64,000 bases of DNA, taken from contig JAPLDA010000011.1 in the NCBI GenBank assembly GCA_026391945.1, forward strand, positions 8,188 to 72,187, read 5' to 3'. The translations under genes and the position numbers were made by a program. Below, one piece after another: positions 1 through 64,000 of the stretch. This stretch comes from Bacteroidota bacterium (GTDB taxonomy: Bacteria > Bacteroidota > Bacteroidia > AKYH767-A > 2013-40CM-41-45). The notes under the pieces were generated by a model. The model was given only the letters and a program-made list of their open reading frames with translations. It had not been told where the DNA came from and made no database searches. Numbering within the stretch: position 1 is the stretch's first letter; every line of letters begins with the position of its first letter.

Positions 1-1683
1 AGGTAAGTTGAAAAAATTAATAGGCACAGTATGATAAGTACCGGGTAAAGTTGCCTGTGACATGTGCATATTGGCATCCTTTACATACCAAAAAGTGGTT
101 GGGAGGCCGGTAGAAAGCGGATCCTGCAGTTGCTGAAAAACAACAGGAATTGAAAATACAGTTCCAAGGCTGGCGCTGTCAATAACATAATAGGATCCAT
201 TTCCATAAGTACATAAACCGTCAGCATCTCCTCCGCGGGTCAGGTTAGCAGTATCGGTCCAGAGACCTGTTGTTACATTATATCCGACGGAATGTAAATC
301 AGGCCATTTATTATTGTGGCCATCTGAGCTGGTTCCATAAACCAAAGTATCTGAATCAAACCAACTGAAGAACAGTTTATCTCCGGCGGAATTCCTTGAT
401 GCAAACGGGCGACCATCCTGGTTGTTGATTGGATTAGTAGTCACAAGAGGGTCACCGAATGTTCCTCTTGATGTTACGGGTTTATTTAGTAAATGTGCAT
501 TCCATGTCAAACCATGGTCATTGGTATAAATGTCAAACATTCCCAGCATACCGTTACCGGTATAGATTGAAAATCCAGTAGAAACAGCAATGCCGGTTAG
601 AACATGTAAATTACCATTTGCATCTACAACAACATCCAGGTCGAAAGTGGCTCCATATTTTACTGCCGAGTCGTTGAGCAAGAACGTGTCCAACGCAGTT
701 TGTATATCGAGGTGTACTGGTCCTAACCAGGTAGCCCCGCCATCAGCCGTTCCATAAATATCAATGTACAAGGTGGAGTCCGGCAGAACAGTATAAGTAG
801 GGTCGTTGTTAGTGATAAGTGCGATGTAACCGGTTGTGCCGAAATCATCGAAAGCAATATCCATATCCACAGGTTGACCAATATCCGGATTGACCGGGAC
901 GTACAGATGATTCTCTGTAAAATCGTAATCAGAAATCGAAGAATTCCAGGTTCCATGAGTGATGATAATGGAATCGAGGTAGGTGGTGTTTCCATCATTC
1001 GAATACATGTGACCAACCTTCCAGATATCACCGGTGTACTTCACAGTAAACATGTTTTCGGGCCAGCAGATGTAGGAAAGACTATCGTAATGATAAGCAT
1101 GAGTTGCGCCGCCAAGATTGGATACACCATAATACCTGCCAAACCAGTTGGTGGTATTGATACTTGGGCCTTCAGTAACTACATAGCCATCGGTTGCTAT
1201 TGAGCCTAATCCCGGGTTGGCAAGAAGGCCGCTTGGGTAACGCCCGCGATGCAGGTTGGATGAATCTCCGTAAACAGGGCCCTGGTTGGTAGACCATGAA
1301 TTACCGCCATCGGTAGAAAAATCATACAAAATAAATGCAGTGTTATTCCCATAAGTAGCCGGGTTGTTCCGGTGAATAAATGCCAATGAGTTCAGATCCG
1401 GATCATACCACAAATTGCTGTGTGCAATACCAAAACAACCATGAGCACTGGCTGCATCTCCTAACTGGATGGTGGTGGATTGCGTGTGGTTTGTTCCATG
1501 CACCGCCCTTCTTTGATTCAACAAAGCTTTCGGCATGGCAGAAGCATGCGACTGAACAGGTTCCTTAAACAAAGACATTTTCGTTGGTGCAGTTAACCTT
1601 TGTGAAGGATTGATCGTCCTTCTTTGTGCGGTTGCAGAAACAGCAAGTGTTAAAGCAAGCGCAAGGAGTAAATTTTTTTTCAT
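1..1683 (-). CDS. Secreted protein with BNR/Asp-box repeats, probable T9SS cargo; 3' end runs off the window
   Basis: Not in the ORF track. Manual translation from ATG at 1683 gives MKKNLLLALALTLAVSATAQ (Sec signal, A-Q cleavage) and Asp-box motifs STDGGNSW, TADGGATW, TNDHGLTW. The C-terminus is not visible. Confidence 0.8.
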   Translation of the reverse strand, partial: MKKNLLLALALTLAVSATAQRRTINPSQRLTAPTKMSLFKEPVQSHASAMPKALLNQRRAVHGTNHTQSTTIQLGDAASAHGCFGIAHSNLWYDPDLNSLAFIHRNNPATYGNNTAFILYDFSTDGGNSWSTNQGPVYGDSSNLHRGRYPSGLLANPGLGSIATDGYVVTEGPSINTTNWFGRYYGVSNLGGATHAYHYDSLSYICWPENMFTVKYTGDIWKVGHMYSNDGNTTYLDSIIITHGTWNSSISDYDFTENHLYVPVNPDIGQPVDMDIAFDDFGTTGYIALITNNDPTYTVLPDSTLYIDIYGTADGGATWLGPVHLDIQTALDTFLLNDSAVKYGATFDLDVVVDANGNLHVLTGIAVSTGFSIYTGNGMLGMFDIYTNDHGLTWNAHLLNKPVTSRGTFGDPLVTTNPINNQDGRPFASRNSAGDKLFFSWFDSDTLVYGTSSDGHNNKWPDLHSVGYNVTTGLWTDTANLTRGGDADGLCTYGNGSYYVIDSASLGTVFSIPVVFQQLQDPLSTGLPTTFWYVKDANMHMSQATLPGTYHTVPINFFNLP

Positions 1684-1855
1684 GAGAGTTGGGTTTGACC
1701 GGTTAAAGGATATCAAAACTATCTGAATATAATTTAGCATCCTAACTATTTTTTCGTATTTATATACGTTTCTAACACGTATATATCAATCCAAAGACAT
1801 GAAGTCGTTGATTTTTTTCATCATCGGATGAGTAATACCGTATCGGCATAATACC

Positions 1856-1869
1856 TCCGCCAAGGCGGA
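1856..1869. repeat. Isolated GC-rich palindrome TCCGCC-AA-GGCGGA (REP-like)
   Basis: Perfect 6-bp stem in AT-rich intergenic DNA; only one copy noticed in the window. Confidence 0.35.
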
Positions 1870-2016
1870 TTGGATTATCTTATATTGAGCAATGGTATAA
1901 CCAGTTTTCTGTTACTCAGGAAAAATCGAATGGAGAATAAAACAAAAACGAAGGAGTAAAAATCCTTCGTAACAACATGGTTAAATAAAGTAGAATTGAT
2001 CAGGCGGTTGACGACT

Positions 2017-2390
2017 TTACTGAACAAGAAAAACAAAAGTCATCGTTCCTTTTTGGATATCGGCGCCATCAGGATTCTGGCTGAACTTTGCTTTCATCGC
2101 CGCTTCTTTTGCTTTGCCGAAAAGGTAAGCGCTGGTCGTGGTGGAACCTCTTGCACGGTAATACTAACCACCACTTTTCCGGTTTCCTGTGATTGATCAT
2201 TCACGGTAGATTTTCTCACCAACCTTCTTCCTGCAATATCGAAGCTGATTCCTCCATTACCCGAATCTTTGTGGGGACATGTTCCATCTCTTTCCCTTAG
2301 GGCGCGTTCCTGCTCTGTTTTTTTTCCATAGTTTTTTCCAAACGGATCACCATTTTTCTTCCCGGGTCGCCGGCTCCTGCATCAGGATCT
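2017..2390 (-). pseudogene. Degraded energy-transducer TonB family gene (Gly-rich linker plus C-terminal domain)
   Basis: Minus-strand fragments in different frames: NGDPFGKNYG; KDSGNGGISFDIAGRRLVRKSTVNDQSQETGKVVVSITV; then, after a frameshift, ARGSTTTSAYLFGKAKEAAMKAKFSQNPDGADIQKGTMTFVFLVQ* (TAA at 2017-2019). No N-terminal TM anchor seen. Confidence 0.75.
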
Positions 2391-2437
2391 TTTTGGGAAA
2401 TTCACATAGTAATTCCAATAACATTTGCATAACCGCT

Positions 2438-2445
2438 TATCTTTG
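2438..2445 (+). promoter_or_regulatory. Bacteroidota -7 promoter element for the helicase gene
   Basis: TATCTTTG matches TAnnTTTG and lies about 30 bp before the TTG at 2474. Confidence 0.55.
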
Positions 2446-2473
2446 CTTCCCATTTTTTAAAAACGCCAGAGGT

Positions 2474-4087
2474 TTGAATACACATGATTTCTTAGAATCG
2501 CCGGAGTATAAAAACGGAAAGCAGCTCTACGCTTACCAGCATGGTGCTATTGATGAAATCCTCAAACGGCTTGAAGGACATCCTGCACGCTATAATCTCC
2601 TGTACCAGTTGCCGACCGGCGGCGGCAAGACCGTTATCTTTTCTGAAATAGCACGACGATACATTCTCGAAACGGGTAAGAAAGTTTTAATCCTGACGCA
2701 TCGTGTTGAGTTGTGCGGACAAACTTCCCAGATGCTGAATGAATTCGGCGTAAAGAACAAAGTGATCAACAGCGCCGTCAAAGAGTTGCCTGTTCCCAAT
2801 GAATACATGTGTTTTGTGGCCATGGTGGAAACACTGAACAACCGTATCCGCGATAAAATTCTGAACCTCGATAACATCGGGCTGATGATTGTCGACGAAG
2901 CTCATTATAATTCATTCGGGAAACTGTTCAGGTTTTATGAAAAGGGTGTGCTCCTTGGTGTTACAGCAACACCGTTGAGTTCAAACATCAACATCAGGAT
3001 GAGGGATCACTATGATGAATTGATTGTCGGTGAGTCCATCGCTTCGCTGATTGAAACCGGTTTCCTGGCACGCGCAATCACCTATCATTACCAGGTCGGG
3101 CTTACGTCATTAAAAGTCGGGACGGCCGGCGATTATACAGTCAGTTCTTCAGAGCGGCTCTATAACAACCACGCCATGCTGGATAAATTGTTAGGTGCGT
3201 ATAAAGAAAAATGCACGGAAAAAAAAACGCTGATCTTTAACAATGGCATTGCTACTTCACTTTATGTATATGCTACCTTCCGGGAAGCAGGTTACGATAT
3301 CAGGCATCTCGATCATACTCATTCTGCTGCCGAGAGAAAAGAAATCCTTCAATGGTTCCGTGAGAAACCCGATGCCATTCTTTCTTCGGTAAGCATCCTC
3401 ACCACGGGTTTTGATGAGCCTTCGGTGGAGTGTATCATCTTGAACCGCGCAACGAAATCGCTCACGCTGTATTTTCAAATGATCGGTAGAGGTTCCCGCG
3501 TGCTGCCTGGCAAAAAAGAATTTTCGGTGATTGACCTCGGCAACAACCTGAATCGGTTCGGGCTTTGGGATGCACCGGTCGACTGGGCCGATATTTTCAA
3601 ATCACCGGAAAGTTATCTCGAAAGAATCCAGAGTGACGAAGAAATTGAAAGCAGCTTTAAATATGTGATGCCGGATGAATTGCGTGAACGGTTCCGTAAT
3701 TCTTCCTGTATTGATTTTGATGTCAGGGAAGAACACAAACTGGCCATGAGTAAAGGACAGCGTCCGAAGACGGTGATCGAACATTCCATTGAACAACACA
3801 TCAGGATATGCAAAGAAAACAGTTCAGGAATCGAGGAAGCGTTGATACTTGCTGACCTGTTGAAAGAAGAAATCGAATTCAGGATAAGGATGTACTCGCG
3901 CTGTTTGAGCAAAACTTCCGAGAGTTATTTAAAATGGCTGCAGGATGATTACAAACTCAGGCTGAAAGTGGCGCTCATCAGGAATCATCACCAGGTTCCA
4001 GGCCATGATGTGGTTCCTGCTGAAAATTCAGAAACGAAATTGCCGGCGGCAGAAGAAGACATGAATGAAGGGCAGGAAGATCGTTAG
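2474..4087 (+). CDS. DEAD/DEAH-box superfamily II helicase (ResIII/RadD-like)
   Basis: Walker A LPTGGGKT, DEAH, TATP, TTGFD, QMIGRGSR. Start moved from 2279 to TTG 2474 because the upstream part overlaps the TonB remnant and the promoter. Confidence 0.9.
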   Translation: MNTHDFLESPEYKNGKQLYAYQHGAIDEILKRLEGHPARYNLLYQLPTGGGKTVIFSEIARRYILETGKKVLILTHRVELCGQTSQMLNEFGVKNKVINSAVKELPVPNEYMCFVAMVETLNNRIRDKILNLDNIGLMIVDEAHYNSFGKLFRFYEKGVLLGVTATPLSSNINIRMRDHYDELIVGESIASLIETGFLARAITYHYQVGLTSLKVGTAGDYTVSSSERLYNNHAMLDKLLGAYKEKCTEKKTLIFNNGIATSLYVYATFREAGYDIRHLDHTHSAAERKEILQWFREKPDAILSSVSILTTGFDEPSVECIILNRATKSLTLYFQMIGRGSRVLPGKKEFSVIDLGNNLNRFGLWDAPVDWADIFKSPESYLERIQSDEEIESSFKYVMPDELRERFRNSSCIDFDVREEHKLAMSKGQRPKTVIEHSIEQHIRICKENSSGIEEALILADLLKEEIEFRIRMYSRCLSKTSESYLKWLQDDYKLRLKVALIRNHHQVPGHDVVPAENSETKLPAAEEDMNEGQEDR

Positions 4088-4596
4088 CTTACTTTTTTCA
4101 TCTGGCAGTAAAAAAAATCATCGTCTTTTCCGTCACCATCAAAGTCGAGCTTTGATCTGAGTTCAGCAGATCCGGCAGTCAGGTCAACCCGGTAATTCAT
4201 CTGCTGGTCATTGGGAAAAAGCTGGTGAATCTTTAACTGGTTTTTCGCGGCCGACCATTTTCCGGCGGTGACTTTGATCACTTTGCCTTCAGCGTTTGTA
4301 TAAGCAGAAATATAGGTTTTATTCGGATTGAAGATCGTCTGGATCGGTTGCATTTTCATTCTCTCAACCCATTCATCGCTTCTTACTTCGAGGATCACCG
4401 ACATATCACTGTTGTGAATGGTGTCGATGCCGACGACCAGGGCATCGGTTCTCCACATGCCTACCAGGGAACTTTGTAAATCGTTATCGGCCTGGATGGC
4501 ATCCTGGCTGGCAGGAGGAACGGGTGCTTTGCTGCAACTCAAAAGGAAGAGCAACATGATCGTCAAAGGGAAGATGTATTTTCTGAGAGGTGTCAT
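4084..4596 (-). CDS. Lipoprotein, lipocalin-like, with a C-terminal DxDGDG motif
   Basis: Lipobox LLSC; LVGMW motif; DFDGDGKDDD near the C-terminus. Confidence 0.7.
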   Translation of the reverse strand: MTPLRKYIFPLTIMLLFLLSCSKAPVPPASQDAIQADNDLQSSLVGMWRTDALVVGIDTIHNSDMSVILEVRSDEWVERMKMQPIQTIFNPNKTYISAYTNAEGKVIKVTAGKWSAAKNQLKIHQLFPNDQQMNYRVDLTAGSAELRSKLDFDGDGKDDDFFYCQMKKVS

Positions 4597-4667
4597 TGTA
4601 GATCAAACATACCTAACGGAACAACACAAAAAAAATTTTATCGGTTAAATGCAGGAAGATATGAGTA

Positions 4668-5099
4668 TCAGTTGTTACGCGCTCCTTCCAGCATCCAGGT
4701 AACAATGGTGTCGATCCGGCCGGGCTTAAAAGCCGGTGCGTTCAGCGGCATCAACGGATAACCGTTTCCTTTGAGATGCCTGATGAGGTTGCTGTTGTTG
4801 GGATTGATCGTGTCGACATACGGAGCATGAATGCCATGAGGATTCGCATGCCATAAATTATTCCAGGAAACTTCGGCGCGCAAATCGAGGTATGGATGAT
4901 ACAGATTGTGGCAAATGATGCAGTTCTCATCGAAGAGCGGTTGTATGTCCTGCTGGTAATGGATTTTGAATGGATCATCCGGAGCCGGTTGAGAAGCCGG
5001 CTTCACAATCATGGGGCCTTTGTCTTTTTCACACGAAGAGATAATCAGCATAAAAAACAAAGCCACCATACCCGGGCGAATCAAAAGGTTCTTCAACAT
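4668..5099 (-). CDS. Monoheme cytochrome c lipoprotein (planctomycete cytochrome c-like)
   Basis: Lipobox ISSC; DIQPLFDENCIICH; distal MP; C-terminal WMLEGARNN. Confidence 0.8.
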   Translation of the reverse strand: MLKNLLIRPGMVALFFMLIISSCEKDKGPMIVKPASQPAPDDPFKIHYQQDIQPLFDENCIICHNLYHPYLDLRAEVSWNNLWHANPHGIHAPYVDTINPNNSNLIRHLKGNGYPLMPLNAPAFKPGRIDTIVTWMLEGARNN

Positions 5100-5102
5100 T
5101 TC

Positions 5103-6023
5103 TTATGATTTTGTTTTCGGTTTTTTCCAGTAGGTCCGTTTGATGTTGAAGCCGAGCAGGAATTTCTTCTTCGTGTAATCGGAAACCACGTTTGTATACA
5201 GTTGTTGTTCGAGGATTTCCTGCGATGAGCTTACGACGATCTGGAACACATGGCTCACCGTACCGAATTCCATGGCGATGGAGAGTGGATACAGTTTGTC
5301 TTCAGGTTGGTTGTTAAAACGGTATGCATATTCAAAGAGGAAAGAAGAATTCATCCCTGTTTTGATCGCTCCTCCGACCGGAAGAACAATCGTATGATTT
5401 TTAGTTCCGGCACTTGCCAGGTTTTTATAAATCAATGCCGGTGAAACCTCGAATGAAAACCAGTCGCAGAATTTCCTCGAGATGATGACCTGCGAATTGT
5501 AGCTGAGCCGGTGATTGAATTTGTAACGGAACGGAGTTACACCGTTATCAAAATAAGCATTCCTTGGTACAGGAAGGAAATCATCCGTATTCACGGCGGC
5601 GTCCAGGTACACGGAAACGGATACCGGGACGTTTGGATCAGTTGACTGGGTGAGTAATAACTGTTTCAGTTCTGCATCATACATTTTTCCGTTCTTCGTT
5701 CTTCCGGCTCCCACCTGAAGGTTTTTCATCACCGAAAAATCAAACCCAAAACGGATGTTTGCAAAAAGATCCAGTCCGAGAAAATTCTTGATCGCATCTT
5801 TATTCAATTCCATTTCACCAAAACGATGACGAATGCTGAATTCAAAACTGTGGGCGGGCTGGACAACTGTTGTCTGTGCGTTGATCAGCGTGGAACTCCG
5901 GAATGCATTGGTGATGTTTTCATTATCATCCAGGCCTAAATCCTGTGCAGTTGATTTTTGAATACCCGGAAAAACAAGCAGGTAAACAGTGCACATGATC
6001 AGGTACCGGAAAAATGATTTCAT
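5103..6023 (-). CDS. DUF5777-family outer-membrane beta-barrel protein
   Basis: Signal peptide from ATG 6023; motifs F.S..LINAQT, IRHRFG, FLGLD..ANIRFG, GT..HVFQIVVSSS, LGFNIKR. Confidence 0.8.
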   Translation of the reverse strand: MKSFFRYLIMCTVYLLVFPGIQKSTAQDLGLDDNENITNAFRSSTLINAQTTVVQPAHSFEFSIRHRFGEMELNKDAIKNFLGLDLFANIRFGFDFSVMKNLQVGAGRTKNGKMYDAELKQLLLTQSTDPNVPVSVSVYLDAAVNTDDFLPVPRNAYFDNGVTPFRYKFNHRLSYNSQVIISRKFCDWFSFEVSPALIYKNLASAGTKNHTIVLPVGGAIKTGMNSSFLFEYAYRFNNQPEDKLYPLSIAMEFGTVSHVFQIVVSSSQEILEQQLYTNVVSDYTKKKFLLGFNIKRTYWKKPKTKS

Positions 6024-6036
6024 GGTTACTTCTGAA

Positions 6037-6477
6037 TTAATAGGTGGAATTTTTCGGTAAGTTTTTTTTTCCAAGCTCACGGATGTAATTCACCAGCATC
6101 CATCGCTGCCTGGATGAAAGCGCTTTTGCATACGGTTGCATATTTCCTTTCCCGATGCTGATTTTCCAGAAGATGGAACCATCACTTTGCTTTTGAATCT
6201 GCACGCTCGTATGGTCCGCTGGTTTGGGATTCAATGTCGCTGCTGCAGGTCCGTCTCCTTTGCCGCTTAATCCATGGCAGGGCCAGCAGGCATTTTCGTA
6301 TATTTTTTTTGCCTCCTTTAACGTGAGTTCAGTTGCCGGCACACGATTCCTGAGCGTATCGGCATACGATGGAGCAATCCATATTTCATTCTGATGAACA
6401 GGTTGTGCGCTTATGATCGTCCACCCTGCCTCGGATAGCAGAAGACAAAAAAAATATCTGAAGAATGATTTTGTCAT
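6037..6477 (-). CDS. Exported monoheme c-type cytochrome
   Basis: Signal peptide; CWPCHGLSGKGDG; DGSIFWKI..G..NM; QRWMLVNYIR. Confidence 0.9.
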   Translation of the reverse strand: MTKSFFRYFFCLLLSEAGWTIISAQPVHQNEIWIAPSYADTLRNRVPATELTLKEAKKIYENACWPCHGLSGKGDGPAAATLNPKPADHTSVQIQKQSDGSIFWKISIGKGNMQPYAKALSSRQRWMLVNYIRELGKKNLPKNSTY

Positions 6478-6503
6478 CTTCCTCGTTGATGAAGGAACAA
6501 AGA

Positions 6504-6573
6504 TGTCATCAATAATAATATGACACCATTAAATATGTCAGTTAACCATACCTTATTGAATGACTGAAATCAT
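6504..6573. promoter_or_regulatory. Cluster of palindromic operator candidates between the cytochrome operon and sdhCAB
   Basis: TGTCAT-N10-ATGACA (6504-6525), TGACA-N10-TGTCA (6521-6540), ATGACTGAAATCAT (6560-6573, Crp/Fnr-like geometry). Confidence 0.45.
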
Positions 6574-6773
6574 ACGCATGGTTGCGATTTCGTAGGAAGC
6601 AATGTAACGGATGCCTATGGAAGCCCTTTGATACCGTGCAATACGTGGTGTCCGGTTCCTTGATCACTCACCTGTGGGAACTCACTTTTTTTTGTTGAAA
6701 AAAATTGTGTGTGATGATCCGTGCTTTTTCAAAACTGAACATTACCTTCGCCTGCGTATTTAACCAGGAAAAA

Positions 6774-7457
6774 ATGATTACATCTCTGAAAATGTTTTAC
6801 ACTTCGGTTGGCCGTAAACTGATCATGGCGCTTACCGGTTTATTTTTATGTGTGTTTCTCCTTGAACATCTCTATGGGAATTTACAATTGTATAAAATAG
6901 ACGGTGGGAAAGCGTTTAATGAATACACCGAATTCATGACAGGCAATATGTTCATCCGTGCCGTTGAGTTTATTCTTTTCGCGGGCATCCTCGTTCATGC
7001 CCTGGATGGTCTCATGCTGACCCTTGCAAACAGGAAAGCGCGCCCGGTACGTTATGCCGTAAGCCGCCAGTCGCAAAACAGCACCTGGTTTTCACGCAAC
7101 ATGGGACTCACCGGGAGCATTCTCTTTGTTTTCTTCGTGATCCACCTGCGCGAATTTTTCTTTGCTCACCGTTTCGGCGGAGCAACAGAATCGATGGCAG
7201 CCAGTGTGGCGAATGCATTTACCACTGCCTGGTATGCTTCGCTTTACATTGTTGCCATGATCATACTCGGCTTTCACCTGAACCATGGTTTCCAGAGTGC
7301 TTTCCAGACACTGGGGTTGAGCAATCACAAATACATTAAAACATGGAAGTGTGCCGGGACAGTTTTCGCGCTGATCATGATGATTGGTTTCGCCTCAGTT
7401 CCGGTGATGTTATATTTCGACTTTATGGGAATGTCTTCTAACATACTTGGAAAATAA
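6774..7457 (+). CDS. sdhC: Succinate dehydrogenase/fumarate reductase cytochrome b subunit
   Basis: SVGRKLIMALTGLFL..FL..HL.GNL and HL.HGFQSAFQTLG; five TM helices; first gene of the sdh operon. ATG 6774 preferred. Confidence 0.95.
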   Translation: MITSLKMFYTSVGRKLIMALTGLFLCVFLLEHLYGNLQLYKIDGGKAFNEYTEFMTGNMFIRAVEFILFAGILVHALDGLMLTLANRKARPVRYAVSRQSQNSTWFSRNMGLTGSILFVFFVIHLREFFFAHRFGGATESMAASVANAFTTAWYASLYIVAMIILGFHLNHGFQSAFQTLGLSNHKYIKTWKCAGTVFALIMMIGFASVPVMLYFDFMGMSSNILGK

Positions 7458-7520
7458 ATTTCATGGATGGAGTGTACGTCGCAATTTCTGCGGCAGCACC
7501 CTTACAAGAATAAAAAAAAT

Positions 7521-9440
7521 ATGAGCAAACTAAATTCACGAATTCCGGATGGTCCTCTTGAAGCCAAGTGGACGAAATACAAATCAACAGTCAGGCTGGT
7601 AAACCCCGCCAACAAAAGAAGAATCGAAGTGATCGTTGTCGGCTCCGGATTGGCAGGCGCTTCCGCGGCAGCATCACTGGCTGAACTTGGATATTCCGTC
7701 AAATGTTTTTGTTTCCAGGATTCACCGCGACGAGCCCATTCCATCGCTGCACAGGGAGGAATCAATGCCGCAAAAAATTATTCGAACGATGGCGACAGCG
7801 TGTTTCGCCTCTTTTATGATACAGTCAAAGGCGGTGATTACCGCGCACGTGAAGCCAATGTGTACCGCCTTGCTGAAGTGAGCAACGCCATCATCGACCA
7901 GTGCGTGGCGCAGGGAGTTCCGTTCGCCCGCGAGTACGGTGGCTTGCTGGATAACCGGTCATTCGGCGGTGTGCAGGTGTCCAGAACGTTTTATGCGCGC
8001 GGTCAAACAGGCCAGCAGTTGCTGCTCGGTGCGTATTCATCTTTGTCACGTCAGATTGCAAAAGGAAATTGCCAGATGTACAACCGCCATGAAATGCTGG
8101 AACTGGTAACCATCGATGGCAAAGCGCGTGGAATCATCTCACGCGACCTGGTGAGCGGTGAAATACAACGACATTCGGCGCATGCTGTGATTCTCGCAAC
8201 CGGCGGTTACGGCAACGTGTTTTTTCTTTCCACAAATGCCATGGGAAGCAATGCCACAGCAATTTGGAAAGCCTATAAGAAAGGAGCTTTTTTTGGTAAC
8301 CCATGCTTCACGCAAATTCATCCGACCTGCATTCCGGTTTCCGGAGACTATCAATCGAAACTCACGTTGATGAGTGAGAGCCTGAGAAACGACGGTCGTG
8401 TGTGGGTTCCGAAAGCAGTAGGTGATAAACGCAAACCCGAAGATATTCCTGAAGAGGAAAGAGATTATTACCTCGAACGCAGGTATCCTTCTTTCGGCAA
8501 CCTGGTTCCCCGGGATGTCGCATCCAGGGCGGCTAAACAGGTTTGTGATGAAGGAAAAGGTGTCGGCCCGTCAGGGCTTGCAGTTTTTCTTGAGTTCAAA
8601 GATTCCATCAAACGCCTGGGATTGGATGTGATCAAAGAACGATACGGAAATCTTTTTGAGATGTATGAAAAAATCACCGGTGAAGATCCGTATCACACGC
8701 CAATGCGCATTTACCCGGCCGTGCATTATACGATGGGTGGCTTGTGGGTTGATTACAACCTGATGACCACTGTTCCCGGTTTGTATGCTCTCGGTGAATG
8801 TAACTTCAGTGACCACGGTGCCAACAGGCTTGGTGCTTCCGCACTGATGCAGGGACTTGCCGATGGTTACTTCGTGATTCCTTATACCATTGGCGACTTC
8901 CTCGCTGATGAAATCCGGAATCCTGTTCCGCCAACGACGCATGCAGAATTTGATAAGGCGGAAAAGGAAGTGAAGGATAAAATCGACAGGCTCATGAACA
9001 TCAAAGGAAAACAAACCGTTGATGACCTGCATAAAAAACTCGGCAAAGTGATGTGGGAATATTGCGGCATGGGCAGAAACGAACCGGGATTGCTGAAAGC
9101 ACGTACACTGATAAAAGAAATTAAAGAGGAGTTCTGGAAAGACATCCGCATCCCGGGAAGTAAAGATGAATTCAATACCGAGCTGGAAAAAGCAGGTCGT
9201 GTGGCTGACTTCATCGAACTCGGTGCCTTGATGGTGGAAGATGCTTTGCTTCGGAAAGAATCCTGCGGCGGACATTTCCGTGAAGAATCACAAACGGAAG
9301 AAGGCGAGGCCAAGCGCGACGATGTCAATTTCAGTTTCGTGGCGGCCTGGGAATATGCGGGCGACAACAGTGCTCCTGTTCTGAATAAGGAAGAACTGAA
9401 ATTCGATGTCGTTCACCCGACACAAAGAAGTTATAAATAA
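7521..9440 (+). CDS. sdhA: Succinate dehydrogenase/fumarate reductase flavoprotein subunit
   Basis: GSGLAG FAD motif, [30 protein letters not shown] 7521 preferred. Confidence 0.97.
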
Positions 9441-9520
9441 TGAATGTGAAGATGGGTTCATTGGCAATACGCTGATGAAATCTATGTCGATCGTCAAACT
9501 ATAATCATCAAATTAAAATC

Positions 9521-10282
9521 ATGAGCGAAACAATCAATGTGAAATTAAAAATCTGGCGGCAAAAAAATACCAGCGACAAAGGACGTTTTGAACTATATGA
9601 CATGCCCGGTGTAAGCACACACATGTCGTTTTTGGAAATGATGGATGTGCTGAACGACCGCCTCGTAAGGGAAGGAAAAGATCCGGTTGCCTTTGATCAT
9701 GATTGCCGCGAAGGAATTTGCGGGATGTGCAGCATGTACATCAACGGCCGCGCTCACGGCCTGCTGAAAGGCACCACCACCTGCCAGCTTCACATGCGTC
9801 ATTTTGAAAATGGGGAAACGATTACCATTGAACCATGGAGGGCCGAAGCTTTCCCGGTGATTAAAGACCTCGCCGTCGACCGTACCGCTTTTGAAAAAAT
9901 CATGCAGGCCGGTGGTTATGTTTCCATGAATACGGGAAACGCCGTCGACGGAAATGCTTTGCCGATTGAAAAAGTAAAAGCCGATGAAGCCATGGATGCC
10001 GCTTCCTGCATCGGTTGCGGAGCATGTGTGGCTTCCTGCAAAAATGCTTCCGCCATGTTGTTCATGTCGGCGAAAGTTTCCCAGCTCGCCTTGCTGCCGC
10101 AGGGAGAACCTGAACGGTATGTGCGTGTGTTGAAAATGATGGAGGCTCATGACGAAGCAGGATTCGGAAGCTGCACCAACACCGGTGCCTGTGAATCGGA
10201 ATGTCCGAAAGAAATTTCAATCGCCCACATTGCACGTTTCAACCGCGATTACCTGACGGCAAGTGTGGTGAGTGAAAAATAA
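9521..10282 (+). CDS. sdhB: Succinate dehydrogenase/fumarate reductase iron-sulfur subunit
   Basis: [32 protein letters not shown]. Confidence 0.97.
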
Positions 10283-10469
10283 CAGCACTTCATCGGGAAT
10301 TTTATCGTTTGATTTTTCAGGTAACAGGAATTCTGTTTCCACATGATCTGTTTCCATTGCTTCCTGTGTTGTATCTCCATCAGAAGTTTTTTGGGGAACT
10401 CAAAGAAAAAATCCCAAACAGTGCCCCTGCCACTTCCTTACTCTTTTTGTGTATCAATTCAGAATCATG

Positions 10470-10477
10470 TAAGTTTG
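10470..10477 (+). promoter_or_regulatory. -7 promoter element for rnc
   Basis: TAAGTTTG matches TAnnTTTG, 33 bp before the start codon. Confidence 0.5.
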
Positions 10478-10510
10478 TGACTGTCGAAGAAAAACCAGGC
10501 AACACTACTT

Positions 10511-11227
10511 TTGTTTTCCATATTCAGAACATACTTTTCAAAGGATAAAAAACTTTTTCACGCGCTGAAAAATCTTCTCGGTTTTTATCCGAACAACCTT
10601 GCCGTTTATAAACTGGCATTCAGTCACCGGAGCAGTGCAGAAGAACATCCGAGCGGACTCAAGATGAGCAACGAACGCCTTGAATACCTCGGCGATGCTA
10701 TTCTCGGAGCCGTGGTAGCAGAAATGTTGTTCAGGAAATTTCCATTCAAAGAAGAAGGGTTTCTTACGGAGATGCGCTCGAAAATTGTAAACCGTGAAAA
10801 CCTCAACAAGCTTGCATTGAAACTGGGAATCGATCATTACATGAACGGATCCATTGACCCGGCGGCGAAAAGCCGTTCGGTGTATGGCGATGCATTTGAA
10901 GCGCTGATTGGCGCCGTTTACATCGACAAAGGTTACAGCGTCACCCGTTCGCTGATCCTTCACCGGTTCATCAAACACCACATTGATGTGGAAGAACTCG
11001 AATTGCTGGAACATAACTTCAAAAGCAAGCTCATCAACTGGGGACAACGCGAACGTAAGAATGTAGAATTCGAATTGCTGGAAGAGGTGGAAAACGGTGG
11101 AAAGCGTTTGCTGCGTGTCAGGGTTTTGGTGAACGGTGAAGAACTGGCAAGAGGTGAAGACTATTCGAAAAAAAGAGCCGAGCAAATTGCCGCTCAGAAA
11201 GTCTGCGAGTCAATAGGTATCAGTTAA
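10511..11227 (+). CDS. rnc: Ribonuclease III
   Basis: NERLEYLGDAIL signature, GDAFEALIGA, C-terminal dsRBD (SKKRAEQIAA). Confidence 0.97.
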   Translation: MFSIFRTYFSKDKKLFHALKNLLGFYPNNLAVYKLAFSHRSSAEEHPSGLKMSNERLEYLGDAILGAVVAEMLFRKFPFKEEGFLTEMRSKIVNRENLNKLALKLGIDHYMNGSIDPAAKSRSVYGDAFEALIGAVYIDKGYSVTRSLILHRFIKHHIDVEELELLEHNFKSKLINWGQRERKNVEFELLEEVENGGKRLLRVRVLVNGEELARGEDYSKKRAEQIAAQKVCESIGIS

Positions 11228-11288
11228 GCATCGGTTTCTGATCGAGAAGCAAGTAACAAAAAAGGGAACTTACTTTTTTATTATTTTT

Positions 11289-11368
11289 TTCACCACGGAG
11301 ATTCTGAGTACACAGAGGTTCACGGAGACATCTCTGTGGCTTTTTCGTGTCCTCCGTGCCGTGGTGAA
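11289..11368. repeat. Hairpin element of degenerate ~9-10-mer CAC(A/G)GAG units and their inverted copies
   Basis: Perfect terminal IR TTCACCACGG / CCGTGGTGAA; inner CACAGAG and CACGGAG versus CTCTGTG and CTCCGTG. Confidence 0.75.
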
Positions 11369-11465
11369 CTAATTTGTGAGCAAATGGAATAAGAGGAAAG
11401 AAGCCTGGTATTTTTTGTTATGAAAAATCACGTTTCTCATCTTCATTCCTTAATACTTTTTTCTC

Positions 11466-11473
11466 TACTTTTG
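11466..11473 (+). promoter_or_regulatory. -7 promoter element for the acyl-CoA dehydrogenase
   Basis: TACTTTTG matches TAnnTTTG. Confidence 0.5.
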
Positions 11474-11564
11474 TCCGCCTGAAGAGCAGTTATCAGAACG
11501 GATTTAGCATTTAAAATTTGATTTCTGAAATCATCAGAATATCTAAAAAATAAAATTATTCCTT

Positions 11565-12743
11565 ATGGCTCAAGACAGATTTCAATCGCACGATTATTAT
11601 TTGATGGATGAATTGCTCACGGAAGAACATAAACTCATTCGTTCCAGTGTGCGCGACTGGGTGAAAAAAGAAGTGTCGCCGGTTGTGGAAGAAGCCTGTC
11701 AGAAAGCGACATTCCCGAAACAATGGATCAAAGGATTGGCGGAGATCGGCGGCTTCGGTCCGTACATACCGGAAGAATACGGCGGCGGCGGGCTCGACCA
11801 GGTTTCTTATGGCCTCATCATGCAGGAGCTGGAGCGCGGCGATTCCGGTTTGCGTTCCACCGCTTCGGTTCAGAGTTCACTCGTGATGTATCCTATTTAC
11901 ACGTATGGAAGTGAAGAGCAGCGAAAAAAATATCTTCCCAAACTGGCCAGCGGCGAATGGATGGGATGTTTCGGGCTCACCGAACCGGATCATGGAAGCA
12001 ATCCCGGCGGCATGCTCAGCAACATCAAAGACAAAGGCGATCATTTTTTACTGAACGGTTCGAAGATGTGGATCAGCAATGCACCGTTTGCTGATGTAGC
12101 CGTGGTATGGGCGAAGGATGAACAGGGAATCATCCGCGGGATGGTTCTGGAACGCGGCATGAAAGGGTTCACCACTCCGGAAACCCACGGCAAATGGTCG
12201 CTGCGCGCCAGCGCTACCGGCGAACTGGTTTTTGATAACGTGAAAGTCCCGAAAGAAAATATTTTCCCGAATGTAAAAGGACTGAAAGGTCCTTTGGGCT
12301 GCCTGAATTCGGCGCGGTACGGAATTGCCTGGGGCGCCATCGGCGCTGCACTGGATTGCTATGATTCGGCTCTGCGCTATGCGAAGGAGCGCGTTCAGTT
12401 CGGGAAACCGATAGCGTCGTTCCAGCTTACTCAGAAAAAACTCGCCGAGATGATTACGGAAATCACCAAGGCACAACTGCTCACCTGGCGTTTGGGAGTT
12501 TTGAAAAATGAAAACCGTGCAACACCGGCACAGATCAGCATGGCCAAGCGAAACAATGTGAACATGGCGTTGCAGGTTGCCCGCGAAGCGCGACAGATAC
12601 ACGGCGGCATGGGCATCACGGGCGAGTACCCGATCATGCGCCACATGATGAACCTCGAAAGCGTAATCACCTACGAAGGCACGCACGACATTCATTTGCT
12701 CATAACAGGAATGGATGTAACGGGGATCAATGCGTTTGAATAA
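11565..12743 (+). CDS. gcdH: Acyl-CoA dehydrogenase, glutaryl-CoA dehydrogenase type
   Basis: GCFGLTEPDHGSNP, ELERGDSGLRS..SVQSSLVM, HMMNLESVITYEGTHDIH. Confidence 0.85.
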   Translation: MAQDRFQSHDYYLMDELLTEEHKLIRSSVRDWVKKEVSPVVEEACQKATFPKQWIKGLAEIGGFGPYIPEEYGGGGLDQVSYGLIMQELERGDSGLRSTASVQSSLVMYPIYTYGSEEQRKKYLPKLASGEWMGCFGLTEPDHGSNPGGMLSNIKDKGDHFLLNGSKMWISNAPFADVAVVWAKDEQGIIRGMVLERGMKGFTTPETHGKWSLRASATGELVFDNVKVPKENIFPNVKGLKGPLGCLNSARYGIAWGAIGAALDCYDSALRYAKERVQFGKPIASFQLTQKKLAEMITEITKAQLLTWRLGVLKNENRATPAQISMAKRNNVNMALQVAREARQIHGGMGITGEYPIMRHMMNLESVITYEGTHDIHLLITGMDVTGINAFE

Positions 12744-12752
12744 ACCGAAGGC

Positions 12753-12787
12753 GGAGGCTGGAAATTGGAAGACGGAAGTTGGGCGGT
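12753..12787 (+). repeat. Degenerate heptamer tandem repeat (GGAAGNN-like x5)
   Basis: GGAGGCT GGAAATT GGAAGAC GGAAGTT GGGCGGT, starting 10 bp after the stop codon. Confidence 0.55.
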
Positions 12788-12875
12788 TGACATAATCACT
12801 AAGCATTGGTTCATGATTCTTACATCCTGTTATTTTTTTTTGTATTTTTCTGCTCCTAATCTAAAACCTATCACC

Positions 12876-13682
12876 ATGAAATTAAAATCTACCATTCTTA
12901 CCCGGAGCATGTTCCTGTTATTCAGCATTAGCCTGGTAACGGTTTCGAATGCCCGCCCGCTTGTGTATTGCGTTCCTACGTTTTTGAACGGATGTACGCA
13001 ATGGAATAATCACACCATCACCCTGAACACCATCAACTGGACAATCGGTGCAACAGCCTGCACCGTTTCAGATTATACCAGTCAGTCCACCACGCTCACG
13101 GCCGGAACATCTTACCCGATGACCGTGATCAACGGCGCCTGGTGCGGTTGTTCTGTCTGGATCGATTTTAACCAGAACCAGGTGTTTGATACGATAGAAA
13201 ATCTTTATCATTCGTACCAGGGCAACTCGCCAACCTTCACGTATAATTTCAACATTGCCATTCCTGCTACTGCACCCAACGGAACTTACCGGATGCGTGT
13301 AATCGGGCCATGGGGATCTGACGGATATACAGTCGGTAGTGGTAATGGATGGGGCGGCTGTGGTTCTTACCAGTATGGAAACTTTGAGGACTTTACCGTT
13401 ACCATTGTTGGTTCCGTTGGTATTCCAAACATTGCCGGCAACAACTTACCTGTGATGTCTGCTAGTCCGAATCCTGCAACTACGGAAATCACCGTCACGA
13501 TGAATGACATAAAAGGAAAGGAAGCGAAACTGCAGCTCATGGATATTACCGGGAAACTCATACGCACCATAGATGTTCGAAGTGAAAAGGAAGTGCTCGA
13601 TATCGCCGATCTTTCAAAAGGAATTTACATTCTCCATTATGCCGACGGTGATCGCGGCCAGGACATCAGGCTGGTGAAATAA
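12876..13682 (+). CDS. GEVED-domain protein with T9SS type A C-terminal sorting domain
   Basis: VWIDFNQN..F, GTYRMRV, GNFEDFTV (GEVED-like); C-terminal SPNPAT...DITGK...LSKGIY. ATG 12876 preferred. Confidence 0.85.
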   Translation: MKLKSTILTRSMFLLFSISLVTVSNARPLVYCVPTFLNGCTQWNNHTITLNTINWTIGATACTVSDYTSQSTTLTAGTSYPMTVINGAWCGCSVWIDFNQNQVFDTIENLYHSYQGNSPTFTYNFNIAIPATAPNGTYRMRVIGPWGSDGYTVGSGNGWGGCGSYQYGNFEDFTVTIVGSVGIPNIAGNNLPVMSASPNPATTEITVTMNDIKGKEAKLQLMDITGKLIRTIDVRSEKEVLDIADLSKGIYILHYADGDRGQDIRLVK

Positions 13683-13736
13683 AATACCAACGCCAGCAAA
13701 ACGCTTTCCTGTTTTCGAAAGCAAATTTCTACTCAT

Positions 13737-13769
13737 AAAAAGGACTCCTCTGAAACGGAGTCTTTTTTT
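13737..13769. terminator. Intrinsic terminator, possibly bidirectional
   Basis: AAAAA-GGACTCC-loop-GGAGTCT-TTTTTT between convergent genes. Confidence 0.75.
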
Positions 13770-13989
13770 GTGGGTTCATTCCAGCCTTTTTTATTTCTCT
13801 ATGTTCCATGGTAAAATTTTTTAAACATAGCATCGAGGACATGGAGGTTTGCCAGGAAACAGTGTGTTTACTCTGTCAATAGATTTGAGTCACCCAGGTT
13901 TAGGATAACACGTGAGCATGGAAGGTTGCAGAGGACTTTTTATACCAGGATTTCGGAAGCGAAGAAAAAAATACCGGGAAGAATTCCTG

Positions 13990-14199
13990 TCATGCCTTTT
14001 TCAAAAAACAGGTTTTGAGTACCAGCGTTACCTTATCTACGCGGCCTTCTATTTCGTCAGGGTTGGATGTGAGGCGGATGTTTTTTACCACCTGTCCTCT
14101 TTTCAGATCCGTAGGACTGCCTTTTACTTTTAAACTTTTAATGAGGGTTACGTTATCGCCTTCTGCAAGCAGGTTGCCATTGCTGTCTCTTACGTCCAT
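13990..14199 (-). CDS. phnA: PhnA/YjdM-like small protein (C-terminal PhnA domain only)
   Basis: VRDSNGNLLAEGDNVTLIKSLKVKG...VKNIRL...LKT.FLKKA. Confidence 0.85.
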   Translation of the reverse strand: MDVRDSNGNLLAEGDNVTLIKSLKVKGSPTDLKRGQVVKNIRLTSNPDEIEGRVDKVTLVLKTCFLKKA

Positions 14200-14274
14200 G
14201 ATTTTTATTGAATAAATAAATTAGAGCACGCAATATCCGACTTTATTTAAAAGTATAAACAAATTATTCCAACA

Positions 14275-14862
14275 CTATTTCTCAAAGTGAAGATTGGAGG
14301 GTTCCTTGTTCGGCATCAGGTTTTCTTTTCCTCTGCCCGTTGTTGGAACAGTGGTCTCCACCACATCGAAGTTCAGGTCGCTGAACCAGATCTGACCTGT
14401 GCCGACGAGCAATGCTCCGTATGCCATGTTGGAAGCGTTGAGCGGAACATCGAGGACAATTTCATATTTTTTCCAGTCGGTGGTTCCTTTCACAGGCCTG
14501 TCGAGCATGTTGTCGAACGACAATGGTATTTTTGAATGGGCTTCATCAATTCTCAGCCAGAGCCCGGCTTTGTCGTCCACATTTTTTGATTTTACGTAAC
14601 CGCTCATGCGGATTCTTCTCCCGATGTATTTGTCGGGCAGGCATTCCTGCATGAGCGTGCCGAAGCCATGAATTTTTTTGGTGTTGGATTGAATGGTGGC
14701 GGCGTTGCTGCCGTTTTGCCCGGCGCCTTTATCAATACCCATGTCGTAACTTTTCGGATCGCTTCCGGCTTTGAACCAACCTTTCGGTAAATCGAAAGAA
14801 AAAAATGTTGCGGCGATGGCGATGAACAATAAGCTTGTCAGGATTCTTTTTGTGGAGGTCAT
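14275..14862 (-). CDS. Exported stand-alone carbohydrate-binding-like beta-sandwich protein
   Basis: Signal-like N-terminus; FGTLMQ, AGLWLRID, FDNM..RPVKGTTDWKKYEIVLDVP, GTGQIW. I recall this domain fused to AraC regulators and esterases. Confidence 0.6.
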   Translation of the reverse strand: MTSTKRILTSLLFIAIAATFFSFDLPKGWFKAGSDPKSYDMGIDKGAGQNGSNAATIQSNTKKIHGFGTLMQECLPDKYIGRRIRMSGYVKSKNVDDKAGLWLRIDEAHSKIPLSFDNMLDRPVKGTTDWKKYEIVLDVPLNASNMAYGALLVGTGQIWFSDLNFDVVETTVPTTGRGKENLMPNKEPSNLHFEK

Positions 14863-15038
14863 GGGCGGGGAGGTGTTTGTTTTTCATGTCTCGAAACATG
14901 AAAGATTTCTTAATGCACCAAGTTACAAGATTTAAAATTATCCTTTTTTAAACAACGAAACTCTCAGAGCTAACCTACAAAATTTTTTTCTCATCCCCCA
15001 TGAAGCGATGAAAACAAAATAACAGCTATCGTTTGGTT

Positions 15039-16856
15039 TTATTTTACAGGTACAACTTCAGGCAAGGCGAGATTCTGCAGCCAGCTTTCGGCATTGCTGA
15101 GATCCTCTTTCATCACAGCAAGGTATCGTTCGCTTTCCTGGTGAATGGAAGTGAGGAGTCGTTTATAATAGTCAACGCCTTCAAGCAAATTGGTTTTGAA
15201 TGTCTGCAGGTACTTCGCCTGGCGCGCATTGATTTCACCGATGCTTTTTGAAATTTCATTTTTCAGGTAGTCCGTGTAAAGATTCAGTTCGTTGACGAAC
15301 ATGTTCGGGCGACGTAACGAATTGAGCAGGTTGCAGCGGCCGTAGATGTGATCTGCCATCTGTTGCAACGTGAAGATTCCTGAAAAGTACGCCAGGTTGG
15401 GCCCCGGGCAAATGGTAACGGCTTTGAGATGATGATGAAGAGGCATGTGGTTTTTCAGCAATATCGATGCATCCAGCCCTTCACACAAACAATCTTTTTC
15501 GACAATGGTTTTTAATTCCGCTTCAAAGATTTGTTCCGGAAGATTCTTCTCTTCGAGCTGTTTGATTTTCAGTTGTTGGTATTCACGCGAAGCGGTGCAG
15601 ATCGGCAGCGCAGTAAATTCGGTATTGGTGGAGAGAAACTTTTTATAGCACGGACTGCCCGGCCTTCCTTTGTCGATGCGCAATTGCATTTGTTTCTGAG
15701 CAGAACTTTTCCTGAAATTATGAAACGGTATTCCCAACGGTGAGTTGTTGCTCAGGTAATAATCTTCTTTTTCTGCCGTTGCCAGTTGGTGCAATGTTTC
15801 ATCATCCACGTTGGTCACTTCAGGCACCAGTAAAAAAGGACTTCCCCAGCCGGTGCCGTCCACATCGTAATAGCCGAGCAGGAAATTATTTTCATTGGAA
15901 GTGCCGATTCCGCCCTGGACGGTAATTTTCATTCCGGGCTGCTGAGGAAAAGCATCGTATTTTTTTTCAGTCAAGGCACGGCTGCACATTTCAAAAAGTT
16001 CAGCGGCAATCTCCTGTTTCTTTACTTTGAATTCTTCGAGGATGGGGCCGAGCAGGATTCCATCGGTCGCAAAAGCATGTCCGCCGCAGTTCAACCCGGA
16101 TTCGATCCTGAACTCTGAAACCCACAACCCTTTTTTTGCCATGAGTTTTCCCTGCGTGAGTGCAGAACGGTAGTCACTTACTTTCAGTATGATTTTCTTT
16201 TTCAGGTTTCCGTTTGCATCCGGGAAAAAGTCGCGGAAGTTTTCGATGTAAGCATACAAACGCGGGTTATAGCCGGCAGAAAATACGACGGAAGAATCCA
16301 GTTCGCTGTTGGCAAAACCCCTGAACGCCGACAGTGCGTCGGAATATTCCAAAGGCAACGGCTCGCCGCTCTTCGTATAAGCCGGCTTGTCGATTTTCGA
16401 CATGATGTTCACGTCGATGGAACCTGCAATGATTTTAGAGCGGAGTTCCTGTTGCAATGATTCCTTCTTTTTCCCTTCTTCTGAATGTTGCATCTCCCGG
16501 TAAGTTTTCTTTACAGGAGAATTGTCGGGAAGAAGTTCAAAATATTTCGTAAGATCGTTTCCTTCTTCAAAAGGAAGTGTGCGGAGTAGGTTCACCTGTT
16601 GCTTCACCAAACGGTTTAGGAGATCGAGGTAAGCGGTGATGCGTTTGGCGCGGAAATCAAAAACATCCGTGGTGATGGCATCATACTGCTCTCCTGATTG
16701 CAGGCAATGATATTTCCGCATCTCCTCAACCAATTCATCTTCGATGATGGAAACGACGGATGAAATTCCGAACCTGGCAATTTTTAAAGGAGTATCAATC
16801 GTATAGCACAATCCCATCACGGGAATGTGAAACGTATGTTGTTCGGCTCGGCTCAT
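15039..16856 (-). CDS. Conserved Bacteroidota hypothetical protein with nitronate monooxygenase/FabK-like FMN barrel motifs and a Cys-rich tail
   Basis: HTFHIPVMG, FSAG.NPRLY, ESGLNCGGHAF, VQGGIGT, GWGSPFL, SPLGIPF; Cys in SPCYKK, PICTAS, KDCLCEG, TICPGPN. Confidence 0.7.
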   Translation of the reverse strand: MSRAEQHTFHIPVMGLCYTIDTPLKIARFGISSVVSIIEDELVEEMRKYHCLQSGEQYDAITTDVFDFRAKRITAYLDLLNRLVKQQVNLLRTLPFEEGNDLTKYFELLPDNSPVKKTYREMQHSEEGKKKESLQQELRSKIIAGSIDVNIMSKIDKPAYTKSGEPLPLEYSDALSAFRGFANSELDSSVVFSAGYNPRLYAYIENFRDFFPDANGNLKKKIILKVSDYRSALTQGKLMAKKGLWVSEFRIESGLNCGGHAFATDGILLGPILEEFKVKKQEIAAELFEMCSRALTEKKYDAFPQQPGMKITVQGGIGTSNENNFLLGYYDVDGTGWGSPFLLVPEVTNVDDETLHQLATAEKEDYYLSNNSPLGIPFHNFRKSSAQKQMQLRIDKGRPGSPCYKKFLSTNTEFTALPICTASREYQQLKIKQLEEKNLPEQIFEAELKTIVEKDCLCEGLDASILLKNHMPLHHHLKAVTICPGPNLAYFSGIFTLQQMADHIYGRCNLLNSLRRPNMFVNELNLYTDYLKNEISKSIGEINARQAKYLQTFKTNLLEGVDYYKRLLTSIHQESERYLAVMKEDLSNAESWLQNLALPEVVPVK

Positions 16857-16951
16857 GTACGAATATTCATTGACAACATGAGAGTGTTCCGTTCGGCTGA
16901 ATCAATCCCACGCATCTGACTTTAAAGAAGGCATTTTTTCTTTGGATGGGT

Positions 16952-16967
16952 CATGACTTTGATCATG
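16952..16967. promoter_or_regulatory. Crp/Fnr-like palindrome CATGACTTTGATCATG
   Basis: CATGA-N6-TCATG about 95 bp upstream of the 605-aa gene; closely matches 6560-6573. Confidence 0.5.
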
Positions 16968-17504
16968 TTTTAGCATAGGCGCTGTTTCAATTGCCTTTCC
17001 ATATTTGGCCGTGTACAAAACGTGTTTGTAAAATTGGAAATGATTGATCATGTACCATCCGGAACTTCAATGAACAATGGAATAAAATTTCCGGTGTTTC
17101 CGATTCCATCAATAGACAATCGATATTTTTAAAATCGTTTTTATAAACTGGCTATTCCTCTTTTCCTTTGTGAATAGTATTGGTTGGATAATAAACGAAA
17201 CATGAGTGTGTAAGTGCTCCCTTGTTATTCGAAAGGGACTCGCAGTAAAATGCCCGATGCCGAATCATACTGCTAAAGATACCGGTGTATAAGTAATAAG
17301 GCAAGGGTTACACTTTCAAGTCTGATGATGAGCCTCCATTTTTTAAGCTCTCTTTTTAAATGAATATTCAATGAATATTTAATTGAATAGACAAAAAATA
17401 CGTTTTAATACTTTAATTTAGACAAAAGTTATTTTCGTTTCCGGATGAATTCGTTTTTGCAGTGAGTTGTTTCGTTAATTACAAACCAGTAATTTCTTTA
17501 AGCC

Positions 17505-17948
17505 ATGAGTAGAATAAATCAATCCATATTGATTATTTTTTTGATGAGTTATTCTTTGCTTACTTTTTCCCAGAACAAACAATTGGAAGAACACCGGCGC
17601 AAATGGGATACCCCGGCATGGACAGATACGATCAGGAATCCATATGTTAACATAACTGCAGCTACTGACAGTGGGAAAATATTGTATGGACAAATCTGCA
17701 GCGTATGTCATGGTATGTCCGGTAAAGGCGATGGCGTGGCTGCGGCAGGATTAAGTGTCAGGCCGGCCAACCATACTTCAGCGAATGTACAATTGCAAAC
17801 TGACGGTTCGTTGTTTCATGAATTATCAAACGGTCATGCGCCGATGCCAGCTTATAAAGATGCACTTACTCCAAAGCAACGTTGGTCACTGATCAATTAC
17901 ATACGGGTACTTGGAAAGAAAAACGCTCCAGTCAAATCTTCTCATTAA
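17505..17948 (+). CDS. Exported monoheme c-type cytochrome, paralogue of 6037-6477
   Basis: Signal peptide; CSVCHGMSGKGDG; DGSLF..LS.G..PM; QRWSLINYIR.LGKKN. Confidence 0.9.
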   Translation: MSRINQSILIIFLMSYSLLTFSQNKQLEEHRRKWDTPAWTDTIRNPYVNITAATDSGKILYGQICSVCHGMSGKGDGVAAAGLSVRPANHTSANVQLQTDGSLFHELSNGHAPMPAYKDALTPKQRWSLINYIRVLGKKNAPVKSSH

Positions 17949-17960
17949 TCATTAACATTT

Positions 17961-19103
17961 ATGCAAAAACCAAACGCTATGAAAAAATTAATCCTATTGC
18001 TATTTGTCGGTGCATGGTGCGTTTCGCCCACGTATGCACAATCTGACGCAAAAGAAAGTCCGAGAGATTTCGGGTCTAATAAACTTCTTATCACAGGTCA
18101 TGCAACCGTAACGGCTGTGATGGATTCGGGACAAAACAATATCAGTGAAGCCAATTTCTCAGCCATCTTCCTGTATCATTTGTCTGAAAAATTATTTTTA
18201 GAATCTGAACTTGAAATCGCAACAGGCGAAGGCAGCGCTGAACTCGGATTAGAGCATGCGAACCTGGTTTGGATGTTCAATAAAAACATTGCATTCCATG
18301 CCGGGCGTTTTGTACCTCATTTCGGTTTATACAGGGGCCGGCTTGGCGAAGGTTTTATCAATCGCTTCCCTACCGACCCGGCAGGATTTGGTGATGGCGG
18401 CATTGGAACCATGGAAGCTGTTGGTTTTGGTTTCCAGGGTGGTTTTGCTTTAGGTGTTTCAAAAATGAATTACGATCTGTGGGTGTCTGATGGACCGCAT
18501 CTTCTTACGGATATAGCAAATGCCGGCCAATTTGACTACGAGGCATACAAGGATAATAACAAGAACAAAGCGGTTGGCGGGCGCATCGGTTTTCTCCCAT
18601 TTACCAACTCCTGTCTTGAATTGGGTTTGTCTTTTGAAAATACAAAAAAGACGGGAGACCTGTATTCACCATTTGAGAATGTAGGCGTGAGAATGATGGC
18701 AGTGGATTTTAATTTTTATCACCAGGTGAGTCCATTGATGAGCACGATTCGTCTGACAGGTGAATATAAAAAACAAGACGTTGATAAATTTGATTATCCT
18801 GTTCCTTATGATTCAACAGGAGCTATTTTCACATTTGATAATTCGTCTAACGCATATTATGTATCGGCTTCAATTCGCCCAAGTAGCTCTGAGAATGAGA
18901 TCTTACGCAACTTCGAAATCGCGTATCGCTACTCAAAATTTACTACGCCCAAAGAGGCTCCATGGGGAACAGCCGAACCGGTTGTTCGCAATGTTGTAGC
19001 ACTTAATTACTGGCTGAAATGGAATTGTGTGTTAAAGGTTGCATTTCAGAAGGAGACAAACGTTGCCGACGCAGTGTATGTTCAAATGTTCTACGGTTTC
19101 TAA
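17961..19103 (+). CDS. Outer-membrane beta-barrel (porin-like)
   Basis: Signal peptide; amphipathic strands; ESELE, AGRF...FG, DNNKNKAVGGRIG; C-terminal YGF (BAM signal). Confidence 0.8.
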   Translation: MQKPNAMKKLILLLFVGAWCVSPTYAQSDAKESPRDFGSNKLLITGHATVTAVMDSGQNNISEANFSAIFLYHLSEKLFLESELEIATGEGSAELGLEHANLVWMFNKNIAFHAGRFVPHFGLYRGRLGEGFINRFPTDPAGFGDGGIGTMEAVGFGFQGGFALGVSKMNYDLWVSDGPHLLTDIANAGQFDYEAYKDNNKNKAVGGRIGFLPFTNSCLELGLSFENTKKTGDLYSPFENVGVRMMAVDFNFYHQVSPLMSTIRLTGEYKKQDVDKFDYPVPYDSTGAIFTFDNSSNAYYVSASIRPSSSENEILRNFEIAYRYSKFTTPKEAPWGTAEPVVRNVVALNYWLKWNCVLKVAFQKETNVADAVYVQMFYGF

Positions 19104-19126
19104 TCATTTTAAAAAAGAGAAAAACA

Positions 19127-19387
19127 ATGAAAAAAATAATCATACTTTTTATATTCGTCATGTCAGGAAGTGCTATGTTATTCAGCAGCTGCGCTCCTAC
19201 TAAAGAGATTGCTGACAAGAGCGGTGCCCAGTTATGGGGTGAGAATTGTAACCGTTGCCACAATGCTCCGTCTATGGATCAATATTCAAAAGAACAGTGG
19301 CCCATCATTGGCTCGCACATGAAACTGAAAGCAGGCCTCACCGATGATGAGGTAAACAAAATTGTTTCGTTTCTGAAAGGAAGTTAA
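19127..19387 (+). CDS. Small monoheme cytochrome c lipoprotein
   Basis: ATG 19127; lipobox FSSC; GAQLWGENCNRCH; QW..I..HM; LTDDE...IV.FL. Confidence 0.85.
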   Translation: MKKIIILFIFVMSGSAMLFSSCAPTKEIADKSGAQLWGENCNRCHNAPSMDQYSKEQWPIIGSHMKLKAGLTDDEVNKIVSFLKGS

Positions 19388-19407
19388 TTCGGGCTTTGGT
19401 TTGTGTC

Positions 19408-19435
19408 AGAGGCGATCGGGTTGATCGCCTCTTTT
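19408..19435 (+). terminator. Intrinsic terminator closing the cytochrome-porin-cytochrome unit
   Basis: AGAGGCGATC-GGGTT-GATCGCCTCT-TTT, a perfect 10-bp stem. Confidence 0.8.
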
Positions 19436-19511
19436 GTTTGGCAGGAAATTCCTGGTGCGGATCTTTGCCCAGTGGTGAAAAATTTCATTTTCATTTGGAT
19501 ACATTTAGCGG

Positions 19512-20741
19512 ATGGTAAGAAAAAAAACCTGGATTGACCTGTCCATTTTTAATTTATGTGTAGTTGCTTTTTTAGGAATGGTACTGAGAAGCAAGATGCT
19601 TTTCTCATTGCCTTTTATTGATTTCAATGATCTATCAAACGCCCACTCACACTTTGCTTTTGGCGGATGGGTGACATTGACGCTGATGTTTCTAATGGTG
19701 TACCGGTTGCTGCCGCATCCCCTGAACAACAAATCAATATATCAATGGATCCTCGGTGGAATCGTGCTGTGTTCCTGGTGTATGCTGTTATCATTTTATT
19801 TTCTGGGGAATGGGTATGTGTCAGCTTTTTTTTCTTTCTTTTTTATTTTCATCACGTATGTTTTCGGATGGATGATCATTAAAGACAGCCGAAAAGCCGG
19901 ATTGAGTAAGACAGTCTATCTCCTCAGTGTTTCATCTGTCGTTTGCCTTCTGTTGTCTTCTGTTGGGCAGTTAACGATCACGTATCTTTTTGCTGTTAAA
20001 TCGATCAATGCAATTTTTTATCGCGATGCACTGTTTACGTATCTTCATTTCCAATACAATGGTTTTTTTACGCTTGCTGTTTTTGCATTGCTGTTTCAGC
20101 AATTGGAAAATAAAATGACTGCAAAGTCAGCGCAACTCAGTTACAATTTTTCTGTTTTGATTTGTGTATCCATTCTTCCCTCCCTGTTTCTTTCTTACCT
20201 CTGGCAAAGTCCCGATACGTTTTTACGGATTGTTGCCATGTCAGGAAGCATCACTGTTTTACTGAGTCTTGTCTGCTTTATTATTTTCGGATTATCCATG
20301 GTAAAAATATACAGATCAGCCAGTCCGGTCTTACGTTTTTTAGGATTACTGTCCATGGGAGCCTTCATGCTGAAGATGCTTTTGCAAAGCCTGACCATTT
20401 TTACTTCTATTGGCAATGCCGTATTCGGTGCCAGGCCGATGATTATTGGCTTCCTTCACCTGGTGTTTTTAGGATTTGTTTCTCTTTTCCTGTTGGCCTG
20501 CTTTACCCGGGAGGGTTTTCTGAATGGGAAAAACAAATTTACAAGAGTATCACTGGCCGTATTTGCTGTTGGGGTATTGTTAAACGAAACTATTTTAATG
20601 TCTGAAGGTTTGGGTTCCATGCTGGTAAAAAGCAGCTACCTGTTTCCATGGATGCTTTGGATCGTAAGCCTTTGGATGTTTATTGGCGCTTTACTCACAG
20701 GTATAGCACGCATAAAGGAAAACAATAGAACGGCCGGGTAA
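19512..20741 (+). CDS. Polytopic membrane protein, NnrS/heme-copper-like
   Basis: About 12 hydrophobic segments; intramembrane His motifs HSHFAFGGW, YLHFQYNGFF, GFLHLVFLGFVS. Confidence 0.65.
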   Translation: MVRKKTWIDLSIFNLCVVAFLGMVLRSKMLFSLPFIDFNDLSNAHSHFAFGGWVTLTLMFLMVYRLLPHPLNNKSIYQWILGGIVLCSWCMLLSFYFLGNGYVSAFFSFFFIFITYVFGWMIIKDSRKAGLSKTVYLLSVSSVVCLLLSSVGQLTITYLFAVKSINAIFYRDALFTYLHFQYNGFFTLAVFALLFQQLENKMTAKSAQLSYNFSVLICVSILPSLFLSYLWQSPDTFLRIVAMSGSITVLLSLVCFIIFGLSMVKIYRSASPVLRFLGLLSMGAFMLKMLLQSLTIFTSIGNAVFGARPMIIGFLHLVFLGFVSLFLLACFTREGFLNGKNKFTRVSLAVFAVGVLLNETILMSEGLGSMLVKSSYLFPWMLWIVSLWMFIGALLTGIARIKENNRTAG

Positions 20742-20815
20742 AATTTTCTGACCCGGAAGAAAAATAAAAATTGATTTGAGTTACCGGGATTCTGTGAACA
20801 GAATTTCAAAGCAGC

Positions 20816-21301
20816 CTAATTTTTTCCGTCATTCTGGCGCATGAACTCCAGGAGATTGCGGGCGTCTTCATCACTGACACCCTGGCTTGGCATTCGTACC
20901 AAACAGGTGATAAACATTTTTTGCGCGATGAGATCGCTGTCGAGCATGACGTTTGTGTTCGTGATAAAGTTCATGATCCATTCTGGTGTTCGCCTGTCAG
21001 TAACTCCTTTCCATCCTGGTCCAACTAATTTTTCGGCTGTAAGTTTGTGACAGGCAAAACATTTTCCATCGTAAATCGGTTTGCCTTTTGTGATCAGTGC
21101 GGCATCTAAAGGATGAGTGAGTTGAACATTTTTGAATTTACCAATTCCATTGTCTGCTTCTTTTCCCGACTCAGCCTGCTTCATCAGGTTCGTGGTATCA
21201 TTCGACTTGCCTGCATTTCCGGGTTGTTTGTTGTCACTACAACGAATGGCTGTTATTGCAATCATGGAAAATAGAATCATGTACAGTGAATGGCGTTTCA
21301 T
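20816..21301 (-). CDS. Monoheme cytochrome c lipoprotein of the type found beside clade II nosZ
   Basis: Probable lipobox AIRC; KCFACHKLTAEKLVGPGWKGVTDRRTPEWIMNFITN; CLVRMP.Q; LEFMRQND. Confidence 0.85.
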   Translation of the reverse strand: MKRHSLYMILFSMIAITAIRCSDNKQPGNAGKSNDTTNLMKQAESGKEADNGIGKFKNVQLTHPLDAALITKGKPIYDGKCFACHKLTAEKLVGPGWKGVTDRRTPEWIMNFITNTNVMLDSDLIAQKMFITCLVRMPSQGVSDEDARNLLEFMRQNDGKN

Positions 21302-21427
21302 GTGTCAGATTATTAATGGTTATTCGCAAAACTAACGATTGTTTATCTATTAAGATGATTAAATAATGAGGAAAATCCAACGCTGTCAATCCGGAATCTT
21401 CTTTACCTTCGGTAAAAATTAAAAACC

Positions 21428-22330
21428 ATGACACTCTTCATCATCGGACTTTTACTGTTCCTGTTTGCCAAAAACTTAACGGAATTATTTCCGCAGATCC
21501 CAACCGTTCATCGTATGGTGCGGTTGGCGGGACTGGCATTGGCTGTGGTTGGAATCGCCAATGCATCCGTCAAACAAATTGATGCCGGTCATGTGGGAGT
21601 GCAATCGTTGTTCGGAAAAGTCCAGGAACATGTGCTCACCAGTGGGCTGAATGTGATCAATCCTTTTGTGGATGTTCACACGTTTGACATCAAGACACAG
21701 AATTATACCATGTCGGCCATTGCAACCGAAGGCGATAAAACCGGCGACGATGCCATTCGCGTTCTTTCTGCCGACGGACTGGAAGTGATCATTGACCTCA
21801 CGATTCTGTACAGTGTGATTCCTTCGGAAGCGCCCAATATTTACCGTGAAATCGGTGTGGACTATAAGAATGTAATCGTGCGGCCGATTACCCGTACGAA
21901 AATCCGTGACAATGCTGTGTACTATGATGCCGTGGCGCTTTATTCAAAGCAGCGCGATGAGTTCCAGGCGAAAATATTCAAGAGCATTGAAAATGATTTC
22001 AAAGCCCGCGGACTGGTACTGGAGCAATTGCTTGTGAGGAACATCACGTTGCCGCCTTCGGTGAAAGCCGCCATCGAATCGAAAATCAATGCGGAGCAGG
22101 ATGCACAGAAAATGCAGTTCGTTCTGCAAAAAGAAAAACAGGAAGCTGAACGCAAACGAGTGGAGGCGCAGGGAATAGCCGATTACCAACGCATCATCAA
22201 CAGTGAGATCACCGACAAACTTCTGCAATACGAAAGCATCAAAGCGCAAAAGGAAATTGCACTCTCGCCGAATTCAAAAGTGATCATCATGGGAAAAGGA
22301 GCGGGTTCTGTGCTGATCAGCGACAAATAA
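21428..22330 (+). CDS. SPFH/prohibitin (band 7) family protein
   Basis: N-terminal TMs; AGHVGVQSLFGKV, SADGLEV..D, AIESKINAEQ...KEKQEAERKRVEAQGIA. Confidence 0.92.
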   Translation: MTLFIIGLLLFLFAKNLTELFPQIPTVHRMVRLAGLALAVVGIANASVKQIDAGHVGVQSLFGKVQEHVLTSGLNVINPFVDVHTFDIKTQNYTMSAIATEGDKTGDDAIRVLSADGLEVIIDLTILYSVIPSEAPNIYREIGVDYKNVIVRPITRTKIRDNAVYYDAVALYSKQRDEFQAKIFKSIENDFKARGLVLEQLLVRNITLPPSVKAAIESKINAEQDAQKMQFVLQKEKQEAERKRVEAQGIADYQRIINSEITDKLLQYESIKAQKEIALSPNSKVIIMGKGAGSVLISDK

Positions 22331-22427
22331 ATCTTCCTTGTTTTTTTATCAGTATGCAACGCAGCCAAATTGTGTGCAATGTCGGCGCGAAAGGCCGAAC
22401 AGGAACGCGTTCTGTTTAACTACAAAC

Positions 22428-22733
22428 CTAATCAAGTGAAAGACGAAGCCTGCCACCAAGTCCGTCAGCAATAATTCTCATTAACGTTGAAAGACGAATA
22501 TCAGTGGCGTTGTTTTCAATTCTGGAAATGTAAGATTTCGTTGTTCCGCATTTTTCTGCAAGTTGCTCTTGTGTTAAATTCTTTTTCTCTCTCATTTCAG
22601 CAATCAAAACACCGAGTTTGAATGCTTCGAATTCACGCTCCCATTTTTCCCGTTTCTTAACTCCACGTTTTCCAAATTGCCGGTCAAGGTGATCTTCAAA
22701 AGAAGCAAGATTTTTATTCACTTTCTTTTTCAT
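22428..22733 (-). CDS. higA: HigA-like Xre HTH antitoxin
   Basis: LTQEQLAEKCGTTKSYISRIEN HTH; lies downstream of and overlaps the toxin gene. Confidence 0.8.
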   Translation of the reverse strand: MKKKVNKNLASFEDHLDRQFGKRGVKKREKWEREFEAFKLGVLIAEMREKKNLTQEQLAEKCGTTKSYISRIENNATDIRLSTLMRIIADGLGGRLRLSLD

Positions 22734-23073
22734 CGAAATATTGTTTTTTAAGTTTCATCGCTAATTCAATTTCATCCATGGGAGTCTTATCTGATTTTTT
22801 TTGAAAGCCATTGATTAAAATGATCAATTGACCTTCATCGAAGAAACAGAAAACCCGGAAGATATTTTTCCCAACCTCAACGCGAATTTCATAAAGTCCG
22901 TCGGCGCCTTCAATGTGTTTGAAATATTTTACCGGGATCCTGTCAAGCGATGCAACCAGGGCCAGTGTCCAGTTGAACTTGGCTTTTACTTCCCGGGATT
23001 GCTTATGAAAGAAATCCAGGTAGTAATGTTTGTAATAATATATCTTGCGGATGAACTTACTACTTACTGACAA
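22714..23073 (-). CDS. higB: RelE/HigB (Gp49-like) toxin
   Basis: GLYEIRV....NIFRVFCFF....IILINGFQKKS.KTP..EI; toxin-first gene order. Confidence 0.85.
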   Translation of the reverse strand: MSVSSKFIRKIYYYKHYYLDFFHKQSREVKAKFNWTLALVASLDRIPVKYFKHIEGADGLYEIRVEVGKNIFRVFCFFDEGQLIILINGFQKKSDKTPMDEIELAMKLKKQYFDEKESE

Positions 23074-23245
23074 AGTTAGCTGATTAGGTAACCGGTTCCA
23101 AATTATTTATTGTGTTTTCCTGTATAATCTGAAATATAGGGTGCTTCCGGAAGCATAACATCCAATGGCCAGCTTGTTTGGATGCTGTTGAACCCGGGTA
23201 TTCCGGGCAAACGGTCCCCGGCCTTCAGATGATAACCCGGCACAT

Positions 23246-24142
23246 TTATTTTCGTTTTTCATAAAATAACCCGATTAAAAATTCCTGCTGCAACTGAACC
23301 TGGTAGGAAACAGAAGGATCGTAAATGACATGCGTATCGAACCTGAACTGGAGATGCCTGAAAAAACGGAAGGTAAAACTGTTCCGGAAATCTGCACTCA
23401 CCTGGTCGCGGCTGATGCCATTCACAAAGAAGAATGAGAAATTATCCCAGGTGATGTTCTCCGAAATTTTTTTTGAAAAAATATTGGCCTGTCCGCTCAT
23501 GCCGTAATGTGCGAGGATGAAGGCACGGTCTGTTTTGGCAACCGGTGTTTCTTTGGGTTCTGTGGCACCAACGTAACGCGGCCTCGTGGACAGGCGAACG
23601 GCGGATAATCCTAACAGGACGTTTGAGTAATCCCATAACATCCATGTTACGTTGTATGAAAATGAAAGGGTGACAGGATTTAGAAAACCGCTTCTCCATT
23701 CCATCGAATTTGTTTCGGCGGGCTTCCTGCTGTAACGATACGTGTTGAAGAACTGGCTGCTCACTGATAGTGAATAAGCATGCGTAGTGGTGTTGGATGC
23801 CTTCTCTGTGTACACGATGTTGATCCGCCAGTTGTCGGCATATTTCGTCCAAGTTGAATCGAGGAATTTCAGGTAACCGAGATCGGTTTTCAGATGATAA
23901 CTCCGGATGAATTTTTCTTTGGTTATTTTATAATAGCAATCTGATCCGGCAAGAAAAAGAAAGTCCCTGACGTCGTTCCTGTTAAAATTATTCTGAATGA
24001 TATAGGAAGTGGAGAGGGATGAACACACAGAAAAGGTTTTCTTCGGCAACGGTGAATGTTCCGTCAACGAGTCAGGAGAAGAAGAAAAAATTTTAAATGC
24101 CTGGATAAAAAACATCCCGGTAACGATTAAATATTTTTTCAA
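23246..24142 (-). CDS. Probable outer-membrane beta-barrel (DUF3078/DUF481-like)
   Basis: Signal peptide; aromatic alternating strands; LGY.K..D..W.K..D and SQFF..Y patterns. Confidence 0.5.
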   Translation of the reverse strand: MKKYLIVTGMFFIQAFKIFSSSPDSLTEHSPLPKKTFSVCSSLSTSYIIQNNFNRNDVRDFLFLAGSDCYYKITKEKFIRSYHLKTDLGYLKFLDSTWTKYADNWRINIVYTEKASNTTTHAYSLSVSSQFFNTYRYSRKPAETNSMEWRSGFLNPVTLSFSYNVTWMLWDYSNVLLGLSAVRLSTRPRYVGATEPKETPVAKTDRAFILAHYGMSGQANIFSKKISENITWDNFSFFFVNGISRDQVSADFRNSFTFRFFRHLQFRFDTHVIYDPSVSYQVQLQQEFLIGLFYEKRK

Positions 24143-24274
24143 TGGAATAGAAAAATATAAAAACTAAAATAGTGTTAGGTCAACTGTGAATTGACGTAAT
24201 TAATATATCGTCATTGCCTTGTTGTAAACAGTGTCCGGTTTTGATTTTTGATTTTTTAGATTTAACTTTTGTTG

Positions 24275-24908
24275 TCAATGAATGATTTTAAGAAGTGTGT
24301 CAGGGTTGGTTAATTCTCCCCGCCGAAAAAATACCAACTTGCCTTTGTCATCCAGAACGATGTGTTGCGGGGATATGTTGCCAACCGGGCATTTCGGGCA
24401 AATTTCCTTTTTCAGTTTTTCCACTTTTTCGAATTCTGATGTGCCGTATTTGGCTGCGCTAAGGATGTAAGCCGGCTTGTTGTAATGAATTTCAGACAGC
24501 GTTTTATTCATCGCCTTCACATCATAATTTTGAACCACCAGGACCTGGTTGATGTTTTTATCTTTCATGCGATCATTAAAAAAACCGGTAAGAACGCGGC
24601 AAATCGAAATAGGAATGCGGATACCATGTTGCCCAGATAACGATCCAGGTATATTTTTTTCGCCCCATCAACGCCGTTATGTTGCCGCCATCGATTTCCT
24701 CGGAAACAGGCAATCCTGATTTCAGGAGACGCGGTTCGTCATCAAAATTTTCGATGTTGAATCCGGCGATTTGTATGCTGTCATTTTTTGAAATGGATGT
24801 GCTGCCATCATCATCCTTCCTTGAAAAGGAAACGACGATACAGGAGCTTAGCATGAATAAAGCTATAATGGATAGAAATGACTTTCGTAGCTTTCGTGAG
24901 CTGGTCAT
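24275..24908 (-). pseudogene. Thioredoxin-like lipoprotein split by a one-base frameshift in an A7 run
   Basis: ORFs 24576-24908 (lipobox LSSC, WATWYPHS) and 24275-24568 (PQHIVLDDKGKLV) join as ...YRFF-NDR-MKDK... if one A of 24578-24584 is removed. Confidence 0.65.
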
Positions 24909-24981
24909 TGTAGCAGATTAAAATGAAATGCAAAACAGGGTGATGTGCCGGGCTATAAATAATATATCATCTTGTTTCCTG

Positions 24982-25563
24982 TCATGGTTCACCGCCCCAT
25001 CTTTTTTGCCAGTCCAGATCGACTTTGTAAATGCAGATGTTGCAGCCTGTATTTTTTTTGAGATTTTCTTCCCATGCTTTTACTTCGATTTTGTTCAACC
25101 TTCCTACCATACGGGCCCAGTATATAAATACATAATAGTCGTAATTTTTTTCCTTGTCAATCACCACCGGTTGGTTGTCGAGTGTAAGCAACCCTTTGAT
25201 TTCTGAATCAAGTGATTGTTTGGATACGCGCCTGTTCGCCGGAAAATTACAAATGGTTTGGGAGAACTCATAAGCCGGGGAATTGCAAGCGGCACCAGTG
25301 TCTTTGTAATAAACGAGTACCCCATTTTTGTCGAAAGCCCGTAATGATGGAAAATCTCTTATTGTTTGGAAACGTTTGTAATAGCTAACCGTATCAGAAA
25401 GAACCAAAATATTATGTGAGTCGATTTTTTTCTTTTCCAGGTAACGCAGCAACGATTCTTTGTCTTCTGCTTTTGGCGTACGATAGCCATAGAACAGTTT
25501 TGCTATGGTGGTGCAACCCGAAAAGAAAATGCACAGGGATACAATGAGTAGTTTTATTTTCAT
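24982..25563 (-). CDS. Hypothetical lipoprotein, degenerate thioredoxin-like C-terminus
   Basis: Lipobox FSGC; YDYYVFIYWARMVGRLN; KVDLD. Confidence 0.7.
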   Translation of the reverse strand: MKIKLLIVSLCIFFSGCTTIAKLFYGYRTPKAEDKESLLRYLEKKKIDSHNILVLSDTVSYYKRFQTIRDFPSLRAFDKNGVLVYYKDTGAACNSPAYEFSQTICNFPANRRVSKQSLDSEIKGLLTLDNQPVVIDKEKNYDYYVFIYWARMVGRLNKIEVKAWEENLKKNTGCNICIYKVDLDWQKRWGGEP

Positions 25564-25635
25564 GAGATCAAAGTTGCATAACAGGAAGGCAACATCAAAA
25601 TTTATTTATATTGCCTTCCTGTCGCGTCATAAAAT

Positions 25636-26055
25636 TCAGAAAGTAATGGTGATGGTTTCTCCTTTAATGCTGATCGGATATTTACCGGCTTTTATAGTAT
25701 AATCATCTTCATAGCCGATTTCTTTCAGAATTTCGGCTGGTAGCGGAAAATCATCTTCGCACAAAAAAAATCCATTTGAAAAATATGTTTTGAAGGCTTC
25801 CGGGGTAATGTCCTTGTCGGCATTCATGGTGAGAACAATATGCCTTTCGTCATCCATGTCGATCTCGGCACGTCCTATATTTTCAAACGGGAATTGCAGG
25901 GGAGGGACTTCGATGGTCCATCGGCACCATCCGAAACCTTCGCAATCCCTGTGACGTGCTAAGACAATGGTGACGATGACTTTTGCAGAAACTTCAGCCG
26001 CGGAAGTCCCGATGAGAATAAAAGCGATGATCAATCGTTTAATAATTTTTTTCAT
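25636..26055 (-). CDS. Small secreted protein with a C-x-G-F-G-x-C motif
   Basis: Start at MKKIIKRL after an AT-rich leader; signal peptide; RDCEGFGWCRW; C-terminal IKAGKYPI...ITITF. Confidence 0.7.
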   Translation of the reverse strand: MKKIIKRLIIAFILIGTSAAEVSAKVIVTIVLARHRDCEGFGWCRWTIEVPPLQFPFENIGRAEIDMDDERHIVLTMNADKDITPEAFKTYFSNGFFLCEDDFPLPAEILKEIGYEDDYTIKAGKYPISIKGETITITF

Positions 26056-26532
26056 GAGGTTAGTTTTAAAATTGGTTTCAATGATTAAATGTTTTGGGTT
26101 CGCCTGTTTGGCCGGCGGAGCCTGCTGCGGTTTTGCTTCCAGCAAAAACCAAAGCCTGGTTGTGAGATCCGGTGCACCTGCACCGGTAACGTGCTTTACA
26201 CAGGAATGTATATAATTTATTTTTCAAACAGCAGCGTGCAAGTTTGTATACAGTGATGGCGATGTCTTTGCCGGGGATCATCCGGGCATAGAATATTTTT
26301 CGCCGCTAAAGTACTGCGGCTTATTTCTGGTATCAAGGGTATTTGTACTGAATGTGTCCCGGTAATTATATGGATACTGATTTGTTTAAAAAACTGTTGA
26401 AAAGAAGATCAGCGTGTTTTTATTATATGGCATCCGATCATTTTTATTTGCAGGGTACGATCAAGGTGGATGGTACAGGAAATTTTATTTTTTTTTCAGC
26501 TTTCCGGATCTTTTAAATTTTGATACACCACT

Positions 26533-27201
26533 ATGACACCCATTACCGTTGGCTTCTATGACGAGAAGCAATTGCTGAGAGCATTGATGCAACATGTTTA
26601 TTCAACAGCCGGCGAACTGAACATCCGTTTCAGTGCATGGAATGAAGAATCGCTGCTGGAATCGCTTCAGCATTCGGTGCCCGACATCGTATTGATGAAC
26701 CTGTCGGGCAAACCTCATTTCTGCCAGGCTTTGATGTTGAAATTGAAAAATGAATTTCCTTTCCTGAAAATCATCGGCTATGTTTATGGAGCGGAGTTAT
26801 CCCAGGAGGAAGTCTTCAGGATCATCAATGCCGGCGCTTCCTCCATCCTCACCGATGAGCATACGCCGGAGGAAGTCCTCCGGGCATTTCAACAGGTCAT
26901 GGAAAATGGTTTTCATATGAATGAAGTCGTGAATGAGGCCATGTTCATGTATTGCAAACGAAACCGGGTTCTGAGGAAATCATTCGGGCCCGGTGAAAAA
27001 TTCAGTGAGCGTGAAATAAAAATTATTGAACAGAAAAAATCGGGAAAAACATCTGTGGAAATTGCCGGTGAACTTTTTATCAGCAGGAAAACAGTGGATG
27101 GCATACTCCATGAACTTTACAGCCGCCATGAATGCCGCAACTTTAATGAACTGCTGAGAAAGTATGAAAGCATGAACGAAATGTTCATAGTGAAATCATA
27201 A
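26533..27201 (+). CDS. NarL/LuxR-type response regulator with a degenerate receiver domain
   Basis: Receiver-like N-terminus (PDIVLMNL) and HTH FSEREIKII....GKTSVEIAGELFISRKTV. Confidence 0.8.
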   Translation: MTPITVGFYDEKQLLRALMQHVYSTAGELNIRFSAWNEESLLESLQHSVPDIVLMNLSGKPHFCQALMLKLKNEFPFLKIIGYVYGAELSQEEVFRIINAGASSILTDEHTPEEVLRAFQQVMENGFHMNEVVNEAMFMYCKRNRVLRKSFGPGEKFSEREIKIIEQKKSGKTSVEIAGELFISRKTVDGILHELYSRHECRNFNELLRKYESMNEMFIVKS

Positions 27202-27313
27202 GTTCCTGTTTATATTGCGCCCGGATTGTTAATAGAAGTTGTTTACATTTTTTTTTCCGGTTCACCATGACCGGTTTCTAATTCATTAACTTGCGTTACT
27301 TTTAATAATTTGT

Positions 27314-29035
27314 ATGATCGTGGATGTTAAGGAAAAAAGGTGGTCTTTGAAGGAGTCCGGAAACCCTGAAGTAGTTGCAACTCTTGCATCGCAACTGAAC
27401 ATCAGCACCCTTCTGAGCAATTTACTGGTACAGCGTGGAATTACGACATTTGAAGAAGCGAAGAATTTTTTCAGGCCGACCATCAGCGATTTGCATGATC
27501 CCTTCCTGATGAAAGACATGGATAAAGCCGTCATCCGGCTTGAACAGGCAATTCAGAAAAAGGAAAACATTCTGGTGTATGGTGATTATGATGTGGATGG
27601 CACCACGGCCGTTGCACTCGTTTATTCATTCATCAGAACATTATACAGCGAAGTCGATTACTATCTTCCCGACCGGTACAAAGAAGGCTATGGTGTTTCC
27701 ATGGCCGGAATTGATTTTGCCCACGATAATAATTTCACGCTGATCATCGCCCTTGATTGCGGGATCAAAGCGAACGACAAAGTGGATTATGCAAAGAAGC
27801 TGGGCATCGATTTCATCATCTGCGATCACCATCGTCCGGGCGACCAGTTGCCGGATGCCGTGGCCGTACTGGATCCGAAACGCCCCGATTGCACGTATCC
27901 GTTCAATGAACTTTCAGGCTGCGGTATTGGTTTTAAACTGGCGCAAGCTTACGCACAGAAGCACAACATTCCTTTTTCGGAACTCGAGCGTTACCTCGAC
28001 CTGGTAGCCATCAGCACGGCCGCCGATATTGTTCCCATCATCGGTGAAAACAGGATACTCGTTTATTTCGGTCTCCAGTGGCTCAATAAAAATCCGCGGC
28101 CAGGCATCAAGGCCATTCTCGACCTGGCACAGGTGAAGAGGGAACTCAATGTGAGTGATGTGGTATTCATCATCGGTCCGCGCATCAACGCTGCCGGAAG
28201 AATCCAGGATGCGCGACAGGCTGTCGACCTCCTCATCACAGCCAACAGCACCGATGCTTTGTTTGAAGGAGAAAAAATTAATGAAAGCAATGTGGAACGC
28301 AGAACCCTTGACCTCAGCATTACGGAACATGCCCTGCTGATGGTACAGGAGGATCCTCACTTCGGTAAAAAAAAATCAACCGTGTTGTTTCATCCCGAAT
28401 GGCATAAAGGAGTGATCGGAATTGTGGCTTCGAGACTCACCGAAAAATATTACCGCCCGACCATCATCCTTACCGAATCCAATGGCATGGCAACAGGATC
28501 GGCGCGCTCCATCAAGGATTTTGATATTTACAATGCCATTGAATCGTGCAGCGACCTGCTCGACCAGTTTGGCGGACACATGTATGCCGCAGGCCTCACC
28601 ATGAAACTGGAGAATATAGAAAAGTTCATGGAGCGGTTTGAAGAAGTGGTTTCAGCAACGCTGGATGAAAGCATCATGACCCAGGAAATTGAAATTGATG
28701 GAGTCATTGCATTCAGGGATATCACACCTTCTTTTTTCAAGGTACTCAAACAGTTCGCCCCGTTTGGTCCCGCCAACATGAGCCCTGTTTTCAAAACCGA
28801 AAACGTTCGCGATACAGGCCTTTCGAGAATCGTCGGAAACAATCACCTCAAACTGAACCTGGCGGAAGATGAAACAACACGGTTCGGAATTGATGCCATT
28901 GCTTTTCAGTTAGGTCAGTTCTACCCGATGGTATCGCGTAAAATTCCTTTTGATATTTGTTATACCCTTGAAGAAAATGTGTGGAATGGAAAAACCACCA
29001 TCCAGTTGAATGTGAAAGACATCCAGTTGAAATAA
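27314..29035 (+). CDS. recJ: Single-stranded DNA exonuclease RecJ
   Basis: YGDYDVDG, CDHH, GPRINAAGR, GSARS, FGGH..AAG. Confidence 0.97.
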   Translation: MIVDVKEKRWSLKESGNPEVVATLASQLNISTLLSNLLVQRGITTFEEAKNFFRPTISDLHDPFLMKDMDKAVIRLEQAIQKKENILVYGDYDVDGTTAVALVYSFIRTLYSEVDYYLPDRYKEGYGVSMAGIDFAHDNNFTLIIALDCGIKANDKVDYAKKLGIDFIICDHHRPGDQLPDAVAVLDPKRPDCTYPFNELSGCGIGFKLAQAYAQKHNIPFSELERYLDLVAISTAADIVPIIGENRILVYFGLQWLNKNPRPGIKAILDLAQVKRELNVSDVVFIIGPRINAAGRIQDARQAVDLLITANSTDALFEGEKINESNVERRTLDLSITEHALLMVQEDPHFGKKKSTVLFHPEWHKGVIGIVASRLTEKYYRPTIILTESNGMATGSARSIKDFDIYNAIESCSDLLDQFGGHMYAAGLTMKLENIEKFMERFEEVVSATLDESIMTQEIEIDGVIAFRDITPSFFKVLKQFAPFGPANMSPVFKTENVRDTGLSRIVGNNHLKLNLAEDETTRFGIDAIAFQLGQFYPMVSRKIPFDICYTLEENVWNGKTTIQLNVKDIQLK

Positions 29036-29048
29036 AATATCCCCGATG

Positions 29049-29405
29049 TCATAATTCGTATTCCCGCGGAGAGTTCAGTGAATTGAAAATGGAATTTGCC
29101 AGGGAAAGAACGAGGCTGAAGAAAAAAGCGGTCCAGAATCCGTCGACACGGAATCCGTCAACGAGTTTACTTGCAAACAAAATCATAATGGCATTGATGA
29201 CCAGCAGGAAAAATCCAAGTGTAAAAAGTGTGATGGGAATCGTGAGGACAACGAGGACGGGCTTGACAATGGCATTTAAACCGGAAAGTACGAGTGCAAC
29301 CAGCAATGCCGTGAATGCTCCGTCAATATGAACACCGGGAAGGATGTAGGATGTCACAAGAACAGCAAGGGTGCTGATAACCAGGCGGCCTAAAAATTCT
29401 TTCAT
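29049..29405 (-). CDS. YvlD-like 4-TM membrane protein (phage holin 4_2 family)
   Basis: LNAIVKPVL..LTIPIT.FTLG.FLLVINA; GF.VDGFWTA. ATG 29405 preferred. Confidence 0.85.
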   Translation of the reverse strand: MKEFLGRLVISTLAVLVTSYILPGVHIDGAFTALLVALVLSGLNAIVKPVLVVLTIPITLFTLGFFLLVINAIMILFASKLVDGFRVDGFWTAFFFSLVLSLANSIFNSLNSPREYEL

Positions 29406-29483
29406 AAATTTTCGTAAAGGTAGAACTTCTGTGATCAATCCACAAAGAAGCAATTGCTCACTTGCAGAACAGAAAAGAATAAA

Positions 29484-29491
29484 TAATTTTG
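29484..29491 (+). promoter_or_regulatory. -7 promoter element for gdh
   Basis: TAATTTTG, 19 bp before the ATG. Confidence 0.55.
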
Positions 29492-29510
29492 CGCCCCTAA
29501 ATCTATAACG

Positions 29511-30935
29511 ATGAGCAACAGCATGGACAACGGCAGTAAGTTTTACTCTGACGTATTATCTTATTTTGACAAAGCGGCGGCATTCACCGATTTTGAACCG
29601 GGATTGTTACAGCAGATAAAGGTGTGCAACAGCACCTACCGGTTTAATTTTCCGATCGAAGTAGACGGAAAGCTACAGGTTATTGAAGGGATCCGCGTAC
29701 AGCATAGTCATCATAAGACTCCCACCAAAGGCGGGATTCGCTATAGTGAATTTGTGAATCCGGATGAAGTGCGGGCGCTTGCAACCCTCATGACTTTCAA
29801 ATGTGCTGTGGTGGATGTACCATTCGGCGGAGCCAAAGGCGGTATCCGGATTAACCCAAGATTATATACTGAAAAACAACTGGAGCGGATTACCCGCCGG
29901 TACACGACTGAACTGATCAAAAAAAGTATGATCGGTGCTGCCATTGATGTTCCGGCTCCTGATTACGGAAGCGGTGCCAGGGAAATGGCATGGATTGCCG
30001 ATACATATGCCACTTTTAAATACGATGACCTGAATGCCATGGCTTGTGTAACCGGTAAGCCGCTTGGGCAAGGAGGTATACAGGGAAGAACGGAAGCAAC
30101 CGGGCAGGGTTTGTATTTTGGGGTGCGTGAAGCCCTCAGCCAGGCTGATGATATGAGAGCCATTGGATTAACCACCGGTATTGAAGGAAAAAAAATTATT
30201 GTACAGGGTTTGGGAAATGTAGGATTCTATTCTTCCAAGTTCTGCATGGAAGGCGGCGGTATCATCGTCGGTATTGCAGAACGGGAAGGCGGCATCTACA
30301 ATGAAAAAGGACTGGATATTGAAAAAGTTTTTGCTCATCGCAAGGAAACAGGTTCCATCCTGAATTATCCCGGTGCAAAGAATTACAACAATTCCATGGA
30401 GTTGCTGGAAGCTGATTGTGATATCCTGATTCCCGCTGCTTTGGAAAACCAGATCACCGGTGAAAACGCGCCGAGGATCAAGGCGAAGATGATTGCTGAA
30501 GGCGCCAACGGACCCGTCACCAAAGAAGCGGAAGAAATTCTCGTGAAGAAAAATGTACTCATCATTCCCGATCTGTACCTGAACGCCGGCGGAGTAACGG
30601 TTTCTTATTTTGAATGGCTGAAAAATCTTTCACACGTTCGTTTTGGCCGTATGGAAAAACGTTTCCAGGAAATGTCGAGCGCGCAGTTGCTTGGCGCTGT
30701 CGAGAAAATAGCCGGTAAATCTTTAGATCCGATTGCCCGCAAGGTGCTCACTCATGGCGCCGATGAAATTGACCTGGTGCGTTCGGGTTTGGAAGAAACT
30801 ATGATTTATTCGTACAATGAAATCCGGGAAACGAAGAAACAAAACAAGAAGATTGAAGATTTGCGTACGGCAGCTTTCGTAAGTGGAATCAATAAACTTG
30901 GCGTGAGCTACCAGGCGATGGGAATTTTCCCTTGA
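29511..30935 (+). CDS. gdhA: Glutamate dehydrogenase (Glu/Leu/Phe/Val family)
   Basis: KGGIRY, PFGGAKGG, DVPAPD, GRTEATG, QGLGNVG, EGANGP, NAGGVTVSYFEW. Confidence 0.92.
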   Translation: MSNSMDNGSKFYSDVLSYFDKAAAFTDFEPGLLQQIKVCNSTYRFNFPIEVDGKLQVIEGIRVQHSHHKTPTKGGIRYSEFVNPDEVRALATLMTFKCAVVDVPFGGAKGGIRINPRLYTEKQLERITRRYTTELIKKSMIGAAIDVPAPDYGSGAREMAWIADTYATFKYDDLNAMACVTGKPLGQGGIQGRTEATGQGLYFGVREALSQADDMRAIGLTTGIEGKKIIVQGLGNVGFYSSKFCMEGGGIIVGIAEREGGIYNEKGLDIEKVFAHRKETGSILNYPGAKNYNNSMELLEADCDILIPAALENQITGENAPRIKAKMIAEGANGPVTKEAEEILVKKNVLIIPDLYLNAGGVTVSYFEWLKNLSHVRFGRMEKRFQEMSSAQLLGAVEKIAGKSLDPIARKVLTHGADEIDLVRSGLEETMIYSYNEIRETKKQNKKIEDLRTAAFVSGINKLGVSYQAMGIFP

Positions 30936-30939
30936 TCAC

Positions 30940-31341
30940 TCAGAAGTGAAAGCTTCCTGAAGCGAGGTAAATCAAACCAGCATAGAGAACGCCACCAGCC
31001 AGCGTTTGCATTAGCATCACCAAAACCTTTTTACGATCCCGGGCAATTTGTCCGGGATCATTTATTTTCTGAAGGTTCCCCAATTTCCCGAAATTGATTT
31101 TTTTTATCCAGCCGAACAGCACGCAGAAACGGCTGCGTACCTGCAGGTACATCAATAGCGTAAATGCTGATGAAAAAAATAGCAGCAACAACACAAATAG
31201 AGAATGGTAAAAATGGAAACTCAAAACAGTCAGCACCAGGGTGATGATCACTGCAACGTTGAGTTCTTTTTTTCTTTTCGCAACCTCGTCTTTACCGATG
31301 TTACAAAATCCGGGGATGTATCCGTCGGGTTCGTTCTTCAT
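30940..31341 (-). CDS. Small membrane protein with conserved Cys motifs
   Basis: YIPGFCNIG..E...R, three TM segments, RFCV.FG. Confidence 0.7.
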   Translation of the reverse strand: MKNEPDGYIPGFCNIGKDEVAKRKKELNVAVIITLVLTVLSFHFYHSLFVLLLLFFSSAFTLLMYLQVRSRFCVLFGWIKKINFGKLGNLQKINDPGQIARDRKKVLVMLMQTLAGGVLYAGLIYLASGSFHF

Positions 31342-31386
31342 TGGGGTTGATAAATTCTCCCGGGAGCATTATAAAAAGAAGGGAAA

Positions 31387-32640
31387 CTAAGAATCGTATT
31401 TTCCGAAAATAACGGAAGCATTGTGCCCGCCGAAACCGAAGGTATTGCTCATGGCATTACGAACGGTGCGCTTCTGAGCTTTGTTAAAAGTAAAATTCAG
31501 TTTAGGATCAAACTGCGGGTCATCTGTAAAATGGTTGATGGTAGGAGGAACGAGATCATGAATAACGGCCATGATGGAGGCAATGGCTTCAACAGCACCG
31601 GCCGCTCCCAGCAAATGGCCCGTCATCGATTTGGTTGAACTGATGTTCAGCTTATAGGCATTTTCACCAAAGACTCCGAGGATGGCTTTTGTTTCACTTA
31701 CATCTCCCAATGGAGTGGATGTACCGTGAACGTTGATGTAATCAATATCTGCCGTACTCATTCCGGCATCATCCAGAACGGCGCGCATTACATTCAATGC
31801 ACCGAGACCTTCAGGATGCGGAGCCGTGATGTGATGAGCATCCGCCGACATGCCGCCGCCTAACATCTCTGCATAAATTTTTGCACCGCGCGCCTTTGCA
31901 TGTTCCAGTTCTTCGAGGATGATGCAACCGGCACCTTCTCCTAAAACAAATCCGTCGCGATTGAGATCGAAAGGACGGGAAGCTGTTTTCGGATCATCGT
32001 TCCGAAGGCTCAATGCCTGGAGTGCATTGAATCCACCTACACCGGCTTCCGTCACGGAAGCTTCTGATCCGCCGCTGACGATGATATCGGCTTTTCCAAG
32101 ACGGATGTAATTGAATGAATCAATCAAAGCATTGGTGGAAGAAGCGCAGGCGGATACAGTGGTGAAGTTGGGTCCCCGGAAACCATATTTAATGGAAATG
32201 TGCCCGGAAGCGATGTCAGAAATAATCTTCGGAATAAAGAACGGGTTGAAGCGTGGTGTTCCATCGCCTTTGCTGAATTCCATCACCTCTTCCTGGAAAG
32301 TCCGCAGCCCGCCAATACCGGAACCCCAGATCACACCGATACGGTCGTGGTTTTCTTTATCCGGCTGGATCCCGGAATCTTTAATGGCTTCTTCGGCCAC
32401 TGCCAGTGCGAAGTGTGTAAACCGGTCGAGTTTCCGAGCTTCTTTCCGGTCAAAAAATTTAGTGACATCAAAACCCTTCACTTCGCAGGCAAAACGGGTT
32501 TTGAATTTGGTTGCATCAAAGAGGGTCGTATGATCAGCGCCGCTCACGCCATTCATCAACCCGTTCCAGTATTCCTGTAACGTGTTGCCTAACGGAGTAA
32601 GCGCACCGATCCCGGTTACAACAACCCTTTTTAATTGCAT
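31387..32640 (-). CDS. fabF: Beta-ketoacyl-ACP synthase II
   Basis: RVVVTGIG, SACASS, HGTSTPLGD, GHLLGAAG, SNTFGFGGHN. Confidence 0.97.
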   Translation of the reverse strand: MQLKRVVVTGIGALTPLGNTLQEYWNGLMNGVSGADHTTLFDATKFKTRFACEVKGFDVTKFFDRKEARKLDRFTHFALAVAEEAIKDSGIQPDKENHDRIGVIWGSGIGGLRTFQEEVMEFSKGDGTPRFNPFFIPKIISDIASGHISIKYGFRGPNFTTVSACASSTNALIDSFNYIRLGKADIIVSGGSEASVTEAGVGGFNALQALSLRNDDPKTASRPFDLNRDGFVLGEGAGCIILEELEHAKARGAKIYAEMLGGGMSADAHHITAPHPEGLGALNVMRAVLDDAGMSTADIDYINVHGTSTPLGDVSETKAILGVFGENAYKLNISSTKSMTGHLLGAAGAVEAIASIMAVIHDLVPPTINHFTDDPQFDPKLNFTFNKAQKRTVRNAMSNTFGFGGHNASVIFGKYDS

Positions 32641-32651
32641 CGTCTTGAAAT

Positions 32652-32888
32652 TTACTTGGCGTTCTTCTCAATATAATCGATCGCCTGTCCAACCGTTGCA
32701 ATTTTTTCTGCCTGGTCATCAGGAATGGCAATGTTGAATTCTTTTTCAAACTCCATGATCAATTCAACGGTGTCCAGTGAGTCAGCACCAAGATCATTGG
32801 TGAAGCTGGCTTCGTTGGTTACTTCTTTCTCATCAACCCCTAATTTGTCGATGATAATGGCTTTTACTTTTGTAGCAATGTCTGACAT
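32652..32888 (-). CDS. acpP: Acyl carrier protein
   Basis: [20 protein letters not shown]. Confidence 0.98.
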
Positions 32889-33098
32889 GTTTGTAATCGT
32901 TTAATAGTTAATTTAAAATTTGAGGGTGCAAAGTAAAAATTAAAGTGGTTAACTTCAAAATGCAGATCAAATTCATTTCATATTTAAATAGACAGGAAAC
33001 AGAGACTGAAAATTCTATTTTTTTCTTTGAATGAATATTAAAATCGTCATAAAACTAATCAATTCTTTTAATCATCTTATCTTTACCGGCAAATTTCA

Positions 33099-33578
33099 AT
33101 GATGCACCGACCAAGTTTTGACGAAATTTACATGGAGCTGGCTCAGAACCTGGCGCCTAAATCGCACTGCGTGAAGATTAAAGTGGGAGCTGTGCTCACC
33201 AAGGATACCCGGATTGTATCGCTGGGGTACAACGGCCCTCCAGCCGGCACCCATAACTGCGATGAAGAATGGCCTGAAGCCGGCTGCCCGCGCGACAGCA
33301 AAGGAAGTTGTTCGCTTGCCCTGCATGCTGAACAAAATGCAATTCTGTATGCTTCCAAAAACAACGTAGCCATTGAAGGCTGCACCTTGTATGTCACCCT
33401 TTCCCCTTGCCTTGCCTGTGCGCGGATCATTTACACGATGGGAATTAAAAAAGTTTATTACCTGCAGTCGTATGCTCACTACAAAGGCATCGGTTCGGAT
33501 GAAGGCGTTGATTTCCTTAGGAGATTCGGTGTGGAGGTCAGGCAATTCCAGGTAACGGAGGAAACGGCTTTAAAATAA
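33099..33578 (+). CDS. dCMP deaminase family protein (ComEB-like)
   Basis: GYNGPP, HAEQNA, PCLAC zinc motifs. Confidence 0.92.
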   Translation: MMHRPSFDEIYMELAQNLAPKSHCVKIKVGAVLTKDTRIVSLGYNGPPAGTHNCDEEWPEAGCPRDSKGSCSLALHAEQNAILYASKNNVAIEGCTLYVTLSPCLACARIIYTMGIKKVYYLQSYAHYKGIGSDEGVDFLRRFGVEVRQFQVTEETALK

Positions 33579-33730
33579 ACAAGCTGTTCATATCAAACGT
33601 ACATCTTCCATGATTTTCCATACCTGGTGATCAGCCGGGAAATAAAAAATCATGTTGGAACGTTCTCAATGCATCAAGTAGAAATACGTATTCAGTACAG
33701 TCATCACTCTCATTCATCAACCTTCATCAA

Positions 33731-35350
33731 GTGAATAAATTTAAAATCTGGTCACCGCTGCTGTTTTCATGTGTTCTCGTTATCGGCATCTACGTTGGAA
33801 TGCGGATGAATGAGCCTTTTAAGAATTCAAATGCTCTTTTTTCTTTCCGAAGCAACCAGTTCAACAAAATCAACGATGTGGTCAACTACATCAACCAGGA
33901 ATACGTGGACACCATCAACCAGAAGAAACTGGTTGAAAATACCATTGAAGGCATGCTGCATACGCTGGATCCTCATTCAGCCTACATTCCTGCCAGCGAA
34001 TTGCAGGCGATGAATGAACCGCTCGAAGGAAATTTTGAGGGCATCGGCGTGGAATTTCACATTCAGAATGATACCATCATGGTGGTATCGGCCGTATCCG
34101 GTGGCCCTTCCGAGCAATTAGGCATCCGCTCAGGTGACCGGATTGTAAAAGTAAACGGGAAAAATGTGGCCGGCACCGGTATTTCCAATACGCAGGTTAC
34201 CCAGTTGCTGAGAGGAACAAGCGGCAGCAAAGTGAATGTAAGTATTGCGAGAAGAGGCATCGACAAGTTGATTGATTATACCATCACACGAGGTAAAATT
34301 CCGATTTACAGCGTGGATGTTTCTTACATGCTCGACAAAAATACCGGTTACATTAAGATCAGTCATTTCGCAGAACGTACCTACGATGAATACATCGAAG
34401 GATTCATGAAACTGAAAAACGAGGGAATGAAAAACCTGGTTCTCGATCTTCGTGGAAACCCGGGTGGCTACCTCAAAACGGCTATCCAGATTGCCGATGA
34501 ATTTCTTCCGGAGAAAAAGTTAATCGTTTACACACAGGGACGTTCGCGTCCACGTGAAACGTATTACGCAACCTCACGCGGATTTTTTGAGCAAGGTGCT
34601 TTGGCGGTGCTCATGGACGAAGGAAGTGCTTCGGCAAGTGAAATCGTCGCCGGCGCTTTGCAGGACCAGGATCGTGCGACCATCATTGGCAGGAGATCAT
34701 TCGGTAAAGGATTGGTACAGGAGCAGAGCCAGTTTCCGGATGGTTCGGCCATCAGGCTTACCATTGCGCGGTATTACACACCAACCGGCAGGTGCATTCA
34801 GAAACCTTATGTGGATGGTTATGAAGAATACCAGAATGAATTGTTCGAGCGGATGAAAAAAGGAGAACTTGAAAAAACGGACAGCATTCATTTTTCCGAT
34901 TCACTGAAATACAAAACTCCGGCAGGAAAAATTGTGTATGGCGGAGGCGGCATCATGCCGGATACTTTTGTTCCGCTGGATACGACGGGCATGTCCTCTT
35001 TCTTTACTGATGCCAACAGCAAAGGGCTGATTACCCAGTTCGCCTACGATTACCTCGATCAGAACAGGAAGTCGTTTGAAAAATATAAATCGTTCCCGGA
35101 TTTCAACAAAACATTTTCAGTGAATGATGAAATCTATCATGAGTTCTCCAGGTATGCCATGAAAAATGAAGTGACGAAAGATGAGAAAGGGGAAAAAATT
35201 TCTTCCCGCCTCATTCGTGTTCAGCTTAAGGCTCTCATCGCTCGTCAGCTCTGGAAAAATGATGGTTTTTATCCTGTGATCCAGGAATCCGACCAGGCGC
35301 TGAAGAAAGCATTGCAACTCATCAGCCTGCATGAAGTGGCGGAGAAGTGA
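33731..35350 (+). CDS. S41 family C-terminal processing peptidase
   Basis: LDPHS, PDZ (FEGIG), LDLRGNPGG, SASASEIVAGALQD, SFGKGLVQ, RYYTPTGRCIQ. Confidence 0.95.
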   Translation: MNKFKIWSPLLFSCVLVIGIYVGMRMNEPFKNSNALFSFRSNQFNKINDVVNYINQEYVDTINQKKLVENTIEGMLHTLDPHSAYIPASELQAMNEPLEGNFEGIGVEFHIQNDTIMVVSAVSGGPSEQLGIRSGDRIVKVNGKNVAGTGISNTQVTQLLRGTSGSKVNVSIARRGIDKLIDYTITRGKIPIYSVDVSYMLDKNTGYIKISHFAERTYDEYIEGFMKLKNEGMKNLVLDLRGNPGGYLKTAIQIADEFLPEKKLIVYTQGRSRPRETYYATSRGFFEQGALAVLMDEGSASASEIVAGALQDQDRATIIGRRSFGKGLVQEQSQFPDGSAIRLTIARYYTPTGRCIQKPYVDGYEEYQNELFERMKKGELEKTDSIHFSDSLKYKTPAGKIVYGGGGIMPDTFVPLDTTGMSSFFTDANSKGLITQFAYDYLDQNRKSFEKYKSFPDFNKTFSVNDEIYHEFSRYAMKNEVTKDEKGEKISSRLIRVQLKALIARQLWKNDGFYPVIQESDQALKKALQLISLHEVAEK

Positions 35351-35469
35351 ATGTGTGAGTGTGTGAGTGTTTAAGTGCTTGAGTACATGAGTAGCTGCTT
35401 TAACACTTGCATACACCATCCACACATACTGAAACACTGACGCACTTAAACACTAAAAAACATCAACAC
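35351..35469. repeat. Inverted array of degenerate octamer repeats (long hairpin)
   Basis: GTGTGAGT GTGTGAGT GTTTAAGT GCTTGAGT ACATGAGT followed by complementary units; perfect IR AGTGTTTAAGTGC (35366-35378) / GCACTTAAACACT (35442-35454). Confidence 0.75.
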
Positions 35470-35476
35470 TTTTTTG

Positions 35477-35484
35477 TATTTTTG
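35477..35484 (+). promoter_or_regulatory. -7 promoter element for sodA
   Basis: TATTTTTG matches TAnnTTTG. Confidence 0.5.
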
Positions 35485-35531
35485 CTCCTCATTCATTCTG
35501 AGAAATTCTAACCATTTAACTCCCTTCACTC

Positions 35532-36140
35532 ATGTCATTTCAATTGCCTTCTCTTCCTTATGCATTCAATGCACTGGAACCTCATGTAGATGCACGCACG
35601 ATGGAAATCCATCATGGCAAGCACCACGCTGCTTATGTGAACAACCTGAATGCTGCCATCACAGGTACCGACGCCGACAAACTCAGCATCGAAGAAATTT
35701 GTAAAAATATTTCCAACTATGCTCCCGCTGTTCGCAACAACGGCGGCGGACATTATAATCATTCATTATTCTGGACCCTGATGACTCCGGGAGGCAGCAA
35801 AACTCCCGAAGGAGAACTTGCCCATGCAATCAATTCAGCATTCGGAACGTTTGATGAATTCAAAACCAAATTCGCCAGTGCCGGCGCCACACGGTTTGGC
35901 AGCGGATGGGCCTGGCTGATTGTAAACGATGGTAAACTGGTGGTCGGTTCCACTCCGAACCAGGATAATCCTTTGATGGATATTTCGGATCTGAAAGGAA
36001 AGCCTGTTCTCGCTCTCGATGTATGGGAACATGCCTATTATTTGAATTACCAGAACCGCAGGCCTGATTACATCACGGCCTGGTGGAACGTGGTGAACTG
36101 GGACCTGGTGGCAAAGAATTTCACGGAAGCAATGAAATAG
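35532..36140 (+). CDS. sodA: Superoxide dismutase [Mn/Fe], Mn-type signature
   Basis: [35 protein letters not shown]. Confidence 0.95.
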
Positions 36141-36168
36141 AATGATCCATGATGATGTAATCCTAATA

Positions 36169-36198
36169 GCCCCGGCTGAATGTCCGGGGTTTCTTTTT
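36169..36198 (+). terminator. Intrinsic terminator after sodA
   Basis: GCCCCGG-loop-CCGGGGT-TTCTTTTT. Confidence 0.75.
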
Positions 36199-36215
36199 GG
36201 TGCATGGTCATGGAA

Positions 36216-36341
36216 TCAGGTGAGAAAGATGAACCCAAGAATGAACATGAGTATCATGATCAGCAAGGCCCACAGGTCGGCTGGAAAAAAATCTTTGTAT
36301 TTGTAATAGGCTGTCTGTATTTTTTCTTTTAGCTTTTTCAT
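36216..36341 (-). CDS. 41-aa small membrane protein (below the ORF-track cutoff)
   Basis: MKKLKEKIQTAYYKYKDFFPADLWALLIMILMFILGFIFLT*: basic N-terminus and one C-terminal TM helix; fills the sodA-AsmA gap. Confidence 0.6.
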   Translation of the reverse strand: MKKLKEKIQTAYYKYKDFFPADLWALLIMILMFILGFIFLT

Positions 36342-36524
36342 CTGCAGCAATAGTAGGAATTGTTTTTCATTGCTGTGAACCTGTCTTGGAATTCATGGAA
36401 AAAAGTTTGCAGCGGCTAACCAATGCACCTTTTTATCGTATCAGTTTCTTTAAGATCCCGATACAGATTAAAATTTCTCCATCATGGTTTCGTTCATGAC
36501 CCAAAGGATTCAAACAGCAACACG

Positions 36525-39038
36525 ATGATCAAACGTTTTCTGAAAATCACCGGTATCGTGATGCTGTCTTTCATCCTGCTGTGTGTTGTCATCGGGATTT
36601 TTTACGGAGAGGAAGTAAAGAAACTGATGATCGGCGAACTGAACAAAAGCCTCACGACGGAAGTGAATGTAAAGGAATTTGATTTTTCAATTCTCCGGCA
36701 TTTTCCTTTTGCCTCTGTGGACATGAAACAGGTGGTCATCAAAGAGGCCACCGATAAAAAAATTAAGGACACCTTATTGTATGCGGATCACCTGTCGCTG
36801 CTCTTCAACATCACAGGCTTGTTCAGCAAAGATTTTACTGTCAAAAAAATTGTCTTAAAAGACGCAAAGGTAAAGGTGGTGATGGATGAAAACGGGAAAG
36901 GCAATTATCATTTCTGGAAATCATCATCCGGTTCTGCTTCTTCGTCGGGGATTGATTTGAAAAAAATTGTCCTCGCAAATGTCAGCATCCGTTACATCGA
37001 TCATTACAACAAACAGGATTATCTCGCGGAGGCAAAAGAGGCGGAGCTCTCCGGAAAATTTTCGAGTGATGAATTTCTCCTGAAAACAAAAGCCGATTTG
37101 ATGATCAGTCATTTGCTGGTTGACAAAATTGATTATGTTCATGGAAAAGAGGCAACGATCCGTGCGGAGTTGAAAGTAAACAACCGGACCAATGAATATG
37201 TGTTCGTCAACAGTTCCGTTCGCATCGCCAGCCTCGCATTTGATATGAATGGGAAGGTAACTTCGCTGGATCATTCAACCAAACTGAACCTGTCCGTCAA
37301 TTCCAGCGAAGCCGATTTAGGTTCTTTCATCAGCCTGTTGCCCGAGACTTATGTAAACTATTTCAAAAATTTCAGGAGCAAAGGGAAGTTTTATTTTGCC
37401 TGCCACCTCACCGGGCAAAACGATTCGTCGCATACTCCGGATGTGGGTGTCACATTTTCCGTGACCAACGGGAGCATCACGCCAAAGGAAAGCGAGGTGT
37501 CGTTCGAGGACATCCGGGTTTCCGGTTCATTCATCAACCATAACCGGGAAAATAAAAGTGTGCTGGAGATTCCTTCTTTCTCCGCAACTCTCGGTGGAAG
37601 AAACCTGAAAGCAGACCTTGTCCTTGAAGACTTTCAGAATCCGTTCCTCACGCTGCATGCCGCCACCAACCTCGATCTCAGCCGGCTTCGTCATTTCATT
37701 CAGATGGATACTCTGGAAACGCTATCCGGTGATCTCGCCATGAACATTTCCTTTGCCGGGAAAATCAAAGACCTTCCGCGTTACCATGCCGATGCTTTGT
37801 ACAAAGTAAAAGCATCCGGGAACATGGAACTGAAAAACACTTCCTTCAAACTGAAAAAAAATCCGCTGGAGTTTAGTGCCATCAACGGAAATTTTTCGCT
37901 GAGCGACAACAGCGTCATCGTGAATGAACTGAAAGGGAAAATATCATCAAGCGATTTCGAAATGAACGGCGTGTTCAGGAACTTCCTCACGTTCCTCTTA
38001 ATTCCCGGGCAGGATGCGGAGGTGAATGCAAAACTTGTTTCCAATGAAATCAACCTCGATGAATTGCTGACGAACAAATCCGTTGCCTCGGAAAATGATA
38101 CGACGTATAAACTGAAGTTCAATCCTCGCCTGGTTTGCCGGCTGAATGTGGAGGTGGGCAACCTGCACTTCCGGAAATTTTCCGCCACGCACATCAAAGG
38201 AGAAATCAACCTCGCCGACCAGGTGATCAGCGGGAAGGGGCTGAGTTTTTCTTCGATGAACGGAACCACGGTGATGGATGCCGCCATCAATGCTTCACGC
38301 AACGACAGCATCATCATTTCCTGCGATGCAAAATGTTCCAGACTTGATATCACACAACTGTTCATACAGATGGAGAATTTCGGGCAAACCACCATGACGG
38401 ATAAAAATGTAAAAGGAAAAATCAGCGCTGATGTTCAATTCAAATCATCATGGACAACCGGTTTGCATATCAACTCAAAGAGTGTGTTGTGTACCAGCGA
38501 CCTCACCATCGACAACGGCGAGTTGAATGAGTTCCGGCCGATCCTCGCTCTTTCCAAATACCTGAAACTGTCGGATCTGAAACACATCCGTTTCTCGACT
38601 TTGAAAAACCAGGTGCGCATCAGCAACAGGAAAATATTTATTCCCGCCATGGAAATCAACTCAAGCGCATTGAACCTCACCGGTTCCGGCGTGCATGATT
38701 TCGACAACATGGTGGATTATAAAATTCAATTGTTGCTGAGTGATATTTTAGGAAAAAGAGTGAAGGATCAGAATACAGAGTTCGGGCAGATCGAAGATGA
38801 CGGTCTTGGAAGAACGAAACTGTTCCTGACGATGAAAGGCCCGGTGGATGATCCGAAAATCGGGTACGACAAAAAAGGTGTTGTCGAAAAAATCAAAAAT
38901 GAGATTAAAACGGAGCGACAGAACCTGAAAAATCTTTTGAAGCAGGAATTTGGTTCTCATAAAAACGATTCAACATCGGTGCAGAAAAAAAAGAAAGAAG
39001 AGATGCAGATCGACTGGGATACAAAGGATGATAAATAG
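36525..39038 (+). CDS. AsmA-like family protein
   Basis: N-terminal TM anchor from MIKRF, long beta-rich body, C-terminal F..LKN...I....I.IP.MEI.SSA.N....G.H.FDN..DY. Confidence 0.85.
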   Translation: MIKRFLKITGIVMLSFILLCVVIGIFYGEEVKKLMIGELNKSLTTEVNVKEFDFSILRHFPFASVDMKQVVIKEATDKKIKDTLLYADHLSLLFNITGLFSKDFTVKKIVLKDAKVKVVMDENGKGNYHFWKSSSGSASSSGIDLKKIVLANVSIRYIDHYNKQDYLAEAKEAELSGKFSSDEFLLKTKADLMISHLLVDKIDYVHGKEATIRAELKVNNRTNEYVFVNSSVRIASLAFDMNGKVTSLDHSTKLNLSVNSSEADLGSFISLLPETYVNYFKNFRSKGKFYFACHLTGQNDSSHTPDVGVTFSVTNGSITPKESEVSFEDIRVSGSFINHNRENKSVLEIPSFSATLGGRNLKADLVLEDFQNPFLTLHAATNLDLSRLRHFIQMDTLETLSGDLAMNISFAGKIKDLPRYHADALYKVKASGNMELKNTSFKLKKNPLEFSAINGNFSLSDNSVIVNELKGKISSSDFEMNGVFRNFLTFLLIPGQDAEVNAKLVSNEINLDELLTNKSVASENDTTYKLKFNPRLVCRLNVEVGNLHFRKFSATHIKGEINLADQVISGKGLSFSSMNGTTVMDAAINASRNDSIIISCDAKCSRLDITQLFIQMENFGQTTMTDKNVKGKISADVQFKSSWTTGLHINSKSVLCTSDLTIDNGELNEFRPILALSKYLKLSDLKHIRFSTLKNQVRISNRKIFIPAMEINSSALNLTGSGVHDFDNMVDYKIQLLLSDILGKRVKDQNTEFGQIEDDGLGRTKLFLTMKGPVDDPKIGYDKKGVVEKIKNEIKTERQNLKNLLKQEFGSHKNDSTSVQKKKKEEMQIDWDTKDDK

Positions 39039-39113
39039 CATGTCATTCGCCGGATTCCCTGCTTTCAATTTTTTTTAACATCTTAGCGTTTCATTTCGGA
39101 AGGAGAGCTTTAC

Positions 39114-40268
39114 TTGAACATTTACACTCAAAAACAACGTTGGAAGATTTTATTGCTGATTGCTGCACTGTTAATCGGGGCGGCTTCGCTTTGGTATACC
39201 AATAAACTCGTTAAAAATCTTGCCGAGGAAGAACGAAAAAAAATCGAACTCTGGGCGGAGGCCACCAAAAAACTCGCTGACATTACCGATGTAAATGCCG
39301 ATCTTAATTTTTTATCAAATGTGATCGGCAATAACACCACCATCCCGGTGATCATGACCGATGGCAAGGATGAACTTGTTTCGTACAGGAACCTGGATTC
39401 GGCAAAAGCACGGGATAAGGAATACATCAGGGAGCAGGTGGTGATCATGCGGCAACAACATGAGCCGATTGAAATTTTACTACCAGGAGGAAACAAAAAT
39501 TACATCCTATACAGGGATTCCACGCTGCTCGTGAAGCTTCGCTATTATCCATATTTTCAGTTAGCGGTAATCGCGCTCTTTTTAATCGTATCGTATCTTG
39601 CTTTCAGCAGTTCGAGGAAAGCGGAACAAAACCAGGTGTGGGTTGGCATGGCCAAAGAAACTGCTCACCAGTTGGGAACTCCTTTGTCGTCACTGATTGC
39701 CTGGCTGGAATTTTTAAAACTGAAAGGAACGGATACAGCGTACACGAGTGAAATTGAAAAAGATGTTCAGCGGCTGCAAACCATCACCGACCGTTTTTCA
39801 AAAATTGGTTCAGCTCCTGCGTTGCAAAAAGAAAATGTAAAAGATGTACTGCAGCATTCCATTGATTACATCAAGTCAAGAACATCAGCAAGGGTTGATT
39901 TCTCCATCAGCAATTCAGCGAACATTCCCGTACTGGCGCCGATGAACATTCCTCTTTTTGAATGGGTGATCGAAAACCTGCTGAAGAATTCCATCGATGC
40001 GATGAGCGGTTCGGGAAGTATCAAAATGACCATTACCGACCAGCACCAGTTCGTGTACATTGATATTTCTGACACGGGAAAAGGAATTCCGAAGAGTTCG
40101 TACAAAACTATTTTCAAGCCGGGATATACCACCAAGAGCAGGGGATGGGGACTTGGCCTTTCACTCAGCAAACGCATCATCGAAGACTATCACGACGGGC
40201 AGATATTTGTAAAAAGTTCTGAGTCGAACAAGGGCAGTACGATCCGGATTGTCCTGAAGAAGATATAA
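39114..40268 (+). CDS. Sensor histidine kinase
   Basis: Two TMs; KETAHQLGTP (H box), ENLLKNSIDA (N), DTGKGI (G1), GWGLGLS (G2). Confidence 0.95.
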   Translation: MNIYTQKQRWKILLLIAALLIGAASLWYTNKLVKNLAEEERKKIELWAEATKKLADITDVNADLNFLSNVIGNNTTIPVIMTDGKDELVSYRNLDSAKARDKEYIREQVVIMRQQHEPIEILLPGGNKNYILYRDSTLLVKLRYYPYFQLAVIALFLIVSYLAFSSSRKAEQNQVWVGMAKETAHQLGTPLSSLIAWLEFLKLKGTDTAYTSEIEKDVQRLQTITDRFSKIGSAPALQKENVKDVLQHSIDYIKSRTSARVDFSISNSANIPVLAPMNIPLFEWVIENLLKNSIDAMSGSGSIKMTITDQHQFVYIDISDTGKGIPKSSYKTIFKPGYTTKSRGWGLGLSLSKRIIEDYHDGQIFVKSSESNKGSTIRIVLKKI

Positions 40269-40339
40269 TCTCCCGGTTATTTCATTGTCAAAGAATCAAG
40301 TAACATGTTTCGTACATTCGTACGGATTCCGTTTTTCTC

Positions 40340-41473
40340 ATGAGTGGTATTTATATTCATATTCCTTTCTGCAGGCAGGCCTGTTACTACTGTGATTTTC
40401 ATTTTTCAGTATCATGGAAAAGGAAGGATGATTTTGTGCAGGCCTTGCTCAAGGAAATTGAGCTGCAGAAAAATTTTCTTGCCAATGAAAAAATCTCATC
40501 CGTATATTTTGGCGGAGGAACGCCGTCCATACTTTCAGCGGATGAACTGAAAAAAATACTCTTCACGCTTTCGAAGTATCATTCAATTGCGGATGACGCT
40601 GAAATGACGCTGGAAGCAAATCCTGATGATCTGACGAAAGAAAAAATAAAAGACATTGGAGAAACCGGCATCAACCGTTTAAGCATCGGCATCCAGAGTT
40701 TTTCGGATGAGGATTTGAAATTCATGAACCGCGTTCATGATTCGAAGCAAGCCATCGAATCGGTGAAGTCGGCTCAGGACGCCGGTTTCCGGAACATCAC
40801 CATCGACCTGATTTACGGCACACCAACTTTGGCAGATGAACAATGGGTTAAAAATCTTGAACAGGCTTTTGCACTGGATGTTCCGCATCTTTCCTGTTAT
40901 GCACTTACGGTGGAAACGCAAACGGCGCTGGCACAGTTTATCAAAAAGGGAAAAGTAGCTCCTGTGGATGAAGCCAAAGCAGCCGCGCAGTTTGAAATTC
41001 TCATGAAACGTTCCTCACAAAAAGGATTTGAGCAGTATGAGGTTTCGAATTTCGCGAAGGCTCAAATGTATTCCAGGCATAACAGCAGTTACTGGAGAAA
41101 TGAAAAATACCTGGGGCTTGGTCCTTCGGCTCATTCTTATAACGGCGTTTCGCGCCAATGGAATGTGGCGAATAATCATTTGTACATCGAAGCCATCAAC
41201 AAAGGATCGGTCCCTTTTGAAGAAGAAATATTAACCGCTGTACAGAAATACAACGAGTATGTGCTCACTTCTTTGCGCACCAGGTGGGGCTGTGATGTGA
41301 TGAAAATAAAAAATGAATTCGGTGAAAAATTTGGAGAGTACTTCAGCAAAACAGCCGATGATTTTATCAGGCAACAATGGATGGAAAATCGCGACAGAGT
41401 TTATGTGCTGACTCACAAAGGAAAATTCTTTGCCGACAGAATTTCTTCTGATTTATTTTACAGTGAAGACTGA
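40340..41473 (+). CDS. hemW: Radical SAM heme chaperone HemW
   Basis: YIHIPFCRQACYYCDF, GGGTPS, YEVSNFA, HNSSYW, YLGLGPSAHS. Confidence 0.93.
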   Translation: MSGIYIHIPFCRQACYYCDFHFSVSWKRKDDFVQALLKEIELQKNFLANEKISSVYFGGGTPSILSADELKKILFTLSKYHSIADDAEMTLEANPDDLTKEKIKDIGETGINRLSIGIQSFSDEDLKFMNRVHDSKQAIESVKSAQDAGFRNITIDLIYGTPTLADEQWVKNLEQAFALDVPHLSCYALTVETQTALAQFIKKGKVAPVDEAKAAAQFEILMKRSSQKGFEQYEVSNFAKAQMYSRHNSSYWRNEKYLGLGPSAHSYNGVSRQWNVANNHLYIEAINKGSVPFEEEILTAVQKYNEYVLTSLRTRWGCDVMKIKNEFGEKFGEYFSKTADDFIRQQWMENRDRVYVLTHKGKFFADRISSDLFYSED

Positions 41474-41575
41474 CGGGTGATTTAAACTTCCTGTCCTGTT
41501 CATCAAAATATTTGTACCCTGATCGTTCTCATTGATCACCCGCACCAGTTGCCCTATCTTTAAAAAAAAATTACA

Positions 41576-42199
41576 ATGAAAAAGCTATTCCTCTTGTTCT
41601 CGTTGTTTGTCGCTTTTGAAAGCACGCATGCGCAAAGCCTGGCTGGCACCGAATGGCTGGGAACCAATCCGCCGAGTCCCAACATCTGGTTCCAGTTCGG
41701 AACGGATACGGTGTATTATACATTCACCGGTTCAGGGTTTACGCCTCTCAGTTTGTATACATCATCCGGCGGGATATTCACCATCGCCGACCTCACCGGA
41801 ACTGCTGCCTGCACCAGCACCGGAACCTACAATTATTCGTATGTCGGCAACAGCCTCACGTTTACCCTCATCAGCGATAATTGTGTTAACCGGAGAAATA
41901 CGCTTCTCAATTATACCTGGACGCTGATCGGAACAACAGGGATGGATGATCAAAAACAAAATTCCCGATTGGTTGTTTATCCGAATCCATGTGTTGACGG
42001 CCTGTTGACGGTATCCGTTCCCGGTAATGATTTTACAAAAAGGGAAATCATACTTTGTGACATCAGCGGCAGGGTTGTGTACAATGAAAACATGGAAGCA
42101 GCGGAAACGCGAATCGACATTGGCTTTCTTCAGCACGGAATCTATACAGGCTATTGCCTGTTTGGTTCAGAAAAAATTCCGTTTATCGTAATCCGGTAA
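41576..42199 (+). CDS. Small secreted protein with T9SS type A sorting domain
   Basis: Signal ending in HAQ; C-terminal VYPNP...DISGR...GIY. Confidence 0.85.
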   Translation: MKKLFLLFSLFVAFESTHAQSLAGTEWLGTNPPSPNIWFQFGTDTVYYTFTGSGFTPLSLYTSSGGIFTIADLTGTAACTSTGTYNYSYVGNSLTFTLISDNCVNRRNTLLNYTWTLIGTTGMDDQKQNSRLVVYPNPCVDGLLTVSVPGNDFTKREIILCDISGRVVYNENMEAAETRIDIGFLQHGIYTGYCLFGSEKIPFIVIR

Positions 42200-42237
42200 A
42201 AGAAACTGTTTCAGGATGAAGGATGACGGTTGAAAAA

Positions 42238-42687
42238 TTAAAGGATCTTTTCGATTGTATAGGAGACTCCGTTCATTTCTGCATCATCACCGGTGTGTAA
42301 GCCCATCAGTTTTTCACCCAATGGAGATTGCGGGGAAAGTGCGATGACTGAAATCCCGTCGACCATTATTTTCCCCAAAGCGATGCTCACAAATAAAAAA
42401 ATCGTATCGGTTTTTACCAGGCTTCCCAGGGTAACAACCGGAACCTGCTTGGGAAAGTCCATTCTTTCCAGCACAGATTTTTGCAATAACATTTCATCGA
42501 GTTGCCGGCTTATTTTTTCATGCTCCATCTGCATCATGGCGCGGGCCGTTTCATGTTTATCTCCCGCCGAACTTTTGGAATCGTTTTCTGCTCCTACCGT
42601 CAGGTCATTCAAGACCGTTTGCATCAGTGTGATTTTATCATTCACCGACTCAACACATTTTTTATAAACTTTTTCTTTGAAGGTCAT
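42238..42687 (-). CDS. GreA/GreB-like protein of Bacteroidota
   Basis: KSSAGDKHETARAMMQME, LGSLV.T, LSPQSPLG..L.G...GD. Confidence 0.8.
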   Translation of the reverse strand: MTFKEKVYKKCVESVNDKITLMQTVLNDLTVGAENDSKSSAGDKHETARAMMQMEHEKISRQLDEMLLQKSVLERMDFPKQVPVVTLGSLVKTDTIFLFVSIALGKIMVDGISVIALSPQSPLGEKLMGLHTGDDAEMNGVSYTIEKIL

Positions 42688-42738
42688 GAGATGAGTTCGG
42701 TTTCCGGGAACAAGGCTGGTGGCCATGAAGCGTTACAA

Positions 42739-43416
42739 TTATTCATCCTGTTTCCCGCCGACCACGATCACCACCTCACCCTTCACCGTTTTCGATTTGA
42801 AGTAGGTGCAGATTTCCAGAAGAGTTCCGCGTTTGGTTTCTTCGAACATCTTGGTGAGTTCGCGTGAAACGCTTGCCTGCCGCTCGCTGCCGAAGGTTTC
42901 CATAAACTGCTCCAGCGTTTTCACAAGTCGAAAAGGCGATTCATAAAAAACCATCGTGCGTTCTTCATCTTTGAGTTCCGAAAGTTTAGTCGCTCTTCCT
43001 TTTTTATGCGGAAGAAATCCTTCAAAACAAAAACGTTCACAGGGCAAGCCTGAATCGACGAGGGCAGGAACAAAAGCCGTCGGGCCGGGAAGGCATTCCA
43101 CATCGATGCCGGTCTGGATGCACGCTCTCACAATCAAAAATCCGGGATCTGAAATTCCAGGAGTGCCGGCATCGGTCACCAATGCAACCGAATTGCTCTG
43201 TTCGATCTTCGCCATGATTCCTTCCAGCACTTTGTGTTCGTTGTTCTGGTGGTAAGCATGAATGTGTTTTTCAATTCCGAAATGATTCAACAGAACACGG
43301 CTGGTACGCGTATCTTCAGCGAGGATAAAGTCCGCCTCTTTGAGAATGCGGATGGCGCGCAGCGTGATGTCTTCGAGGTTTCCGATGGGTGTCGGGACAA
43401 GAACAAGTTTCGGCAT
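42739..43416 (-). CDS. rsmI: 16S rRNA (C1402-2'-O)-methyltransferase
   Basis: VPTPIGNLEDIT.RA, AEDTR, DAGTPGISDPG, FYESP.R, RELTK.FEE. Confidence 0.97.
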   Translation of the reverse strand: MPKLVLVPTPIGNLEDITLRAIRILKEADFILAEDTRTSRVLLNHFGIEKHIHAYHQNNEHKVLEGIMAKIEQSNSVALVTDAGTPGISDPGFLIVRACIQTGIDVECLPGPTAFVPALVDSGLPCERFCFEGFLPHKKGRATKLSELKDEERTMVFYESPFRLVKTLEQFMETFGSERQASVSRELTKMFEETKRGTLLEICTYFKSKTVKGEVVIVVGGKQDE

Positions 43417-43418
43417 GC

Positions 43419-44192
43419 TCAGGAGATGAACCGGCGTTCAACAAGTTCCTTAAAATGTTTTACATGCTCATCCTGGTCAGGCCAGTTGAAGCGGCTGGCG
43501 AGGTCGGCGGCAATCAATTGTTTTGCTGCGTCAAGATTTCCGGCATTGTTGATTTTATCAATGGCTTCTGAATAGTCCTGCAGGTTCCCATCGAATAGTT
43601 GGTTGATGAATAAAAATTTTTCATTGATGCCGATGGCTGCTTTCAGATCCACGATCGGCTTGTGGTGTAATTTTTCTGCTACAGTTTTGGAAGACGCTTT
43701 CGCGGCAATGTGTTCGTGCACGGTTTCTTCGTCATGGAAATTATCGCCCAGCGAATGAGCATCACCAAAGAGGGTCACGTTGACGCCGCCGGAAATTTTT
43801 TTCGGTTTGATGGCCTTTTCTTTTTTTGTCTCAGCTTCCTCTGCAGCGGAAGTTTTTACCATCACCTCTTCCATGGTGACCGGCGGATGAATTTCCTTCT
43901 CCGGTTCCTTTTTTTCCTGTGTGGCTTTCAACGATTCTTCCGTTTTCTTTTCAAACATCCTTTTTTCAGCGAGTATCCTCTGCGTAACGGCGGCTTTTAC
44001 CTCATCGAGCGATGAAAGTGCATTGTGATGATTCAGTAACAGGATGGCTTCGTACAGCTGGCGCGTGTTCTGGAGAATGATGTCCAGTTCGAGGTGAGGA
44101 ATGGTTCCGCTGCTGCTTTTTAGTTTTTCATGTTGTTCAGCAAGGGTTTTCAATAATAAATCAACCTGCTGGTGAATACTTTGACGATTCAT
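43419..44192 (-). CDS. Conserved hypothetical protein
   Basis: Long ORF abutting rsmI; C-terminal DLKAAIGINEKFLFINQLF...LVERRF. ATG 44192 preferred. Confidence 0.8.
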   Translation of the reverse strand: MNRQSIHQQVDLLLKTLAEQHEKLKSSSGTIPHLELDIILQNTRQLYEAILLLNHHNALSSLDEVKAAVTQRILAEKRMFEKKTEESLKATQEKKEPEKEIHPPVTMEEVMVKTSAAEEAETKKEKAIKPKKISGGVNVTLFGDAHSLGDNFHDEETVHEHIAAKASSKTVAEKLHHKPIVDLKAAIGINEKFLFINQLFDGNLQDYSEAIDKINNAGNLDAAKQLIAADLASRFNWPDQDEHVKHFKELVERRFIS

Positions 44193-44290
44193 AAGAAATG
44201 TTTTTACCAGTGATAAAACGGTGAAGGTTTTAATATATTTTTGTCCTTCGCCATTCTTCAAAGGTAAAGAAAAATAAACCTGCATTTTAC

Positions 44291-44872
44291 ATGTTTCTTG
44301 AACACCTCAGATCCTACGATACTAAAAAAGGCTGCATCGAAGTCATTGTCGGATCCATGTTTTCCGGCAAAACGGAAGAACTGATCCGGAGGCTGAAACG
44401 CGCACGCATCGCTCAACAGAAAGTGGAAATCTTCAAACCCAAACTGGACACACGGTACGATGAAGTGAACGTGGTTTCGCACGATGCCAATTTCATTCCT
44501 TCCACGCCCGTGGAATCGTCTTCACGGATTCTTCTCCTGGCAAATGATGTGGAAGTGATCGGAATAGATGAAGCACAGTTCTTTGACGAAGAATTGCCTT
44601 CGGTCTGTGAAAGCCTTGCCAACCGAGGCATCCGGGTCATCGTCGCCGGGCTTGATATGGATTACCTCGGCAAACCGTTCGGCCCGCTGCCGCATCTTAT
44701 GGCCACAGCGGAGTATGTGACAAAGGTACATGCCATCTGCATCAAATGCGGAAACCTTGCTAACCACTCTCATCGCACCATCGTTAACAGTTCGCGCATA
44801 CTCCTGGGAGAAAAAGATTCCTATGTACCGCTATGCAGGAATTGTTTCAACGACGAAAAAAACAAAGCCTGA
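44291..44872 (+). CDS. tdk: Thymidine kinase
   Basis: [27 protein letters not shown], CxxC zinc pairs. Confidence 0.97.
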
Positions 44873-44884
44873 TTTTTTACCGCC

Positions 44885-47365
44885 ATGGAATACAGCATTC
44901 ATAAAGTTTGTGAGATTACGGGTGGCAACATGGTGGTGAATGCACCGGAGAAAATTTTGGTCGAAGACCTCGTTACCGATAACCGGAAAATTATTCATGC
45001 AGATACATCCCTGTTCTTCGCCATCAAAGGCGAACGGCACGACGGGCATAAATTTATTGAGAGCTGCCTGGAACAGGGTGTTTGTAATTTCATGGTGAGT
45101 GAAATCAGGAGTGAATTTGAAACGATGCATGCCAATTTCATCGTGGTGGATGATACGCTGGAAGCTTTGCAGGTGTTGAGTTCGTTTCATCGTTTGCAGT
45201 TTTCACTGCCGGTCACGGGCATCACCGGGAGCAACGGGAAAACCATCGTCAAGGAGTGGCTGTACCAGCTGATGCGCCCCGATAAAAACATTGTACGAAG
45301 CCCGAAGAGTTACAATTCTCAGGTGGGAGTTCCGCTTTCTGTTTGGCAGATCAGTCCTGAACACCAGCTTGCATTGATTGAAGCCGGCATTTCGAAACCC
45401 GGTGAGATGGAAAAACTCCGGAAGATCATTCTTCCTACCATCGGAATTTTTACAAACATCGGCACGGCGCACGATGAAAATTTTGCAACCCTCGATGAAA
45501 AGGTAAACGAAAAACTGAAACTGTTTGCTTCTTCTGATACGCTGATCTATTGCCGGGATTACAACCTTATCCAGGAGGCCATTTCCGGGAGTAACGAACT
45601 TTCCGACACACTGAAATTTTTTACATGGTCGAGAAAAACGAAAGCGGATCTGCAGGTTGGACGTATCAGCAAAGGGCTTGATGAATGTGAAATCCAGGGG
45701 GTGTACAAAAATGATTTCATTAAAATCAGGATTCCGTTTACCGATGATGCCTCTGTTGAAAATGCCATTCATTGCTGGTCATTCCTGTTGCTGCTCGGTT
45801 ACGATCCGGATACGATTGACGAACGGATGCAGAACCTCAGCCCGGTTGCCATGCGACTGGAGATGAAGGAAGGCATCAACAACTGTTCAATCATCAACGA
45901 CAGTTACAATTCCGACATCGGTTCACTTACGATTGCACTGGATTTCCTGAACCAGCAGAAGCAACACAAAACGAAAACGATTGTGTTGTCGGATATTCTT
46001 CAGAGCGGGAAGAATGAAGAAAATTTGTATGGCGATGTGGCTGAACTGCTGAAGGCAAAAGGCGTGGATAAAATGATCGGCATCGGTGATTCCATCACGA
46101 GGCAGCAGCACCTGTTTAATCTCCCCAAAAAATTCTACCAGAACACAGATGATTTTCTCCGCGATTTTTCCCCGGTTGCTTTCCGTGATGAAACGATACT
46201 GATCAAAGGTGCACGGCCTTTTGGTTTTGAAAAAATCAGCAAAGCCCTGCAGCAGAAAGCGCATGAGACCGTCCTGGAAATTAACCTGAATGCATTGGTT
46301 CACAACCTGAATTATTACCGTTCACGTTTAAAGCCAACCACGAAGATCATGGCCATGGTAAAAGCTTTTTCCTATGGAAGCGGAAGTTTTGAGATCGCCA
46401 ACATCCTCCAGTTTCATCACGTCGATTACCTCGCCGTGGCGTATACCGATGAAGGCGTGGAACTCCGCAAAACAGGAATCACGCTTCCCATCATGGTGAT
46501 GAACCCGGAAGTGCAGAGTTTCGAAGCGATGATCCAGTACAAACTGGAGCCGGAGATTTACAATTTTCGTTTACTCAACCAGCTTGGCGAGTTGCTGAAA
46601 AGAGATGACATCAAATCCCATCTTTTTCCGATTCACCTCAAGCTCGATACCGGCATGCACCGCCTCGGATTTGAAGAGAGCGACATTCCTGAACTGATGG
46701 TGCGGCTGCGGAACAATAAAAACATCCGCGTGCAGTCTGTTTTTTCACATCTCGCCGCCAGTGATGAAGCTGAACACGATTCATTTACCAAACTGCAGAT
46801 TGAAAAATTCAGCAGGATGAGTGACGAAATCAATTCCGCTTTTGATTACCATGTATGCCGCCACCTGCTCAACTCTTCCGGTGTGATCCGTTTCCAGGAA
46901 GCACAGTTTGATATGGTGAGACTGGGAATTGGCTTGTACGGATTTGCCGCTACCACACATGAACAGGCGCATTTGCAGAATGTGGCGACTTTAAAAACAA
47001 CCATCTCCCAGATCAAAAATGTTCCGGCCACTGAAACCATCGGTTACAGCCGGAAGGGAATCCTGAAACGCGACACACAGGTTGCCACCGTTGCCATCGG
47101 TTATGCCGATGGAATCAACCGGAGACTGAGCAATGGTGCGGGGAAAATGCTGGTGAAAGGAAAACGTGTGCCGGTTATCGGTCATGTTTGCATGGACATG
47201 TGCATGCTCGACATCACCGATGTGCATGCGAAAGAAGGAGATGAGGTGATTGTGTTTGGCGCTGAACTTCCTGTTCAGGAAATGGCAAAAATTCTCGGAA
47301 CGATTTCTTACGAGATTTTGGTTAATGTTTCACAACGGGTGAAGCGGGTTTATTTTCATGAATGA
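44885..47365 (+). CDS. alr: Bifunctional MurF-like ligase / alanine racemase
   Basis: ITGSNGKT, KSYNSQ.G, NDSYNSD (Mur ligase); MVKAFSYG, LDTGMHRLGF, IGYADG, VCMDM (Alr). Confidence 0.95.
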   Translation: MEYSIHKVCEITGGNMVVNAPEKILVEDLVTDNRKIIHADTSLFFAIKGERHDGHKFIESCLEQGVCNFMVSEIRSEFETMHANFIVVDDTLEALQVLSSFHRLQFSLPVTGITGSNGKTIVKEWLYQLMRPDKNIVRSPKSYNSQVGVPLSVWQISPEHQLALIEAGISKPGEMEKLRKIILPTIGIFTNIGTAHDENFATLDEKVNEKLKLFASSDTLIYCRDYNLIQEAISGSNELSDTLKFFTWSRKTKADLQVGRISKGLDECEIQGVYKNDFIKIRIPFTDDASVENAIHCWSFLLLLGYDPDTIDERMQNLSPVAMRLEMKEGINNCSIINDSYNSDIGSLTIALDFLNQQKQHKTKTIVLSDILQSGKNEENLYGDVAELLKAKGVDKMIGIGDSITRQQHLFNLPKKFYQNTDDFLRDFSPVAFRDETILIKGARPFGFEKISKALQQKAHETVLEINLNALVHNLNYYRSRLKPTTKIMAMVKAFSYGSGSFEIANILQFHHVDYLAVAYTDEGVELRKTGITLPIMVMNPEVQSFEAMIQYKLEPEIYNFRLLNQLGELLKRDDIKSHLFPIHLKLDTGMHRLGFEESDIPELMVRLRNNKNIRVQSVFSHLAASDEAEHDSFTKLQIEKFSRMSDEINSAFDYHVCRHLLNSSGVIRFQEAQFDMVRLGIGLYGFAATTHEQAHLQNVATLKTTISQIKNVPATETIGYSRKGILKRDTQVATVAIGYADGINRRLSNGAGKMLVKGKRVPVIGHVCMDMCMLDITDVHAKEGDEVIVFGAELPVQEMAKILGTISYEILVNVSQRVKRVYFHE

Positions 47366-47383
47366 CGCCGGTTGAAGAGCATA

Positions 47384-47413
47384 AAAAAACCCGGAAGAAC
47401 TTCCGGGTTTTTT
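47384..47413. terminator. Bidirectional intrinsic terminator
   Basis: AAAAAACCCGGAAG-AA-CTTCCGGGTTTTTT between convergent genes. Confidence 0.85.
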
Positions 47414-47425
47414 CTTTTCGGTGTC

Positions 47426-47809
47426 TTACTTCGTCTTCTTATCATGGCCTTTGTGATGTCCGTGATGGCCATGGTTCGCGCCTTCCGGATGTTCAGCCTT
47501 AATCTTATGAAGTTCAGCTTTATCCTTTTCGATATCGGCTTTGTCTTTCTTGATTTCCATCTTATCTTTCTTCACTTCCATTTTATTTCCCTCGGCTCTG
47601 TCTTTCTGTAATTCCTGTTTGTCTTTTTTGATATCGGCGCGGTCTTTTTTAATATCCTGTTTAATTTCCCTTACTGGTTTTACGGGAGTTACCCCGGTAG
47701 GAGTGTTTCCGGCAGGTGCCGTTGGCTGGGGCTGTCCCGGTGCTGGAGTCTGTGCGGTTACAGCAAGCGTTACCATCCAGGCAACGGTCAGGATCAATAG
47801 TTTTTTCAT
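47426..47809 (-). CDS. Exported low-complexity protein with heptad KKD repeats and a His-rich tail
   Basis: Signal ending in TAQ; Pro-rich linker; repeats IKKDRAD/IKKDKQE/VKKDKME/IKKDKAD/IEKDKAE; HGHHGHHKGH. Confidence 0.8.
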   Translation of the reverse strand: MKKLLILTVAWMVTLAVTAQTPAPGQPQPTAPAGNTPTGVTPVKPVREIKQDIKKDRADIKKDKQELQKDRAEGNKMEVKKDKMEIKKDKADIEKDKAELHKIKAEHPEGANHGHHGHHKGHDKKTK

Positions 47810-47927
47810 TTTATTTTTTTTAAAAGTTTAGAGCGCAAAGATTGCAAAGCTGGTTAAAGGAAAGATGAATTTCTGAGTTTCTTTGGAAACCAGGAACGAT
47901 GCACACGGATGATGGGAAACCGTTCTC

Positions 47928-48959
47928 TTAGAAAAACTTCGGCATCTTGTTTAAATGCTTGCTCCGTTGTCCGCGTTTGATGCCTGCAACGTAGGACAAC
48001 GTGATCTCAGGTCCACCCGATGAACTATGAAGAGAGGCAAGGTCTGACGTAGTGAGGTCGTAACTGAATCCAAATCCCCATTCATGGTAATCGAAACGTG
48101 TGGCGAGTACAAAAGCATCTCCGAAACGGTACCAGGCGCCATAGCTGAAGAAAATGTCGCGCTGGAAATTGGTGTACCTCGATTTAAACTGAAGTTTTTG
48201 TTTCACGAAAGCTCCAGCTAAAATTTCTTTCTGGTTTCCCTGTAACTGAACAAGAACCTTGGGCATAACCCAGACGGAACGAAACTGATCCATGCTGATT
48301 TCAGCGCTGGCATGAGCAGCAATGCGGTTATTGAGAGGATCAGTATACTGGTTGTAAAATGATAAATCAGGTTTGGTAATGTGCGACATGGAACCACCGG
48401 CAGAAATGGTGTTATAACCATCGGGAATATAGTACCACATCATGCCTGCTGTGAAATCAAAATAAGTTCGCTGCTGAAGTTGCGGGGATTCTCCCGGCAA
48501 GGTCGGATCATAAACGTCACCATTCCACTGGCTATCCCATGTTGCTCTTGAGAAATCCACTTCACGGGAATCAAGTCCGCCCCGGAACCCAACGGCAAGA
48601 AAATTATCCCCGTCATCAACAGAAAGCGTGTAGGCAAGCGAGCCTTCGATGATGGTGTGCGAAAACTTAGCGGCACCGGCATTGTCCTGGTAAACCATCA
48701 GCCCGACACCAAAATAATTACTCTTGTATCTTTTTTTTCCTACAGGCATGTCGAGCGAAACATGAATGGTTTTGTAAGCATCACCGAGGCCGCCCCATTG
48801 TGAACGGTAGTTGTTGGACACACGCATTTTTCCGTCAAAGATTCCTGTCATCGCCGGGTTTACCAGTAAAGGAGTGGAATAAAATTGAGAAAAATGAGTG
48901 TCCTGGGCATGAGTCGCCAAACCAGAAAGAATAACTGCTGACAGGATGAATGCCTTCAT
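47928..48959 (-). CDS. PorP/SprF family T9SS membrane protein
   Basis: AQDTHFSQFYSTPLLVNPAMTG, YRSQW, GFSYD.T.S.L, GG.EITL.Y. Confidence 0.93.
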   Translation of the reverse strand: MKAFILSAVILSGLATHAQDTHFSQFYSTPLLVNPAMTGIFDGKMRVSNNYRSQWGGLGDAYKTIHVSLDMPVGKKRYKSNYFGVGLMVYQDNAGAAKFSHTIIEGSLAYTLSVDDGDNFLAVGFRGGLDSREVDFSRATWDSQWNGDVYDPTLPGESPQLQQRTYFDFTAGMMWYYIPDGYNTISAGGSMSHITKPDLSFYNQYTDPLNNRIAAHASAEISMDQFRSVWVMPKVLVQLQGNQKEILAGAFVKQKLQFKSRYTNFQRDIFFSYGAWYRFGDAFVLATRFDYHEWGFGFSYDLTTSDLASLHSSSGGPEITLSYVAGIKRGQRSKHLNKMPKFF

Positions 48960-49015
48960 CCTGTGATTCAATTTATTTATTGTGCTTGACATAAATAAAA
49001 ATTGGTTTGTTTTGT

Positions 49016-51049
49016 TCATCGTATCAGGGCAATTGATCCGGTTTTTTGCGAATACGTTCCGTCTTTGTAAACGATGGTAGCTACATAAGAATAAACCCCG
49101 CTGCTCATTTTTTCTCCGTTCCATGTTCCATCCCATCCGTCATCCATATTTTCTGAATCATATAATTTTTCTCCCCAGCGGTCAAATACAGTCAGGCGTG
49201 CGCTGAATAAATTATTTCCCCTGATTCTGAAGAGGTCATTTTTCTGGTCACCGTTCGGAGAAAAAGCATCCGGAATAAACACCTTGTTTTCATGGGTGAT
49301 GGTAATGGTCAACTGCCGTGTAGTAAAACAGGTTCCATCTGAGATCAGGCAATAATATGTCGTGGTTTCAAGAGGTGTAGCAATCGGGTCGGGAGTTTCG
49401 GTGGTATCGAGGCCGGCTGCAGGATACCAATGATAAGTCAAACCTCCTCCGGCAAGCATTTGGTAAGAAGATCCCCAAGGCATGGTCGTGTCACTATTGA
49501 TAGTGGCAGTAGGAACACTCGACATGTTGATGTAAGAGAATTTGGTCATGGTATCGGTTCCTCCGCCGTTCACAACAACAAGAGTTACATCGAACAACCC
49601 GTCGGAAGTATAACAGATGCCGGTGGGGTTTTGTGCGTTTGATGAATCAGGTGTGGCGCCGGGGAAGTACCAGTGCCAGGAAGTCGGAACATTGGTGGAG
49701 AGATCAAAAAAGTTAATGCAAACGGTATCGCATCCGCCGGTTGAGTTAGAGCCAAAAGCAGCTACCGGCGGCGGGCAGTTGTTTACTGTTATGTACACAC
49801 TTTTGAGAGTGGTATCACTTCCGTTTGTATTGGAAGCAATCAACTGAACATCATAGAAACCGGGAGTGGTGTAGCATATATTGATCGGATTTTGCTGGTT
49901 GCTGACAGGTGTATTCGATCCCGGAAAACTCCACAACCAGCTTGTTGGAGAATTCTGGCTGAGGTCGGTGAAATTGATGCAGGTATTTTGGCAGAACGCA
50001 GTGTTGTTAGCTGTAAAATCTGCGATGGGCGCATTGCAGTTGGCGATGGTGATGTAGTTGCTGCGGACAATCGTATCCGTGTCGGCTACATTGTAAACAG
50101 CAAGTGTCACCGAATAGGTTCCTGCAAGGTTGTAAGTAACAACTGGATTTTGAGCGATGGAAAAATTTGGAGTTCCTCCCGGGAAAACCCATAACCATCC
50201 GGATGGATTTCCGGAGCTCAGGTCAGTGAATTGACGAGGTCTTCCGGCACAGCCGCCCGTTATCGAGTCAACCGTAAAATTCGCGCTCACGTTGATGTTT
50301 GAAGTCAGGGTGATTGAATCAACAGCGAATGAAGGGCCCGTTCCGACAGCATCGTTGTTGTTGATCCACCGGAAACCGATTCTGACATTCGGATTGTTGT
50401 TGGCTGAAGCCGGTAATGAAAAACTGAACGGTGTCCACACGCCCAATCCAGCGCAGGAGATAAGAGATGTTTTCGGCGGATCGGTGAGTTGATTCCAGGT
50501 TGTTCCGTCGAAGTATTCAAGGGTTGCATTGTCATTCAGGAGATCACCGTTTTCGAGGTAGTTGAAGGACAACACAATGTTGGCTTTTCCTGCACAGTTG
50601 ATCACCGGCGATTCAATTCTTTTGTTCGTGGTCACATCGTTGTTCGGAGGAAAACTTCCGGCATCATAAAGGGCATTGCAGTCGCCGGCAGGGCATAAAA
50701 CAGAAGGTGCACCAACAACACTTCCAACGTGCAGCGTCTGGTTGTTTAAGGAAGCTGAACCGAGGCATCCGTCACGGCACGATCCCGCAGGGAAACCTGC
50801 TTCTGTTCCGCTGATGTACCATTCATTCGCATGCAGGTCGTTGGTGCCTGATAATGTTTCTGTCCAGGCGCCGTTGGAGCCCGCCGCACTCGTGGCCAGT
50901 TGTGCCTGGTTGCAACCGGTTCCGAAATTTTCCATCCAGAAAACCTGTGCATTCGAACGATGCGAAACGCATACACACAGGATCATCAGCAGAAGCATGA
51001 TCCTGGATTGAACCGTGGCAATACGGAGAGATTTATTTTCTGTATTCAT
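49016..51049 (-). CDS. PKD-repeat surface protein with gliding-motility (CHU_C, T9SS type B) C-terminal domain
   Basis: Three PKD units (F.DLS...P..W.W.FPG); C-terminal IPDAFSPNGDQKND, FDRWGE, WDG; directly upstream of PorP/SprF. Confidence 0.92.
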   Translation of the reverse strand: MNTENKSLRIATVQSRIMLLLMILCVCVSHRSNAQVFWMENFGTGCNQAQLATSAAGSNGAWTETLSGTNDLHANEWYISGTEAGFPAGSCRDGCLGSASLNNQTLHVGSVVGAPSVLCPAGDCNALYDAGSFPPNNDVTTNKRIESPVINCAGKANIVLSFNYLENGDLLNDNATLEYFDGTTWNQLTDPPKTSLISCAGLGVWTPFSFSLPASANNNPNVRIGFRWINNNDAVGTGPSFAVDSITLTSNINVSANFTVDSITGGCAGRPRQFTDLSSGNPSGWLWVFPGGTPNFSIAQNPVVTYNLAGTYSVTLAVYNVADTDTIVRSNYITIANCNAPIADFTANNTAFCQNTCINFTDLSQNSPTSWLWSFPGSNTPVSNQQNPINICYTTPGFYDVQLIASNTNGSDTTLKSVYITVNNCPPPVAAFGSNSTGGCDTVCINFFDLSTNVPTSWHWYFPGATPDSSNAQNPTGICYTSDGLFDVTLVVVNGGGTDTMTKFSYINMSSVPTATINSDTTMPWGSSYQMLAGGGLTYHWYPAAGLDTTETPDPIATPLETTTYYCLISDGTCFTTRQLTITITHENKVFIPDAFSPNGDQKNDLFRIRGNNLFSARLTVFDRWGEKLYDSENMDDGWDGTWNGEKMSSGVYSYVATIVYKDGTYSQKTGSIALIR

Positions 51050-51109
51050 TATATCCTTTAAAAAGCGAAGTAATTTACAACTATTTTAGAAATCGCAAAC
51101 AAATTTTAA

Positions 51110-52021
51110 TCAGACCGCGGAATATGAATCGGCAAATTTATAAATGTTAAATTCAGAAGCAATGAAAGCTTTCTTTATGGATTGAAGTAAATCAGCCTTG
51201 TTTATGTCATTCATTCTTCTTTTTTGAATAAGAGTGTAAATTTTTTCCGTGAGGAGCTGCATTTTTCTTTCGTTCGTAAGCCCGCTCTGCCGGTGTCTTT
51301 CCAGTGCTTCGGCCAGTTCTTCTATTCCTGTTCCGGTTGTAGCAGAAACCTTGATCACCGGCGTAATCCACTCTTTCCTGCTTCCGGAGCGGATCGTTTT
51401 TTCAAGGTTGTTGGCGAGGACATCAGCACCCGGCCTGTCGGATTTATTCACGGCAAAGATATCAGCTATTTCCATGATCCCCGATTTCATCGCCTGGATT
51501 TCATCGCCCGATTCCGGAACCAGCACCACCACGGTGGTATCAGCCAAACCTGCAATTTCAACTTCCGACTGCCCGACTCCTACCGTCTCAATGAGGATGA
51601 CGTCAAAGGGAAACGACTTCATCACATCGGTAATCTCAATCGTTTTTTGCGACAGCCCTCCCAACGAACCTCTCGTGGCCAGTGAGCGGATAAAAATATC
51701 CTGGTTGTTGAAATGCTCACTCATGCGCAAACGGTCGCCAAGCAGGGAACCGTAATTGAAAGGAGAAGTCGGATCAATGGCGATGATGCCGATTTTTTTT
51801 CCTGCTTTGGAATACAGGTGTATTAAAGCGTTGATCAATGTGCTTTTACCGGCACCCGGCGGACCGGTGAAACCGATGACAGGAATGTTCCTGCCGGGTT
51901 TAAGGGCGTACAGGATTTCCCGGTAACCTTCCAGTTCATTTTCCACCACCGTGATGGCACGGGCCAGTGACCTGGTATCACCGGCTGCAATATGTGAAAG
52001 TAGCTGAGAGGAAGTATTCAA
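51110..52021 (-). CDS. meaB: Methylmalonyl-CoA mutase-associated GTPase
   Basis: GPPGAGKST, DPTSP...GSLLGDRLRM, ETVGVGQSE, NKSD. Confidence 0.93.
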   Translation of the reverse strand: MNTSSQLLSHIAAGDTRSLARAITVVENELEGYREILYALKPGRNIPVIGFTGPPGAGKSTLINALIHLYSKAGKKIGIIAIDPTSPFNYGSLLGDRLRMSEHFNNQDIFIRSLATRGSLGGLSQKTIEITDVMKSFPFDVILIETVGVGQSEVEIAGLADTTVVVLVPESGDEIQAMKSGIMEIADIFAVNKSDRPGADVLANNLEKTIRSGSRKEWITPVIKVSATTGTGIEELAEALERHRQSGLTNERKMQLLTEKIYTLIQKRRMNDINKADLLQSIKKAFIASEFNIYKFADSYSAV

Positions 52022-52118
52022 GAGTGAACAGAGGATCTTTCACAAAGTAACAAGAAAGAAAAGGCACTGCAAAAAAGAAAAATAAATATCTCTAACTTGC
52101 GATCGTTAATAACTCGCA

Positions 52119-52877
52119 ATGATCCGTTTGTCTGTTGTCATCATTACTTTCAACGAAGAAAAAAACATCGAACGCTGCATCCGGTCGGTGGAAGGCATCG
52201 CTGATGAAATCGTAGTGGTGGATTCTTTTTCAACCGATTCAACCGAAGCGATCTGCAATCGATTGGGTGCAACATTCATTCAGCATCCTTTTGAAGGATA
52301 CATTGAACAGAAGAATTTCGCGTTGCAGCAGGCCGGCTGTGAGTATATTTTTTCACTGGATGCCGATGAAGAGTTGTCGGAAGAACTGAAAGCATCGGTG
52401 CTCGAAGCTAAATCAAACGGGAAGCATGAATGTTATTCCATGAACCGGCTCGCTAATTACTGCGGGCACTGGATTCGTCACGGTAGTTGGTACCCCGACA
52501 AAAAAACAAGGCTCTTTAAAAAAGGAAGAGGAAACTGGGGCGGAAAAAATCCCCATGATAAATACCTGCCGGAAAATCCGGGTGATGCGGGCTTTCTGAA
52601 GGGCGACATTCTTCATTACTCCTATGATACGATCGAAGAACACATCGCACAGGTCAATAGATTTTCTACGATCGGTGCAAAGAGTGCTTGTGATGCCGGC
52701 CGGCATTCAGGCATTCTGAAGATTTTGTTTAAGCCGCTATTCAAATTCATCCGCGATTATTTTTTCCGCTTCGGATTTCTCGATGGGTATTACGGCCTCG
52801 TGGTCTGTTGCATTTCCACGCATGAAACATTTTTGAAATATGTGAAGCTACGGGAATTGAACCGGTCGGGTGAATGA
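52119..52877 (+). CDS. Glycosyltransferase family 2 (WaaE/beta-1,4-glucosyltransferase-like)
   Basis: LSVVIITFNEE, VVDSFSTD, QKNFA, LDADE, GFLDG..G. Confidence 0.92.
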   Translation: MIRLSVVIITFNEEKNIERCIRSVEGIADEIVVVDSFSTDSTEAICNRLGATFIQHPFEGYIEQKNFALQQAGCEYIFSLDADEELSEELKASVLEAKSNGKHECYSMNRLANYCGHWIRHGSWYPDKKTRLFKKGRGNWGGKNPHDKYLPENPGDAGFLKGDILHYSYDTIEEHIAQVNRFSTIGAKSACDAGRHSGILKILFKPLFKFIRDYFFRFGFLDGYYGLVVCCISTHETFLKYVKLRELNRSGE

Positions 52878-52893
52878 ATTGAGGAGGAGAGGG

Positions 52894-52930
52894 AATTGCA
52901 TATTGAAAAGTGAAGATTGAAAAATGGGGT
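52894..52930 (+). repeat. Degenerate heptamer tandem repeat (ATTGAAA-like)
   Basis: ATTGCAT ATTGAAA AGTGAAG ATTGAAA AATGGGG in the gap between convergent genes. Confidence 0.5.
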
Positions 52931-52931
52931 A

Positions 52932-54515
52932 CTAAACCTTGTGCCCGATATCCGGCTTATCACGGAACAAAAACAGGCAACTGAAAAAAGCAAAAAAGGT
53001 AGCGCCGGTTTGTGTTTCTAAAGTATCTTCCGTAACCATCGACAGGATGGCGATAGTCCAGAATACCATGTAGAAATAATCTTTGTATCGTTGTGTGATG
53101 ATCATCGGCGCCACCAGTGCAAACAGAAAATATGCAAGGGAAAAAAAACCGAGAGCGACTGCAACAGACAGGTACTGGTTGTGTGCACGAAGCCGGAATT
53201 TTTCGCTGAGCCTCGAGTTCATTTTTACATACTGTTCACGGTAAGCGGCAGGCATGTCACCTGTTCCTACGCCAGTAAACGGATGTGCTGCGATAATTCC
53301 ACAAGCCGCTTTCCAGAATTCGAAACGCTGCATCACCGAATGTCCGTTGAGTTCACCACCGTCTTTGAACTGTTCGTATTCCCATATGGTTTTCAGGACG
53401 CGCGATCTGAAATCAGAAAGATGCTGGTACGATTCATTGGCGACTCCTTTTTCAATAGAACGAACTTCCCCGGGAGAGAGGTTCTTCACAGCTTCGCCGT
53501 CTTTCTTCCATCCTTTGGAAGCGAGAAATCGGACCAACGTGTACTTGACAGGCTGGTGGCGTTCATCCAGTGAATCGTATTTGAATCGGCTTCTTGAATC
53601 CCATTCTTCCCGCAGTTCTTTTTCACACACATAAATCCATACGAGGTACCCGTTCTCCCGCAGGTTGCCCGAGGTGTCGAAGGTGTATGCATTTCCCGCC
53701 GGCGTTTTTGCGTTTCCATCAACAGGCATGTCACGTGTTATGTAATACTGTTTCGCAATGGAACGGATGAACACGAAGCCGGATACCGGGATGGCCAGCA
53801 CCATCACGATCAGGATGATTTTTCTGAATTTGTTTTTTACAGTAGATGCAAGGTAAACGAGGAGGCAAAACCCGGTCACGGATGTGATGATGATACCTGT
53901 CATTGATTCCATGATGACTAAAAATACCAGCAGCCAAACGGCCACCAGTATGAAAAAAAATTTCAGAAATAAATTTTGTGTGCCGTTGTTGGAAAAAATA
54001 AAATAAAGCAGCGAGAAAAACGAGATGCAGATGAACAATGCAAAACGGATATGCGATACATGGAAAATAAAAATTTCACGGATGTCGGTGATTTCCCTGT
54101 GGATCACGCCTGTTAAAACCGCCGTGCTGATGAGCGTGCCGGTAACAACCGCTGCAATAAAAAAACCAATGACGAGCTGGAAATTTTTTTTGGAGACCGG
54201 CTCACTTCCGCCGATGATGACGGGAAGGATGAGGAGCGGAAGTTTGATGCGGATGTCTTTCAACCCTTCTGTCAGGTCAGTTGTCCACGCCAGCCCGATC
54301 ACATGCAGCAATAAAATTCCGGTGATGATGAGCGCCGGCTTGTTCCGGAAATAGCGGCGGAATTTTTCAACGAAATTTCCTTCCAGGAAAAATGATGCGG
54401 CGAGAAAAAACTGGGAAAGGCTCGTCAGGAAAAACGAAACCGGCAAACCGCACACCAGCAGCACCAGGCCGAAAAGATAGAGGTGGTTCGAACGAAAAGG
54501 GTAAATCCGGGGCAT
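52932..54515 (-). CDS. O-antigen ligase (WaaL/Wzy_C) family protein
   Basis: Multiple TMs, large periplasmic loop, R.EFW.....I..HP.TGVGTG, AHNQYL. Confidence 0.88.
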   Translation of the reverse strand: MPRIYPFRSNHLYLFGLVLLVCGLPVSFFLTSLSQFFLAASFFLEGNFVEKFRRYFRNKPALIITGILLLHVIGLAWTTDLTEGLKDIRIKLPLLILPVIIGGSEPVSKKNFQLVIGFFIAAVVTGTLISTAVLTGVIHREITDIREIFIFHVSHIRFALFICISFFSLLYFIFSNNGTQNLFLKFFFILVAVWLLVFLVIMESMTGIIITSVTGFCLLVYLASTVKNKFRKIILIVMVLAIPVSGFVFIRSIAKQYYITRDMPVDGNAKTPAGNAYTFDTSGNLRENGYLVWIYVCEKELREEWDSRSRFKYDSLDERHQPVKYTLVRFLASKGWKKDGEAVKNLSPGEVRSIEKGVANESYQHLSDFRSRVLKTIWEYEQFKDGGELNGHSVMQRFEFWKAACGIIAAHPFTGVGTGDMPAAYREQYVKMNSRLSEKFRLRAHNQYLSVAVALGFFSLAYFLFALVAPMIITQRYKDYFYMVFWTIAILSMVTEDTLETQTGATFFAFFSCLFLFRDKPDIGHKV

Positions 54516-54644
54516 GCTAACGATTCATATGGAGTGATGTGATGAGAAACGAAAATGTAAAAATATTATTGAAACGTCCATTCACTTTTTTTTACGGGCA
54601 GCACGGATCAGTATAACACGCGTGCCGGGCGAACTTGTACCGTT

Positions 54645-56345
54645 TTATTTTTTCGGCAGTTCTTCGCTGGCTTTTACTGTTCCATCCAAAATGGACGCGT
54701 ACACAGAATGGTTTCCAAGAATCTCAACCGCTTTCATGATTTCCCTGTCATGTTCAAACGTGGCTTCGATTCTGCCGTTCTGGTAATAATAGCGGGAAAC
54801 AATTTCCTCCTCGAGTAACTGCATGATCTCTTCTTTGTTTTTCTTCACGTCTTCTTTCTTGTTGTGAATCAGTTTAACCCGCAGTGCATCAAATTCAGTT
54901 TTGATGTCGCTGAAATATTTTTCGTCTTCCGTGTTCTTTTTAAGATCATCCAGTGTTTTTTCACTTCGTGTGGTGTAATCATATTCCTTGTCAGCGATGA
55001 ATTCCAGGAAATCACTGAAGTCGGTATCGGTGAGCCTGAAAATTTTTCCATCTGGAATGGAAGCATGCTGCAAGCGGTAGTGTGTGGCAAAATCGAATAC
55101 CAGGTTTTTGTTCAGCAGGCTGGTGGCGATGTTGCTGTATTTTTTCGGTTCCGTGGAAACATCGGGAAGAATGCCGCCGCCATCGTACACTTTCCTTCCG
55201 GCTTTGGTTCTGAATTCCGTGCGCAGCGAATCGGGAATTTTTCCCACGCTTCCGTCTTCGTTTCGGTGCGTATAGTCAAGCGCCTGGATGCATCGCCCGC
55301 TTGGAATGTAATATTTGGCCGTGGTGATTTTCACCTGCGTGTTGTAACTGAGTTGCCTCGTAGTCTGCACCAGCCCTTTCCCGAATGTCCGCTGGCCGAT
55401 GATGACACCCCTGTCGAGATCCTGCAGGGAACCGGAAACAATTTCCGATGCCGATGCCGAGCTGCTGTTCACCAGCACAGCCAAAGGAAGTTCGGTATCC
55501 ACGGCACTGTTGATGGCTTTGTAAATTTTTTCATCGCCTTTCAGTTTGCCACGGGTGCTGACGATGTCCTGCCCACGGTCAACAAAAACATTGGAGATGT
55601 TAACGGCTTCATTCAATAAGCCTCCCGGGTTTGAACGGATGTCGAGGATGATTCCTTTCAGCTTGTTTTTTTCCTTCAGTGACTTCAATGCTTCACTCAT
55701 TTCTTTTCCCGCACTCTCTGTAAAGTTGGTGAGTTTGATGTAGCCGATGCCATTGGAGATCATTCCGTAATACGGAACGCTTTTCACTTTTATTTCTTCA
55801 CGTGTAATCATTTTTTCCAGCGGCTTTTTTTCACCTTCTCTCCTGATCAGCAGCCTCACTGTTGTCTTCGGTTTTCCTTTCAGCAACTTGCTCACTTCAT
55901 CTGTTTTTTTTCCTTTCACGGAAGTGCTGTCGATTTCCAGGATTTCATCACCGGTTCTGAGGTCGGCTTTTTGTGCCGGGAAACCTTCATACGGTTCACT
56001 GATGGCGATGTAATCTCCCTTCTGCCTGATCACAGCCCCGATGCCGCCATACTGACCGGTGGTCATGAACCGGTAATCGTCTCTCGCTGATTCGGGAATG
56101 TAATTGGTGTATGGATCAAGCGACCCAAGCATGGCATCAATACCGGTCTTCATGAGTTTGGCCGGGTTGGTTGAATCCACATAATGAATGTTCACTTCCC
56201 GGTAAAGTGAAGAGAAGATGTCGAGGTTTTTAGAGACTTCGAAATAATCATCAACGAAGCTGAAGGAGATGATGGAAACGAAAACAGTTGCTGCCAGAAA
56301 GATGAACCTCCTCGCCTTCCGGTATTTTTTATTTTTAAGGATCAT
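54645..56345 (-). CDS. S41 family C-terminal processing peptidase
   Basis: LDPYT, GQYGGIG, DIRSNPGGLL, SASASEIVSGSLQD, TFGKGLVQ, KYYIPSGRCIQ. Confidence 0.95.
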   Translation of the reverse strand: MILKNKKYRKARRFIFLAATVFVSIISFSFVDDYFEVSKNLDIFSSLYREVNIHYVDSTNPAKLMKTGIDAMLGSLDPYTNYIPESARDDYRFMTTGQYGGIGAVIRQKGDYIAISEPYEGFPAQKADLRTGDEILEIDSTSVKGKKTDEVSKLLKGKPKTTVRLLIRREGEKKPLEKMITREEIKVKSVPYYGMISNGIGYIKLTNFTESAGKEMSEALKSLKEKNKLKGIILDIRSNPGGLLNEAVNISNVFVDRGQDIVSTRGKLKGDEKIYKAINSAVDTELPLAVLVNSSSASASEIVSGSLQDLDRGVIIGQRTFGKGLVQTTRQLSYNTQVKITTAKYYIPSGRCIQALDYTHRNEDGSVGKIPDSLRTEFRTKAGRKVYDGGGILPDVSTEPKKYSNIATSLLNKNLVFDFATHYRLQHASIPDGKIFRLTDTDFSDFLEFIADKEYDYTTRSEKTLDDLKKNTEDEKYFSDIKTEFDALRVKLIHNKKEDVKKNKEEIMQLLEEEIVSRYYYQNGRIEATFEHDREIMKAVEILGNHSVYASILDGTVKASEELPKK

Positions 56346-56455
56346 TTTTTTTGTTCAGGTGTATGGTTTGTTTTTCCAGTTGTTGGTACTGAAAAAATAA
56401 GAATGGAAACGTGTTTTGATTTTATTTTTTCGAACTGCTTTCCTGTTGCAGTGGA

Positions 56456-56689
56456 TCATGGAACCGGGTCGTGCCCGTGTTTTCCCCATGGGTGACAACG
56501 AAGAAACCTTTTCAAAGTAAGGTATCCGCCTTTGAACGGCCCGTGTTTTTGAATGGCTTCAATTCCGTATTGAGAACAGGTTGGGGTGTAACGGCATGAA
56601 GGAGCAAGCAACGGAGATACAGCGCCCTGGTAAAAACGAATCAGGAGGATGAATGTTTTACTGAATATTTTTTTTAAAATCGTCTTCAA
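56456..56689 (-). CDS. yidD: Membrane protein insertion efficiency factor
   Basis: YQ..VSP....[19 protein letters not shown]......RCHPW...G.DPVP. Confidence 0.95.
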
Positions 56690-57071
56690 GCCGGAGCAAA
56701 GTTAATTTTAATTTATGTTCGATCTCTTCAAAAGCAGGCATCGCTTTCCCGGTGTACACGATCATCAGCACACATTGTTTGCGGTGTTGTTCAAGCAGCC
56801 GGTAAACAGATGATTTGTTTTTCCGGTAGACTTCTTTCATCTGCCTTTTTATCCGGTTCCTGTCCACAGCTGAACGAAATGTTTTTGCCGGAACGCTGAA
56901 GGCAGCCTGTACCGGTGAACCTGAATCTACAACAGTCATTTGCCAGGTGAGGCGAATCGGATGCAGGTGAATGCTTTTTCCAGTCTCAAAAAGTTCGGTA
57001 ATCAATTTCCTGCTGGACAGGCGTTCATTTTTGCTGAAACGATTTCCGGAAAGGGCAGTCTTTTGAATCAT
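56658..57071 (-). CDS. rnpA: Ribonuclease P protein component
   Basis: [23 protein letters not shown]. Confidence 0.92.
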
Positions 57072-57158
57072 GTGAAAAAGAAATGATGCGGGCCACTTTG
57101 ATTCTGAAGGCAGGTTGAATTAGTTTCGTACCGGCAGCCGCGTTCCGGGATGAACGAC

Positions 57159-57908
57159 TTATTTATTATTTTTCCTGATGTATTGTTCCAGCGCCATGGT
57201 CATGGATGGAGCAGCGGGAACAGGAGCCTGGATGTCGAGTCGCAAACCAGCGTCCAGTACGGCCTGGGCGGTGGTGGGGCCGAATGCTGCAATGCGTGTA
57301 TTGTTCTGTTTGAACTTCGGAAAATTTTTGAAAAGCGATTTGATTCCGGAAGGAGAGAAAAAAACCAGCACATCATAATTCACATTGGCAAGATCCGACA
57401 GGTCGCTCGCCACCGTTTTATAAATGACGGCTTTCGTATATTCGATATCATTCGCCTCCAGGGTTTCAAAAATTTCCTGCTTGTGAATGTCGGTGCAGGG
57501 AACAAGAAATTTTTCTTTCCTGTGTTTTTTGATCACGTCCATCAGGTCGTTGATGGATTGCTTTCCGTAAAAAATTTTTCTCTTTCTGTATACTACGTAT
57601 TTTTGGAGATAAAAGGCCGTGGATTCCGATACGCAGAAATATTTTAGTGACTCCGGAACATTCACCCTCATCTCCGTACAGATGCGGAAAAAATTATCGG
57701 CGGCATTCCGGCTGGTAAAAATAACGGCGGAATATTCAGGAATGCTGATGCGGTCTTTCCTGAAATCGATGGCCGGAATCGGCTCTACATGGATGAACGG
57801 ACGGAAGTCAATCTTTACGCTGTATTTTTTTGCAAGATCGTAATAAGGTGATTTGTCGGTTTCAGGTTTAGGCTGTGTAACCAGGATACTTTTTACTTTC
57901 AGACTCAT
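57159..57908 (-). CDS. hemD: Uroporphyrinogen-III synthase (HEM4 family)
   Basis: VKSILVTQP, DFRPFIHVE, IFTSRNA, FFSPSGI.SL, AAFG.TT. Confidence 0.85.
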   Translation of the reverse strand: MSLKVKSILVTQPKPETDKSPYYDLAKKYSVKIDFRPFIHVEPIPAIDFRKDRISIPEYSAVIFTSRNAADNFFRICTEMRVNVPESLKYFCVSESTAFYLQKYVVYRKRKIFYGKQSINDLMDVIKKHRKEKFLVPCTDIHKQEIFETLEANDIEYTKAVIYKTVASDLSDLANVNYDVLVFFSPSGIKSLFKNFPKFKQNNTRIAAFGPTTAQAVLDAGLRLDIQAPVPAAPSMTMALEQYIRKNNK

Positions 57909-57950
57909 AGAGAGTGTGCTTGGCGTTTTAGTTAATGACACAGGCGTATA

Positions 57951-58886
57951 TCAGTTACTTCCGGTTAAAATTTTCACAAGCACCGCGAGAGGCGCAAATT
58001 CGAGCGTGCAAAGATATAAAAATAAATAGTAGGGAGAGAAAACAGGTGAGGAGAACCCGATCGCAATGCCCCTGGTAACCCGGTACAGAAAACCGGAACC
58101 AGCGAGGAAGATGGAAAAATAAATAATCCATGCCGGGTTCATCACCGAACTGAAGGCCAGCAATGCAACAGCCGGAACCAAAAGAATCCCGAGCATGTTA
58201 TTGATGAGAAAAATATTAAAAATGTATGCTGCCATTTCTTTTTCGGTTTTGAAAAGATACCCGCAGATTTTCAGGATCATGAATTTCATTGCATACACAG
58301 CTGAAATGAGCAATGCCATAAAAATATACCGGCTGAAACCGTAACCGGTTCCCAGCATTTGCCACCTGAAATGTATGCTGATGAAATACAGCAGCAACGC
58401 GGCCACCAGGGTGAAAACAATGTTGAGCAGGATGGACGCGCGCTGAACAAGAATGTTCTCGTCCCTCACCACCTGGTTCGTCAGGTTGGTATTAAAAAAA
58501 GCGCTGACAATCTGTGCAAAGTATTTATGGTAATACGCCCTCAGCCATGCAAACGATGCAAGGATGAGCAGCAGCAGGGGAAAAATCCAGTCGGGTGTAT
58601 TCCTGTTCAGCGATTGCGGTCCGTTGTGAATGACTTTCAGTTCATGGCTTCCGAAAAAATTGACGGACTTCGTTTGAACGGTGGAGTTCATCAACCCCGT
58701 TTGTTCGTTCAGCGATGATGTTGAATGGGATACCGGGTCAGCATGAACCTCATGGTAAACCGTCGAATCCGCATTTACCTGATTCACGGTTGTCTTATTA
58801 TGAATGGCATGCTGGCTTGCCGTAATCGTTTTGAATGGATCACCATCAGCCGTTTTGTTCCGTACGAGTTTCGAAGAATCCTGCAT
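57951..58886 (-). CDS. DUF4271 family membrane protein
   Basis: Multiple TMs; C-terminal YLFLYLCTLEFAPL; usual position upstream of hemD. Confidence 0.85.
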   Translation of the reverse strand: MQDSSKLVRNKTADGDPFKTITASQHAIHNKTTVNQVNADSTVYHEVHADPVSHSTSSLNEQTGLMNSTVQTKSVNFFGSHELKVIHNGPQSLNRNTPDWIFPLLLLILASFAWLRAYYHKYFAQIVSAFFNTNLTNQVVRDENILVQRASILLNIVFTLVAALLLYFISIHFRWQMLGTGYGFSRYIFMALLISAVYAMKFMILKICGYLFKTEKEMAAYIFNIFLINNMLGILLVPAVALLAFSSVMNPAWIIYFSIFLAGSGFLYRVTRGIAIGFSSPVFSPYYLFLYLCTLEFAPLAVLVKILTGSN

Positions 58887-58954
58887 CAGTCAACGCTAAA
58901 CATCCGGGTAAAAATAAGCAACAGTATTTTTACGCCGGCCGTTTCATCATGAAG

Positions 58955-59914
58955 TTATGAAGATTTTGCAGTGGGTTGTTTGTCGCTTTTTCCGAAATTG
59001 AATATCCGTGAAATGATAAAGCTGAACTTGATGCCGCCTTTCTTCCAGTCATCAACGGTGTTGGCGAGGAAATCGTTTTCAAGAATTCCGGAAGCATTGG
59101 TGAACATGACGGTAAAGACATGGCCGCCGGTTTCAATTTCAAATCCGATTCCCAAAGGATCCGTATGTGTTTCAAACAGGCCTTTCCTGTTTATCGAATA
59201 AAAATAATCAGCGATGATGGAAGTGCTGCGTGTGAATTTCCACCGTGCTCCGCCGCCGATGCTGTACAAATCATTTTCATCATCAGCAGAAACCAGGTTG
59301 CGGTGAAGGAACGACGGGATGATTTCAAAAGAAAATTTTGACGAGAACTTTCTCGAGATGATGGCCTGTGCACAATAGGTAAGCCTGTGTTTGAACTGGT
59401 CCACGAACTCACCGGATTCGGTGGTGACGGTGGCATTTCCGAATACCGTGATGGCAAGCGGAACCGAGTGATTGGTGGTTTGCTGCAACAACCGGAATTT
59501 CAGCAGGCCTTCCAGGTTCTCATCACGTTTGCAACGTCCCACACCTACGGTCAGCCGGTCGGTGATTCCGTAATGAAGCGCGATGCGTATGTCGTTCGAC
59601 TGGTCCAGTCCGTACAGGGTATGCACTCCGCCGCCGCTTTCCCTGCCGATGTTTCCAAACTGGTGGTTCACCCGGAAGTCAAGACATTTTTTCTGCAACG
59701 TTTCATTCGTCTGGGCGTTGATGATTTTATTTCCTTTGAATGCAGCAAGAACTTTTTCATGGGATGGCATGCTTTCTTTCTGAAGTTCTTTCAGCAAATC
59801 GTCCTGAGCCACGCTGCGATGACTGATGGCCAGCAGGAAGAAAAAAGAAAAAAACACCGTCCGCGATTTCAGCAAAAAGATTCTGCCTGTCATTCGGTTT
59901 GTCGTGTGATGCAT
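58955..59914 (-). CDS. DUF5777-family outer-membrane beta-barrel protein (second copy)
   Basis: AQDDLL, AFKG.KIINAQT, FRV.HQFG, YGLD.S.DIRI, IETGGHVF...FTN, F.ISR.F. Confidence 0.85.
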   Translation of the reverse strand: MHHTTNRMTGRIFLLKSRTVFFSFFFLLAISHRSVAQDDLLKELQKESMPSHEKVLAAFKGNKIINAQTNETLQKKCLDFRVNHQFGNIGRESGGGVHTLYGLDQSNDIRIALHYGITDRLTVGVGRCKRDENLEGLLKFRLLQQTTNHSVPLAITVFGNATVTTESGEFVDQFKHRLTYCAQAIISRKFSSKFSFEIIPSFLHRNLVSADDENDLYSIGGGARWKFTRSTSIIADYFYSINRKGLFETHTDPLGIGFEIETGGHVFTVMFTNASGILENDFLANTVDDWKKGGIKFSFIISRIFNFGKSDKQPTAKSS

Positions 59915-59920
59915 ATCGGT

Positions 59921-60349
59921 TCAGTTGTTCTTAAAACCCTGGTGAATCCAGGCCCTTAAAGTAAAGAGATCGCATATTCCCATCGCAGCATTGGACGGCA
60001 TGTGCAAGGGATCTTGTGAAGGAAGCAGCAGTCGTTCTTCAAAATATCCGGAGCGGATACGGTCAGCAATCACTTCGTATGTCCGGTAATCATAATTCGC
60101 ATTACCACCTGAATGGCAGGTTCTGCCCGAGCAATTGGAAGTGATCACCGGTTTGATATCTTTCCTGTAACTGAATGCGGCGGAATCGCAGCCGGCTGGT
60201 TTCATGAATGTTGTTTGAACCGAATCTTTTGTACACCCGTTCATGAGAATTGAAATGACAAAGAAGAGCAATAGTCCCGAAGTTTTTTTATTCTGGAAAA
60301 TCCCAACGGCCGGGAAGCAATGCTTTCGTGTGCAGGCGTTCACTATCAT
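59921..60349 (-). CDS. Cytochrome c-like lipoprotein with an extended CX4CH heme motif
   Basis: Lipobox MNGC; DIKPVITSNCSGRTCH; HMP; WIHQGFKNN. Confidence 0.7.
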   Translation of the reverse strand: MIVNACTRKHCFPAVGIFQNKKTSGLLLFFVISILMNGCTKDSVQTTFMKPAGCDSAAFSYRKDIKPVITSNCSGRTCHSGGNANYDYRTYEVIADRIRSGYFEERLLLPSQDPLHMPSNAAMGICDLFTLRAWIHQGFKNN

Positions 60350-60388
60350 TCTATTCCGTTGGCCGTTTAATGGGCCGACATGAACTGT

Positions 60389-60940
60389 TTATTTCCGGGT
60401 CTTTAAGCAGAACCGGTCGGGTGTTGGCACCGGGCTTCCGCCTTTGGGTTCCAATGTTACAGCCCATTCATCTGCAGCTGCGACCGGTTTTATTCTTTGT
60501 ACTCCTTCATCACCATTGACCCGGAAAACCCCGGCATCTACAGGCTCGTTGCCATTGAAAGCCCAGAGCTGGTATTGCATGGTTGAATCAGGAGACGGAA
60601 GAGAAAGCACGTCAATGTATGTTTCACGTGTATAATGATTCCAGTAAACGCGCGCGATGTAACGCCTGGTGCTGTCGGTGGCCGTGAGTGTGATCACTTT
60701 TGCATTTTCATCGCGCAGGACCAGCAGGTCATTGAATGTTTTTTCAAACGTATTTTTTTCCAGGTTGTATTTCCGTGTCATGTTGTTCATTTCACTCACC
60801 AGGGATACACTCCTGTCTTCCGCTTCACTCCACCGGTCATAGAAAAAATAACTTGCGAATGTGCTGATCACCAGCGATGCAATGCAGGCAACCATCAGGT
60901 ATTTATAGGTAAGCGTATGTGGATGCGGAGGATGTTTCAC
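60389..60940 (-). CDS. Anti-sigma-K factor (RskA) C-terminal domain protein, N-terminally short
   Basis: TM plus coiled coil; QYQLWA....PVDAGVF; AVTLEPKGGS..PT. Confidence 0.8.
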   Translation of the reverse strand: MKHPPHPHTLTYKYLMVACIASLVISTFASYFFYDRWSEAEDRSVSLVSEMNNMTRKYNLEKNTFEKTFNDLLVLRDENAKVITLTATDSTRRYIARVYWNHYTRETYIDVLSLPSPDSTMQYQLWAFNGNEPVDAGVFRVNGDEGVQRIKPVAAADEWAVTLEPKGGSPVPTPDRFCLKTRK

Positions 60941-61183
60941 AGGGCTTTCATGGATGAATGGACTCGTTTGTATTTTCAGAATTTCCTGCCATACTCAGAA
61001 CATAAACAATGTTGCTGCAACAAGCATGTCAATCGAAAAATCGCTGACCAAAGAAAAGAATTTTTCGATTGCGTGTAAAGATATGAAAATATTTTTGTGA
61101 AGAGGGTTCACTGCAATTCAGGAAAATCCGGATGGTGCTTCATCTATTTTCCTAATTTTACACCGTTCAGATTCACGGGAAGA

Positions 61184-61606
61184 ATGGCCAAGACAATTTT
61201 AAAGTTGGATGATGAAGACCAGTTTGATTTCATGCTGATTGGCATTGTCAGCCAGCATAAGGATTACCGGCTGGGGCATGAACTGAATGCAAAATTCGAC
61301 CTGCACCTCACCCGTGAAAATGATCATGAGGTGTTCAACAACAAGCGAATGGAGAAGATCAGTTTTTCAGTTTTTCATTTCGTTACGGATGAAGAAGATC
61401 ATTATCATTTGATTTCCAACAAGGGAAAAAACGGTTTGCTCATCCCCGAACAAAAACAAATTGACTTTTTCCTGGTGATCAGGGAAAATGTAAAAAAAAT
61501 TTCAGAGACTGAAATGATCAACAGGCTGAAGGCGATCAAAGGAGTGCTCGGAGTTTTCAAAACCAATCCCGGCAAATTGAAGTCACGTGAAAATCTTTTA
61601 TTCTGA
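61184..61606 (+). CDS. IPExxxVDY family protein
   Basis: LIGI.S..KDYRL...LN; LLIPEQKQIDFFL; abuts pyk. ATG 61184 preferred. Confidence 0.85.
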   Translation: MAKTILKLDDEDQFDFMLIGIVSQHKDYRLGHELNAKFDLHLTRENDHEVFNNKRMEKISFSVFHFVTDEEDHYHLISNKGKNGLLIPEQKQIDFFLVIRENVKKISETEMINRLKAIKGVLGVFKTNPGKLKSRENLLF

Positions 61607-63033
61607 TGATTCCATTTAATAAAACCAAAATGGTGGCCACGATCGGCCCGGCTTCTTCTTCGGCAGAGATGATTTACCGTATGGTTGAAGCCGGCGTGGA
61701 TGTCTGCCGACTGAATCTTTCTCACGGCAGCTACGATGAACATAAAAAAATCCTGGATCATATCCGTTCGGCGAACCTTAAACTTCATACGCATGCCGCC
61801 ATCCTGGTTGATCTGCAAGGGCCGAAACTCAGGATCGGTGAAGTGGAGAACAATGAAGTGGAACTGGTTCCGGCTGCAGAAATAGAACTCACCACTCGGG
61901 AATGCAAAGGCAATGCAAAGAAACTCTACATCAACTACAGCCAGTTTCCTGCCGATGTGGCCATCGGTGATCATGTGCTGATTGATGACGGGAAAATCCT
62001 GTTGAGTGTTACGGCAACCAACCGTGTTGATTCTGTAAAAGCAGTCGTCATCAATGGTGGGAAACTTTCTTCCAGGAAAGGAGTGAACCTTCCGAAGACA
62101 AAAATTTCTTTGCCCAGCCTTACGCCCAAAGACCTGGAAGATCTTGATTTTGCATTGGAACAAAATGTTGACTGGATCGGGCTTTCCTTTGTAAGAAGCG
62201 CACAGGACATCATCGAACTGAAAAAAATTATTTCTTCCAGGAAAAAAAAGACACGGGTGATCGCCAAAATTGAAAAACCGGAAGCGCTTCTCGAAATTGA
62301 TCACATCATCCGTGAAACCGATGCCTTGATGGTTGCCCGCGGTGACCTTGGCGTTGAACTTCCGATGGAAGAAGTTCCGCTGATCCAGAAGATGCTGGTG
62401 AATAAATGCATCCGTGCAGCGAAGCCTGTGATCATCGCTACACAGATGATGGAATCCATGATCAGCAATTATTCGCCGACGCGTGCTGAAGTAAGTGATG
62501 TCGCCAACTCCGTACTCGACGGCGCCGATGCCGTGATGTTGAGCGGGGAAACTTCCGTTGGAAAACATCCGCTGAAAGTGGTGGAATACATGCAGAACAT
62601 CATCGCTACGGTTGAACGGAAAGGATTTCGTTACAACCGGGAACATAAACCTGACATCACCAGCGAATCCTACATTTCCGATTCGGTGTGTTACAATGCC
62701 TGTGTGATGGCTTCACAGTCGGATGCAAAAGCCATTGTAGGAATGACCCGTTCGGGATATACAGCCTTCAAGGTTTCATCTCAGCGTCCGTTTGCCGACA
62801 TTTTTATTTTTACGGACATCCCCGAACTGCTCAATGTGTTGAGCCTCGTATGGGGAGTGCGCGGATTTTTTTATGATCAATCGGTGAGTACGGATGAAAC
62901 CATCACCGAGCTTCAGCAAATCCTCAAAGAAAAAGGAAGACTGAAAGGCGGCGACATCGTCGTCAACCTGGCGAGTATTCCGCTTGAAGAGCAGGGAAGA
63001 ACGAATATGATTAAACTGGGTAAGGTGAAATAA
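61606..63033 (+). CDS. pyk: Pyruvate kinase
   Basis: TKMVATIGPAS, DLQGPKLR, AKIEK, MVARGDLGVE, ATQMMESM, DAVMLSGET. Confidence 0.98.
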   Translation: MIPFNKTKMVATIGPASSSAEMIYRMVEAGVDVCRLNLSHGSYDEHKKILDHIRSANLKLHTHAAILVDLQGPKLRIGEVENNEVELVPAAEIELTTRECKGNAKKLYINYSQFPADVAIGDHVLIDDGKILLSVTATNRVDSVKAVVINGGKLSSRKGVNLPKTKISLPSLTPKDLEDLDFALEQNVDWIGLSFVRSAQDIIELKKIISSRKKKTRVIAKIEKPEALLEIDHIIRETDALMVARGDLGVELPMEEVPLIQKMLVNKCIRAAKPVIIATQMMESMISNYSPTRAEVSDVANSVLDGADAVMLSGETSVGKHPLKVVEYMQNIIATVERKGFRYNREHKPDITSESYISDSVCYNACVMASQSDAKAIVGMTRSGYTAFKVSSQRPFADIFIFTDIPELLNVLSLVWGVRGFFYDQSVSTDETITELQQILKEKGRLKGGDIVVNLASIPLEEQGRTNMIKLGKVK

Positions 63034-63088
63034 TTTTCCACAGTCAACCATCGACGTTAATTGAAAAACAACAATCAAAATATATTCT

Positions 63089-64000
63089 ATGCCAATCAAT
63101 GTAAACCTGTTAAAAGAAATCTGTGAAATTGCCGGAACATCCGGCTTCGAGCAACGCATACGGGAAGTGGTGATCCGGGAAATTAAACCACTGGTGGATT
63201 CATTCTCGGTCGACTACATGGGAAATGTGATCGCCGTTAAGAAAGGAAAGCAGGATAAGAAAGTCATGGTAGCCGCTCACATGGATGAAATCGGTTTCAT
63301 GGTCACTCATGTTGATGAAAATGGTTTTCTCCGTTTTCATACACTCGGAGGTTTCGATCCGAAAACACTCACGGCCCAGCGTGTGAGTGTTCATGGAAAA
63401 AAAGACCTGGTCGGAGTGATGGGATCCAAACCCATTCACATCATGACACAGGAGGAAAAAACAAAGGCGGCGCAACTGCAGGATTTTTACATCGATCTCG
63501 GAATGCCGAAAGAAGAAGTCGACAAATATATAAGTGTCGGAAACCCGATCACCAGGCAGCGTGAACTCATTGAGATGGGATCGTGTGTGAATTGCAAATC
63601 GATCGACAACCGCGTTTCTGTTTTCATCCTGATCGAAACATTGAGGGAAATGAAAAACAACCCGTACGATGTGTATGGAGTATTCACCGTTCAGGAAGAA
63701 GTGGGAATTCGCGGAGCTTCTGTTGCCGCACATCACATCGGCCCTGATTTCGGTTTCGGACTCGATACCACCATTGCCTATGATGTTCCCGGTGCACAGC
63801 CGCATGAAAAGGTGACGAAGCTGGGTGGAGGAGCTGCCATCAAGATCATGGATTCGTCGACGATATGCGATTACCGCATGGTGGAATTCATGAAGAAAAC
63901 AGCCGATCAGCATAAGATTAAATGGCAACCTGAAATCCTCCAGGCCGGAGGAACCGATACGGCAGGGATACAACGGATGAGTAAGACCGGCTCCATTGCC
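63089..64000 (+). CDS. M42 family aminopeptidase (partial, runs off the window)
   Basis: Not in the ORF track; manual translation gives MPINVNLLKEICEIAGTSGFE...AAHMDEIG...LGGFDP...IDNR...QEEVGIRGA...GGTD. Confidence 0.93.
   Translation, partial: MPINVNLLKEICEIAGTSGFEQRIREVVIREIKPLVDSFSVDYMGNVIAVKKGKQDKKVMVAAHMDEIGFMVTHVDENGFLRFHTLGGFDPKTLTAQRVSVHGKKDLVGVMGSKPIHIMTQEEKTKAAQLQDFYIDLGMPKEEVDKYISVGNPITRQRELIEMGSCVNCKSIDNRVSVFILIETLREMKNNPYDVYGVFTVQEEVGIRGASVAAHHIGPDFGFGLDTTIAYDVPGAQPHEKVTKLGGGAAIKIMDSSTICDYRMVEFMKKTADQHKIKWQPEILQAGGTDTAGIQRMSKTGSIA

Follow-up and report, generated by a model that had tools for sequence, protein, structure and literature searches.

Two gene trios in the window

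The window, by which we mean the whole stretch of 64,000 nucleotides that was analysed, carries two clusters that each encode an exported cytochrome c, an outer-membrane barrel and a heme lipoprotein in that order. The source genome is that of a freshwater Bacteroidota. The genes of both clusters, and the features discussed with them, are the following:

4084..4596, minus strand: A4, lipoprotein, 170 aa, outside the conserved unit
4668..5099, minus strand: A3, PSCyt1-like heme lipoprotein with CIICH and a C-terminal W-x3-G-A-x-N-N (lipobox and motifs read from the sequence)
5103..6023, minus strand: A2, DUF5777 outer-membrane barrel of a divergent subfamily, 306 aa (PF19089, E 6.5e-65)
6037..6477, minus strand: A1, exported class-I monoheme cytochrome c, 146 aa, CWPCH, paralogue of B1
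17505..17948, plus strand: B1, exported class-I monoheme cytochrome c, 147 aa, CSVCH, putative c552/ActE-like shuttle
17961..19103, plus strand: B2, 16-strand outer-membrane porin, 380 aa, without a Pfam or NCBIfam family
19127..19387, plus strand: B3, lipoprotein monoheme cytochrome, 86 aa, CNRCH, predicted plug of B2
19408..19432, plus strand: terminator-like hairpin closing the B trio, 11-bp stem with 6 GC (pattern scan, a consensus match only)
19512..20741, plus strand: B4, polytopic membrane protein, 409 aa, possibly NnrS-like, facultative neighbour
20816..21301, minus strand: B5, lipoprotein cytochrome c, 161 aa, Pfam PF00034, facultative neighbour
58955..60349, minus strand: third DUF5777 barrel (58955-59914) with a PSCyt1-like lipoprotein (59921-60349)

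The intergenic gaps are 13 and 3 bp in cassette A and 12 and 23 bp in cassette B, which bears out the description of two tightly spaced trios of the same order in the initial annotation. The start of A2 is the ATG at 6023; a longer GTG frame from 6080 would overlap A1. Unrelated genes (sdhCAB, RNase III, an acyl-CoA dehydrogenase and a T9SS protein) lie between the cassettes within 4668-19435. In pairwise alignment A1 and B1 are identical at 54 of 114 residues (47%, E 5e-38) with no gaps, as had been claimed, and both match Pfam cytochrome c families, PF13442/PF00034 in the case of B1. The other genes differ, also as first described: A2 and B2 show no relation on sequence comparison (best E 0.64), the one belonging to DUF5777 and the other to no Pfam family, and the similarity of A3 and B3 is confined to 25 residues around CxxCH. 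Because barrel and heme lipoprotein both change from one cassette to the other, the design is modular, as had been proposed. The idea of a shared periplasmic carrier stands in so far as A1 and B1 are of one family, but the carrier is not literally shared, as the A-linked cytochromes form one clade of their own in the cytochrome tree. Neither trio is a chance neighbourhood; each is a conserved functional unit.

Cassette A is the distal part of a five-gene unit

Orthologues of A2 (42-54% identity) were found at 20 loci in 146 genomes of the order. A class-I cytochrome lies directly upstream in 18 of the 20 and a lipoprotein downstream in 17 of the 19 assessable loci, with CxxCH in 16 of these 17 lipoproteins, so that the suggested co-occurrence of cytochromes and barrel was recovered. 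None of three same-genus genomes contained A2 at E<=1e-30. Wherever enough upstream DNA was available (13 of 13 loci), the order is lysyl-oxidase-like gene, polyferredoxin-TPR gene, cytochrome c, DUF5777 barrel, lipoprotein. The initial annotation had taken A for a complete three-gene cassette; the trio is indeed conserved, but it is the tail of this longer unit, whose first two genes are on another contig in the source genome. The lysyl-oxidase-like protein is a T9SS-secreted surface protein and the polyferredoxin is a membrane protein. A4 has no family match and no homologue beside the A2 orthologues in the 20 loci.

Of 401 Bacteroidota genomes sampled, 167 contain DUF5777, and the pair of DUF5777 barrel and PSCyt1-like lipoprotein occurs in 25 of the best 30 DUF5777 loci. 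We found no description in papers of the module that these two form with YceI in Bacteroidota. A2 is a DUF5777 member and A3 keeps the layout of its family (F-x2-D-I-x-P-[IL]-F ... C-x-x-C-H ... M-P ... W-x3-G-A-x-N-N); A3 itself falls below the PSCyt1 cut-off, and one A3 orthologue and paralogues reach just above it. Members of the A subfamily come with a class-I cytochrome c of their own and follow the polyferredoxin-TPR and lysyl-oxidase-like genes, whereas the common DUF5777 form has YceI and OB-fold proteins instead, such a cytochrome c occurring in 0 of the 30 best loci. The third pair in the window is of the common form, without a class-I cytochrome c, and its lipoprotein has C-x5-CH and no CxxCH. 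Many DUF5777-linked lipoproteins carry C-x5-CH in place of CxxCH, and heme binding is therefore not universal in that family.

Cassette B is conserved as a trio

The B trio is present three times in the source genome, and 73 related barrels were collected from 72 loci of other species. A B1-type cytochrome is found upstream of the barrel in 64 of 67 assessable loci (59 as separate genes and 5 fused) and B3 downstream in 67 of 71, again in agreement with the expected co-occurrence; among the exceptions, the cytochrome is missing upstream in L029 and L057, and B3 is missing in L022, L060 and L080. A sample of the phylum that included other classes gave 11 more loci, 10 of them with the trio. Among 146 genomes of the order the barrel was found in 27, and strong B3 matches (E<=1e-31) occurred in 26 of these 27 as opposed to 0 of the other 119, always adjoining the barrel.

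The flanks of the 72 related loci vary, the trio alone being constant, and no catalytic enzyme is conserved alongside. A Crp/Fnr regulator is found near 17 of them, B4 in 9 and B5 in 14. B4 has no Pfam match; in the ESM Atlas it meets just Bacteroidota hypotheticals, and the nearest named cluster, NnrS at 0.78, is a lead only. A paralogue of B5 (C60:17471-17013) lies upstream of a 660-aa gene read from its sequence as NosZ-like. The Crp/Fnr, nosZ-type cytochrome and possibly NnrS-like neighbours would equally fit a low-oxygen or N-oxide physiology, and the sequences of the trio and its neighbours hold nothing that points by name to iron. In the source genome, and also in L036 and L038, the trio directly follows a module of TAT Fe-S, NrfD-type and cytochrome c genes; the source-genome junction spans contigs C35 and C111, which are joined by a 141-bp exact overlap.

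The barrel and its predicted heme plug

The AlphaFold2 (AF2) model of B2 (pLDDT 88.4, pTM 0.83) has 16 strands and a 35-residue inward loop (118-152), and its Foldseek matches are OmpF/OmpC-type porins (E about 5e-12). B2 has no Pfam match even at E<=10 and no sequence match in the PDB. The family search returned 1949 representatives; 66 of the 133 full-length top representatives have a coiled-coil-like N-terminus without CxxCH, which argues that the family is mostly heme-less and the barrel basically a porin that acquired cytochrome partners.

B3 has a lipobox cysteine (Cys22), the heme motif C41-x-x-C44-H45 and the pair H64-M65, and all six of these residues are invariant across 62 sequences. 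The complex prediction that had been called for was carried out on cassette B, and in it the 65-residue lipoprotein, with its heme, occupies the mouth of B2 on the periplasmic side, at ipSAE values of 0.91, 0.90 and 0.91 compared with 0.01 for the best control. Of 80 solved complexes 58 reached the same ipSAE mark, as did 2 of 110 mismatched pairs; these counts are only roughly valid for B2-B3, which was run with custom alignments and heme. The runs share at least 94% of their contacts, with partner pLDDT of at least 90, and the predicted contacts on B2 involve strands 1-7, 9-11 and 14 at their periplasmic ends, the short turns and loop residues 126-133; this geometry is the prediction of one model, from custom alignments. 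Neither B2 nor B3 has a solved relative by sequence, and the result is therefore unlikely to reproduce a memorised structure. At the interface, trio-type barrels keep N216, S217 and W354, which their heme-less relatives have lost.

B1, a class-I cytochrome related to ActE, is closest among solved chains to cytochrome c552 (7o9u, E 2.6e-12) and to the Alternative Complex III (ACIII) subunit ActE (6f0k_E, E 5e-10; 6btm_E, E 1.2e-4), but it is not in the ACIII operon, which in the source genome is on contig C46. In NCBIfam, A1 and B1 both match cytochrome 579 best (E 6e-12 and 4e-11), at scores that fall far short of its cut-off. Natural fusions of cytochrome c, linker and barrel (549-639 aa) account for 7 of the best 120 matches and 13 of the best 150 representatives, and occupy two clades of the cytochrome tree. 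Their cytochrome is a full-size class-I protein different from B3. The linker, about 100 residues long, is disordered (AF2 pLDDT about 25), and the AF2 model of a natural fusion (pTM 0.60) does not place the B1 domain. Together, the fusions and the controlled complex prediction support a direct contact between barrel and cytochrome in cassette B.

Comparison with known systems and alternative explanations

The reading we favour, with evenly balanced confidence, is that each cassette codes for a small redox unit of the outer membrane, of a 'heme at a pore' type. What the analysis shows is the conserved gene order, the fusions, the folds, the heme motifs and, for B, the predicted contact; cassette B is better supported than cassette A. 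By analogy, B looks like the fused cytochrome-porin Cyc2 and its periplasmic cytochrome, with the fusion divided over two genes. Two reports (PMC8406198, PMC13741234) describe Cyc2 as a 16-strand porin in which the cytochrome is proposed to plug the periplasmic opening and Fe2+ to enter the pore. B2 shares the 16-strand porin with Cyc2, Cyc2PV-1 and Cyt572, the fused monoheme cytochrome-porins of iron oxidisers, and in both cases a small periplasmic monoheme cytochrome (Cyc1 or Cyt579 there) would be the next carrier. In contrast to Cyc2, B has its heme domain as a protein of its own, a lipoprotein, the fused variants attach their cytochrome through the long disordered linker, and the hosts are heterotrophic Bacteroidota with no known iron phenotype. 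No sequence relation of Cyc2 to the B trio was detected, and Pfam and NCBIfam have no matching model. Cytochrome c_y has a long flexible tether to a membrane anchor; the fused B variants are likewise long-tethered, but to an outer-membrane porin and not to the inner membrane. We found no published description of a two-piece heme-lipoprotein/porin counterpart of Cyc2.

It could be argued that B2, and A2, only import a substrate and that the cytochromes are ordinary periplasmic carriers which exchange no electrons at the barrel. The plain general-porin fold, the large and mostly heme-less family, and the fact that channels and enzymes are commonly gene neighbours all agree with this. Against such a channel stand the flanks, which vary and hold no conserved catalytic enzyme, the cytochrome-barrel fusion proteins of several lineages, the strict co-occurrence of B3 and B2, and a controlled prediction that seats B3 inside the barrel mouth, and we regard it as improbable. 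Slightly less probable again is a redox-gated porin or sensor, in which the heme plug would gate the pore or report the redox, O2 or NO state of the envelope. The predicted plug would occlude or narrow the channel, and Crp/Fnr-type regulators and the possibly NnrS-like protein are among the neighbours, but regulators are missing from most loci, and the dedicated electron carrier encoded with or tethered to 64 of 67 assessable barrels, like the quinol-dehydrogenase-type modules directly upstream in some loci, favours electron flow.

The gene order of periplasmic cytochrome, barrel and lipoprotein cytochrome is also that of MtrCAB, PioAB/MtoAB and the Geobacter Pcc clusters (OmaB-OmbB-OmcB), and a cytochrome inserted into an outer-membrane barrel, predicted for B, is common to both. 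In those conduits wires of 8-12 hemes are threaded into barrels with at least 20 strands, and further cytochromes lie on the surface; here there is one heme per protein, a 16-strand barrel and a lipoprotein predicted to be periplasmic. Electron tunnelling has a distance limit of about 14 Å, and hemes on opposite faces would be too far apart for it. The Mtr-like wiring suggested initially is not supported, since one heme in a 16-strand porin cannot carry electrons from one side of the membrane to the other; the geometry is that proposed for Cyc2, in which the substrate has to enter the pore. Nor is the casting of B3 as a surface module. In Bacteroidota the surface-export signal includes acidic residues after the lipid cysteine, and B3 relatives are K/S/Q-rich there, without acidic export-type residues. 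A minimal Mtr/Pcc conduit, whose surface lipoprotein cytochrome passes electrons to insoluble or surface acceptors, is the least probable reading, for although A3 orthologues retain C-E-K-D-x-G-P after the lipid cysteine, with acidic residues that recall the export signal, and the T9SS-secreted protein linked to cassette A could be a surface partner, all predicted contacts in B are at periplasmic strand ends.

Proposed role of the cassettes

In the heme-at-a-pore reading, lipid-anchored B3 would sit in the periplasmic mouth of B2, beneath the inward-folded loop. A small redox-active solute would enter the pore from outside and exchange electrons with the plug heme, being either oxidised or reduced there; a first guess at this solute, by analogy with Cyc2, is Fe(II)/Fe(III) chelates. 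Soluble B1 may ferry electrons between the B3 heme and inner-membrane complexes, and in some species would do so while tethered to the N-terminus of the porin by the disordered linker. Cassette A may perform an equivalent job with its DUF5777 barrel and PSCyt1-like heme lipoprotein, fed by the membrane polyferredoxin and linked to the secreted lysyl-oxidase-like protein. The route of the electrons, the way they flow along it, the nature of the substrate and any contact between the proteins of A are inferences. If this reading is correct, these Bacteroidota would connect the pool of cytochromes in their periplasm with a small redox-active substrate without an Mtr-type heme wire.

Gene order of the two cassettes and their copies in the host genome

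The initial annotation described two three-gene cassettes, each encoding a cytochrome c, an outer-membrane barrel and a heme lipoprotein in that order, and our ORF map gave the coordinates and spacing of both exactly as claimed:

6477-6037, minus strand: A1, cytochrome c
6023-5103, minus strand: A2, barrel, 13 bp from A1
5099-4668, minus strand: A3, heme lipoprotein, 3 bp from A2
17505-17948, plus strand: B1, cytochrome c
17961-19103, plus strand: B2, barrel, 12 bp from B1
19127-19387, plus strand: B3, heme lipoprotein of 86 aa, 23 bp from B2
19408-19432: terminator-like hairpin that closes cassette B

A1 and B1 are clear class-I cytochromes c (PF00034/PF13442, over the cut-off) and, as had been noticed, they align without gaps; they are paralogues, with 54 of 114 residues identical (E 5e-38). 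The claim that the barrels are unrelated was also borne out. A2 is a DUF5777 protein (PF19089; E 6.5e-65) that scores 219 bits against a cut-off of 23.1 over the full profile (1-247), whereas neither B2 nor B4, a 409-aa polytopic membrane protein encoded beside cassette B, has a family match in NCBIfam or, at E<=10, in Pfam. The likeness of A3 to B3 is confined to the neighbourhood of the CxxCH motif, of which A1, A3, B1 and B3 contain one apiece.

The host genome comprises 3.1 Mb in 114 contigs, the window being positions 8188-72187 of contig C1. By tblastn it encodes nine A1/B1-type cytochromes, including ActE itself, whose gene belongs to an Alternative Complex III (ACIII) cluster on contig C46; A1 and B1 resemble ActE, yet lie outside that cluster and do not belong to its operon. 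On the same contig (1086-2454) a match to subunit I of a caa3-type oxidase falls in two pieces with two in-frame TGA codons, which could be due to a frameshift, to misassembly or to the gene being broken. Complete B trios were found three times by tblastn, in the window and on contigs C111 and C75, and the C111 barrel is 63% identical to B2. Contigs C35 (1-8253) and C111 (1-2462), with loci L007 and L005, share an exact 141-bp overlap, and when joined they encode a Crp/Fnr regulator, two tandem copies of a module and then the barrel and small cytochrome. The module consists of a TAT Fe-S protein, an NrfD-type membrane protein, an unknown protein of 212/297 aa and a cytochrome c; its two copies resemble minimal ACIII-like quinol:cytochrome c oxidoreductases minus the catalytic subunit. 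Another cytochrome island, on contig C62 (L008, 4150-7949), contains two Crp/Fnr genes, two A1/B1-type cytochromes, a 179-aa tetraheme cytochrome, a TAT Fe-S protein and an NrfD-type protein.

Several other genes of the window lie near the cassettes. A succinate dehydrogenase/fumarate reductase operon (6705-10282; cytochrome b subunit, flavoprotein and Fe-S subunit) diverges from cassette A across a 227-bp spacer. Upstream of cassette B lies a gene for a coiled-coil-rich protein of 605 aa (15039-16856), a homologue of which is encoded just downstream of the cassette A orthologue L168 in genome G402, maybe by coincidence. A likely toxin-antitoxin pair (22428-23073) consists of a Gp49/HigB-like gene and, after it, an HTH_3 gene.

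Recurrence of cassette B

The gene-neighbourhood survey that the initial annotation had asked for showed that the cytochromes of cassette B recur with the barrel in other genomes. A pattern scan with one genome per species, in which neighbours were identified by ORF calling and phmmer labelling, yielded 72 loci holding 73 barrels, mostly from Chitinophagales MAGs. A cultured carrier of the trio is represented among them by L061, from the record of Ginsengibacter hankyongi BR5-29. Excluding six barrels that begin at a contig edge, a cytochrome c lies upstream in 64 of 67 cases, 59 as a separate gene and 5 fused with the barrel in one ORF (L035, L044, L045, L046 and L060); it is absent from L029, L057 and the distant L082. 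B3 follows the barrel in 67 of the 71 cases that remain when two barrels at contig ends are left out, the exceptions being L022, L060, L080 and L082. The flanks of the trio are variable. Their commonest occupant is a Crp/Fnr regulator (17/72 loci), and the lipoprotein cytochrome c B5 and the membrane protein B4 have counterparts beside the trio in 14/72 and 9/72 loci, respectively. In the window these two form a convergent pair (19512-21301); the nearest named Atlas cluster to the family-less B4 is NnrS, at 0.78, and a B5 paralogue adjoins a nosZ-like gene on contig C60.

Among the 146 genomes of the host's order, a B2-type barrel is present in 27, which represent 15 of 40 genera. Of these 27 genomes, 26 have a strong B3 match (E<=1e-31), always next to the barrel, and the other 119 have none; in the sole exception, G417, the barrel is cut by a contig end. 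The weaker B3-like matches of other genomes (E 1e-7 to 1e-13) belong to a different group of small cytochromes. In an even sample of 401 Bacteroidota genomes, 19 had a match at E<=1e-10, and the full trio was present at 10 of the 11 new loci, five of which came from other classes.

The barrel family and its natural fusions

A homologue search with B2 returned 177 relatives, none of them named, and among the best 120 of these there were seven proteins of 549-581 aa with a PF13442/PF00034 domain, the others having no Pfam domain. An exhaustive profile search extended the set to 1949 representatives at E<=1e-3. An N-terminal class-I cytochrome, with its CxxCH at residues 40-95, was found in 13 of the best 150 of these; all 13 heme-bearing proteins have the full class-I domain, and a small N-terminal heme domain like that of Cyc2 was found in none of the 150. 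In most of the distant relatives (P0151-P0270) the N-terminus is extended by 50-100 heme-less residues, coiled-coil-like and rich in repeats of the Y-V-S-R-E-E-Y-E-K-L-K type. The relatives of B2 are a large porin family that has no Pfam model.

For the 581-aa fusion of L035, AlphaFold2 (AF2) predicted a confident cytochrome domain (30-130) and a barrel, joined by residues 133-242 (pLDDT ~25) as a long disordered tether on the porin N-terminus, which is periplasmic in porins (PMC8406198). The pTM of this model is 0.60 and it is uninformative on where B1 docks. In a FastTree phylogeny of 90 cytochromes, read irrespective of branch support values, the fused cytochromes split over two clades and the A-linked cytochromes group together in a single clade that lies within the B-linked ones.

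A predicted heme plug in the periplasmic mouth of B2

In the AF2 model (pLDDT 88.4, pTM 0.83) B2 forms a barrel of 16 strands, in which the turns are short where the termini lie and the loops on the opposite side are long; a 35-residue loop (118-152) contains a short helix. Foldseek matched it to OmpF/OmpC/OmpU-type porins (E ~5e-12, TM 0.57-0.68). The model, with its loop 118-152, has the fold of the general porins, and no sequence match to B2 was found in Pfam or among PDB sequences. B3 is borderline as a class-I cytochrome c in Pfam (21.4 against a cut-off of 21.3), and its best match to a PDB sequence has an E value of only 0.027, so that neither protein has a solved relative by sequence. 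The lipobox Cys22, C41-x-x-C44-H45, W37, W58 and H64-M65 are conserved in 62 B3 sequences, with C41, C44, H45 and M65 invariant.

Complex prediction with B2 residues 28-380, B3 residues 22-86 and one heme gave scores of 0.91, 0.90 and 0.91, the best control scoring 0.01. Of solved complexes, 58 of 80 attain the mark used for such scores, as do 2 of 110 mismatched pairs; these counts are only a rough guide to B2-B3, which was run with custom alignments and a ligand. At least 94% of contacts agree between the runs, and the partner pLDDT is at least 90. The contacting B2 residues are 41-43, 71-73, 79, 81, 103-113, 126-128, 132-133, 159-170, 215-220, 251-255, 262, 308, 351 and 354-355. In the AF2 topology these are periplasmic strand ends all round the barrel, short turns and the inward loop, so that the model has B3 plugging the periplasmic mouth. 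Predicted pairs across the interface are E220-R43, N216/S217-E39 and W354-H45/P48, with the B2 residues first. The assignment of B3 as a surface module in the initial annotation gives way to a predicted position at the periplasmic face.

Eleven of the 42 contact positions are at least 90% conserved (L71, E81, G160, G165, K168, N216, S217, E220, N251, W351 and W354). Plain trio-type barrels retain N216, S217 and W354, which the heme-less relatives with extended N-termini have lost by deletion or substitution, whereas E220, W351, R306, E319 and R323 are common to the whole family. The evidence converges on cassette B being a physical unit of porin, heme plug and shuttle.

Comparison with known porin-cytochrome systems

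The alternative that cassette B is a conduit of the Mtr/Pcc type, in which a multiheme cytochrome passes through a barrel of at least 20 strands and meets a multiheme lipoprotein at the surface, does not hold, because there is one heme per protein and the barrel has 16 strands; B3 is moreover predicted to be periplasmic.

Cyc2 is the closer comparison. According to PMC8406198 and PMC13741234, Cyc2 is proposed to be a 16-strand porin whose periplasmic opening is plugged by the cytochrome, so that Fe2+ must enter the pore, and the 2026 review (PMC13741234) describes the structure as still unsolved. B2 shares the 16-strand porin fold by its AF2 model and OmpF-type matches, and the heme plug at the periplasmic opening is an in silico prediction for cassette B, just as it is only a model for Cyc2. 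The design of cassette B matches the one put forward for the still unsolved Cyc2. Cyc2PV-1 has been produced in E. coli together with the ccm genes. Cyc2, however, is a single polypeptide of signal peptide, small N-terminal CXXCH domain and porin, and by this standard cassette B does not belong to it: B3 and B2 are encoded separately in 67 loci, and the fused variants have a B1-type class-I domain and a linker of ~100 residues, unlike the small heme domain of Cyc2. Pfam and NCBIfam as searched, which hold no Cyc2 model, gave no sequence link between the two.

Cassette A as part of a five-gene unit

DUF5777 occurs in 167 of the 401 genomes of the phylum sample, and the barrel is accompanied by one or more PSCyt1-like lipoproteins in 25 of the 30 best loci, often with a tRNA_anti-like OB protein and a YceI protein (Pfam, samples only). 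A3 itself has no match to PSCyt1 (PF07635), for which the cut-off is 22; its orthologue in L126 scores 22.9 bits, its paralogue C50b 23.3 and L091 25.2. Cassette A is not a general feature of DUF5777, since an A1-type cytochrome was found in 0 of the 30 best loci.

Orthologues of A2 with 42-54% identity were found at 20 loci of the host's order, and here the expectation that a cytochrome accompanies the barrel was confirmed: one lies upstream in 18 of the 20 loci, and an A3-type lipoprotein lies downstream in 17 of 19 assessable ones, 16 of the 17 with CxxCH. At E<=1e-30, A2 was absent from the three genomes of the same genus. Longer regions were taken for 15 of the 20 loci, and all 13 with sufficient upstream DNA have the order T9SS lysyl-oxidase-like protein, polyferredoxin (Fer4_5) with TPR, cytochrome c, DUF5777 barrel and lipoprotein; L169 has a unit of this kind that lacks the cytochrome c. 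The window has only the distal three genes because the host carries the first two on contig C65, together with an A3 paralogue (53% identity). A4, the lipoprotein beside cassette A, is unconserved. For cassette A the synteny is established, and we infer the contact between its proteins, their heme occupancy and their orientation.

By tblastn the host genome has three DUF5777 barrels, namely A2, one at 58955-59914 of the window and one on contig C50. The latter two are each preceded by small lipoproteins that end in W-x3-G-x-x-N-N as A3 does, with C-x5/6-CH in place of CxxCH. The neighbours of the pair in the window (57951-60940), whose lipoprotein has C-x5-CH, are genes for an anti-sigma RskA-like protein (60389-60940) on one side and for a DUF4271 membrane protein (57951-58886) on the other. 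From its sequence, this third copy may have lost heme binding.

Possible electron path and regulation

The NrfCD-type modules upstream of some loci, together with the ActE-like B1, would tie the B unit to the quinone/cytochrome pool. The host encodes caa3-type and cbb3-type oxidases and a NosZ-like gene (labelled from its sequence), and these could serve as electron sinks. Iron would be a substrate by analogy. The Crp/Fnr regulators, the nosZ-type cytochrome and the possibly NnrS-like neighbours would also fit a role in low oxygen or with N-oxides.

We also scanned the window for the FNR/Crp box consensus TTGAT-N4-ATCAA. It has 81 matches, compared with 68.8 +/- 8.8 in shuffles. None of them falls within the 650 bp that precede B1, one site with 2 mismatches lies in the A1-sdhC spacer, and the box was rejected as uninformative. 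No RNA run was listed for positions 17400-19500 of the window, and two metatranscriptome runs, from samples whose DNA contains the stretch, yielded only 20-33-nt pieces of unrelated contigs, which are uninformative about expression.

Significance

Full-text literature searches returned no description of either unit and no paper for "DUF5777". Among the matches listed, those for Cyc2, porin and monoheme terms in Bacteroidetes held nothing on this system, those for extracellular electron transfer in Chitinophagaceae included none with Chitinophagaceae, and those for porin, lipoprotein and "monoheme cytochrome c" in Bacteroidota none with the cytochrome term. PMC10654088 contains no Bacteroid* term. 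PMC6344600 refers, in no detail, to putative homologues of PCC and Cyc2 in MAGs of Bacteroidetes, and its supplementary tables may list such genes. We class the cassettes with the porin-cytochrome kind, as a variant for which we found no published description.

Outer-membrane electron exchange is known in two designs, a large barrel threaded by a multiheme wire (Mtr, Pcc) and the fused one-heme porin Cyc2. The two-piece arrangement of cassette B has the advantage that the porin and the 65-residue heme lipoprotein can be separately expressed, mutated and solved, so that the idea of a heme plug in a pore would become directly testable. For an uncharacterised, Pfam-less family the comparative evidence is unusually clean, given the strict co-occurrence and the fusions of cytochrome and porin that occur in nature. 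With this system, redox chemistry confined to a pore would be known from Bacteroidota as well, which are abundant heterotrophs in lakes and soils, and environmental surveys would gain marker genes that searches for Cyc2 or multiheme proteins miss.

A broader reading, which we put forward tentatively and consider as a whole rather unlikely, is that a minimal outer-membrane redox device evolved at least twice in Bacteroidota from unrelated parts, that its parts are a barrel, a heme lipoprotein dedicated to that barrel and a c552/ActE-like shuttle of its own, with the porin version as a functional split Cyc2, and that the shuttle plugs into interchangeable inner-membrane modules, NrfCD-type with the 16-strand porin and polyferredoxin with DUF5777. 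If this were true, common freshwater and soil heterotrophs would be able to use the pore to oxidise or reduce solutes, either dissolved iron or humic-type compounds, and environmental redox cycling would have a contributor that has so far gone uncounted.
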